The position numbers and the translations under genes are program-made. Below are positions 1 through 64,000 of a DNA stretch of 64,000 nucleotides, piece by piece. Location of the stretch: positions 414,400 to 478,399 of the forward strand of contig NMRA01000151.1 of assembly GCA_002633005.1 (NCBI GenBank), read 5' to 3'. Under the pieces are notes generated by a model, which saw nothing but the letters and a program-made list of their open reading frames with translations, ran no database searches and had not been told where the DNA came from. The stretch is from Phoronis australis. Lineage: Eukaryota > Animalia > Phoronida. Position 1 is the first letter of the stretch, and the number at the start of each line of letters is the position of its first letter.

Positions 1-639
1 AATTGATTTTCTTGGAAAATCTTGGATAACATCTGTATCACTTTCAGCAACTTCACCTTTAGTACTACTGTTGGTGCCTTGAAACGTTGCTATGCCGTTC
101 TATGTCCTTTCAATTTTTTGGTCTGACACTTGGTCTTCTAGTCTACAGCACTCAGCAGTATACTGTGTAGGCTACCAGGAAATGCAGCTGTTTCAGCACA
201 AACGTTTGTGACACCTCTTCTTCTTTTTGAGCTACTGATCTAAAGAGTTCCACAGTCAATCAGCTTTCGTCAGGAAGCTTTCCTAAGCTTCTTTAGGCTC
301 TGACATCACAATTTTGTGCTGTTTGATAAACCTTGAATTATACAGGCATCACACTCCATGGAGCAGCCATATTGAAGTAACTAAGCACAACAATACAATC
401 TGGCTCTCTGATTGGTCAATTCAATAGAAAAGCGCCATCAAGTGGCAGGAATGTGCATCAAATTTTGTGAAACAAAAACACCTTTTTTTAAAAAATGTGC
501 AAGTGTAGACGTGGGAACTTTTTGGAATTTGATTTATAGGTATATTATCTAGCCACATAGAAAAAACTAGGTTGCCCCCCCAAAGTACTCACAAGGATGA
601 ACGCTATGAGATCTGGCCCACCGACTACAGTACTATGCG

Positions 640-1124
640 CTTGTACGCGCAGAGTAATAATGTTTGTATATCTAAATAAAGATTCCCTTAACATCTGACC
701 ATAGGATATAAAATCGTGTTATAGTTTCACAAGAGCTTTCTGTCAAGAAACACTGAATTAGCACGTGCTCACTCAGGCGACCGCCAGGTCAATTTTATTA
801 CATCTAAAGCCGGTAACGCAATATGATTTATTCATTGTTAATTTCTCAAGACATTTTTGCTCACGAACAGTCCTGAGGCATTACAAATTGTATCTACCGA
901 GGTTATGGTGAGAATAATTCATGTTGAAACATAACAATACCGGCCACAGACACGCAGATATTTCTCGATCTCATACTAATGGTATTAACGGCGTACCTTT
1001 CGTTCTTCACTGCCGGAAACCACTTCCAAGGCATTTCGGGTTCTCGAGGAAATCGAAAAAATGATATACCCGCTTTCCTCGCAGCTTCATGGTTCGCACA
1101 AAGGGAAAATATAATCCACACCAT
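640..1124 (-). mobile_element. Kolobok-type non-autonomous element, internal part with THAP remnant (copy 1)
   Basis: Colinear with parts of 59320-60070. Translation ...CANHEAARKAGISFFRFPREPEMPWKWFPAVKNER is THAP-like. Confidence 0.7.
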
Positions 1125-4100
1125 ACACTTTTCTTAATATTACCTCAATGCTAATCCAAAGCGAGGCTAACGCTGTTAAACTGCTTCCTGTTCACAGTCA
1201 CGCAGCCTTATCTGTGCTGGCTGGTCGTGACCTTACACTTGTCCCAAACATACATGTAATCTTTAGCTTTCTAAAATCTTAGTGTAAAAAGTCTTCATAG
1301 TCATCTGGCAAGGATAACCTATCCAAAGGGTACAAGCACTCCAGTGGAAGTTACAGAACTTCATTAAAATGTGAACACTTTTACAGGCTGTATAAACATT
1401 TTTCAGTTGTCGTTGAGCTGTCAGCTGGTCAGGCACAGTAACGCTACACAGTTTATTTCGTTGGATTTTTTGTTTTCCAAGAAGAATTCAAAGATAACAA
1501 CGGTGGTAAGACTACTGGCTTAATTATAGTTAAATATTCAGTGTTGTCAGTTTTATTTGTAAATTCATTAGATCATTTCGTCAGACATTGGTTCAATTAT
1601 TTGGGACATGGATTGAACACGGTGTTTCTCTCAATCCACATTGGCCTCTTGTTGTTTTTTTATATTTGGACAATTTAAAAACCGTGAACTAAGACATTAA
1701 TATTATTTTGCATTAATATTATTTAACACCTGAAGTACAAGGTGGGTCATTTTTCTTCAATTTCTATCTGTTGCCTGATTACCCTGCAAACAGACTTCAA
1801 CATATTTGATAGTGATGTTGTCACTGGCCCTAACCAAAGTTATTCTAGTCGAAAACTAACATGGCCAACAAGAGGTGTAGTCAGTGTTATGAGCCAAATG
1901 TACATTCTAATATGCTAATAAAAACAAATTTACATAGTAACATTACACTGGATCAGTCTTGTCATTTCTTGAAAAACCATATGTATGGTGTCATTCATTC
2001 ACAATAGGGTCTCTGAAGTTTGCTTAAAACATGTTGCTGTCCACAATTGATTTACTGAGCCAGTAATGTTAAAGGAAATTGAAGTGTATGTACCAGTGAT
2101 CGTCCTTGATGTGCCTAATGACTCTCCACACGTATTCTCGAACTGGCTATTTGTTATGTTTTTCTTATTTCCTCTGAAATGAAGGGATGTTCAGTTTTGA
2201 ACCCATATCACTGAGTATCTTATTTATTAATTATCTTTTATCAGCCGTCACATTGTCCCCTTGTTCTAGTTAGTCAGTTTAGTATAGTTACATTTGATAA
2301 TGAGTCAGTCTACAGTGACGATACAAATGTCACTGAGCCACGCGAAACTAAACCCAAATAGGGTTTTAAAGGCTGCGTAGAACATTTTGAGTTTGTCAGT
2401 AGTGAGCTTTGCTGTAGATTAGGCCTACCCCAGGTCAATATTTCTCTACTTACTCTTGATATTGAGCAATTGAAACGTTCTGACAAACTTTGCTTCAGCA
2501 ATCCTAATATAAATCTACAGAAAAACGAAAAGTTCATCAAGGGGACTAATACACTCAGGTCTGCAAACTCTGCTATACCACTGTATAACTTCCAATACAA
2601 CAAGTGGTTACATACTATTCATATATATATACACTCGTGTACTAAGAGAATATCTATGTGGTTAACATGAACTTTTCAAATTCAAAACATTTTAGTGTGT
2701 AAATATTATGAAAGTGAGGGGTTATACCTGGAGAAGTATTGTTTGCATCATTGCCTACGAGATGTGCAATACTTGTTTACAACAAACATCAGTGGAAGTT
2801 TGAATGCAGTTGTTTATGCGTATGCACCAAAAACGACAAGATATACACGAAACTTCACGAGGTTGCGTCATTCAGCCAATTCATTCAAGAACCTTGGGAC
2901 AAGGGAAATCCACGGTGAAGCCGGCAGAGGCATCAGGACTAACCGTGCCCGCAAACAGTGTCATATGAACATATTACTGAGAAAGATGGACCCCAGAAAG
3001 CGCTACCATGCCAAACGAAAGTCGACCCAAAAATACAAAAAGGCCAAGTACTATCTGAGGGAAAGGCTGGCCAACACAAAACTGTTTGACGGATCTGTTT
3101 ATAGTTCAAAAAACATTGTGTCTACTAGTGCCACTGACCACAGCTACAGACTCAGTTACTGGCTGTATTTTAGTCTAAACAATAACAGTTTAAGCAAAGG
3201 ACAACTGGAAAACAGAACATAAAGGCTCTTGATAGGACTACCATATACAGCAGGCATGATTTGTATCCCCAATGACCAGTGCATTCCCCATTATTTTTAG
3301 AAATTTGCCTGGAGTTGTTAATTTTGGGGGGTTCATAAGAAAGGTGAGAGAATTTAATACAGACAGGGTTATGACTGAGGTGGGAAAAGTGGTGGGACTG
3401 AGACAGCCGCGTGCCATGCAAGTAATAAGACAAGCGATAAGCCTATACTCTGACATATTTCCCTCGAAATTTAACACCGTGAACACCGTATCCCTTCTTA
3501 TTTACAGGACCTGTACACAGCTGACACTGTCCCACAGGGTGAGACTTTAAAGATGGGGTTCCTTTTAGATTATGGGAATCCTGGAAATTTAAGGGTGCTT
3601 GGAAGAATGCACTGGCCATGGCAGAGAGGGGGTTGTTGTACATGTAAAAGCATATTTTGCGGTTGTATATAATTGTACTGTAGCACAGTTTTGCTGATGA
3701 ACTTTAACGTGTCATTTGAAATGCATTAATGATTGTCTGAAGTTAATCGCAAGCACCACATCCACACCCAGCTGCCGGGCTCCTGTGCCACCAGCTGGTC
3801 CAAGTGCACAGTCACACACAATTCTTTCTTCAATTTTTACAAAAAATGAACATAATAGTCAACAAAAACTATAGTCCAGACTTTGATTTGTGAGAGAAGA
3901 ATTAGTGCCAAAACTTGGAAACATTTCAAAGTTGAAATTTCGCCATTTCTTTTAAGGAGTTACAGAACAGTTCTCACTGGGTTTTGCCCAGCAAAACACA
4001 CGTCACTTGATTTGTCACCTTTGCTTCACTCTGCCGCAAACTGGATGCAAAGAATGACATGTTCTCAGTAATTTCACATAAAAGGCCCTTCAGATGAGAA

Positions 4101-4623
4101 CAGAAACTTTACTGTGTCTTGTATTTTTGGCCTTTTCATTCCTACTGAAAAGCAACGCACTTTCCTCCCAAAAAACATCACTTCCCAGCCGATGCACGAC
4201 TAAAGCTAAAATTAAATTCTGAAAGCAAATTTCCTACTGATTCCGAAAATGTGGTCAAAAAGTACTGTCAACCAAGTAGTTTTTGACAATTGAGGGCTAC
4301 CCGAAATCGCAGCCAATTTCTCAGTCTCAACCCAGCAATGCACAATTGCAACCGGGGGCCGCAATCTTGAAGAACAGCTACAGCCAAACAAGTGGTCTCT
4401 TTTCGTTTTCAACATGTTCACAAACACAAACAAACCACATTCACTGATCATACATGTAATGCCTACCTACAAAATACCCCAAACTTGGCTTATCCCAAAT
4501 TTTTAATATTTTGGGAGTGCAAATTAGCCGTGGTAGCAGCCTTACTGTTCAGTGTCACCTTAACAGTACTAGCCTCCTTCTGGGGTTGGAATGTGAGTCA
4601 TGCATAAATTTTGTGAAAGGCCT

Positions 4624-4802
4624 ATAGCGGCACCCACTCAGTTAAAGAATAACTGACGTCGCTACGTCGTGTAGCCTACTCACCTGAGATACAGGTTAAC
4701 GAAACACCTTTCGGCCAGGTGAGATGGACTGTATATAAAGTGATGTGGATATAGACCGATTAAGACGGTAACGAAAGTAATTAAATCGCATGGCATTCTC
4801 CT
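4624..4802 (-). mobile_element. Kolobok-type element terminus (rest of copy 1)
   Basis: Matches about 60070-60234 and ends tggcattctcct followed by TTAA at 4803-4806. Confidence 0.75.
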
Positions 4803-7762
4803 TTAATTACGACTGTGGAGTTTCTGCATACTGAGTAGGATCCGACTCTGCTTATTCGCCGAAGACGCTGGGGCGGGAAGGTCGAGTTTGTACGCCCTCC
4901 GACACTTAAAGTCTGGAGATATGGCGAGATCTTACTCAACACATGTTTCACATATGGCTTGATTCATCCCCATCACCATACCTGTCTTCATAATACTAGT
5001 CAATCTCGCTCTTTAAAAGGGAAATGTATTTTATTCTGAATAAATTTTCATAGTATTCTATGAGCTGTTGATTAATTTCACAAATAATTCAACAGCAAAA
5101 AGTAAACTTATATTCTCTAACGAAGCTAAAAAATTCACCCGCTTGGAGCGCAGCTTCTCGTGACGTATTTAGTGGGGGTGAAGACAGTGTCCTATTTTAG
5201 CGTGCAGTGAAGTGGCGTTCTTCAAATTGTCGGAATAAGAAATTTTAGTGTGCAATGTCGGGTCACCATGTATACCTGTTTGAACCGGGGCAACACAAAG
5301 TGATACCTAGTCGTCGTCATCGTCAGACGAAAATTTGCCGGTGTAACGAGTCCACATCAACAATTATACTGGTGTGACTGTGGGCAGTGAGTGTGGAATC
5401 TAGCAAGCCAGCCAACTGTCAGCCGATACTCAGGTCTGTAAACTTGAAGGGTTGGTTACGTACAGACTATAGCCGTATGAAGAATATCGTACCACCGTGT
5501 GTTGAGCTCGTTAGACCCCGAAATTTCACACAGGCCGTTGAGTACCCGGGTATAGTTAACATATGCTCGTCACCACCTCGTCGTAAATCAACATGTAGAG
5601 CTAACGAACAGGCGGGGATGCATGCAAAATCAACCGACACCCACCTTGTTCTTTGCAGCCCTATAAGTGGAAAACAATCAAACAAACGTCATTTTCTAGC
5701 ATAATTCGCAACCTTTTGTAACAAAGAAAAGTGTCGCCCGTTTCAAAAACAGCACGCTGGTGACACGGCGCAAGCGCCATTTCCTAAAATTTTGCGACGT
5801 CTTTCGGGAGATGATGACGGCTTCGCAGCCGCAAGGTTTGCTCTAAAATTCAGTTTGCTGGTATTAATATACTAAAACTTGTAACGAAATGAAATAAATT
5901 CCTATAAGAACAGTTGATAAAAGAATCGGGGGAAAAGAAACTGGTCAGGCTCAGGTGACAATCGTCGAAAGCCGACTCCAGAGAACGCATTACAATTTCA
6001 GCAGCAGCCGATTAACGACAGAACAATAATTTTTTAAACACCGGTAAATAAGTCAGTTTACTCAAGGAAGAGAGTAGTTTTAATAACACTAATTTAGAGT
6101 CGGATTTTATTTGTCCATTTTTTACCCAGATCGGCGCAAACCTGTATAAGGCTAGGGAAACTGATGGAATGCGATGACCACCCCCTTAGAAGACACCTTT
6201 TTAGAAGAGTTTGAACAACCAGGTGCCATACAAAAAGGCATGACGAATCTTTTACAGCACTGTGGCAAACAGTGAAAAAATAAGAACGGCTGATACAATG
6301 ATAAAATACGATGTAATCTCTTCACAATGTGGCACAGACCAATATGTGATCATAGATACTTGTTATGTGATAAGCAATCGAGGCCCCACCATGAAGCCAC
6401 GTTACTAAAATATCAGCCAATCAGCGATCGCCGTGAGGATTTCAGTCTTTTGACTATGAATGAGCTTTTCTTTAGCGCACAACTCGGGCAAATTATATGA
6501 CATTTATTTGTATGTTAGAACCAGTTAACTACTGCATTACTTTTACTACAGTGCCTTTTTATGTCTTCGTAACTTACAAAATCACTGCTATACGCCATTC
6601 CATATGCGCACTCAATTGATGAACATCATCCGCTGATGATAACAAATAGAGGAAAACCACAAAATAATTATTTTTTCTTTAAAAGTCAAACTCCTTCATT
6701 TATTTTCCAAAACATGTGATTTTTAATTGGATTTTGTGTTACAAAATTGTCATACACAGTTTAAAACCTCACAAAGTGCAAAAATGTATTGTTATAACGC
6801 TTTCAAGGCAAAGACAACCTTTTTCATGCCATTTGTAGTAAAACTACGGTTTGTTGAATATTATCCCAGACATATTTTTCAATTAATTACGGATTCTTGT
6901 AATTTAAATAATTAGTCGTGCCCTACTCCGGGAGTGATGTTTAGTGAATTTCTCGCCATTTTGTTTCAACGTTCGAGTTTATTGTGAGAATCTGTTCCAC
7001 TGTTGTTTTCGTTCTGGTTTCCTAAAATAGTCATCACCGCTTCCCATCGACGAGTATTCTACGACAAGCTAAGTCGTTAGAGAACTCAATTACCTTGGAT
7101 TTAGGGATCGTTTAGTTTGTAGTACCCTGAAAATGACTGGAGTCAGCAACTCATACAGTGTATCACAGTGACGTGAGTGACGGCCTTTTCATTGGCGACG
7201 AACTGCCCTCCTCACCGCATTCCTTCTATACTCTATCTTGTTGGTAGCCTAAAATCTGCTATTTTGCGACACAGTCTTTACCTCAAGTTCGGCGAATCAG
7301 CAGCGTTTCCTGCGTTATTTTCCAGTGCTGAGATCCTCTTGGCCCTTCGGTCAGCATTTATCTACATATGGTATGACACCATAGCTGGTACTTTATCTTG
7401 AAATATTAACCTAAAATGTCATTACTCGGCGAGCAGATGTTACTCCGTACGCTTCAAAGACTAATTACGCAAATACCGTAAATGTTTCATTGAGCTTCAA
7501 ACTCTATGTACCCGGTACAATGTGCATACGTGCATGCTCTCACATGTAATGCACAGACGTGAAGTAGGGTTTTGTTGAAAGCAGCTGTTATTACTTCTTC
7601 ATTAGATTTTAAAGTTAGTAAAATGCCAGATACTAATGGCCAGTCCAAATATAGAGTGCTTCATATGATTGTTGCAGAATTCCCCACTGTCGGCAGCCTT
7701 GTTCTTTTCCAAGTTACATGATTATCTGCACTGAGAACTGTCAGCAGTTTCGTGTTGTCGAA

Positions 7763-7940
7763 TTATCCACGTTTCTGCATAAGGTTGTGGGTTGAACACA
7801 GAAAGCGAAGGACCACTGACCTTGCCAAACAGTGACTGGAGGTAGCTTCTAATAGCAAAAAAGAGGGTTTGTCTGTTACTATCCGAGACATTTCGCTGAA
7901 TCCTCGTTCAAAGTCAGCTGTACTGCAAGGAAGTCTTAAT
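7763..7940 (-). pseudogene. hAT transposase C-terminal dimerisation domain remnant
   Basis: LPCSTADFERGFSEMSRIVTDK matches the hAT consensus LP.S.A..ERGFS.M..I.T..R. Confidence 0.7.
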
Positions 7941-9884
7941 GCAAAGGTCCAGTTGTCGCAGAGCACTTGGTAGGTTGTCTACTCTACTGAACCGCGTCCC
8001 CCATTCCTACGAACTCGGGCATTCTTCTGATTGCCGTTGTGGCAACCCGCCCAAACCGATCGCAAATACACCTGACTTTGTGCTCGCCACATTTTAGTCC
8101 CGGATCCCATCGGCCACGTTTGGGGGTCCAAGATGCCCAGAATAGCGCTGCTCATCGTCGTTAAGTCAACGCCACTCCAAGTTCGCAACAACGTTTTGAA
8201 TAAATTGTCCAGGATATATGGTCACGTGCGCCGGAATATTCGGCAACAATGCTGTCGCTACTGTATCAAGACTACGCCCCACTATACCGTCACTTTGGCC
8301 CCTACTGTGCGTAGGTACTACGTTACGATGTAAAAAAGTAGTTAAGTGCGCCTACGCCCACTATAACGTTACTTACGGTGCGTAGGCGCTATGTTTAAAT
8401 ACCAAAAGATGTTTATGTGCGCCTACGTGCACCGAAGCCTTACAACAGCGGTGGTGTATTCAATGACGGTCCTTACACATTTTTGGATAAATGATTATAC
8501 TTTAATTTTGCCGTGGGTCATAAAGCTGGACAGTTTGATGGTGTGGCAGGATGTCGTCAAAAAACTCCGAGAAGTGGGGGTAGTCCTCCAAGAGCTGGAC
8601 AATTGACAGGTACCATGTGTGCTGTCAGCAGCACAAAGCATTGGATTAAATTCTTTTACAAGATAAACGTTTCACTTTTTAATTTTATTTCACGGGTATA
8701 GGTAAATACTAGATAAAACTCACTGCTCAGAAATCGAATTTACGCAAAGTAACTGGCATAACACAAATGGAAACAGTAGAAAACAATGATATTTACATGC
8801 ATAGATACTTATTACACACTTAAAGACGCAATTGCAAGTAGTTAGTCGGAAGTTACGTAAATACATCTGTCAACTTTTCATTTGTGATTGCAAAACAAAC
8901 ACTCAGAAACCAGATGTCACCTTTCCCTGTAAAATACAACAACATAAGTTTATCACCCAGAAATGTACTCAGAAATATTTACGTAAGAATGACATCTAAA
9001 AGAAATTGTGCATCCTGCTTACAATAAGAATCAAGACAAATATACTCGCTTCCCATCAAAAAGGGGCATGTATATTTACCAGCTATGCTAATTACAGCTT
9101 AAACAAACAAACATATCATTGTTTGACCTGTATTAGTATCCAATCAAACACCTCAAAACGGGACGGAGAATGGTGAAACAGAGCAGTGATTGAGAAATAA
9201 GCCGAGCATTGCCATATTCTATCGAGAAGATCGTGAGATATGCGTGTTCACATGTATTTCATGCTAATTAGGAGCTAGCTTGCAAATGATGGTAAATGAG
9301 ATTAGCATTGTTTGCCCTGCACTGTATGCCACAATCAGTACAACTCATCGAGATGTTGTCGATTTCTTTAAAACTTGCTGTAAAATTTACCTTATTTCAA
9401 TTTCAACACTTAGTTCCTGGATTATTTCCATATTATACTGACAAAAATGGGCTATATTTCAGGACATAGAAAAGTGATAAGACTGCCGGTCAATCCCGTA
9501 AGATTAAGCATTGTGTATTATGTTAGAGGGCCGTAAGGAGAAGGGAAGTGTATTTAAGATCAAAGTGGCGTACATGATTCGAGTTTTATATAGATGCTTA
9601 CCATGCAAAAGAAGGACTTGTCCAGTACTTAGTATGAGTTTCACGAACGTGGAATCCTAAACAACACGCATGGGCAGCATACGGGCCCGTGATTCAATGA
9701 AATGCCTCGATACTCCATTCAAACGCATGCATTACGGTCACGAGTTCAGAAGGACACGCAATCCTTTTACATCATTCAAAATGTGATCGGGCAGAATCTC
9801 GCCATCAGCTCGAGGACTGTAGTGCTAGGCGTTAAGCTTTGTGAGTTTGCGTGGCATTAATTGATTTCTCCCACATGCTTACAG

Positions 9885-10199
9885 AGGGTCCTAATCAACT
9901 TCAAATGAACGGAGCCGGGGGAACATACAGCCAGAAAACAGCTACATTTGCAACTTATGAGAGGTCTTCCAGCACACTCACATGTACAACGGATGTAACT
10001 TTCCCTAGCGCATATTTCACCGAAAGTGCAGAATTTGCAATGAGAAAACGTCCCAAAGAACACACTGGGGACACCTACAAGAAGACCTATATGTTCACGG
10101 CACAACGATCCATGAATAAGAAGAACTTCTCCTGCACTGCTACCAACCAATGGCAACCGACAAATAAAAAAACAAAAGACGTCACTGTCGTCGTTTATT
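9885..10199 (+). CDS. Ig-like domain exon A (315 nt)
   Basis: Acceptor ttacag at 9879-9884 and donor GTACGT at 10200. xGPNQLQM...LTCTTDVTFPSA...FTAQRSMNKKNFSCTATN...VTVVVY. Confidence 0.85.
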
Positions 10200-11946
10200 G
10201 TACGTATTGTTAACTGACACACTAAACCAATGCAATATAATGGTGTACAATTTTGTCAGCTGAAACGTTCTCGATTTACCTTTCTGTCTTTGGAGTTTTC
10301 AGCAGGCAATCCTTGTCGAATTCACGTCCATTGTGCGTTTAGCCATATGTAAACGTGCGTGTGGTGCCCCGAATGTCTTCGTAAGGTATTTCTCCGTGGC
10401 TTGAGAGCTTACTAATGGTGTGCGTTGGAGTGGGTTTCAGTCTTTAAAAGGTGTGACAAGTTATATTTATGGCTGGGAATTTCAAGCAAACAGTAAGTTG
10501 GTGCGTTTATGTTATTTGAAGTAACATAAGTCAGTTCACAGTTTTAGGACTTGTAAAAATAATAACTCGGCGATTATCATTCATTTTACATTAACTTTTA
10601 GTGTTTTCAGATAGTTGTTTTCTTTACTCGTTTAAGTAGAATTTCCACATTGTAAAAGCACTTCTCTTGCTAGATACATTATATTCCTTATTTACATATC
10701 CATTTGTTCTAAGTTTGTAATTGTTCATTGCAGAAACACGAATCAGTGATGCCAAGTTTTAAAAGTAAAACTGAAGTTTTTACTCACGTTTTATTTTGAC
10801 GATAACCAACCAAAAGAGCGACATATGACTCTCAAATTGAAGAAATTGAATCAGTTACCTTTGCCTTCAAAAAGTGACGATGAGATCCCAACATCCAAGC
10901 CCCAACAGAACGATCATATACTACAAATCCAGGCATATGAAAAGATCATAGACGATGAAACCGTCATTGAAGAAAAGCTAGAAGATCAAAGAGCTCTTAT
11001 AAAGCCAACAAACACTGATATTATGTAATAGTATTCTGCATCTGTGGTGACTTTTCGAATTTTAGGCCATACTTCCAAATATCACATCTTTCACGTCCGT
11101 GGCTACATCAGGAAGGCACTGGAAAGTATTGGCCAAAACACAGTACACAGTAGCAAATTTTGTGTAAGTAATGTTCACTAGTATCTGTCGTCAATGAGAC
11201 CAGTTGCGTGTCCATGATCAGTGGAGGGCGACTATTTCTCTTATCAATGAGTTTCTGGAACACTGGAAATTATTTAGAACATTTTACGACTAGAAAAGTT
11301 TAAAGTCCTTGATGCAAACACGACAAAGCTCAGACATACAAAAATATCAGTTAAAACATCAATTAACATACATATTTCTTTTCGTGAGTATGACTGGATC
11401 CTCAAACAGACATGCATAATAATTGTAACTACATCCTAATGCAGACATGCATAATTGTAATATACATGTTTAGCAAACTTGGACAAGTGATCAAGGGCCG
11501 AGGTTTTGTTGTCAGATGGTATATTTGATATATTAGAAGCCAAGTAAAAGAATTGTGGTAAAATTTCTTTAATTTTGAGATTGTGTAAACCTATTTTGCA
11601 CCTTTCCACGTTGCGAGAATGGTGATTTTTGTTTATTGTTTATCAGCAGATTCCACAAGACCACCCATCACATTCGAGTAAGCTGTGAAATATAGACCAC
11701 TGTCATCAACCAAATTTGCACTAAAAGACAAGAATTGCACTTGTTGCATGCTATTACACAAAAAACCAATATCATAAGCAGAACTTAAATATGGCATTAC
11801 TTGTGTTTTCTCCTCACTCACATGGGCACATTTGCAATAATTATATCATCACGTTTCTGTCCAGTTGGTAAATGTCAACTACCTTCAGAGCCATTTACAA
11901 CCTACATGAGATGCAAATTTATATGTTACTTTTGGTTAGTCAAACG

Positions 11947-12090
11947 CATGGGCGGCGCAGCACTAAAAATGTGGGTGCTAAAGCCCCCTCAGCCCCCTGT
12001 GGTGCACCGCCTATAGACCATGTACGGCGTATCACTGAAAAAATTAGGGGGGGATATAGAACCCCAGCCTCTTATGATGCACCGCCCATG
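11947..12090. mobile_element. MITE with CATG termini and 5-bp TSD
   Basis: TIRs catgggcggcgca / tgcaccgcccatg. AAACG is repeated at 11942-11946 and 12091-12095. Confidence 0.8.
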
Positions 12091-13348
12091 AAACGTGATT
12101 GATTTTCTAATAGCGACTGCTGGGCAGTGATTTGTGAAATAGATTCTGCAGAAACAAGTGGACTGGAAAATTTTGTTTCACTGAGCCTGTATGTTTATCA
12201 TTAATTCTTGATTCAAAGTTGTCAACAGAAACTTGTTCTATAACCATTGCCTTTAATTGTTATACCTGTTGACAACATGTAGCACACCAGTGAAAAACTA
12301 ATATTTATTAAATAAAACATGTTCAACAACAGAATTTAATTTTAAAGCTGCTATGCAGCCGCTGTATTTGCCACAATTAACAGCTGGGACTTTTCACATG
12401 TTATGGAATTAGCCGGAACTTGTTTCTTACTCAAAGTAAGAAAGGATGACTACGTATCATTCACAAGTTTCGAGCCTTGCAGCTTTAGGTCAGTCGAAGC
12501 AGTCTCCAATTGCTAATGGGTGGCTGTTGGAGGGCGATTTGGAATGTCGCTGGACGACTCTGCCATTCATCCTATAACGTGTCATGATGGGCGTTAGCTG
12601 CAAACATAATGCAAAAAAGTGTTTGTAGTACAAAAATGTAGATGCCATAATCTGAATTGTCACTGTCGATATTGTGTAAACACAGTGTCTCGAGAAACAT
12701 TTTTCCTGACATTGATGATTATAAAACGAATGAACTTGATAAACATAATAAGCATTTTGTTTTGATGAAGAACTTTAAAACTTTAACCTTGTGGAGATTA
12801 TTGACACCATTGTATGGATTGTGATTTTAGTGGAATTGTCATGAGTATGTTCAGTGTGTCGCCCACTTGACATTTCTCTGCAATGAGGACAATGAGAATT
12901 ATGACAGTAGTGAAAGTAATTACGATGAATTTGTGACAAAACATTGGAAATAAAAGTTATTCGTATTTGAACTATATATCAAGCTTTCATTCAGTTGCAA
13001 ATTGTCAAACATATTATAAGCACAGACTATAGAAGAATGTTCTTCAGCCATCAGGAGGCACTGCACTTATTTTTAGAACAATTGTTACTGAGTCAAATTA
13101 TTCAGTTTTTACTCAATGTTCTTGATTTTTAAAGAATGGTTTTCTGTATCTAGGTTTGCTCAATGTCAAATGTCTAGGCATCTATGGTCGTTTTCTCCTT
13201 TTGGTGTACTTTATGATACTTGTTCTAAGAAATTTTCAAAGTAATTCATTTTGATATTCTTACATAGTCGTCTGTAGGTTGTAGGTCTATTTCTTCTTTC
13301 ATTGGTAGTTTCTTGTTAATGTTTGTAAATTTTTTTGAAACAGGCATT

Positions 13349-13350
<2 letters not shown>

Positions 13351-13410
<60 letters not shown>
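13351..13410. repeat. (AC)n microsatellite, about 30 units
   Basis: Perfect AC run. Confidence 0.98.
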
Positions 13411-13414
<4 letters not shown>

Positions 13415-16400
13415 TTATATATAAGTAAATATGAACGCCTGGAAGATTGCTGTGTGGGATTGTGCGACAATGAAATAGATGTAGACAAGTTTCTCAAGGA
13501 TAAGAACATGATGGGAAGAAGTGGATAGTCGCTGTGAAGCAAGCTGATTTTTAATACTTACACCGAATCTGGGAACCACATGACGTTGTGTCTTACAAAC
13601 ACTTCAAAAGCGAGGATTATCGGTCATCTGGAAAATTTTGGTGAGCATCTGAAGTTGTCAATTTACGATTGTTACTTATTGCAATCACTAATGACCTCTC
13701 ATCTGTGGAAAGTGGTGCGCCGCTCGCCGTCAACTACCATTGGCATGTGCTGGCGAGTGACCCCTTACTTTAACTGAGGTCAATTCATCTGTACGATTTA
13801 TTTTGTAGCACATTTTTCTGAAAAAATGAAGAGAGTATAACGTTCCAAATGTAACTATCTGTTCCGTGTTAAATTTTCCCTTCAATTGTTATACGGATAA
13901 TTTCCCGTATTCTACAGTAGTATGTTACCCTTAGGCTTAAAGTCCTTAACTCAAAGGGCATTCTAGTTCAAAAACTTAAAAAATTATACTAAATTATGTA
14001 ATATGCAAGATGACATAATGTTCACATCTTTTCTGTTATCAAACTAAAAGCCTTTTTAGCACAGTTTTGTACCTCGGCCGAGTGTGGAAAATCATCGACT
14101 ATTCCCGTCTGTTTCCGTGACCTGAGTTCCTATGTGTCAGTTTAGGAACGACTGTCAGTCATGATGCCCTTGAAAACGTATTGACATCAAACTCTCAGAC
14201 TTCTAGCATCATTATTGACAAGGTAGCGCAGGAACAAAACTTAATTGGTCTAGAAACAGAACAGGGAAGTTTCAATCTGAGGTACATTTACACTTTGTAT
14301 AAATGTGTATCATATGGAAGGTTTTGATAAATGTTATCAACGTACTGCTCAGACTTGCATTTTGTACGATTGTCATGTTTTTGAAGGATCATCGTAGTGT
14401 TCATCACCGCTTCATCAGCAACAAACAACACGACTCGAGCCATGTGCAGAGGAATGGGCTTAGATGTTCGGTGTCTTCACATGCAGGTATGCCTTGGATT
14501 CAAGGCAAGAAACACTCTCGTTTCTTAACGCAATAGAAGCGGTTTCTAAATAACTGTTGTGTTATTAAGTCAGTCTTGTTGTTTTCTTTCATCAGAAGTC
14601 ACAGAAGTTTAATAGGTAACAAAACTGAAAACCTGTAATAACATACAATTGCTAAGTATGACTAAAATATGTCACATAAAATGCTGAAAATAACAATGAC
14701 TTAAATGTAAATTAAAAATGGACCATGGCTTTTTGAAGAACAACACCAGATTACAACTATGCTGACACCAACAAGAATCTTGTTGAAAGCAACATTCCCC
14801 TTCGTATTGAGGTAATGTTTAAAATGCAACTAAAAATAATGTGGTTTATTTTTCCAGGCTCACATAAGTATGTCTGAGGATGAGGGCAATGTATTCAACT
14901 TGATGTGTCCATGCTCACTGGCTAGTGGTGGGTATAACCAGCTGTGATTGTCACCATGATGTACCTGTGGCAGATGCTGAAAAGTATCCACTTTAGTGAA
15001 AAGATCCATAAGAAGCAACATGTCCCCTGTATTTTGCTCATGCCTGTGAGTATTTCTGATAAGACAGCGTGTGAAATCTAGTTATGCACCATCACTAAGC
15101 ACGTAATATGTATTACCTGTCTAAAATTGAATTTGACAAACCTAGTCATTTTTGTTGTGTGTCTACTGAACAGTAAGTAGGCTTTGAGAATTACAAAAAA
15201 GCAAATTTGCATAGGCTAAGAATGTGCTATTTGGGAATACTGACAGGGCTGTTGGTATAATGTCATTTATTTCCGTTTAGTACTGTATGTAGTCCTCATT
15301 ATCCAATTCGCTAAATAAGCCATTGCTTGGGGCCCTGTGCAAAATATGGTCCACATCTAGTCCTCTCGGGGATGATTTAAAATTTGCAACGGGAATCCAC
15401 TGACCTAAATAACATTAGCTTAAGGCCTTGCATTGAACAGGGGATCCTGTTTCGTCGCTTTGGGTGGCTTTCGAAATTGTTGGCGACTGCGGAGGGAAAG
15501 GAGCAGTGCGATGATTGTGACGACAGAACTGAAGTATTGGCGTCCCAGGGTTCTGTTTCATGAAAAGTGACTTAAGACAACGAGTTGATCTTGCAATCCA
15601 CATAAATGTTTCAGACAAATATTTAAAGCTCAACTTAGCAAATATATAAATTATCTAAAAGTATACTCATAATTGTTACTTATTGAGGAAATTTGTACAA
15701 ATTATTTCCGTTGAAGGGCTAGGTAATGAAAGATTTTTCTCTTATTCATGTACATGTACATGGCAATGCAGAAAATTTCAGTTTTATTTTTGATTCAGGA
15801 CTTTTGGTTTCTTCGTCATAAGTGAGGACTTGGCAAGAGTCTACTGTAATGATGTGCTGGGTTTCGACAAAGGTACTGACTACAACAGGCAAATTGCACC
15901 GCTTTATCTACTTTGCTTAGAGTCAAACATATGATATTATTGACTCAGGCTCAGTATTTTTTGTGTCTAATGCATATACTACTGCTTAGTAGTCATACAG
16001 TATAAATGTGATTTCTTTACCGTACTAATAAACAAAATTCATGTCCAATACCATTTCCTGGTTTCATTCTGAAAATCGGACATGCAACAGAATTATTAAA
16101 ACTGCTACTAGTCCAAATTCCACTAATAATAAACTAACTTTTGATTTACATGTTCACCACTTTCCGCATCAAACCTCCTTTCAGTAAGTTTCGTTACCCA
16201 GGTGAGGATGTGTTTTCATGGCCTCCAAAGAATTGGCCGAGCAAAATGACATGGCGTTTCAAGCCAACTTGATAAGCTGAGTCTCGAGATTTAACAAACT
16301 GTAAATTCTTTCTTATTCCAGAAATCACCTGTGCTTTGAGTTGGTGTATTTGAAAGCATGTTTATACCAGCTTGAACAGCGATGGCGTAATCACAGTAAC

Positions 16401-17574
16401 GGATAGAATGGATTTTCAGTGCCAACGTTTAACCTGCACAACATCAAATGCATTTCACTGCAGTAATTCTCAACATAACATAAATGTAAATGCAAAAAAA
16501 GGTTGCTGCATGACATGCAATTAATCGAAATATGCTTGAAGCCATGGACACATGTATTTTAATTGCGTAGTCAATTCCCACCACTCATTCTACCGATGAC
16601 CCAGAAAAAAATGCAACAGAGGGTTTTATTGCATAAATCGTATCTTCTCACAACACTTAGTGTAAGAAAAGTCTACCGGAATGGGAGTGGCGGAAGTTGG
16701 TTTTTCAAGATGGCGGACAAAATGGCCGCCAGATTTGCAGATGACCATTTAACTCGAGAGTGGAATATGATAGAGTAAAAATCAAAAAGATTTACCTATC
16801 TTTTGTGGGTCAACAGATCCATTTGAGATGGTTTTGCATGGCTGCGGTGACACTCTCCACCATTTTCCAAAACGACCACCAAAACTACTTCGAGTGGCAC
16901 AACTTAGCATGAACAGATGAGTGTGTTGTGTTGATTTAAACATTGCATTATAGGATTCTGAGTCGGCTAATCCATTAAGACTCATTGCGTTTGGCTTACT
17001 TCTGCCATTTTTTAAGATGGTTACCAAGTAGTTGCTTCGCGTAAGAACTTCAGATGTGAGAGACACATCATCTTCACAGATTTCATAACCTGATTTTTTC
17101 AGGTCAGTACGTCCATAAAAATATTTTTGTCTGGCTCTGATGAGTGCAACAACCATTTTCAAGATTGTTAAAGGAATAATAACTTATTTGGGTGAAAAAC
17201 GTCAGGTTCGCCTGGACTGAATGATCATTCTCATGAAAAAATGCTGGATCGAAAATAGTTCTCTGCGATTAATTTACTGATCTGCTTTCCACACCAGTTG
17301 ACCGTCTGTGTCACATCCAGTTATTTGTAAATGTTTGTGAATGCAGCAACAGTTGAGACAGGAGAAAGGTTTAGCAAGGTACGTTTATCAAGTTAAACAG
17401 TTTGTAAGCGCTTGTATAGCTACCACAAGGCCTCTCTTTAGTGATGTTACAAGTCTGTCCGAAGCAGTATTTATAATGGGGCTAGTCGGAAAATCTACAA
17501 TAACTAGAGGGCGCGCGTGTACTAGTGGTAATAGATTAACAGCCTCAATTTCGCGAGCCCTTTAAATACATGGT

Positions 17575-17662
17575 GAAATGGCTTACAGTCGTGCCAACTG
17601 AATCTGAGATTGCGTGAAAAGGGTGCTTCTATGAGAGGAAGTAAGCACGACCTTATGCAAAG
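17575..17662 (+). pseudogene. SAP-domain exon remnant, probably a transposon accessory gene
   Basis: KWLTVV/QLNLRLREKGASMRGSKHDLMQR (one frameshift), followed by the donor GTAAGG. Confidence 0.5.
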
Positions 17663-20600
17663 GTAAGGTTTGTGATTATTTAAACGATTATTCCATGATT
17701 ATTCTACCGATGCCTGTTAACTGGGGTACTCGCCGATATTTACTTCGCGGCAGTCGCCAGTCGGGTTAATCTTTGCTTGGTGTGATATGTGATACGATAC
17801 TTGACGTAGCAATCGGGATCTTTTCGTACATCGAAGCATTATTATTTTTTGGAATGATTTTTAATAGTTTATCAGTGACACCAATCAATGCTGAATGTTT
17901 ATGCTGTCAACTCGATACAGGTTAATGAGTTAAGATTACAATCCAAGCCCAATGGCAAAGGGTTCATGACAAATACCCATTGCATTAGACTATTTGTTTA
18001 CTCCCTATCATATGTCTTCTGGAAATCTATTACACGTTGAAATGGAAATCTATCACATCTGTTTTCACGTAACCTTTGGTTTTTAGGTTTGAGGGCTTGC
18101 ACCCGGCCGTGCAGAGGAGATTCTGCACCGTCCCTAAATTGACAAAACTTGGTTTTTAGCATTTGACTGCAGCTAACCAACAAGATCTTCCCATCCAGTG
18201 CAGATATGTTGTCAAAGCCTACTTTCAATATTGGATACAACGAACAAAGCCTTTGAAAAGAAACAGTTATTTTTAAAGAAAGTTATGCAAGTCATTTTGT
18301 TAATTTACTTATTCAGGTCCTTAGCTGGGGATTGGTATGGTGGGCTTGGGATTGTAATATTTGGTACAACTGAATGTGTGGAAATAACAGGTAATACATG
18401 TTTGGGGAAAAGAGCATGGTGAGGTAATTCTTAACCTTCATGAAGTCCCTTCAAGTTGATTTGATGAGACTGTTTTGCTACTTGTATCAATTGTAAACCC
18501 ATGAAAATATATTACATTTTCTGAGTTCACAACTCATGTCTTGAAATGGTGCAAGTCGTTATAAATTCAAATGACAGCCATTTTCTGTGAAAATTGCATT
18601 TTTGATGGTGCCTTACGATTTGTAATTACTCTTAAACAACAGAAAGATTATCCATCATTTTTAAATGACCCGAGTCGTCATATCTTCTACTAGAAAAAAT
18701 TCAAAGTCTGAGAAACGGTTCCCTCAACCTTAGACTACAAGTATGCTTGGCAGACCCATGAACCTGTAATCGGAGTTTAAAAAGGCTTCTAAATGGCTAA
18801 CAAAGGTTTGAAGTTGTCTCAAAAAACTTGTATATTTTGCAGACAAGTGATGCGTTTAAAGAATTGCTATGCCTAGGAATAAAAAATAAAGATACAGTAT
18901 TACGCAATACTTATTATATAACCCTTGTTTTCTGAAAATAGTAATTATTTAATTTTATGTGAAACTGTAGAGCAGTCACCATATATTTTTGAAAAACAGG
19001 GATAATATTTTTGACCCAATCTGGAGTACATAATTATTCATATTTCAATATTTGTTCCAGGTTCAGTGACATTTTAAGGCCACTTCAAGCTGTATCATAG
19101 ACAAACTTTGTTACTCCGTTCTCTTCCCACAGCACTTCCACACACCAGCAGTGCTGCATGGCACAATGTAGAAGTCAGTGGCCCTGGAGAAATGTGAATC
19201 GCAGTACTAAGTTACCATAAGACAATGTGCCAGTGGACTGTTTGTGTATTCAGACGAACTATATCTGAGTCTGCTACACAAGTAAGCCTTGTTGGTGAGG
19301 ATGCCCTTTTATAGGCAATGAGTCATGTGTGGGCAATAGCTTATTTCCTTTCCTGGAAGAAACATGAGGGACTGAAGCTAAAGAAGACCTTGTGACACTC
19401 TGGTCTAGTTCAGGGTCTGATTTTGGGCTCAAAACGATTCAAGTGATATGCTACTGTGTTTACCTTCAAGGGTCTAATTGTGGATGTCATTGAGGTTGAA
19501 TGAGGAAACATGAAAGAAAGCCACGTGTCGAAACTGGACCTTTTTACAGGCGCTTCTATAAGCCATTGAAACTAGATCCCAGTGAAATGAAAGCCAAAAG
19601 CTGAGTGACATTAATTTTTCCTTTCAGAAGAAAGGCTTTACACTATTGGTAAAAACTTTTCAAATTGGTACAGATTATGGGGAAATGACATTCAGTGACT
19701 GCATCGATTGTCTTATTGTATGTTTTCAATTGTAGCTAGCTGGATAATAATCTGCTGAGCACAAGATTCGAGAATAAACAATTATCAGTGTATTTAAAAA
19801 CAAATGGCAAACTGAAAAAGCACAGAAAGAAACAGCATTGCGACGGAGTCCATAATCACGCATATCAAGTGCTAAATTTTTGAATTGCGTTCAATTCTCT
19901 CAGGTTATTGCTGAAGAATGCTTTTCACTTTGTCCAAAGGTAAAATAGATGGTTTCAGTTGTTTTCTCTCACCTGTAACAGAATAGCCGGAAAATATTAG
20001 CAAATTGTAAAAGAAATTACAAGACAAAACTACTTACGTAAGGCAGAACATACTTAACGTTTCATCTTCATGTTTATGTGTAGAAACTAATAACCTTTGT
20101 ACCCAAGTCTTATTTAATATCTGAATTAAAATATGTGAAACAGGCTAAAAGTGATTTAACAATGTGTATTTTTCATAACACTTAAAATTAGCTTTTGATC
20201 TCAAGAAGTAAAATTCATTCTATGTGTCAATTTTTTTCCAATGCAATGTTACGACATTTACTGAATTAAGGCTTATTTATGTTAATTCGATAACTGATCT
20301 GGTAGTCCTGGTGGTGGGGTCCGCGATAAAATAAGGAAACTCACTCATCTAGAGAATTTTATTGGAAACAGCATAGTTTTGAAGAGAAACTGCTGTGAAA
20401 AAGTCACCCTTGACTTCTGTGCATCACGTACCACTCACCTCTTATTTTGGGAGCACTCCCACCCAGGACAATATCAGTGAATATGTGTTGCTAGCCTACC
20501 CGGCATCGGGTGAGTTTCCTAAAAGAAACGCTTAGTTCCACTCAATAAACCTGTTATTTAGTGGGGTAACTGGTGGGGATAACATCACCGAACGATGTTG

Positions 20601-20989
20601 ATAGAAACTGATTGCTAAAATCTTACCAAGTAATGTTGTGTAGTCTACTAATGGTCATAGAGCACACACGGGGTTTCAGCATCCACACACTTTTTTGTCA
20701 GTTAGTTGACCCTTTTCACCGAAATTGTCCACGAATATAGTAACCTTAGGTCTTTTGGGAATTTGTGGCCACCTGTCGAAGACTTGCACCAGGGAAATTA
20801 GCAGTAATAAGGCTTAGCGCGACGACGTATTTTGGTAATTCCATCTTTTACCAGTTGTTTACATGCAGACAGCCACGCATGCGCAATTCAATCACCACTA
20901 GTACAACAGCGACACCGCGAGGAGAATTCTCCGAATAGCCCCATTCTCAAACAGTGATCAAAATCTATATATTTGCACAACTATTCTCT

Positions 20990-23790
20990 GTCAACTGAGA
21001 ATGAATTGCTGCAGCTTATACATGTGCCACGTCATTTACAACATGCAACGGTGCACGCCAATCCTAACTTCTCGTAATTACATCTGTTGGGGCTGCAGTT
21101 GGTCTTGCACGAGCATCTTCTTTCAACTGCTTCTCTGGTGCTGATGGCTGGTCCATCGTCATGGGAATGACCGAATTTTCCAGCATCTATCTCCAATCCA
21201 ACGGATGTTGGTCACTGCCACGGAAACTTGACCACCCTTGCACTTGATAATATGACCTGGCAGCATGGAATTGAGGTGCTAAAGCAGTTGTTGGTAATGG
21301 GTGTATTTGGACTGGCGCTATGTTTGATGACACCTTTTCCACAAATCGCCTGTCTCGCAAGTCATCCAAATTTCCTGAGTCAGTACCTCCATGGAACATG
21401 GACACAACTTCAAATGTCACAGTTTTTTGAATGGGAAAGCCTTGTCAATACCGAACAGCCGTGACATTGTATCACAACCACCTATTGCATGCGCAAATGC
21501 CAAAAGCACATAAGTCTCGGGACCAAGAGACAACTGTAGTTTCTTGATGTCCCAGGCTCTCCTCTTGCTTTGATGACTATTGTCGCCATTTCATGAACAT
21601 TGGAAATTGTTGTGAAGTAGCATGATAACAAAAGAACCAACAAGTCTGTATCGTCTGCAATGAAGGTAGTAGGACATTGTGCTGCTTTCTTTACTGCAGT
21701 TTCTACAATTAAAACATCTGCGTCACCTTCAGTTTGTACCACTGTGCAACCAGGATTTATTTTGTAGCAAACTAGACATGAAATGCTGTTTTTTGGTGTT
21801 TGCCAAAAAATGCTCCGTCTTTGGCTTGACTACCTTGTCGCTATTGAAGTGAACTTCAGCTCCAACCACCCCACCCAGTCTTCAAACATGGGAGACATCT
21901 TAAGTTGATGGGGCACCTCCATAGCCATAAAAACAACAGTAGGTTGGTTGTACTTGCTGACGTAATCTACATAAACTCTACCAACTGACTGAAACGGTTC
22001 ACCTCTAGGCCATGCAATACGGTGAAAGAGAGAACCGTCCTCGATTACCTGCATCACCGAGTTTTATGGAAATTGGTAAGCCTCATTGGACCAGAGTGCA
22101 TCTGCTAATATTGATATGTTAGCGACTCAGGGAAGACCAGATGTATCAAAAAGAACGGGGAAACCAACACACAGAGCTCAAACTTCAAAAGGCTTGATAA
22201 ACTTTCAATGTTTTGGTTTGCAGCTGTCAGTTATCACTGAAATAGCATTTGTGGATTCACTTGTTTAAAATCAGTATTGGCAACATAAACTGATGGATTT
22301 GTCACAGCCACAACCTCGTGTTTCTTTCTGAATGGGAAGTCTTTCACACTCAGCCTCTTCATAGACATGAGAATCGCCTTCCCAATTTCTCTGGCATTTT
22401 CGGTATTGACGCATGTACCTGCAGTCACACCAATGGCGATGTTCTGAAATTTCCCCCCTTTCAAATGGGTTTCTGTTGTGGAGGAATTCAACAAGGTTGA
22501 GGATGTCTTTGTCATCTACGACTGTCTTTTCTTGGTACATTCTTTATGTTGTTCACTTGTTTCTCAACTCAAGTTTGCCGCAGTCTGCATGGCCACATTT
22601 ATACTTGAGCACGCAGCTAGTGTGCACGCAGCGTATCTTCCAATCCTCTTAGTTTAATGGTTTTCATGGGCGTTTGTTCAATTACAAGGTCAGATGACAA
22701 GCATGCCCAGAATCTGTCACTTCGTCTTATGGCATGGTGACCGTTAACAAAGGTGCTGTAGACATCTGGATGGATGTCTTTGAGTTGCTGCATCTGCTGC
22801 AAGTATATGTATGCAGATTTCGCATAAGAGTTGTTACCAGCAGCTGCAAAGTAAGGCGACATTTCAAAAACTGCTTCGAGGTGAATTTCCCTATCTGCTT
22901 TTAGAAAACGTCGAAGGATGTCAACCATCTTCACATACTGTAGCTTAAGACTGCTGGTTTGACTTTACAAGGACAAGTTTGAGTTATGCGATCCGATTTT
23001 TTATGGATTACTACAAGAGACTCTGACGAGCATACATCACCGCACACAGACGTCATGCCAGCAATACGTTCATCATACAGCCTCAGACCAGCTTTCAAAT
23101 CATCATCAAGCATATCAGTGGTCACTGATTCTGCTGATGAACCATTCTCTGTCACTGCGAATTCTGAAGACCTGTACTCTGATTCAGTCGTGTTTGACTA
23201 TTCCAGTGGCAGTATGTCGGAAGCCAGACGTGAACTCTTGTGAGGGTATTGCGCTGTAATCCAAGGCTCAGAATCGGAAGACTGCCTTTGCATTGCATGT
23301 CCCAGTGTATACATCTGTAGTTACTGTATGCGATCAGTTGGGATGTCTGAAGAATCTGTCTCCATATATTCTGAAGAGCCAACATTTTTGTACAAGCGTT
23401 GAATTGCTCCGTCTCTTGGCTCGGAATCTGTGTGTTCTCTGTTTGTGACATTCAGGACTCATGGAATTTCTGAAGAAGTGAAACTTCTTTCTTCAAATCA
23501 TGAAGTTGTTGGTTCTGGATTGGCGTTATTTGACCTGTCAATATTTCGAAGTGGGATGCTGAATTGTCTGGCTGTTATGCCAGCACTCATTGCTGAGTCT
23601 ACCAACATATGCTCAATCACTGCTCTACGCCTTTTCCATTTAACATGTGAATCTCACCTTGAAAACCCGACTTCCGCCACTCCAATTTCGATAGACTTTT
23701 TCTGGCACCAATGGATGTTTGATGATACCATTTATTCAAAAAAAATCTTACATTTTTCTAGGTTGGGCTCTCTGGAGTCCTAGAATGACT
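20990..23790 (-). pseudogene. Decayed Academ-type (AcademX-like) transposase
   Basis: Colinear fragments PYFAAAGNNSYAKSAYIYLQ..HHAIRRSDRFWACLSSDLVIEQ, VIEDGSLFHRIAW, EGDADVLIV..ADDTDLLVLLL and GCDTMSRLFGIDK (XPG/H3TH-like), then FHAARSYYQVQGW and a C-terminal Cys cluster CSCKTNC..C....LACTVAC. Many frameshifts. Confidence 0.75.
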
Positions 23791-26700
23791 CGACTACACC
23801 GAGTGGATCAACAGAAGCAGATAATGCTGGTTGATAAACTCAACCTAAACATTTACATGAACACTTCAATTACAAAGCAGGTACTGTATCACTGTTTTTG
23901 GAGTGGCTTGTAGGCAAACAGTGATTAATTATTGTTAGTTTACTTATATAAAAGTAAAATGTCATACTTATATATAGTCGGGATACCTATCGTCGTCAGG
24001 CTCCATTGGTCGTCCGCCATCTTCTTTCGCGTGCAGTGCAGCCACGCGGAACTTAGCGTTCCAATCTGGAGTGCTCGTATGCACATTAGGTACCAACCTC
24101 TCGGGAGAAATGCGCATCGATGAACTGAGGCGAAAATCGAAGCATTTACCGACTGTATTTTGAAACCACTTAAAACTTGTAGATTTTACTAAAGCCTTTT
24201 TTGTTCATTTACAGAAGATATTTTCGAAATTAAATTTTCTCCAGACGGAAGAAAAAACAACCCAAGGGATTGTTTATGCAATGTATCTATTTGTCCAGGC
24301 TCTAACCGACACCTGTGAGGCCAAAGGAATTTTAAAGCGCAGCAGACAAATGCAACACGTTGTGTGCTTAACAGTTTCGGCCCACGCCTTGGTCATCAAA
24401 ATATTGTCCACTTGTTTTTTATTACAAAACACAGTACTGAGCTCAACATTTATGTTCAAATTTTTGGTTCAGGCATTTTGGATTTATTTGTTTAAAATTA
24501 AAAAGCTTGAGTTTATAGGTAGTGGCCACCAATAAAGTAAAGCATTGACTTTATTTCACTATATTGCATGGTTACATACAAAACAGCATGGCATAATTAA
24601 AAATAAAAGAAGAGGTTGAACAATAAAATGGAAATGTAACTTGGCTATTTATTTTTTATTAATGATTGCAGAAGTATGTTAAAGGTGAGAAAAAATCAAA
24701 CGATATGATATTGGGTAATTTATTAGAACAACTGCATCGAGGTTCAATGATCAACTTCGGCCGACCTAGTCTCAAAGGGTTACAGCTCCGTTTCGGCTGA
24801 CAAGGTGTAAGCAGAGAATGAAGAAAAAAAGTGGAAAAAAGAGAGACAGCAGAGATAAGTAGTATTAAGAGCAAAAAATCAAATAAAGAGGTCACAAATA
24901 GAAAATAAGTAAGGTCTATCTGGATTTAAACAATCGCGACTTGTGTTCCAGAACTGAAATTCTAAAACAATTTTGATCGATTTAAAAATCAATATCATAC
25001 CAGTTTGTGGTTGAACTACAATTGTTGTAAACCACTTTTTACTATTTTCTTGACATTTTTTTCTGCGTGGTTTTCTGTTTCAAAAGGCGGCAGCATATGA
25101 CGACCATAGGAGTCATTACAAAATGGCTGCCGAAAAGCAATGCACAGAAGAAACAATTCGGCATAAATAAATTAAAACTTTTGAATCACCGAATATTATG
25201 TATTTGTGAGAGTTAAATTAAATCCCATTTAGAGCATAACTTTGAAGTGGAATAATTAGGTGAGTACGACAACAAGCCGGTTTCATGCTTAAGCGGTCGA
25301 CCATTGGGTTCCCGATTGTACTGTACGGTAAACGGATAAGATGAAAAATATCATCGTGTCATGTTATATTGACTACAGTCCATATCCACGTCAAGCTACT
25401 GTTCAAAAGTAACTTTAAAAAATGGTCTCAAGTGTTCACTCAAGCAGTGATAGTTTCTTTTGTTAGATGAGTTTACATTTCTTGCCATTGACCTCAAGAC
25501 AGTGGACCGGGTGACCCCTGGAAGTCATGTGTCAAGTTTGTGCACGCCATATTCTTCTCTCAAGCATCTGCTAATTATGGAAGCATGCTGAACACTTCTT
25601 CAATTTCTCACTGAAGTACGTGTGTAGCCTGTACAAGTAAAGGATTTCGAAAAGTTACAATATAAATGAGCACTGAAACACAGAGACGGTGGAGTTGCAT
25701 TATTCGCAGAACAATTACTCTGGCCATAAACCCTGTTCTATCCATGCAACTTTGGTTTTGAGTTTTACCACTTACCAGAATAAAATGGATCTTGAATTTC
25801 TCCTTATTTAGATGAGAAATAACTTTTGGTCTTACAAGGAACTGGCAGCTCATTATGGTAGATATCATGCCAGATGAATGAAATGGCATGCTGTGATAAG
25901 TCAACCTACAGAGAGTGTCTCAAGTAGTAGCATATTGCTAGACATTTTCAAGCCCAATTTTCAGGGAACAGTTCGAGATCAGTTTCATGCTGATGTGGTC
26001 TAAATGACAAGTTGGTTTTGTTGACAGAAGGCATGCTTGTATCTACTTTAAATTCCAATAGAGCATAGAGTCTTTACAAGAGCAGACACAAACCTTTGAT
26101 GCAGATAATGAAGATGAAGGTGACAAAGAAAATAAGGACAAGGGTGAACAACAGATCTGAATCCCTGCAAGATGACAATAGTGACATTTGTAAGAAGACA
26201 TTCAGTTTAAAATTCCTTCTGAGGCCTCTATACTGAAAACTCAGACCTGTACATATGAATCTGAAACAGTGACATTGAATCGACGGATGGAATCATACAA
26301 AGGCGAATTTAGGGGGAGCAAGGGGTCCAGGTCCCATTTTGGACTTGAAAAGGGTAACTAGGCAAAATACTGGCTCACAGTTATGCTGATGGTTGTAAAT
26401 CATAGGTGTTGATGATTGTAAATTATGACACTCATGGGTACAGACAATAGGGTTTTTTAAATTGACATGCAAGTGCAGTGAAAGTAGTTGTTGTGAATCC
26501 TGTTCTTGGATATACAATACCCCAGGCGGCCTATGTAAGTAAACATGGTGTAACAAAGGGTTTGTGGTCCTGGCAGAGAAGATGATTGTTTTATTACACT
26601 TATGAGGTTTGAATAGTGAAGCCTGGAATGTGGCATTATGAGCATGATGATAAATTGTTGTGGGGCAATCAAAATAGGGTCTTCGGAAATCGTGATTGCT

Positions 26701-29200
26701 CCCCACACCAAAATGATATACAGGATTTCAACCAACAACTGGAGTTAGATTGCAGTTATACTACAGTTGTTAGCCACTTAAAATTTTTTACTGGCAAATA
26801 AGTTTTACAACTGTTCTTTACTCAACTGGACATCCTCCAAAGCACTGACAAGTTAGAGTAAAAACATCACACTGATATAATTGAAGTAGGTTAGTAGGGT
26901 TTACACAAACCTAATCTAAAAACTCAACTAAATAATGTTTCATGCTTTTCAACGTGCATTTTACCGTTTTAATATTTTATAATTAAACTCACTACAGGGG
27001 GGTTGTTTTTGAAAATTCGGTTTACGTCAAAATCACTGAGTGGGGGTTGCTGGTGAACGGTGGTGGGGTTAATGCGCCGTTGGAGTCACGGACATCCTGA
27101 CATATTGGGAACTGCATTTTGGACATCCTATTTTCGAAAACGTGGATGAATCCCTGAATTCAAACTGAACTTGCATTAAACAAGGAAAGATTAAGTACTT
27201 TAAACGAAACACAGCGATATCTTTGTCTGGTTAGGATTGTGTGTTGAATAAGATGTATAATGTCACTCCATGAAATATCAAGGAAATTAAACAGAACAAT
27301 ACCTCAAGGTTTCTTCAGGCGATCTGCTTCTATGACCAGAATGTGACGTTTGTATAGGGAAAAAATTATAGGTGACACAGGATCATTCTAACCTGACAAT
27401 AACCTAAGAGAATTAAAATGTTGTATATTTGACGAAATTTCAGGCTTACATTAGAGCCCATAGCCTAACATCTGTATTCGATACACAACTCGAAAATTGA
27501 GCAATTCCATGACATGGACAATATTACAGATTTGTACTCCAATCATGCTACTGGATTGGCTAATTTTCTGAAGTTGTAAGTTCATGTAATGTGCTTGAAC
27601 GGTGCAGGCTGCAAGTAACCGTATTTCCTAACCTGCCCAGTGTCAGACGGAAATACAGAGAAAAAGTTGCTAGCAATAACTGAATAAGCTTCAGTTTGTC
27701 ACATATATTCTCTCTTTTAAAACTTAAAGGAAGAGAAATCAACTTACATGTACGGTTGCATGAGCAAGTGTAGATGCTCAGTATTTTCATAACTGGAAAA
27801 ATAAAGCAAAACTAAATAGATATTCTGAAGTACAGCCCTGTTGACCAAGACAAACCGCCCAATGTACTCACTAGGACCAACAAGGGAGTAGTAATGGCCG
27901 AGACTAACCAATCCTGAAATCGAACCAGCGATCCTCATAAAATTGACGAGCGTGCTAACCATTCATCTAATAGGCAATTGCCCGTTAGCGAATGGCTAAA
28001 AGAGGCTCATGTGATTCACTGGAAGCACATCTGCAACAGGGGTTGACGAGCTTTCTAATAAAGCCATTGACATGGCCAGGTGTAGGAGGGTGGGCAGCAT
28101 GTACATAACGCGTCCTACAAAGTTCTCCCACCCCAATACAATTCTTTACACAAACTGCTACTCTGTTTTACGTTGGAGTAACCCTGTGACAACAAATCGC
28201 AGGACAAAAAGTGATCATCTGATCGAAATGTCTCTCTTCAAAATGACTCGGTTTGATGTATGCCGAATGAGATCAGATACCCAGTGAATGCTCTAATCGT
28301 GTACAAATACGAGTCATTGAACGTTTTACAGACAGGTTACTTGTCCATCGAAAGCCTTTCAAAATCTTCATGAGTTCGAACATTCAATCTTGTCATCATT
28401 GTTTCCCACCTTTCGACCGAGTCGCCTTGGTACACGATTTGTTGGTAATTCCGCTTTTTGTACTGACTAACTCGTCTCTCAGAGCAGACTCGGCGGTACA
28501 TTACCAGTCTCCGGCATTTACCTCTTTAGCTGCGCATGCGTTGCTGTAATATCTGGTATTTTGATGACTATCATTTTTATTCTTTGTAAACATTTCATTC
28601 GTACGTAGTATTAATAGTGTCTTATGGCAATTGTTTTTGCACATATTCAAAGTTTCTGTTAAATTGTTAAAAGTTTGTTATGTCTACAACTCTGACCATA
28701 GGCCATTAAATGGTAGTCTAAACTTCGACATTTTTCTCAATGAATTTCTCTTAAGCGATGTTACTAAATTTTTTGTTGCTTCTGATTTCCATATCTGTAC
28801 ATATTTTTGTTTTAATGTGTTCGTAATAGCATATCTAAATATTTGAATATTTACATTAGATACTCTTTACAAATATACAGTTCTATGTATACTTCTTTCA
28901 TCTATGTACTGTTTAAAACCAGGATATAATGCTTCCCGATTTCTGGGCTTGTCATTATTTTCCTTGCATGTTCTATGTATATAAGTTACCTTGAAACAAT
29001 AGACATGGAAAAGTTTGAAATCATGACAATCATCTCCTGACTTGCTGAGATTTTTTGCAAACCCTTTCATTATAAATTCAAGCAGAAATGGATTATGTGA
29101 ATGCGAGAGAGTATGTGTTTCTGTGTTTGTTTTCCTTTCTACCTGTGGCAATCTGAATGTTCAATATTTTGTCATAAACCATTTGCAAGAATATTACAGT

Positions 29201-29890
29201 CGTTATCCCCCTTATCTAGAGCCCTCGTGGATTTTGGAGAATTATCGCCCGTGGGGCGTACCACATACTGAACGAGAAACATTGCAATGGATCGGTCTAC
29301 CTTTCTTGACCCGCCTCGGCTTTGTAGATACTACAGTATCTATGTCAGAGACCTGGGGTCGGAGGTCGTGACCTTTTAGAAAAACCGGGCTATTTTTGTC
29401 AAATAATGCTTTTACTCAAAACCAATTAAAAATTTAAACAAAATGGAAATAAAGCGAATCTATAAATTAAGGTTTAGCAACTATTATAGCTCAACTTCGA
29501 CCGAGAAAATACCGTCTGCTAAAATAGGTTACCACTGGTAACTGACTATAATGCTCAAGTTGAAGGATCCCGACGACACGATACCCGCATTCAAATTGGA
29601 GATCGGTGATTTACAAGTGAGAGAAAATGAAAGATAAACGTCACTGAATTAAAATATTATTTTTATGGAAGTTATGAGTCTGCGCGTGCTCATTTAAGTA
29701 TTCTATTTTTACGTTCGATGACGTCAGTCTGTGGTAAAGTCGAAGACTCGAAACTCTTGCTGACCGTGTTCGAAACCGACCTCGATTCCCACCAAAATGT
29801 TATCTCACTAGTGAGATAACTAAATGGGTTATTACACGGTTTTATTGGCCATTCGAGGCTGATGTTGTGGTATAATTTAGCATACCTAAA
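29201..29890 (+). mobile_element. Unclassified palindrome-rich non-autonomous element (same family as 56326-57372)
   Basis: About 29270-29780 is the reverse complement of about 56640-57225. Carries the perfect palindrome gttatctcactagtgagataac at 29799-29820. Confidence 0.75.
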
Positions 29891-31253
29891 CATATACCAC
29901 TTTAAGGACCGATTGTACGGATTTCGATTGAGAGTACACGTAACTTCGTGGATCGACTTCGCATCGTCGACGAAAAAGTCTGAGAAGTTTCTATTTAACC
30001 GCTTGTGACATCAATTGACCCTTAGTTTCATATGAAAAATAGTCAATAATTTTGTTGGCAATGAGGTACATGTTGCGAACATAGTGTAACGAGCTTTAAT
30101 TAAGTCTTGGGCCCGAAAATTGACACATTAAATTAGCAATCACACTTTGTAAGTTTTCCACTTTGGGCATTTTTGTTAAGTATGTTTACTAATCGTTGCA
30201 ATGTTCTTTTCTTTCTTTGGTACGTGGAAATCTTTAATTTACGTGAGTGTGTGGCTATTACGTATTAGTGGGTTATTGATGTTGAGCTGGCGCTAAAATG
30301 CCAAACATTACAAAAAATTACTCAATTTTCAAACTAGTTTGAAACAAACAATGTTTTCCACTGCGCAACTTTTCTTTCACTACAACATGCGTCACTAAAC
30401 ACTGCTAAAAGTGCAACTTATTTAACGGAAGTACTTTTGAGAGGCATTTACCCTTCATCAAAAAAAAAAAATTGGAATGGAGCGATAGAAAACACGCCAC
30501 TTTGACAAATTCGGAATGCAAGTCATGATGACAAATAAAGAACAAGACGAACAGAGGGATCCGGCCGGGGTTTTCGTTGAGAGGCAACGTTTCAAGTCAT
30601 CAAAAATATCTTTTCCCGTCATGACGACTATTTACGTGACATCATAGACTATAGTACATGGACCGCCGGCTCCGTATACTTTCAATGGACGAAATCTATG
30701 CTCTTACAGAAGCAATGACGTCACATTCACTAGCGACACCTGGCCAAATTATGTGGTGTTATTTCCGGCAAGTAAGTCTGCTAATCATGATCGGCGGTCG
30801 TGTCGTCACAATACACTAACCGGAAACAAGGACAGGTGATTTAGGAGATTGCCTCCTCCTCTAGGATATTACGCAAGAAAATAACGGAGTGGCGAATAGG
30901 TTGTTTGTAATCTGTGGTGACATGTAACACCAATATGTCTGCATAAAGTTGCTCAATCTCTTTGAAGTTGATTCCCCGTTTTTCTCGGTAATAAGGAAAG
31001 CTACTCTGGCAATGAATTTGTCTTCCGCCCAGCCTTCATGACCAGGAATTCGAGTCTTGGTTGTGAACACTTTTGGCGTGTACTGTAAATGCGAAAAGTC
31101 TACTTGATGGTGAGACGGAAGTCTTAAAAATATTTAAGTGCTTTTACCGGTACCAATATATTTTAAGAATGTTCTTTCAATTCAAGAAAACTCGTACCTC
31201 ATCGTGCCTTTAATTCCATATGCCTTCTTACTTTGCCTACTTGTGCTTAACAG

Positions 31254-31601
31254 TTGGTCCCACCACTATGGAGATTCTTACTAATGGAGTCCATGGCAGA
31301 TTAGAAGAAAATGCAGGACAGAAACAATACTTTGTGAAGTTAGGAAACAAGTATACTGTGACGTGTAACACGGATAACGTTAACGAACACGCAGAGATAC
31401 TCTGGACTACCACAATAACAGGGACACAAGCACCTGCGAGAAAGTCGACCAAAATGACTGAGCACCACTCATGGACGTTTTCCAGTTTCTTCATATTTGT
31501 TGCCGCTAAAGAACATAACCAACAGTCTCTAAAATGTGAAGGGCAGAACACAAAACATTCTGCTTTCCGGGCTAGCAATAGTCTCGAAGTCTATGTGACG
31601 T
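31254..31601 (+). CDS. Ig-like domain exon B (348 nt)
   Basis: Acceptor taacag and donor GTGAGT. xGPTTMEI...VTCNTDNVNEHAEILW...FVAAKEHNQQSLKCEGQN...LEVYVT. Confidence 0.9.
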
Positions 31602-32859
31602 GTGAGTACGGTTTCATTTTTAAAACGGGGTATTTGTGAGGTATGTTAAAGCATGTGAAATTATACATGGCAAGGCTATTTGCACGCTTTTCAACATTGT
31701 TTTGCACCGAGCAAACACATTCGGAGTCGCACAAACCAGGGTATTTCATAATAAGTTTTAGGACGTATACTCTGGCAATTTGTACCATTCTAGTACTCGG
31801 GAGATGATGAATTTTTTCTTGAAAGAGTTTTGAGTCACACCAGTATTTTCCACTAAATCCTTCGGCATGGTTTTGCCTATGACATTATAGTTCATAATGC
31901 TGAAATTCCATTGGTCCTGACCTTGTCTGCATAGCCAAATGCTGCATGGGTCGAATGTCAGCGGACTAGAGCTGTGGTTGTTGGTAATGTAGTTTTATTA
32001 CTGGGCTGGGAAAACGATCACATTGGTTCTTAATCGCGCGATTTGAAATACGCCGTGTCCCGCAGTATGTCAAGTATCGCATCCACATCGAATAGCAAAC
32101 TTGGACCTGTAGGACAAAAATTTGGAAATTAAGGCAATGCAATACATCCAGTATACCAAAACGAAAAAAATTGACGTTTTTGACAATAAGCAAACCGACG
32201 TGTAGGGATAAGTGTCCTGGCTCTACACAATTTATGTACTCGAAATCGAAAGTATTTTTTACTTTTTCAATTCTAATTTGAGGAAAAATTAAGGTATACA
32301 ATACAAAGAAATATTATGAGATTATTCGGAGACCTCCTCGACGCCCACACCCGATGTCCCGCTCGACCCACGACCTCTAAACCAACGACTCCACGGCCCA
32401 CTACATGTACCTACAACCGCCTCGACTCACGACCTGCGGCAATAGAGGTATATTTGCGACTTTTACACCGTTCATTATCATATTACCTCGCTGCGTGACT
32501 TTCCCAAACGACTTACCTAGAAAAATCTGCTCTGGCTCAGAGTGGGGGTTAAAAACAGAAGTTGGCGTAAGAGCATGATCTAAACTGACGGTTTGTGAGT
32601 GTGCCATCGTTCTCCTGAGTATATGCGAGACGAAGAGTCGACAAGCACGTGGGGGGACCAACCTCTCTTAAACAAACATTTGGTTACAAAATCGAGCGCT
32701 GGCAAGACTGTCATGCTAGATGAGTTGAACATTTCCAGTAATGTCTGTAGGCTTGTAAAATCTGCAGAGTACTATTTAAAAAGGCTGGATATTGATATAA
32801 GCAGTCAGTAAGGTATCTACAAATAAACATTTCGGTTTACATTTTAACCATCGTCACTA

Positions 32860-33355
32860 ACAGAAAACCCGTCATGGAACAATACAATGTATCAGGTGCA
32901 AATGAAAAGGACCGGGAATGTCCGCGGATATGGTTATCTGTTACTTTCGCGAAAGTTTTGGTCTATAATTGTAGAAGTTGCGCCCAGACCTTGTGCTTGA
33001 TGAAAACCGGGAGTTCGCAAAAGCTTAGGAGGAAATATGGTCGAATCCCAAGATGCCAACTTTCTTGAAACTTTCTTCGAAATCCGCGCAGAAATAACAC
33101 AGACACGGAGAAGTTTCACGGCCTCATACTTGGTATTACGGCGTACTTTTCATTCACTACCGCGAACCCCTTCCGAAGCATTTTATGCTCTCGAGGAAAT
33201 CGTAAAAACGACATGCCCGCTTTCATCGTAGCATCATAGTTCGCACAAGCGGCAACGATACACCATTCCATAGCGGCACTCACTCTGCAGAAGAACCACT
33301 GACGTCGCTATTAAGACGGTGAAAAAAGACTAATGAAATCGGGTAGCATTCTCCT
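32860..33355 (-). mobile_element. Kolobok-type THAP-bearing element (copy 2; left end not resolved)
   Basis: Minus strand MEWCIVAACANYDATMKAGMSFLRFPREHKMLRK. Terminus gggtagcattctcct. Confidence 0.72.
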
Positions 33356-34604
33356 TTGAGCTTCCTTTGATATTGCAAGTAATTGTGTAAATATTACAAG
33401 CACAGGCGCTCAGATCATTTGCAGAATTAGGAGTGGACATGTTCGGTTACATTCTCAACATCTACTTAGTCCTTTGATTTAACAACAACAGTGCATCTTA
33501 TTCCAGCTCAACATTGCGTGTTTTCAACACAACATATAACTCCATCGAGATATAAGTTCAGGCCAAGTACCAGAGTCTATTTCACAAGCGAATTGCTACA
33601 TGTACTTCAAATGCGAATACATCAGCAGATATCTACAGAAAACGTGTCAGTGGTCATATAGGTTTTAACCGACAGAAGACTGGATGGTCTGCTTCACCAA
33701 TCGATAATATTGTTCTACACAGACACCCAAGGGCGTCCTTATTTTACGTTTTGGTATACCCGAGATGTCCCCCTGTATATCCGAATGTTTCACTTTTCAG
33801 TTCAGTTTTCCCGTTTTTGTAATTGTCGAAAGTTGACAGCTATGCAGCATCTGCTCAAAATACATTTTCTTTTTAAGAATATTGTTCATTTCAGAGTCCA
33901 TTTTCTTTGGTAACATAACAAATTGTTAAATGTGTTCCACTGTTCCTTGTTTACGGCACCACGTACTATATTTATCAGTATCACTTAGTTAAACTTTCTG
34001 AAGACAAACCCTTACTTACAAATTGTGTATCTTAGCTAGAGTAACTAGTATTCGCGCATCCTGAAAGTTTACTGAAGAATATAACTATATGAAATCAAAT
34101 ACACACAGATCAAATACACACGCAGATTTATAATTTTGAATGTATGGCGACCAAAATTCTTCTCACCAACTGTGACGGGATACATATGTTTGTAGCAATC
34201 TTTTGAATCATTGAAAATATTTACTTGCTCGTTTAATTGGTCGTTTACATAATCTTTGGTTCATCACCTCTTTTGTTACTATTGCTCCCTTTATTAACTG
34301 AACTAAAAATTAATTAGTTGACCAATTATTTAATTAATCAGCCTATTAGTTAAGGCTTTGCAATCACATTCTACATTTTTGTGCATTAGGCAATTCTCTT
34401 GGTTTTTCGAATTTGATAATCTTTTTTAAACTAGCCAGCTATGCTAAAATATAATTATTTATTAAATAAAGTACTGATCTTTCGCTTCTGGTATAATCAT
34501 AGTATTTCGTCATTGACACAAGAGTAAGCTTCACATTAATGCAGTATACACTGAACTGCTCAGAAGACTGTTTTAAAAGACACGAAGTAGTAATTTTCTT
34601 TCAG

Positions 34605-34931
34605 TTGGGCCCGATGAGCTTTCATTTGCTTCGGAAAATGGTTTCTTTAATCGTACGACAGGCGTGTATAACGTACGGGAGGAGACTACAACAAACTTGC
34701 AATGTTCTACAGACAAAGTTTCGTCAGGAGTTCGCATGAGCATTTTGGCCAAATTCGCCAACAAATCAATGGAAAGTCGTAACTCAGATATATATGACGA
34801 GAAAGAACATACATTGGACTTTCACTTTACTGCAAAACGGTCGTTCAACAAGGACATTCTCAAGTGCAAAGCTACAAATTTTGTCGACTCGGACTTTAGT
34901 GTGTCTAAAAACATTACACTTGTGGTGCTAT
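34605..34931 (+). CDS. Ig-like domain exon C (327 nt)
   Basis: Acceptor ttttctttcag and donor GTAAGT. xGPDELSF...LQCSTDKV...FTAKRSFNKDILKCKATN...ITLVVL. Confidence 0.9.
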
Positions 34932-35534
34932 GTAAGTAGACGATGTCATTTATGTCTTTGACGCTTTCTAAGTGGTTTCAGGTACCTTGAATGCCAAAAA
35001 TAATTTGTAAATTGTCTGTGATCAATGAAGCATGATGTATTTTTACGTGAATCGACGGTTTATGTGCAAAATGATCGTGTACGAGCTTTCCATCAAAATT
35101 AAAACAATCTTGTTGTTTGTTGTATATTAGTTTTCAAGTTACAGTGACGGCGTATCTTTGACTTCTTGTAATCGATGTTTTAACGATTCCTTTCAATAAT
35201 TAAACTACTTGTAACAGTTCCTTAAATACACCAGTGTGCTGAATGCGTGAAAAATACTTCAATCAAAATCCAGGAATTGTCATGAATTTTTTCTGTGCAT
35301 TAATGTTTGTAACTCTCCATTGATCAATTACTTGTGAAGTCTGTAATGTACATAACTTTACAAATGCTCAGATTCTTATTCAAAGATTTAAAGAAGACGT
35401 TTTTACTAACTTGCCTTAGGGGCACTATTGATAAAGTTAAGATAACAAAAATCGGCTATTCTCGCATTCTATGGTAGGTTCTTCACGTTATTTGAGTACT
35501 TTCAGCTTAGGACTACATTATTCTTTCTTCGAAG

Positions 35535-35846
35535 ACGGTCCGAAAAAAGTGAAGATAGGTGGACGGAATGGTGAAGTTTCCACCCGATATGTGAGCAGTC
35601 ATAGCGTCGAAACTTTTCTCCTGTGTACAACCGACAGTGTCAATCCGTCAGGGCAAATACGCTGGAGAACTACAATACCATCCACTGCCGCCATGGTCAG
35701 CTGTAATGATACGCAATCATGTTTTGCAAGTAGCATAACCTTCACACCCTCAGAAAAATACCATTCGCAGAAGATAGCGTGTGTAGCCGAAAACTCATTG
35801 GATGAGACCATTAGTGAATCCAAAGAGATTGTACTTGCTGTTTCAA
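35535..35846 (+). CDS. Ig-like domain exon D (312 nt)
   Basis: Acceptor ttctttcttcgaag and donor GTAAGT. xGPKKVKI...LCTTDSVNPSGQIRW...FTPSEKYHSQKIACVAEN...IVLAVS. Confidence 0.88.
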
Positions 35847-37432
35847 GTAAGTGTTGTAATAAAGTTAAGCCACTTGACGTCTAGTCGGCAATTACTAAAT
35901 CCAAACAGGGTTCGCGGTTAATTTGTATGTTTGTTGAAAGTATAGGATTCAGTGACATAAATATTACACTAGCAGTGCATAGCGAATGTTGACTCACAGA
36001 CTCTCGAATTGAGACAAGACATTTATCTGCATGGATGATAGTGCGAATTTAACTAAACAAGAATTATAACATTACTTCATTAAATATAAAATCTGTGAGA
36101 ATAAGATGGTTGGCGAATTGATCCCTGGATGTCTACGAAACGATAAAAAAGTGTTAATGATTCCAAAAGTACCTAAAGGAACTTGATTATGTTCGAACCA
36201 GCTCCTTCATTTCCATCCCCTAGTGGGAAGCGTTTCTGATTTTTTGACTATTTTACTGAATCTGTGAAACAAATCGATGAACCTTCAGCTTAAGCAGCTT
36301 AAGTGATTGCGTTTCATGAAGAACTCGTACATGTTTTTTTGGAAACGCAGCTTTTGCTCACGGGCATTTTCTGGGCATTGGGTCCAACCTCCCAAATTCT
36401 TCGGATTCCCAGTCTTCAGCAAACTGAGATATTTTTTGTTCAGTAGTGCAGTTTTCCAAATACCATCTTCAGCAATTTGTCCCCACCCTTCTTTCATACG
36501 TAAAAGACACTAATCGTGTTCTTAACATAATTAACCACATAAGTGATTTACCTAAAATGTACTCCTAGTTACTTTTGATGTTAAATGCTTATACACTATT
36601 ATTCCTTAGCATGAAGGCTTAGAAACCTGCACCAAATTTCTTAGTCAACGTAATAATGGTAATATATCTACATCTTTTATTCGCTGTCTTCTCGAACATG
36701 TTTTTGCCATGACTAACTTCACCTTCTATAACAAACATTATCCTTAAACATTAAAGCGCAGATACGAGCACTAGAGTTCCCCCTACATTTGCCAAACTTT
36801 GAAATCTTGAAAACAACTTCATATAATTTTGCTCTGAAACAAAACTCTTTTCTAGCTGTGATATTGCGTATTCTACACTTTTTAAACGATTGTTTTTTGT
36901 AACTACATTACATTTCAATGCTTTCAAACAGAAATGATTTATGAGACACAAAATAGATTCATGCACCACAAATTTGTCACTAATGGCTTAGTGGTGAAAC
37001 AGAAAATTGTGCGAGTCATTCTTTCTGTTGACAATCGAGATGGTGTGCCAATGTGACACGCACAGCAGCGACACACTGAGGGAAACTCGGGATCTCGAAA
37101 TACCGAGATAATTAAGACGGGATATCGAGAGCTTGAGATAATTAAAAAAAGAAACGCGCAATGTCATCTTTGAGTCACCGTAGGCCTCAGCCAAGAAGTG
37201 TTTTAAAAGTTTAGCACTGAAATATGATAGCCCTAAAAATCTTCAAAATGGAATAATTTGTGGGGAATTTCAGAAATAGTGCTTCTTTTTCACCCAATTC
37301 GTTTCTTTACATATACCCACTTTCATCAAAAACTCAATATTGGAATATACCGCTTGTTATTGTAGTTGTTAAATATTGTATATTAACAACGACAAGGTGT
37401 GTATTCACAATTAACTCAATCACATTCTTCAG

Positions 37433-37744
37433 ATGGACCAAAACGTCTCACTTTAAGATTATTGGGTCAAGAGGAACCACTCAACAGCATGTTGTTTACA
37501 TACGCGGGCCAAGATCATGAGATATCTTGCGAGACCGATCACGTATTTCCTGACGCCTCGGTGTCTTTTGACAAACTGCAAGGTATGACAGAGAATCGAC
37601 AGCAAACAGTGGGATCTAAGCGTCGTCGCGTTATCCTTTTCAACGTCCAAGCGTCGTACAATAAACAAACCTTGACCTGTAGAGCTTCCAACAATCTCAC
37701 TCCCCAAGATGTGATAAGCAAAGACATAATATTTGACGTTATTT
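37433..37744 (+). CDS. Ig-like domain exon E (312 nt)
   Basis: Acceptor ttcttcag and donor GTAAGT. xGPKRLTL...ISCETDHVFPDASVSF...YNKQTLTCRASN...IIFDVI. Confidence 0.9.
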
Positions 37745-38115
37745 GTAAGTACATTTGCTTCAAACAATAAATTGATGTTAAGGCATAGCAACTCCAAGAC
37801 AGAGGAAAGCATACCTTGGAAGGAACAATCAACGCACTCAAATTTCGTTCTCATCACCCTGACAACTACAATATCGCATTAGGTTTTGTTGGCTCAGTTT
37901 TTAGCAAAAGATACACCAACACAGGGATTTCAACTTCTGACATTACGTAAGAGCAACACTTATCTAAGTGGAGGGGCAAGGCTGTCACGCTGCAAATTCT
38001 CTTTTTATCATCGGCTTTGTCACAAAATCGTAGTGCTGTTCAAAAAACCACATACCTGAGTGTTCGCGCAGCAAAATTGCATTGCCTCTAAGAGCTTGGC
38101 ATGAATCCATTGCAG

Positions 38116-38442
38116 ATGGTCCCACAAGTGTGAGCTACTCATCAACCACGGGTCAACTAAGCCAGGATCGCAGAAAGATTTTTCTCTTGTCAGAGTCGCC
38201 CCACAACGTCACGTGTGGAACCGATTCTGTACGACATCAAGCCACTGTCAAGTTTACGGCAGAATTTGGTGTTGCCACGAAAACTTGGTCACGTTCGGTC
38301 GGAGGCGAAAGCGCAATTTATAAGGCCGACTTCAGCTTTCAAGCAGAAAGGAGACTAAATGGATTTGTTTTGAAGTGTTCTGCGGAAAACAATGGGACAT
38401 CAACGTTGGAAACTTCTAAGAACTTGGAGTTTGTCGTTATAT
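38116..38442 (+). CDS. Ig-like domain exon F (327 nt)
   Basis: Acceptor ttgcag and donor GTAGGT. xGPTSVSY...VTCGTDSV...FQAERRLNGFVLKCSAEN...LEFVVI. Confidence 0.88.
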
Positions 38443-41042
38443 GTAGGTTTTCTGGTGTTTAAACATGCTAACCGTCATTTTTTGATGACGATAGAGTCAC
38501 ATTAATTTTCTACAAATTTATGACTAAGTCTCAGAACTATGATAACATTTGTTCAACTTAGAAGGCAATACGACGGAACAGTAACATTTTATTAAAACTT
38601 GACAGTTTCGATCATTATTTGAGGAAACCCTACCGTATTTCGATTTATTGTGTTAGGGCATGTTATTGTTTTTGGTCGACATCAGGGGGCTTGGGTACAA
38701 AAAGTCTTAAGGCCAATGTGTAGATTGGAGTGCACACAAAAACAACTTATTCAAAAACAGTATACACACGTTTTTTGTTAGATTTACTGTCCTCTGGCAA
38801 AATGTCTAAGCGACGCTAGGATTTTTGTCATCAAATATGATTTTAGGTCATCCAGATACCGATTTTCTCAACAAAGCATCAATTTTAATCAATTTCGCTT
38901 TTCGCACTTAGTATTGGAGTTATTAGGAGACCCTTCTTACTTGGCGAAGTGAAACAGAGTGTGATGGTTTTTTCACTTCGGAGAATGAAATTCTACAAGT
39001 ATATTGCCCGGTCATCAAGTTTTGTTGTTTTTTGTTTGTACGCACGCTACAAGTTGCATTTCCTATCCGATGAACATTACTTACAAAGTGTTGTAATAGT
39101 AGCTTGTACAACTGAGAGGCTCTACGTACTGCCAGACAACTTTCGGTGGTGGTTGTCTTGTTCTTGGCTTTCTCTTTGGTCGTGAAGCTGTCGTCATGCA
39201 TAACTGATGAGTGTAATCGATTACAAGTGTTGCATCATTACTTGCTTAATTAATGCTGGCGGGTATGATTTTGGCGAGACAGATGAAGCTCATACGACGG
39301 GTCTTGAGAAATTCCCGTCCAGCTTCATATATTCTGGAGAGCTGTTCATTCTTGTACAAGACAGTAGTGGACATTTTCAACCTCGTCAGCAATTTTGGCA
39401 AATTGATATTGTTACCACTGAACATCTTTCTGTTGCTCTCCGAGTCGGATAATGCGTTTTTGCCACCAGTAGGGTGTTTCGCAGACTCCAAGGATTCATA
39501 CATTCAGGCGAAGCGTTAATTGACCTTCGGGTGGGTTATCATAGAATCTCTACCACACCGCATGTTCTACAGTTTGGACGGTAGTTTAAGGGCACCAGCT
39601 TGCAAGTTGAATGGACGATTTAGTGTGATCTAATCAGCATAATGACAGTTTTTGGCCTTTTGCACTTTTAGCATGTGTATATGTTTTGTTACCGAAGAAG
39701 TATACAGCTGAGGTATGCAACTTCGACCGGGCGACACGAAGCTTGCATTCCAGTTTCTTTAGTTCTGTGGCAACATGCATTTCATATTGTGATGAGGATG
39801 GTCAAGAGCTTAGGCGAGTGCCATTAACGCCTGACTGAAGACATATAAATGTTTGACTGTATACGAAGCGAGCAGGACCAAGTTATTGTAACAATAATAA
39901 TGACACGGTAGTAAAAAACTGAAGCCTCAGAATTGTTGATCTTTCTCCTTTCAAAAAATATTTACTTTTAGTGGTTTACAAAGCATACATTTTTCGATAT
40001 TTGGTTTAGAGTTGAGGTCGTTTATTAAGTAACTGGATAACCTTAACCTATATAATCCTTTAATTAATGAGTCTGTAAAACTTAAACAAACATTGTTTTG
40101 ATGCCGTGTTCACAAAAACATGCTTTCGCAAATATTACGGGACCTCAGTTAATTCATACCACGCATCATTCGTTCTAATTTCGCAGCTGCATAAAAATCA
40201 ACAGTGGTTTGTTTACCCGCGTAAAATGAACAAAAACGTTGCAATTTCTCTTGGTTTTCGAGATTTGCGCACTTTTTTGAATTCACAATATAGGACCCTT
40301 CTCTAGGTCATGTGAAGAAAGAAATTTCACATCTTATTTTCAAATTTTCATGATGATACATACAGTATGGGATGATACAGCCTTCCAAGAAATGTGTTAT
40401 CCAATGGTGAAATACGGAAGGACATGTGAAATAAATACCGTTATTTCCAATTATACTGAAGATTTGAAAAAATTGAAAAATGGGCTGGTGCGTTGCGTAG
40501 TCGGCCTTGTTTGAATTGACTTCCATATCACGAATCTCGTTATGATAACCCATAGTCCTCATTACGTATACATTTGTATAAGACAATTCTTAATCCCTGA
40601 ACTAGGCAATAGAGATAAAAGTTTGCCTTTTTATCATGATTTTGACTTTATTTTTGAAGAACGTTCATATCAGTTAAATTTTGCAAAACAAAACATATTT
40701 CTTACACCCAAGCCTATTTATTTGTGGAACACTACATCGTCCGGCAAATTTTCCTCTTTTTGTCAATGGCCATTCGAAGCCCCGATAGTCTCAAGTAAAG
40801 ACGAATTCTTAGTTGTTGCAACTATTTTAAGTCTGGTCAGCCCGCCATCTGTTGACGAAGTCACATGACCATGAATATAAGTGTGAAAATATTTCTGCCC
40901 GCGACAGGGCCTCGAGCCCAGGACCTTCTGCTAACCGTGCAGACGCTCCAGCCATTTCGTGAATTTCGATGTACACACTCATAATCCCATTCATTATACT
41001 TACGTAATCACAATGTGTACAGTGTCCCAACTTCTGTTTCAG

Positions 41043-41381
41043 TCGGCCCAACAACACTTACTATCTCTGACAAATATGGCGACGTGATTTCGAACTCTTA
41101 CGCCTTGTTAGTTCACGGGAATGTCACAGTACTATCGTGTGTAACTGATACTTCCAACCCCGGAGTCAACTTGAACTTCACGACTGACTTTAGATGCACC
41201 CCACCAAGATGCTCGAAAGCGACTGGACAGACTGATGGGAATCACAAAGGAAAGCTCTACCGATCATACTTGACGTATACGCCACTAGAGGCGGATCATG
41301 GGAAGACTGTGACGTGTGAGGGGAGAAACATAATGACGGCAGCTATTAATTCTACCAAATCTATAATTCTCGCTGTTATGA
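41043..41381 (+). CDS. Ig-like domain exon G (339 nt)
   Basis: Acceptor ttctgtttcag and donor GTAAGT. xGPTTLTI...LSCVTDTSNPGVNLNF...LTYTPLEADHGKTVTCEGRN...IILAVM, the most canonical C2-set_2 signature of the set. Confidence 0.92.
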
Positions 41382-41639
41382 GTAAGTACATAGTCTAGTC
41401 GTTTTTAATCAGAACGTTACAGTTATACGCATACAAGGTTTGTCCCCTAGATTAAACAAGCGTAACTACCGAATTAGCAAAATCGGAATGTTAATAGAAT
41501 CGGCTTCTATACGTCGAATCTGTCCGAAAACGGGAACCTGTTGATTCTTTAATAGACATACATGTACATGTACATGTATTAGATACCTATTTATTAAATT
41601 TCATAAAAATCTGTCATGAAGGTTCAAAGAGGCAGAGGA

Positions 41640-42345
41640 TAACGAAAAAATGCCACTAGGGAGACACAACGGTATTCGAGTCCATCCTAATGTAGTCGTC
41701 TGTTGTCAACTTAACACTTTCAAAATTTGATAAAGATCCTATAAAAAGGGTTTGTTTAAAACAGCCAATGACAGACGCAAACAAGCTGCCACTAGGAGGT
41801 GTCACAGTCGTCTGGTTTATCCAAAAATCATAATCAGTCGTCCTCTTAACAGTAACAACACAAACGCCAAATTTCAAAGCCATCTTCAGAGTGGTTTGGT
41901 TGATAGAACGGCGGCCACCAAAATAGACTAGAAAACAATATAAATGGTCACCAGATGGCGCAATCTTCACCAAGTCCATCCAAAAACCGGAGCATGTCAT
42001 GTTTTTAATAGAAAGTTATTACCGGACTCGACACGGAACTTCAGAGAAACATAGGGAATGGAACAAGATGAAATTGCCACTAGGGGGCACAGCGCTCTTC
42101 GGTCTGTCCAAAAGTCGGCATCGTCCATTTTCAGCTTCATGTAAACAAACATACCAATAGAAGGTGCTGCAGAAGTCGAAGTCATCGGAAAATCATGTGC
42201 AAGAGCATATATGCAAATTTTCACTGTCATCCTTACAGTGATTTGGTTCATAGACGGTCGGACGCCAAAAAAATCGCCACGATGTGGTGCAAAATACATT
42301 GAATCCATCCGAAAACAACAGGATAGCAGCATATCTAGTAAAAAT
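41640..42345. repeat. Degenerate tandem repeat with a period of about 130-160 bp, likely internal to a HINE-like element
   Basis: Recurring gccactagg.ggc, gtcgtctg and ccaaaaa motifs. Confidence 0.5.
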
Positions 42346-44460
42346 CCGTTGAAGGCATTTGAAGTCACTGAGGCAAACGTATGTTACATTGTGTTTTAAT
42401 ATGTATGTTACTATTTTGACTTATTGTTAACCTCAGTGGATTTTATGGTGCTGTGCAGCTTTGTTCAGAGTTCTTGTCAGTGCCATTTTGTTACGCCAAT
42501 TATTGTGTATGATGTGGTGGTGTTTGCCCTGTTTTGGAGTTAGAATTACACTGGACAGCCTACTGAATAGTTTTCTACAATAACCCATTCGCAACGTTAC
42601 TTGAAGTATAGCTGACTTTGGCTGATCGTACATGTAACACGTAAAAAACTAAAATTGTGTCTCTAGAGGGTACACCGGTAGTCGAAACGGTCCGAAAGTT
42701 CGCTCATGCAATCCCATCAATAAAAGAATCACGTGCATACTTTCATGAACATACATTAAATCAATTTGGAGTTAGAGCAACGTACGTCGGAAGCCAGACG
42801 GTCGAACAAGGATGACGACATAGTTCATCCACATATAAATACATGGGCGCATAAAAAGGAAAGGCACCAATATCCTTTTATATTGACACCGGTCAATGTG
42901 ATGTTTCACGTCTTTTGGTATTTCTTGGTAGTTAGCGTTTGGTTGTTTGGCATCATACTCTGGCACTGTGAGCATGCATTTATTGTAGGACGTTATGCCC
43001 TCATCAGTGTCAAGTATACACCACCTAGAACTCCATGAGTACTTTCGTTGCTTGAAATTGAGATATTATCAAGCGATTATGAAACCGTGTCGCGCTCAAT
43101 TAAGATGCAAACCACTTACCTCTGCAAAATTAGTTGCAATTTTCAGTTCCTTACTTGGATTGGAAGTGGTTTTTAGTTTGCAATGACGTGCATGTAGCAG
43201 CTCGATATTCTTTGAGACCTTACTCGACTTATTAACTGACACGCACGCTTGTGCAGCCTGATGTGAAACAATAACCACCTGTCAGTTCTTTTGAGGCCCT
43301 GGCACCATTCACTACTTAAAAAGAAAGAATTTGAGACTCACTTTATAACAGTAAGTGGCCTTGAACATTTTTGAGATCGTATGCAGATTTATGCTAGATT
43401 TTTACGCGAGGTGTTCCGGATGTTATATATGTATTTCGGGAGATTCTTTGAGTTCACCATTCCTTTTCACATGAGGCCCAGTGACCAAAACGTCTTTGCA
43501 TGTGTTGTGGTTTCCCAGCCACGAATATCGTTTCAAACAGCACAACTGTCACTGATTTTTCAAGTGAAAATTAAAGAAACTGAGTGACTGAAATTGAGCG
43601 CTAAAAACGCTATGCTAGCAACAACACCTTTGCAATGTTTTACGTCGCTAGCGGCATAATTCCTCCTGATGTAACTTTTGCTTTCTGTCGAAGTCAGAGT
43701 GATTATATCGCCCTGCCCTGTTCTTATCAGAAAAGTCAGCCCTCAAAACATAACTATGTTTCAGCAACAACGAATGTGAATGGATAAAAAGCTCTCTTTA
43801 AGTCTAATTGACAGATATGTCCTTATCCACACTTTTTCCGTTGTCTCCGACAATTTTGCTGTTCCCTAAGTAATAGCACGTTTGCCTGTACAAAAGAAGA
43901 AGCTGACTTTCAGACGTAGTTATAGAAACAGAGATTGGACGTCATATATAAACAGAGCGAGAAGGCACCCAACTCACGTGCCGTCAGTTTGTTGTGTGAA
44001 AATTCACGCGAAACAATCTAACGTGCCATAAGCGGATCAGGGTCTTTATTCCCAAAAAGCAACGTAATCTTCATCCGCCTGGTGACACTTCGTGCCATGA
44101 TATGCTAACTCTAAACAATCGTAAGAATCACGAATAGCCCAAAGGTTACGAAGTTAGGGCTTCACACCACTGCTTGCACCAGCTGTTTGAGTTTTTTAAA
44201 ACTCACACTTGAGTTTTTTAAAACTCACACTTAAAAGTAATGTCTCCGGAACATTTCTGGACAGTTTTATTAAATAAATCGAAAGTATGTGAAACCTGTG
44301 GAATTCACAGTCTACGGTATCAGGGTGGTGGTCAGGTCACTTGGATCACAGCAGTTAACTTTTATACCTAACTGTAACATTTATAAAATTTCGAAATACT
44401 AGGCCAATGGAAACAAACACACGCGGAATATTGGTATATCAAATAAACACAGAAACACAA

Positions 44461-44521
44461 CTGGGAGTCGAAACACAGGTCTGTACATTGTCAGTCTAGT
44501 GCTCTTACCATTGAGCTACGT
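44461..44521 (-). repeat. tRNA-derived SINE head or tRNA pseudogene fragment
   Basis: Reverse complement has an A box TAGCTCAATGGTAAGAGC and a B box GTTTCGACTCCC, but the stems are broken. Confidence 0.55.
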
Positions 44522-45034
44522 AGGATCCGATATCTGTGTACTTCCTGTTTGCAGCCAACTGCTATTTCAGACATCCCGTGAGCGGCGTTTCGCCTTTTTC
44601 ACTCGACAATTTTATAACCAGCAACTTACCAGTATATATTAGATTTAGTAAATACATTGACGCTGAGGTTGGCCAATAGTGAAAATATTTCAAATAAACA
44701 CGTGTTATGGCAGAGGGGGTGGGGGAGGGGAGTAGAATTTGGGAATTTTGGATGAAATGAAATGTGACCGTTCCCAAGCAATTATTTTCAAAGCAGCAAC
44801 TAGATCACAGTACACCAGTGTATCCACACATCCAGCTTGTTCGCCCTTAACAACAGTGTGCCATGCATTGGTCACGGTTGATGTATTTGCGTTACCAGGA
44901 ATCTATTGGCATACAAAACGGGCATCCTTTGGTTTTAAAAGGGAAATTATTGAGCTCGAAGCCAATATGCGTATGTTCTGGTTTTCGATTCCACGACATC
45001 TTTTGGTAAAAGTCTACCAAGCTTCATATTAATA

Positions 45035-45277
45035 CATGCGCGCACCCGGGGGGGGGGGCGGCTCGGGGGATCGAACGAAGTGGACAAAAAGGTCCGCCTC
45101 GGAGAAACAAAAAAGTCCGAGAAAACGAAACAAAAGTCTACTAACAAGACGCAAACGCATAGTTCACAGTTCTGAACGTTGGTACCGTTTTTTTTAGTGC
45201 TCCCGACTTTTTGTCAGGAAAAGGTCCTCAACCACAGAAATTCGAACCCCCCATTTTCAAGGCTGGGTGCGCGCATG
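45035..45277. mobile_element. MITE with CATG termini and 5-bp TSD
   Basis: TIRs catgcgcgcaccc / gggtgcgcgcatg with TAATA on both flanks. A second copy lies at about 57776-58007. Confidence 0.8.
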
Positions 45278-45502
45278 TAATACCTATTTATGTTACCGTG
45301 TGAGCCTAACAATTGAATCTTTAATAATGCTTTGTGTATTATGTTGCTTTGACTTAATATCAATGTGACCAGGAGTGAAACGATTTTCTGTATTTCATTG
45401 AATTCAGGACGACTAAAATTATCCAAAAGGATTGGAACTCTTTTAGGTCAGCTGTTTTTTGCCACCATAAGTTTCTAACTGAGATACTGATTAATCTTTC
45501 AG

Positions 45503-45823
45503 ACGGACCTTTAACAGTTTATCTTGAAACCAAAAGCTTTGCCGTTTACCAAAACTCTACCACCAATACAGTCAACGTCATCGAGGCGAAGAGTTATACA
45601 TTTAATTGCACGACGGGCCACACATTTCCGGGTGCAGTTATCAACTTCACTCAGCATTCAGAATTGACAGTTGGCCAGACACGAAAAGTCGGAAAAGCTT
45701 TCTTCCGCAACTTTACCTTTATTGCACACAGGAGGTTGAACGACGAAACCTTTGTATGTACAGCAACAAACAATCTTTCAAGGAATAACCCGGTGTCTAT
45801 TGAGATGACATTTGATGTCTCTT
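45503..45823 (+). CDS. Ig-like domain exon H (321 nt)
   Basis: Acceptor tctttcag and donor GTAAGT. xGPLTVYL...FNCTTGHTFPGAVINF...FIAHRRLNDETFVCTATN...MTFDVS. Confidence 0.9.
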
Positions 45824-45997
45824 GTAAGTTGTCCAACATCATAAAATATATGCAATGTGTGTAGATATTCAAAATACGTTAACCCCTTTCATTACTTGCA
45901 AATTGAAACTGGTCTTGTGTCGTAAAAATCCTGTTTGTTTATTTTTTCTGTGTGGGTTCTGACATTTGCCAAAAAAAGTTCTACGTTTCCGTTTCAG

Positions 45998-46342
45998 TTG
46001 GACCAATCACTGCGTCTATAGTAGACGTTATCCCTTTAGACGGTGGTTACTTAAGAAAAGAGCAACGTGGCGTTTACACTGTTCGGTCTGGATTCAATTA
46101 CACCGTGAAGTGTGTCACAGACAACGTCTTCCCCGATGCAGACTTTATTTGGACGCCAAATATTTTTTTGGTTGGCCCTTCTTCGGTGGAGTCTGCCGAT
46201 CTACACCGAGGTCACAAATACAGCACTGTGGGAACCTTCATGGCGACGCCTTATATAAACAAGAAAGTTATCAAGTGCACAGCGACGAACAGAGACAGTT
46301 CTGATAAAAAGGCATCAGCGTCCGCTATTCTACACGTCGTGT
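45998..46342 (+). CDS. Ig-like domain exon I (345 nt)
   Basis: Acceptor tttccgtttcag and donor GTAAGT. xGPITASI...VKCVTDNVFPDADFIW...FMATPYINKKVIKCTATN...ILHVV. Confidence 0.9.
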
Positions 46343-47659
46343 GTAAGTTAATGACTTGTTGAGTGTTCTGCGGCGACTGATGTCACGCAACTATTGATTG
46401 CTTCTCTGTTATTCGAAGGATACAGGTTTACTTGCTTTGCTTGATGTAGACGACCCTTTCTTTGGACGCCTACGTGTGATAAATTGAGCTTCCTCACAGT
46501 CACATCATCTTCATATTCTCTCGAGAAGTTGCCGTTTTCATGTCTTGTTACTCTACCCGTCGTGTTATTATCAGGTTTTTATCATTTTACTCTGCGCCTA
46601 CCAGCGCAGAATCTTGTTATTTTTTGGATTTTTATCTTATCATTACTCTGCGAAACAACTTCAAACCCACATATCTGATTGGTACATGCAATTGAGTTCC
46701 AATTCTAAAGTTTCAGGTCATTTGGTGCCAACATGGGGTCGTTAGGTGCATGTTCCTTCTTAAATAAAACACCTATTTTGAAGTTGCAACAGTTAGACGA
46801 CTCTGATTCTCAGCAGTAAACACACTTTTAATGAACTTTGCAATAAATCCACTAGAAAGGCACCAGAAAGGGACAACTAGTGCAAAGGTCATCTATTTTT
46901 CAAAATGTTATTTCTCCTACATTTTTCAAGGAATTCTCTTCAATTTCAGCAAACAGGTGTTACCTTACATGTAATGAGGAATGGTACTTTACTAAGCAAT
47001 AGCGAATGTGCGAACCCAACGCTCATGCCCCACACCCGTTCCTATCTATTGCATTCTGGGATAGTATGTATGCCTAGCAACAGCGCGAGAGTTTGTACAC
47101 GGAAGAGATTATAGCAGCTGATTATGAGCATAATGTCACCCGGGCCCGGTCTCCTACTCAGACTCGAATCATACTCAAACTCACACTTCATACTCAACTC
47201 GAGTACAGACTCAGCTTTGGTGTATTCAATGTCATACTCGAAATATCTTTACTCGAAATTTCGAGCACCGTACTCAAGTCTCGAGTATAGACCTAATAGC
47301 GGATTTGTAGCGCAAACGAACTACGCATTGCGCATGTGCGAGTTACTTCCTGCGCGAAGGCTCATGGGATAGCTTGTGGTCAGGCATGTCTTGAGCAGGC
47401 TGGATAGTGTGTGCATTTGGAGTGATTTACAAACTAAAAACCATGTTTCATTTTTTTTTGCTTTTGCTTTATAATACCAAGCAAGTCCTCTCTCTCGTTT
47501 GTAAACACAGCGTAGCTATGATCAGTGACCGTGCGACCGAGGGCACGCATGTCGTCATGTTCAGTATTGGGGCTATCGACGTTTCGAAATCTCCTCCGGT
47601 TTCAGACAAGTTGAGAGTTCTTGGGTTGATTAACTTTTGTAGCTTTCGCCGTGGATATG

Positions 47660-48690
47660 CTAGAGACGTTAATTTTAAGAGGAAACTCGGAATGTTGTTC
47701 TCATACGTCTTTTTTCCACCAGGAAAATGTTCGCTGCACACACGATGGCCCCTAGGCAATTACATCGCACTGGATGCCGCAGGCATTCAGGGGTGATAGT
47801 AGGCCTACAGCGTCACAAAAAGTTACTCATTTCAAAATACAGCAAATAAAATCAAATGAACCATATAGGAACACGGAGTTATAATTAACACATACCACGA
47901 CAATTTAGTCAGCAAAACTTGAACAAATCGATGAAAATCTGTCGCGGTTTGCTCGAGTTTCTCTCAGTTACCGGGTGCCATTTTGAGGAAGTTACGTGAA
48001 ATTACGCATGTTGACGAATAAAAAGTCCAAGGGACACACATCTCACAAGTTTTACCCGATACCTTATGCTACTTTACAAGTGTCGCGCGCTAGCGTCACG
48101 GGCTAGCGTCACGCGCTTCGCTCAGTCTCGCGCTAACCTTTGCCTAACTCACGTGATTCAGTTGACATGCTTTGTGGTTATCGCGCACGCGGTGATAAAA
48201 TTAACGGCAACCAAAAAGTGGAGTTGTAATTCTCAACTTAATTCTCAGAGCTAAGCTTCATCAAAGAGATGTATAGAAGTAGAAAGGGCCAATGATGAAA
48301 GTAAGCGTTTTTTTAAATGATAGTTTTAAAAGTAGAATGCATTTTGACCAGGTGAAAACTCGAAATCGGTAACCCAAATCCGGTCACGGCCCTTTTAAAA
48401 TACACTGAAGTAACGAAATGAGTACAGAAAGCGAATGGAAGTATTGTAGCCCCTAAATGGCCAACCGAGGGGCTACGTGTTGCCTACTAGATGGCCCCAC
48501 GTTGGTTTGAATGCGAAAAGTAAATCTCCCCTTACTCCCAGCTCTCCTAATGTTGTTTATCCATTTTTCACGAAGTTCTTGGTTTGCAGGGAACACATAA
48601 AAACTCAGATTTTTATCTCTCTTCTTGTTTTTGAAGCAGCCAGGAACACAACAAGTGTATCGGCGGTAAGTTTTCTTCGCGCTCATACCG
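47660..48690 (-). pseudogene. THAP domain split by an insertion
   Basis: YTCCVPGCFKNKKRDKNLSFYVFPANQELREKWINNIRR...FKPTWGH joins RVCSEHFPGGKKTYENNIPS, giving a complete C2CH signature. Confidence 0.85.
47753..48489. mobile_element. 737-bp insertion with TAG...CTA ends and a 9-bp TSD
   Basis: GATGGCCCC at 47744-47752 and 48490-48498. Short imperfect TIR taggcaa / ttgccta. Confidence 0.75.
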
Positions 48691-48846
48691 CGTATTATGC
48701 TTGTTACTATGGCCGCTTTCGGAATCCTGACCACAGCACCCACAATGCACCATTTTAACCTAATTTCAATATGGCGTCGCTGCAAATCCGATATTCACGC
48801 CGACAGAAGGCGGGATTCCAAAACGAGGCTAGCTGCGATAGCTCTG

Positions 48847-48992
48847 TTGGCTTATCGGCATAGTTGTATTCCGCGTTGCTTGAACGCCTGAAAAAATACG
48901 GACTCTCAACTGTCTATTTTACAATCCCTTAGGACTTTGAGATTCGGAAGCGTTGGGTCGTTGCCATACGCCGCTACAAAGGAAAATATGGC
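48847..48992 (+). pseudogene. Second, divergently oriented THAP remnant
   Basis: HSCIPRCLN...FTIP*DFEIRKRWVVAIRRYKG. Confidence 0.6.
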
Positions 48993-51791
48993 CGTGTAAA
49001 ATTTATAAATGTTTTCGAAAAGTTAGATCATATTTTAATTGTCGCATTTTGGTTGCCGAGCATTATAGCAACGACCGGAGAATCTTCGGTCAACCAGGCT
49101 GTGTTTTCATGACTACGGGTTGAAACATGAGGCATTTTAGTTTCCAAAAAATTCCTCGATTTTGGGGCCGAGTATCGGCCCTATTCCCTCCTCAAAAATT
49201 TTGAAAAATCACGCGAAAAAAAATCCCCAGTGATTGAAACTTTCTCTCCGGAGTCAGTTCAAATCACAAGTGTAACCACACAGGTGACACTTTGAAAGAG
49301 CACAAAATGCTACTTGAGACAGAGCTTACATATATGAACGCGTGCAACAGGACTGAGGTGCTATTGATGGTGATCGGGAGGTAGATTTTTCCCCTCACTC
49401 GGCGAAAAATTTTCCCTCTCAGAAGGCACAGACACCTTCCCCTCGGATGAGCGAGGCCCATGAAGAAACATGATGACTATGTTTGCCCTGTCCAGTTAAC
49501 TGAAATTGAGCTCTAAAACCAGGTTATGCTTTGGACAAACGAATTAGGTGTTTTAATTTTGAAATTCAACGTGGTCCAAATTGATATTTGAAACCTAACA
49601 CATGAAATAGAAGTAAGAGTTATTAAAACCAAGAAAGCAGAATTGAGGGTCAAATAATTTTTATTTTCAGTTACGAGCCTCATCAACAATACGAGCAGAT
49701 AGCCTGGTTCGTGTAGAAAGCATTTTTATCAACAATTTACAAGAAGAAACGTAACCCTGCATTCAGCATAATACCTAACCCGTAACACTGCGATCGCCGC
49801 AATTTGGTCACATTTACTTTTCATGTTTCGAACCTCGTTTTCCGAAAAATACTTATACCCTTTCGTCCGACAACTCTTTGCTGCAATGGCTTGTTCTCTA
49901 ATGTATTTTTCTACGTCTCCGTGGTTAATTATCGACAAATTTTAAAGATTTATTATCCAACTTGGACTCGAAAGATCGGCCATTTAACTCACGCAATGTC
50001 AACTTCCGCTTTGTTTATCGCAGTGAGCCTCGCTTTGAATTTTAATATCCGCCGCGTGAAGTAGATCTATACTCGAAGTGAAGTGTATCTATATTTCAAG
50101 TACAATATTGAGTAAAAATTCCGAGTATATGCTCCAAATTTCAAGTTTGGTTTGGAAGTGTGCTTAAAATCGTACTCGAAAATAAATACGGCGGATGTGA
50201 GACACAGACAAACTACTCCATGAGCGAAAGAAGAAAATATCGAAAAGACAATGAGAGAAACAGAGAATCTTTGGAAAATTTAAGTCCTCAACCATAATTC
50301 AGCACTTGAGTTTTCATTTTAAATATTCGTCACCTTAATCCGCCGTATCACCGCACTTCATTGCCACCAATTTTTAAAGTTTTTCTTATCACGATTCCTG
50401 GCAACTAGCGAATGCTAATCCCATATCGACGGGTCATTACAAGGGTCAAAAGCAGCTATGGGGTGGGGGTTGCCGTGATTGAAGTGGGTGCGAAACGGTT
50501 TGTAGCTTGCGGTTTCCTAAAGACGAGGAAAGTTAAAAAACAATTTGCTTCGCTGTTAGATTTCACATCATAGTTTAGTCATCGATAATTCCTCAATCCC
50601 GGAATGATATTCCCGATTTTGTTTGCCGATTTGTGAGTAGACGTCTTATCCCGTTCACTGATGAACTCGAACTGAATGCCTGTACATGTTGTGTTTTTAA
50701 CTCACGCGCCAAATGTCAGCTAACTTGATACATCCCGGTAAAATGCAAAGATACAGTATCAAAGTTTTGACATCAGCGTAGGCCTACACGGCAATGGGTT
50801 CTTTACAAGAGAGAACAGGGGTTGACCAGTAACCAAACAACTGCGGCCCAAAAATGTCGATTGGAGTTTCGGGCTGATGTGGACAACCGGTTAACTAGAG
50901 AACACCACCGCTGGCAATTAAGGTACAAACTTTTGAAATTCGACATCCCGTCAAAGAAAATGTGCAATTAGAACTCTGCCTTAAAAATGTTGGTTGCAGG
51001 CCTGTGATATGGTACCCGACTCCCGTGCCGGGGTCACCGTCCCACCACTGCAGTGAAAAAGAAAATTTCAATATGCCGTGAATCGTTGAGTGATCATGCC
51101 AATTTTAGGAGTAAATGAGTCAAGTGTAATGCCCCCTGACTAAATCAGACACTAAGATTTTGGCTGCTCCGCTCCGGCCGACTGCCGAGTGACTTTCTTT
51201 GATAAGCTGTTTCAAATTTCACATTTTCCGGCGAGAGATAAGGAACTCAACTTAAAGTAAAGCTTAATAATTGGCAAATATATCAAGAAATGGTAGAATA
51301 TTGTATCATAAAGTTGAAACTGAAAAATGACTTACAGTTACAGAACACTCAGCATTCTACGTTATACTCTTGTAATTGTAGCGGGAGCTGACGATAACAT
51401 AGTTGCTAGGGTAGTCGATGCGAATGTAGGGAGCGCTGAATCAGCGCGACTTTGCGTGGTTTTGCATTTCACACCATAAAGAGTTCCATAGCAACTCGAA
51501 TACGATTCTCAGATTTTACTACGTTTGGAGTCTACTCGAAATGCGACATTAAATACGCTTTTTCTAGTACGACTCCATTGAGCACGATTTTGAGTATGAA
51601 ATCTCGAGTATGAGTATTAGTCTGAGTACGGTGATTGCAGACCGGGCCCCGGTTGAATACAGTCACAGTCGACTGAGGTGTGGTGCGCCAACGGTGACTT
51701 TATTCATTTCCAAAACAGTTCTATAATAAAATACAGTTGCATGCTTCCTGCACTAGTTATTCGTTTAATATTAATTTTTTGATAAGAATTC

Positions 51792-52915
51792 AAACGAGAG
51801 CGCTCGGAGGAGCGACACTTGGCAGAATTAATCGAAATGACGACGGTGAGGGAGACGACGACAAGGCGGCAATTATGAATAACACGATAACATTCATGTG
51901 ACTAGCGAAGAAATCAAATAGAGAGCATACAATCAACTACAATAAAGAACAATAGATGGCGCAACATGACGGTCCAGTCTACAGTAGGACAGTGCTGGCT
52001 GGGATATTCTGGGTCAACTAGGCATAACCAAAACAAAGTGAACAGAAAGCCAGCCAGCTGCGTGCTTGCATAGGTGACCGAATTGGAACAACGGTATCCG
52101 TAAATCTCAAATAATTAAAAAAGTAGACGTTGTAGCGCAAAATGGAAAATATCTTCTGAAAGCCCGTTCAAAATTCTATCTAAAGTGCTAGTTTGGCAAA
52201 AATCCAAGAATTTTTCGAGAAAATTGACAATTTGCCATTTTTTTGAAATTCAAAGTCAAATAACTCGAAAACGGTAAGTCTGAGAAATACGCTCTTGCGG
52301 ACTTTTTGAAAGGCCATACTTCAAGGAATCCACATGCAAAAATTCACGTCATTTGCTCTTCCCGTTAAAAATGCGACACCAGAGCGATTGAAACCGTGTG
52401 AACATGCGCCACAGCCGCCATAATGAAAGTGACTTCCGGTTCAATAATTTTTTATAAAAGCTTATTAAACTGAACAAACACGTCACCAGTTTGAAAGTGA
52501 TTGGTTTGCAAATGCGCCCTCTATAGGAGAAAACGTTTTTAGCCATATTTCGGGGTGCACATGCGCCATGTTCAATATTTCCGCCATCTTTAACTGGAAG
52601 TCAACGATTTTCTGCACATTTATAGCACTTGCCATCTAGTATATTCGTATTGATTTTCAGCTATCTAGGTTGAAAAATGCGGCCTCTACGAGTATTTGAC
52701 CGTGAAATTGGATACAAAATGGCCGCCACGTCCGCCATTTTGTATCCGATCATGACTAAAAACAATAGCGTTCTAGCAGTTCCCAATCTACACGTCGTGT
52801 GCAAATTTCGTGAAAATCGGACGAAAATTGCGACCTGTAGAAAGCGAACAAGCAAACAAAAAAAAACTGTCAGACCAACATACTTGACGGAATTCGAAGA
52901 ATTCCGCCAAGTAAA
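51792..52915. mobile_element. Helentron-associated (HINE/DINE-like) non-autonomous element
   Basis: Subterminal inverted repeat acttggcagaatt / aattccgccaagt, terminal hairpin cttgacggaattcgaagaattccgccaag, A-rich flanks. Confidence 0.6.
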
Positions 52916-55658
52916 TAAAATAACTTTATTGACCGTTTCTGTGCTAAACATTTGTTACAACAACACCCGGCAACACTGCACACAATTGGTTGTCAAGCGA
53001 TAGAGGCATTCATTTCCCATAATGCAACTGCGGCGGCAAATTAAACTATGGCGGATTTGCACATTCGCTATTAGGCCATCCAATCAATTAAAATAGGCCA
53101 AATGTCATTCAGTGTTTAGTTAAATTTAAGCTAGACACTTCAAGTTCACAAATCTGATTGATACAATTACCTGAATTATAATTCCAAAACTTTAGGCCTT
53201 TAGGTGCAACCATGGGTCACTAGGTGCATTCCTTTTCTGAAATTTTGACCTATTTATTCAATAGTTATTCTAATGTATCAACATTCATACAGCTGTGATT
53301 CTCACCATTAAACACACTTTTCACGATAATTTTACTAAAAAGGTTCATAATGCACGGGAAATGTTCAATGAATGAAAAGCTCCTCTTATTTTCAAAATGT
53401 TAATTCTTCTACATTTTTCAAGGATTTCTATTCAAAATTCAGCACGCAGGTCATTTAGTGCAGACTTAAATTTTAAACTAGGCACTAAAAATTAACACAG
53501 GTGATTGATGCATGCACTTGAGGTAAAATGCCACCAAGGGGTCATTAAGTGCATTTTGTCCTGAAGTTTGATCTTTTCATTCAACATGTATTCTTATGTG
53601 TCAATAACTGTGATTCTCGCCATTAACCACGCATTTCACGGACTTTGTAGTAATTCCACTAAAAAGGCTTTTAAGGCACTGGAAGGAATCAACTAGTGAA
53701 AAGATCATCTAAATTTCAAAATGTTCTTTCTTCCACTTTTCAAGGACTTCTTTACAATTTCAGCATACAGGTGCAAGAGTACATGCCAGTCAAATACACT
53801 ACTTAAGGCAATCCAATTAAATAAAATAGGTCAAAGGTCACTGAGTGTAAACTTAAATTTTGAGCTAAACACTTCAGATTTACGTATCTGCAATTGACGC
53901 AGGCAATTGAGTTCCGATTCCAGAATTGAATGTCGTTTGGTGCAATCATGAGGTCAAAACGTGCATTGTCCTCTGGAAAATTGACCTTTTCATTCAACAT
54001 CACTGTGATTCTCACCATTAAATACACTTTTCACCGGCTTTACCGTATTTCTACTTAAGTGGCCCATACTGCACCAGAAAGGGTCAAATACTACAAAGGA
54101 TATCTAATTTCGTTCAACATGTCTTGTTTTATACAATTTTTTTTCTACTGTAACAACAGTTAAACATGTGTGATTCAGTATGTTCCATATTTTATTTCCT
54201 TGTAAATTCTGTAATGGTACACAAGCCACCAGACATGTTGTAAACTTTCCAAAAGTCTTAACAGCGCAGAGTCATTCTTTTCACTTTCTGACACTAAGTG
54301 CTCTATTTTTTCTTCTTATTATTATTCGTTTCGAACTTCTCCAGAGCTTAATAATTGTCACACGGTACAACTTTCAACATCCAATATTGTTATAAAATTT
54401 CATACCTTTCACACAGTAGACACCAGAAGTTGTCAATAGGTGCAAAGATCACCTAATTTTCAAAATGTTTTTCTCCTACACTTTTCAAGAAATTCTCTTC
54501 AATTTCAGTGTACAGGTGTAGAACCACACTTCAATAAAACGCATTACTTTTCTAAGCAATCTTCACATTCAATCAGGTGAAAGAGGTCGAAGATCATTGA
54601 GTGCAAACTTAAATTTTGAGCTAGACACTTCAAATTCGCAAATTTCGCTGGTACATGTGATTGAGCTCTAATTCTAAAGTTTCATGTCGTTTGGTACAAC
54701 ATGTGATCGCCAAGTGCACTTATCTTCTTAAATTTTTACTTTTTCATTCAACTTATATTCTGATGTGTCATCAGTTAGGCAATTGTAGTTCTCAGCATTA
54801 AACACACTTTTGAGGACTTTGCAGTAACTATAATGAAAAGGTTGATGGTTCACCAAAAAGAGTCAATTAGAGCTGAGGTCATTTAATTTTCAAAACGTTA
54901 TTTCTCCTACATTTCAAGGAATTGCCTTCAACTTTAACACACATGTAAGTGTACACGTTAATTGAACCCGCTCCTTTACTAAGCAATCAGGCTATCCAAC
55001 CAGATCAAATAGGTGAAAGGTCATTGAGTGCATACTTAAACTTTGAACTAGACAACTCAAATTCATATATCTGATTAGCATGTGTAATTAAGTTCAAGAT
55101 GATCAAGTCATTTGATGCAATCATTGGGTCATTAAATGCATTGCTCTGACTTCTGAAATTTTGACATTTTCATTTGATGTATCTGAGTTAGACAACTGTG
55201 ATTGTCACCATTTCTCACACACTTCACTGACTGCATTACTTTTCTAATTGATCGGGTGACCCAATGAGACTAAATGGGTCAAAGGTCATTGAGTGAAGCT
55301 CATTAACGTACTTCTTTTCTACTTTTACGTACCGCAACCTAGTTTTTTACCATCTCTTCTTTTCACCGAATCCTGTTTCCCATGGAACTATAATGCGATT
55401 TTTCCAAGCATAATTTCCTAGGACACTTTATTCAACGTATATTCTAACGTGTCAACAGTTGAATACTGTGATTCTCAGCAATATCAACGCGTGTATGGAC
55501 TTCATATTTATTTCACTACTGGGGCTCATGATGCACCAGACAAGGTCAAATGATGCAGATGATGTATAATTTTATTTAGAATGTCGTGATTGTCAGTTTC
55601 TGACAATAATCTTTCTCGTTTGCATTCGTATTTATCAGGCGTGCAAATCTGTTTCTAG

Positions 55659-55982
55659 TTGATCTAACACAGAAACTAAAGGTTATTCCAAAAGGCGGGC
55701 AAATAGTTAACCGCAAATACGTTGTTCGCGACGGGTTTCACTATGGTATAGTCTGTTTGACGAATTCAGTGTATCCGGAAGCTATTGTCGAATGGATGGT
55801 GACTGTCGGCAACCAAACTGACAACCAACGAACAAAGGGCAATTACTCTGGTTATATATACAGTCGTAATTTGACATTCATTGCCTCAAAAGAACAGAAT
55901 GGAGAAGATTTCTTATGCAGCGCGCTGATGAAACTGATTCCTGAATTGAAAAAGACTGTGACCCTTACACTGAATGTGACAT
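55659..55982 (+). CDS. Ig-like domain exon J (324 nt; lacks the GP motif)
   Basis: Acceptor gtttctag and donor GTAAGT. xDLTQKLKV...IVCLTNSVYPEAIVEW...FIASKEQNGEDFLCSALM...LTLNVT. Confidence 0.82.
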
Positions 55983-56325
55983 GTAAGTTTTGGACGACTA
56001 TTGACTAATGTGCCTTTCTATAATTTGGCAGTAATCTTTCTCGCATACATATTTCATTGAAGACACGACTTAGATCTGCTTTTACGAGTTTAATTTCAGT
56101 TCTTTAAACTCTCTAAATAGAGGTTTTGTCTTTACATCCCAACAGTGCAATAAAAATACAAATGACATCAGTAGGTAATATAATTTATAAAGCGATATTT
56201 CGAGACACATATCTCATCTTGAGGCTACTATTTACAAGTAGTTCACACTGAAATGCACATCAGAAATGACAAATGCAACATAACACGTGAAGTTGGCATG
56301 CGCAACTATGACGATAAAACACACG

Positions 56326-57372
56326 TATATATAGACTATTACATGGCAAAGTCGTTATCTCCCGTTATCTAGAGCCCGAGTGGATTTTGGAGAGATCGCC
56401 CGAGGGGCGTCAGCCCTCGAGGGTGATGATTCTCCATAATCCGGTTTCCCGCCAAAATGTTATCTTACTAGTGAGATAACTTTATTAGTTATTACACGGT
56501 TGTATCTGCCATTTGACGCTAATATTGTGGTATAAATAAATTTATATCTGCCATTTGACGCTAATATTGTGGTATAAATATTAGCGTCAAATGGCAGATA
56601 CAAACGTGTAATAACCCAACGATTTGGCGGGAAGCCGAGGACCGAGTCGAACCCGTGACCCTGAAAGTGCTGGTCGCCGACTACACCATGCAGCGACTAA
56701 CGTCATCAAGAGTGAAAATAGAATACTTAAATGAGCACGCGCAATAATCCCATGTTCAACAAACCGCATTGTACAGTATTTATTCGCTACGAAGAATAAG
56801 ACACATAATTTCCATAGAAATGATATCTTGATTCAGTGAAATTTTTCTCTCATGTCCTCTTACTTGTAAATCACCGATCTCCAGTTTGAATGCGGGTATC
56901 GTGTCGTCAGGATCTTTGACTTGAGAATTATATTCAGTTACCAGTGGTAACCTACTTTAGCAGACGATACTTTCCCGGTCGAAGCTTAGCGTGAAAAAAC
57001 GTGTTTTAAGCTATAATAGTTGGTAAACCTTAATTTATAAATTCAATTTATTTTTATTGTATTTAAGTTTTCAATTGGTTTTGAGTAGAAGCATTATTTG
57101 ACAAAAATAGCCCGGGTTTTCTTAAAAAGGTCACGACCTCTGACCCCGGGCCTCTGACATAGAAAGTAGTTACAAAGCCGTGGAGAGTCAGAAAAGGTAG
57201 ATCGATTCATTGCAATGTTTCTCAGCCGTTATCCCTTGTTATCTAGAGCCCTCGTGGACTTTGGAGAATTATCACCCTCGGGGCGAACGCCCCTCGGGCG
57301 ATAATTCTCCAAAATCCACTCGGCCTCTAGATAACGGGGGATAACGTCTTCGCCATGTAATAATCTATATAT
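56326..57372. mobile_element. Tail-to-tail pair of the palindrome-rich family, forming a foldback
   Basis: Outer inverted arms of about 110 bp begin tatatataga(c/t)tattacatggc. Large hairpin at 57228-57345. Central 24-8-24 perfect inverted repeat at 56545-56600. Confidence 0.75.
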
Positions 57373-57775
57373 ACACATGTAGCTGTGCATCGTAATGTAC
57401 AGATCACCTAAATAATGATAGAGTCCTTCGAGTGCCAGTTAGCTGCTCATTCAAACTTGGTTTTTCATACGGTATGTTTTCTATGACTTTGCTTCATAAA
57501 CAGAGCCACTAATCAAAGTCGACTCATTGTCTTAAAAAGGCATATCGTTAGCTATGCCATTTTAAACATGTTTAAGTGTACACCAAACAAAGCTTGTTTG
57601 GCTGACAAGATGACGATTTTGCAATGTGCCCATTAAAAAGTCTGACGAGTGAATAGTAATAATCGGCTTATGTAGGCGTCTTCGATCGGCAAACATGAAC
57701 TGCACCAGTTTTGCCTGGGATTTAGTTCAAACATACAAAGATTGCAGATGGCCTGATGTTTTTTACGGTGCGTCA

Positions 57776-58007
57776 GATGTGCACCCAAGGGGGGGGGGGC
57801 TCGGGTAAAAAGGTCCGCCTAGAGAAACAAAAAGTACAAGTAAACGAGACAAAAGTCCACAAAATCCACGGGAAGTAGGCGAGGATGCACGGTCCGTGGG
57901 CCTGAACCTAGTGGTCCCTCTTTTTGGTCCTCGTTGATTTCTTTTAGTAAGAGGTCCCCATATCGAAAAATCCGAGCCTCCTATATTTTAGGCTGGGTGC
58001 GCGCATG
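57776..58007. mobile_element. Second copy of the catgcgcgcaccc MITE
   Basis: Shares ggggggctcggg, aaaaaggtccgcct.gagaaacaaaaagt and aggctgggtgcgcgcatg with 45035-45277. Confidence 0.75.
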
Positions 58008-58579
58008 CACAGGCCTCACGTTAGGGCCCATTGTACAAAACGCATAAGCTAAAACTCATGAAAGTCGTGTCGTCGATGAGCAGGTTCTCCTTTAAGAAAA
58101 CGGAGAGACTTTTCCATTTGTTGCCATGCACTATATATTTTCGGCATCTAATGGCGCCACCAAAGAGTTTGGTTCTTAGTATTTGAAAAGCTGGGAAACA
58201 CCACATTCAGGACAACCGCGGCTCCCCACGTGCCCATTAATGTATTTTTGTCTTGCTGAGTTACCATGAATTATTAAAATAAATTTGATAGAAGTGTCTT
58301 TTACCCAATCTGTAAGACTCGGAGGGCTTTTTGAACCTTTTAAGTTGATCGCTTTGGAAAAGTTCTCCTTGGTTTCTCAGCAGTAGCCATGTACAGTTCA
58401 AACACAAATTTTCTTTCAAATATTGATGTCCTAACGGCAGGAGATTTCAAGGCAGGTTATATTCCCTCAACCTCACTTCAAACGCCAAAAGACTCAACAA
58501 ACCCCACTAATGTTCCTAATAGTTCAAGCAACACAGCCTAAAGCTCAACAGAACTTGCTAGGAACACAGACACCTTTAA

Positions 58580-60234
58580 AGGAGAATGCCACCCAAAAAA
58601 CTTTGTATCAATTTAGGTCGAGTATTTCTACACGATAACGGCAGGTTTGGTTGCGTTACCTGACACCTGACGGCAGACAGGGTTGTTGAAATTATCCAAT
58701 GACGTAATTAGTTTCACACGCCGTCTGTTGAGCAGTTCACAGCACGGGTTAGTAGTGTCAGCTTATCGCTTGAATTCATCATTTAACACCAATAAATCAT
58801 CAAACTTCGATAGAGAACCCTTAAAAATACTCCGATCTCTTATAAAAACGTATTGTTTTATTTCGCTGTTACAGATTTACTGGTATTTGGACACACCGCA
58901 GCCTACAAAGTTCGGCAGGCCAATTTACCAAGGTCCGTAGCAGGATTTTGGGGTCTGTTCAGAGATAAATTCGAAGTATTATTCCGTGAAATACAGACAG
59001 GAGAACCTATATCTGTAATTTTTTTTAGTTCGGAACCCGATCAGGCCCGTCGCTGCCGGACTGACTCGTTATACCGGCCAGTGGCTCGGATCCCGATCAG
59101 ACCCGTCGCGGCCGCCGGGACTGGTATGAACATAAACCAGCTTGAGTTGGAAACTAAACCTCTAGTCACGAAAAGACTATAATAGTGAGCCAAAGAAATA
59201 ATCCGCACGTAATTATTTATGTGAATTAGCCACGAAACTGAAAATCTACTTACTTGTCGGGGACCGCGAAGTCGGGTTCCTCTTCCACAGCCGGACCGTC
59301 AGGGCAAAGGTTGTACAGTAACAATGATTTGAATAGTGTATTTGTATTTCTAAATAAAGATTCCCCAAACATAGCATATAAAATCGAGTAATTGTTTCAC
59401 AAAAGCTTTCTGTCAGCAAACACTGAATTAGCATGCGTTCACGCGGCCTCGGTGCCCGGTCAATTACCTTTGTTTCCGGCATCAAAAGCCAGTAACGCAG
59501 TGGTTTATTAATTGCTGGCTTCTCAAAACATTTGCACTCACGAGCACTCCAAGGCATTACAAATTGAGTATCTAATGAGACACACTTTCTTTCAGTTTCA
59601 TAAGCATTGGTTAGGATCATTTTAGGATGCCGAATATAATTCATTTTGAAACAGAACGCAGAACAATAAACGTCTACGTGGCAACTCGCCCGGCGCCAAT
59701 CCCGACTTACAGTGTAGTCAAGAGCTTCACGGGTCGGATCTTTAGGTTTCACAGGCTTTCAGTTTGAACCGCAATACACTGAACAAGAATTGCAAGAGGC
59801 GCCGTGAACATGCACAGGCAACGGAACGTATGGATAGTTCTTTAGTAAACCGGAATTCGTCAGAGAAATCACTGTGGACGAAATACCGGTCCGGCACAGA
59901 CACGGAGATGTTTCACCGCCTCATACATGCTATTAACAGCTTACCTTTCATTCTTCACTATGATGAGCCACTTCCTAAACATTTCGGGCTCTCGAAGAAG
60001 TCGAAAAACGATATACCCGCTTTCTTCGCAGCTTCATAATTACGACAAGCTGGAACGATGCACCGCAATGTAGCGGTATTCACGAACCACTGACGTCGCT
60101 GCGTCGTTTCTCACCTTCCTCACAGGTTAACGCGACACCTCTCCGCAAGGTGAGGTCGATCGTATAAGAGGCGATGTGGATGCAGACAGATTAAGACGGT
60201 AAAAAAGACTAATTAAATCGGGTGGCATTCTCCT
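58580..60234 (-). mobile_element. Complete non-autonomous Kolobok-type DNA transposon with THAP remnant (copy 3)
   Basis: Perfect 15-bp TIRs AGGAGAATGCCACCC / GGGTGGCATTCTCCT with TTAA on both sides. Minus strand RCIVPACRNYEAAKKAGISFF..EPEMFRKWLIIVKNER. Confidence 0.85.
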
Positions 60235-60935
60235 TTAATACAACTGTTATCCAATATCGCGCCCAACAGGCACTTCCACAACAACTCAAAGCATGCCAAA
60301 TCTGGGCGTAATTTAAATCACATTTTATGTGCGGCTGCAGCACGTTCATTAGTTAGATATGTTGATGTTGAAACCAATAAATACCATAAATACCTCCATA
60401 TTTTCTTAATTGAATCGGAAATAATCACAGCAAAGCGTAATGACCGGAACGATAAATTGGCGACAACTAATGTGTATGCTCATAAGCCCGTAGACAACAT
60501 CACCACAACGCTTACATCAACTAAAAAGCAACATTATAGGCTGCTTGCGAACTATAAAAATTATTTTAATTAGACCTTTCAATTTTCTTCAATTTGTTCA
60601 AATCATTGTGCTTGTGTATGGATAAATTGTAGTTGATTATTGTAGTGGATTAGAGAGTAAACAATAACATCATAGTGTGAGCTGCTCCACCAGTTTGCTC
60701 TGCTCTACCATTGCTGTTTTTAGTTCTTGTTGTCGTTTTGGTGATGTTGTCAGCGGCCTTATGAGTGTCAGAATAAATATTGATTAAGTAATTAGCACAG
60801 ATAGGTCCATTTTAAGTTTCCCAATTAATGTGCATATGTAGTTTTAAATTATGAGGTCAAACTTGTTGACATGTATTTTAACGTCAAAATCTATTTTAGA
60901 TGATGTTTACTACTTTGGTTCTGGGGTCAAAGCAC

Positions 60936-61558
60936 TGTAGTAGTTCCAGAAGTTTCTGAGAGCAAATTGTAACAGCCAATGATATGATTAGATAGGATCA
61001 TGTGGTTTTTATTAGCCAATCGTTAAATACGTAGATTATCATAATTTGAGCTGAAATTAAAAGGAGAGTCAGATGAGCTATAGTTGTTGAAGCTAAAAGA
61101 CTTGCTACAGTGTACAGAGGAAATTGTACAACAGAGCCATCTCGTGCAAGATTCTAAAAAAGGACCTTGATAAGTGCAAGGGTTAACGAACAGGAAGTTA
61201 ACTAATAGCTTGTCTCTTGCCTATACGTGTTGCCTCACGAGGGACTGTGACCAGTGAGAGGAATCTTGGGTAGAAGATACTGCCTGCAAGTGTTGTGTCA
61301 CCAAGGACTGTGACCAGCAACTACACTGTGGTAACACAGTGTGTGTAGTTCGAAGATTCACCAACAGGACTGTCATCCAACAAGTGAATAGTCCTACAGC
61401 TTGGATAGAAGATAAGATATTTGACTATTTTGGTTGATTGATTGAAGTAATCTTTAAACAGTGTGCTAACGCATATTCTCTTCTTTGTGGTTGGTTACTA
61501 AATTAACAACAGGTTTCACGTGTATAATTAGTAGTTATATAATAAATTAATTACTGCA
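60936..61558 (+). repeat. Possible solo LTR
   Basis: TGTAGTA...TACTGCA ends, internal ggactgtgaccag repeats and AATAAA near the 3' end. No TSD seen. Confidence 0.3.
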
Positions 61559-62043
61559 TTTAATCATCCTCTCTCCATCTACGCATAATCACAACGCATA
61601 GCTACATTTTAAACAAACCCAAGCCAATTTCTGACAATGAGCATGTGCATTAGTTGTTGTCGATTAAATTAGGAAAATCTGGAGGTATTTATGGTCTTTG
61701 TTGGTTTCGATGTCAACAAATAAAACTTGTGAACATACTGCAGTCCCAAATAAAATGTGAGTTAAATTACTCCCAAATTTGACATGGTTTGAGTTATTTC
61801 GGAAGTGCGCGGTGGGCGGCCATATTGGATGGCAGTTGTATATCTTTCTCTTTATTATAGTATATCGTCGAGGGCTGAATAAACGTGTCTTTGTTATGAA
61901 CACACTACCAGTAATTTCCCCTTCAAGAACTCCTTTACTTTGGTGTGTGAATTTCTTTGACGCAAAGATGTTGGGCTCATGCGTTGCAAAGAAATTGTAT
62001 TGTACGCATAGAAGTGAAAGCGTGCCTCTGATTTCTGTTCCAG

Positions 62044-62403
62044 ACGGACCACAAACAATATCTTTTTCCCATGACGGTGCCCCATCTACGTATGTACGTC
62101 ACAAGCTCATGGTTCAAGATGGCAGACAGTATACTGTCTCTTGCACCACAGGGCCACTTAATGCTTGGGCAACTGTTGATTGGACAATTCCAGAACACCT
62201 ACAGCACAAGCAGAGCGACATATTCTCGACCATGCACTTAAATAACAGCGTTTCTCTTAGCCGGTCGTCGACTTTCACAGCTAGACTAATCGAGAATAGA
62301 GCAATTGGTCACCTGGAACATGAATTTCATTTAGTGTGCAAGGCAACCAATATTCATCATAGCGGATATAGAATAGCAAAAGCACTTGTTATAGATGTTG
62401 CTT
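62044..62403 (+). CDS. Ig-like domain exon K (360 nt)
   Basis: Acceptor tttctgttccag and donor GTAAGT. xGPQTISF...VSCTTGPLNAWATVDW...FHLVCKATN...LVIDVA. Confidence 0.9.
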
Positions 62404-63109
62404 GTAAGTACATTTAATGTTCGTGTAGATTGAAGAGGGTTGTTGAACAGTTGACCAGTTCACGATGCATTCAGATTGTGACACGGGACGTAAAGTATAA
62501 AACAGTGGTTTAGACTGCTATATCACATCTGAAGCCTGATCGATAACAGACTATGAGCATTGAACTGATTGACCATAGGCGCATGTGGTTTTAGTAATTA
62601 TTCGGACATTTCCTTCAGGAGCTGTGGCGGCCCGCATATGGCATCGTAGATCAGTGGTGCCGGACGCCTTCTTGTTCACTATCTTAAGTTGGATAGTGGC
62701 AAGGACTGGATGTGGTGCTTTGCAGAAGCGGAAATCTCTCATGGTTACAAAAAATGATGAAATGTTATAGTTTGCGCGAAATCTTACATTGCGTAAGTGA
62801 TAACTCGCTTACTTTTTGACATTGGAGTCAGGGGGCAGAGTCTGCATTTGCCGGGTTATTTTTTGTCTTCGCTATTTTATGTAGCCTACGATTGGGTAAC
62901 TACAGTAGGGTGACCATTTGCATGCTTTGGGGTTTTTTACATCGGCAAAGAATGTTGGTAGGTACATCATGCCTTAGCATAATTTATTCATATTAAGGCT
63001 ATCGTTATTCAAAATTCAACATTTGCTTTCAACTGCGTTACCAGGCACCACACGTGAACTATCATGATATTCCCACCCATTTTTTTGACACTTCCTACTT
63101 GTAAACATT

Positions 63110-64000
63110 GTGGTATCTGCTAACCAGCGTCGTCAGCTAGGAGTCCATCTTCATCGTGGGTTTCGTATAACTCTGATGGTAGGTCTCTGAAGGCTGATAA
63201 GACCTCCTGCCGACTCTGGGGTTGCCATCTATTTTCACGTTATAAACACAGCCACACGGTTGATTCCTCCCCTGCTCTTATTATAGAATTGAACATATCA
63301 GCTCGCCCTCTTGATGAAATATCCAGTAGCTTCGTCATCCGCCACATGCTGCCTGCAATAAACCCTCGACATCCAACTTGTATGGGAAGACAGAAGCATT
63401 TCCAGCCATTCGCTGTACATTCTTGTGATAGCTCTACGACCTAGAGTAATTTCCTTTTGTGAGCTTCCTGCACCCTAGTCTCATACGGCACATTTAACTC
63501 GATCAAAGTCACTGTATTGTTGCTTTCTGGCCACAACACTATGTCTGGTCTAAACTGGGTGATTGCAATATCGCTCAGTAATGAACCTCAAGTGAACACA
63601 TCCACCACAATCTTCTAGTCGGCAGCCATGCCTAGAGCACCAGAATCGCACTTAGTGGCTATTTTGCCTTTGTAGAGTTGAATGAACGCTTTGTCAGTGT
63701 TCGTCACCTCCCTTCTCTCTAGATCTAAAACATTAGCAATACACTTAAGAACCTTGTCATGGCGCCAGGTGTACGTTACTGAAGTGAGATCTTCTCTGCA
63801 ACTGGATACAACGTGTTCTAAGTTACACCGCTCCCCTCAGCCCCTGCAGCTGTGATCCTCAGTTTTGCCCAACATTCGAAGACTGACAAAGAGTTGGGAG
63901 AGTGTCATATATGGAGCCAATTGGAAAAAATTCTTAACATTACTAGCAATCTTTATGCTGTACACTCCTTCCCATGATGTCTATGCACCATGTTTCCTCA
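63110..64000 (-). mobile_element. 3' end of a decayed non-LTR retrotransposon with restriction-like endonuclease (HERO/NeSL/R2-like)
   Basis: Minus strand ..LEHVVSSC....NVTWRHDKVLKCIANVL, then QFRPDIVLWPESNNTVTLIEL..EAHKRK..GWKCFCLPIQVGCRGFIA, with stops. Confidence 0.8.

What the first reader, a model, noticed from the sequence alone, without database searches (positions are those of the whole stretch)
9885..62403. Array of at least 11 symmetric one-exon-one-Ig cassettes encoding an unrecognised large poly-Ig protein
Seen: 11 exons, all phase 1-1 and multiples of 3, each a single Ig-like domain of the same subtype yet very divergent from one another by eye. All are open despite heavy transposon load in the introns. 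No V-set, FN3, TM or signal exon is interleaved. Established: nephrin/Kirre/CADM/Dscam-type proteins mix domain types, whereas invertebrate immune and allorecognition loci (Dscam exon arrays, Hydractinia Alr) diversify through Ig exon duplication. Inference: this is a lineage-specific expanded Ig receptor or adhesion gene in which any subset of exons can be skipped in frame, so combinatorial isoforms are possible.
Basis: partly seen in the sequence, partly recalled or inferred. Interest (0 to 1): 0.85.

Follow-up and report, generated by a model that had tools for sequence, protein, structure and literature searches.

The report
Long nephrin-like Ig stalk gene
This animal gene carries at least 11 antibody-fold modules in a row, and RNA reads join the first ten in order rather than mix-and-match, so it likely encodes the long stalk of a nephrin-like cell-surface protein rather than a shuffling immune receptor.

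Summary
The combinatorial-isoform reading is not supported. RNA reads from two samples join all 7 adjacent pairs among exons 2-9 (84 reads). Loose ends add exon 1-2 and exon 9-10. No exon-skipping joint was listed, and only 2 variant sites were listed in 2,631 exon bases. A third sample shows no exon reads. The domains are CD80-like C2-set, closest to the second domains of SYG-2/nephrin and Rst/Neph1. Long C2 runs already exist in database models of sea-star, acorn-worm and mollusc nephrin-like proteins; Patiria XP_038064817 has 10 in a row, then I-set, FN3 and TM. The window's domains are not colinear with these and group together in a tree, so this is probably an independent, old expansion, with a likely three-exon block duplication. 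Best reading: the constitutively spliced middle of a lineage-specific nephrin-like receptor whose C2 run is a spacer. The gene's ends, rare skipping, the exon 10-11 joint and population polymorphism are untested.

The parts
9885..10199 (+). Ig exon e1 (C2-type, lacks the C-strand Trp; begins with AG, so a T-ending upstream exon would create a stop)
   Evidence: AlphaFold pLDDT 90.9, best folds Rst D2 Z 12.5 and SYG-2 D2 Z 11.9; its last 30 bases are the loose end before e2 in 6+4 reads
31254..31601 (+). Ig exon e2
   Evidence: (C2-set_2 E 1.7e-7); joint to e3 in 3+4 reads
34605..34931 (+). Ig exon e3
   Evidence: joint to e4 in 3+2 reads
35535..35846 (+). Ig exon e4 (extra Cys pair)
   Evidence: joint to e5 in 1+10 reads
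37433..37744 (+). Ig exon e5
   Evidence: joint to e6 in 9+11 reads
38116..38442 (+). Ig exon e6 (best sibling e3)
   Evidence: joint to e7 in 10+2 reads (flagged 'between: not known')
41043..41381 (+). Ig exon e7 (extra Cys pair, best sibling e4)
   Evidence: (C2-set_2 E 1.3e-5); joint to e8 in 6+9 reads
45503..45823 (+). Ig exon e8 (e5's best sibling); minor internal donor after 45753 removes 70 nt and shifts the frame to an early stop
   Evidence: joint to e9 in 3+11 reads, internal-donor joint in 3+0 reads
45998..46342 (+). Ig exon e9
   Evidence: AlphaFold pLDDT 82.4, best fold SYG-2 D2 Z 12.1, rmsd 2.1 over 98 residues; loose end behind it is the start of e10 in 4 reads
55659..55982 (+). 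Ig exon e10
   Evidence: (C2-set_2 E 3.7e-4); its start (28 of 30 letters) seen in the loose end after e9
62044..62403 (+). Ig exon e11 (most divergent; its splicing was not tested with reads)
   Evidence: leave-one-out score 34.8 bits

Best explanation
The 11 exons are the middle of one expressed gene, with exons 1-10 spliced in order in the RNA reads, and they likely encode an unbroken run of C2-type Ig domains that would act as a long extracellular spacer of a lineage-specific nephrin/SYG-2-like cell-surface receptor. Shown: the exons, their open frames, the ordered joints of e1-e10, expression in 2 of 3 raw-read RNA samples, and sequence similarity to nephrin-family C2 domains. Predicted: the Ig fold of two domains, 22 N-glycosylation sequons. 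Inferred from look-alike database proteins: a signal peptide and an N-terminal binding domain upstream of the window, and I-set, FN3, TM and tail exons downstream. Inferred from nephrin/Neph biology: recognition sits in the first Ig domain and the C2 run sets reach (about 45-50 nm for 11 domains at a recalled 4-4.5 nm each). The run probably grew by tandem duplication of symmetric exons, including one block of three (e3-e4-e5 to e6-e7-e8), long ago or under weak constraint.
For: Ordered splicing: 7 of 7 adjacent joints among e2-e9, 35+49 reads, all GT..AG at the predicted bases; no skip joint listed; loose ends give e1-e2 and e9-e10. Exon depth 4-14x on every exon tested in both samples. Domain type: Pfam C2-set_2; best PDB sequence hit SYG-2, E 3e-14, on three consecutive domains after its first; best folds SYG-2 D2 and Rst D2, followed by second domains of nectin, Necl-4 and Neph1. 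Look-alikes: Patiria XP_038064817 (10 consecutive matching domains, fn3, TM at 1675), Acanthaster XP_022104107 (8, TM at 1148), Saccoglossus and Mytilus models. Independent expansion: the best sibling outscores the best of 562 database domains for 10 of 11 exons; no diagonal against four reference proteins; the 11 exons form one side of a branch, 96/79 support. Block duplication permutation p 0.011. Nephrin/Kirrel binding is by the first Ig domain only (PMC10084454 passage) and one Nephrin-Neph1 pair spans two membranes (bioRxiv 2023.10.27.564405 passage).
Against: No signal, V-set, FN3 or TM exon is in the window and no genome is held, so the membrane anchor and binding domain are unseen. Similarity to database domains is weak (at most 31 bits per domain), and fold Z-scores to unrelated Ig domains (VEGFR2, TrkC/RPTP-sigma, VCAM-1) lie within about 1 of the top, so 'nephrin-like' names a domain subtype, not proven descent. 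Tree support is short of the tool's star threshold and branches are long; no one-clade test was run. e10 scores higher to a database domain than to a sibling. Low inter-domain identity and loss of the core Trp in 6 of 11 domains could mean diversifying selection rather than a passive spacer. In X1 an out-of-frame donor in e8 had as many reads as the normal e8-e9 joint (3 and 3).
Confidence: 0.65

Rival explanations
1. Fast-evolving immune or self-recognition receptor (Alr- or CEACAM-like in role): spliced in order, but the C2 domains themselves bind ligands and diversify between individuals or paralogs.
For: Domains are only 23% identical to each other and far from all database domains; atypical Ig profile; sample-restricted expression; look-alike genes sit on shared scaffolds in sea stars (3 Patiria and 2 Acanthaster models on one contig each) and 2 of the 19 look-alikes checked carry ITIM-like motifs in their tails.
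Against: Only 2 exonic variant sites listed in 2,631 bases, and exon depth was the same at 90% and 98% likeness, so no allele class 2-10% divergent was seen. Alr proteins have one to three Ig-like domains and tens to hundreds of alleles (PMC9546547 passages). The two look-alikes with the longest C2 runs have short tails without ITIM-like motifs.
Confidence: 0.15
2. Secreted or matrix filament protein without a membrane anchor: a hemicentin-like role built from C2 domains.
For: No TM exon in the window; 22 N-glycosylation sequons; 9 of the 19 look-alike models checked have no TM segment by my scan.
Against: Several of those TM-less models are labelled partial. No I-set hit and no D-x-G-x-Y-x-C motif in any exon, whereas hemicentins are I-set arrays (recalled). 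The closest long-run look-alikes have a TM.
Confidence: 0.1
3. One reading: a cassette array in which subsets of exons are skipped or chosen (Dscam-like) to give many isoforms.
For: All 55 forward exon pairs join in frame without a stop. Depth is lower on e2-e4 (4-8x) than on e5-e9 (8-14x). A skip joint needed 3 reads and a 12% share to be listed, and 10 loose-end rows were not shown.
Against: Every adjacent pair among e2-e9 is joined, which excludes one-of-N choice as defined for Dscam (PMC3236188 passage); no skip joint listed; loose ends before e2 were all e1 (agreement 1.0 and 0.98); no shared DNA motif between exon flanks by blastn.
Confidence: 0.05
4. This is the species' true nephrin ortholog with an enlarged and eroded C2 region.
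For: Best PDB sequence hit is SYG-2; most of the 150 listed database hits have nephrin-like size and runs of up to 5 C2 domains.
Against: Nephrins are described with an invariant nine-Ig plus FNIII architecture (PMC10084454 passage); 11 C2 domains in a row exceeds it. In the tree, three Alosa nephrin domains pair by position with those of a second long TM protein (P0016), while the window's exons pair with none.
Confidence: 0.05

Closest known systems
Sea-star nephrin-like models with long C2 runs: Patiria miniata XP_038064817 ('hemicentin-2-like'), Acanthaster planci XP_022104107 ('syg-2-like')
   Same: Runs of 10 and 8 consecutive domains matching the window's profile, Pfam C2-set_2; top and third hit of 790 at E<=0.001
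   Different: Their runs are younger two-domain repeats (identity up to 56%); the window's run is at least 11 long, at most 31% identical internally, not colinear with them, and its ends are unknown
Nephrin / SYG-2 / Sns and Kirrel / Neph / Rst
   Same: Same C2 domain subtype by sequence and predicted fold
   Different: Nephrin has nine Ig + FNIII and Kirrel five Ig (PMC10084454); here at least 11 C2 in a row with no positional match
Other poly-C2 models: Saccoglossus XP_077865824, Mytilus VDI34182, Glandiceps XP_077985011, Amphiura XP_072029069
   Same: Tandem C2 domains; those of Mytilus and Amphiura, and three of Glandiceps, cluster by protein in the trees, i.e. repeated lineage-specific expansion
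   Different: Shorter runs (up to 5 by my count), with more similar repeats
Pancrustacean Dscam1 exon arrays
   Same: Tandem duplicated Ig-coding exons
   Different: Dscam uses one exon per array (PMC3236188); here neighbours are joined in series
Hydractinia Alr family
   Same: One exon per domain; atypical Ig sequence profile
   Different: Alr has V/I-set domains, 1-3 per protein, and many alleles (PMC9546547); here C2-type, at least 11, with few variants in the samples seen

Membership tests
Dscam-type hypervariable exon array | Mutually exclusive use of one exon per array | tested here: not met
   7 of 7 adjacent joints among e2-e9 present, plus e1-e2 and e9-e10 by loose ends
Dscam-type hypervariable exon array | Shared intronic selector/docking elements before each variable exon (recalled) | tested here: inconclusive
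   blastn of exons with 300-nt flanks found no cross-match at E<=1e-3; short motifs could be missed
Cassette-exon (skipping) isoform diversity | Joints that skip whole exons | tested here: inconclusive
   None listed against 84 adjacent-joint reads, but the listing threshold was 3 reads and 12%, with 1-11 reads per joint and two samples
Nephrin/SYG-2 ortholog | C2-set_2-type Ig domains | tested here: met
Nephrin/SYG-2 ortholog | Nine Ig domains followed by FNIII, in conserved order | tested here: not met
   11 same-type domains in a row; no diagonal against Alosa nephrin domains; no positional pairing in the tree
Nephrin/SYG-2 ortholog | N-terminal adhesion domain, TM helix, cytoplasmic tail | not testable with these tools
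   Outside the window; no genome held
Hemicentin | Tandem I-set domains with the D-x-G-x-Y-x-C motif (recalled) | tested here: not met
   0 of 11 Pfam I-set hits; 0 of 11 with the motif
Hemicentin | N-terminal VWA and C-terminal EGF/fibulin modules (recalled) | not testable with these tools
   Gene ends outside the window
Alr-type allorecognition gene | One to three V/I-set domains | tested here: not met
   At least 11 C2-type domains
Alr-type allorecognition gene | Extreme allelic polymorphism | tested here: inconclusive
   2 exonic variant sites listed in 2,631 bases at depth 4-14 in two samples whose relation to the window's individual is unknown
Nephrin-like poly-C2 receptors of marine invertebrates (database models, not a curated family) | Uninterrupted run of more than five C2-set_2 domains | tested here: met
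Nephrin-like poly-C2 receptors of marine invertebrates (database models, not a curated family) | I-set, optional FN3 and TM downstream of the run | not testable with these tools
   Outside the window

The most novel reading that the evidence does not exclude
Nephrin-derived receptors have repeatedly and independently lengthened their C2 stalk in marine invertebrates, and this gene is an extreme, fast-evolving case: a tissue-restricted receptor with a stalk of 50 nm or more whose length is tuned by low-level, tissue-specific exon skipping and whose divergent domains take part in immune or self-recognition.
Probability: 0.1. Interest if true: 0.7.

Novelty: new variant of a known kind. Interest (0 to 1): 0.3.

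Why it matters
Nephrin-family architecture is described as invariant, yet database models and this gene show nephrin-type C2 runs growing independently to 8-11 or more domains in several invertebrate lineages. None of my five literature searches aimed at such paralogs (titles and abstract starts only) turned up a description; subscription journals are not covered. If these runs are rulers of membrane spacing, they are a natural length series for testing that idea. The exciting version (Dscam-like diversity) is not what the reads show, so the interest is modest.

Tried and rejected
Whole-genome look-up: none held. The run search listed no indexed RNA holder; three raw-read runs came by species label. 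The first read laying was swamped by repeat reads and hid 35 joints; the 98% laying resolved them. X4 contigs showed no piece on the exons among the 8 rows listed (85 not shown). Word-index homolog searches with the exon alignment found 1 weak hit among 7,991 longer candidates and 0 of 267 similar-length candidates: weak evidence that no close relative is stored. Atlas: the exon itself could not be searched; the Patiria look-alike gave generic Ig/FN3 clusters. A tree of the 11 exons alone was unresolved. Rfam: 0 matches. Pfam on 17 intronic ORFs: only THAP above cut-off. Earlier findings: nothing by place, sequence or first word search; 8 partial word matches from other genomes, none bearing on this locus. 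The SYG-1/SYG-2 structure paper was not held, so domain rigidity and length per domain are recalled. The joined 1210-aa product was not searched or folded; a profile of the separate exons was used instead. No complex prediction was run, because no partner is known. The organism's phylum was not established: top hits are sea stars and acorn worms, but per-domain scores are too low to place it.
Full report
Observation. Six-frame translation shows 11 plus-strand open frames with an Ig-like Cys pattern. Each resolves to an AG..GT exon of 312-360 nt, phase 1-1, without stops: 9885-10199, 31254-31601, 34605-34931, 35535-35846, 37433-37744, 38116-38442, 41043-41381, 45503-45823, 45998-46342, 55659-55982 and 62044-62403, together 1210 codons. 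Mean pairwise identity is 23% (15-31%). A filter for splice sites, open frame and Cys spacing finds 11 in the window and 1 in total in 30 shuffles (matrices trained on the same exons). Leave-one-out profiles recover every exon at 35-69 bits, while nothing else in six frames exceeds 7 bits, so no further intact exon of this type lies in the window. My scans found no signal-peptide or TM exon candidate.

Domain type. Pfam C2-set_2 matches 7 of 11 frames at E<0.1, 2 above the cut-off; none matches V-set, I-set or fn3. The exon profile's best PDB sequence hit is C. elegans SYG-2 (E 3e-14). AlphaFold models of e9 (pLDDT 82) and e1 (pLDDT 91) are all-beta sandwiches. Their best matches are SYG-2 D2 (Z 12.1, rmsd 2.1, 98 aligned) and Rst D2 (Z 12.5, rmsd 1.9, 93 aligned); Foldseek agrees for e9. 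Other Ig domains follow within about 1 Z unit, so the fold fixes the subtype only loosely. No exon has the D-x-G-x-Y-x-C motif, and 6 of 11 lack the C-strand Trp that 523 of 562 database domains show by the same pattern. There are 22 N-x-S/T sequons.

Splicing, the decisive test. Three raw-read RNA runs and one contig set of the same species label were available. Laid at 90% likeness on 30900-46700, X1 and X2 cover the exons on the sense strand. X3 has zero depth in the bins of e2-e6 and in the e8/e9 bin 45656-46182, while its repeat-derived reads are comparable; expression is therefore sample-restricted. At 98% likeness on 31150-46450, all 7 adjacent joints appear at the predicted bases, with X1/X2 reads 3/4, 3/2, 1/10, 9/11, 10/2, 6/9 and 3/11 (84 in all). 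No joint skipping a whole exon was listed. The only other joint is an internal donor in e8 (3 reads, X1 only) that removes 70 nt and meets a stop 8 codons later. The loose end before e2 is the last 30 bases of e1 (6+4 reads), across a 21-kb intron; the loose end after e9 is the start of e10 (4 reads, 28 of 30 letters). Limits: 18-19% of each run was read, a joint needed 3 reads and 12% to be listed, 10 loose-end rows were hidden, and e10-e11 was not covered. One-of-N choice is excluded for e2-e9; skipping at up to a few tens of percent at the thinly covered exons is not.

Polymorphism. Two exonic variant sites were listed in 2,631 bases, one synonymous in e2 and one Thr-to-Ile in e8, plus the two-letter difference at the start of e10. 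Exon depth did not fall between the 90% and 98% layings (e5 bin 8.5/8.2 versus 8.8/8.2), so no moderately divergent allele was hidden. This is two samples of unknown relation to the window's individual, not a population test.

Relatives. The profile matched 790 of 1.84 billion representative proteins at E<=0.001; 150 were listed and 20 looked up by name. The top hits are Patiria XP_038064817, a Saccoglossus model, Acanthaster XP_022104107 and a Mytilus model; others include fish nephrins and further acorn-worm, mollusc and brittle-star models. Among the 153 proteins in hand, the longest runs of consecutive matching domains are 10 (Patiria) and 8 (Acanthaster, and an eel protein whose later domains are ordinary Ig). 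The Patiria protein continues with I-set-like domains, fn3 and a TM helix. Among the 28 proteins printed, no single database domain exceeds 31 bits against the profile. For 10 of 11 exons the best sibling outscores the best of 562 database domains; e10 is the exception. Score matrices against four reference proteins show no diagonal. In a 43-row tree (at most 4 domains from each of 9 proteins; two long-branch rows left out) the window's exons form one side of a branch at 96/79 support, in 94% of 200 bootstrap trees; a 49-row quick tree gave 83. Branches are long and no one-clade test was run. The simplest reading is an independent expansion parallel to those in other lineages.

History of the array. 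e3-e6, e4-e7 and e5-e8 are among the five best-scoring of 55 pairs and lie on one diagonal; random exon orders give such a run with p 0.011, or 0.026 by a second statistic (chosen after seeing the pattern). This suggests an old three-exon block duplication. e4 and e7 share an extra Cys pair.

Mechanism. In nephrins and Kirrels the interaction is through the first Ig domains only, and nephrin has nine Ig plus FNIII (PMC10084454, passages seen). One Nephrin-Neph1 pair spans the gap between two membranes (bioRxiv 2023.10.27.564405, passages seen). The window's domains resemble the domains behind that binding tip. I infer a glycosylated spacer of roughly 45-50 nm (length per domain recalled) in a cell-surface receptor whose binding end and anchor lie outside the window. 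This step is untested; recognition by the C2 domains themselves (0.15) or a secreted filament (0.10) remain open.

Comparison. Dscam arrays are defined by one exon per array in each mRNA (PMC3236188, passages seen): not met. Alr genes have one to three Ig-like domains, one exon each, and tens to hundreds of alleles (PMC9546547, passages seen): architecture not met, polymorphism inconclusive. Nephrin orthology and hemicentin membership fail on architecture. Eight paper searches were run; by titles and abstract starts none describes long-C2 nephrin-like paralogs. No supplements were opened, and the SYG-1/SYG-2 structure paper was not held.

Verdict. A real, expressed, well-defined gene segment; a new long and divergent variant of the nephrin-like poly-C2 architecture; not a combinatorial exon array on present evidence. 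Interest 0.3.

Noticed in passing
window 16624-23744: About 7-kb degraded DNA-transposon-like element in intron 1, with inverted ends at 16624-16712 and 23655-23744. A minus-strand ORF piece (22620-22964) has 9 unnamed homologs at 49-63% identity, up to 1,514 aa, with no Pfam family.
   Followed up: partly
window 48456-48794 and 47472-47759 (minus strand): THAP domain (Pfam E 1.4e-9); by eye its second half lies in the other ORF, so it looks like a split THAP-transposon remnant in intron 9.
   Followed up: partly
window 53067-55600 and 46658-47000: Degenerate repeat of roughly 320-430 bp spacing with about 7 units and one outlying copy.
   Followed up: no
window 63100-63998 (minus strand): Stop-riddled frame with a zinc-knuckle-like and RHD-containing stretch; from memory it resembles the C-terminal part of a non-LTR retrotransposon with a restriction-like endonuclease. 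Not tested.
   Followed up: no
window 9885-9887: e1 starts with AG, so a T-ending upstream exon (9 of the 11 here end in T) would form a stop; the upstream partner must end differently.
   Followed up: partly
window 55659-55664: Reads from X1 differ from the window at two adjacent bases at the start of e10, where the conserved Gly-Pro linker is already lost; possibly a second allele.
   Followed up: no
window 1-31253 versus 31254-62403: CpG observed/expected is 0.67-0.78 in the first part and 0.97 in the exon-dense part, which may reflect mosaic methylation.
   Followed up: no
database proteins P0002, P0022, P0023 (Patiria) and P0006, P0019 (Acanthaster): Nephrin-like models with different C2 counts share one scaffold in each sea star, hinting at gene clusters; P0022 has four ITIM-like tail motifs. 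A brittle-star model (P0049) has near-identical C2 repeats plus a SEA domain.
   Followed up: partly
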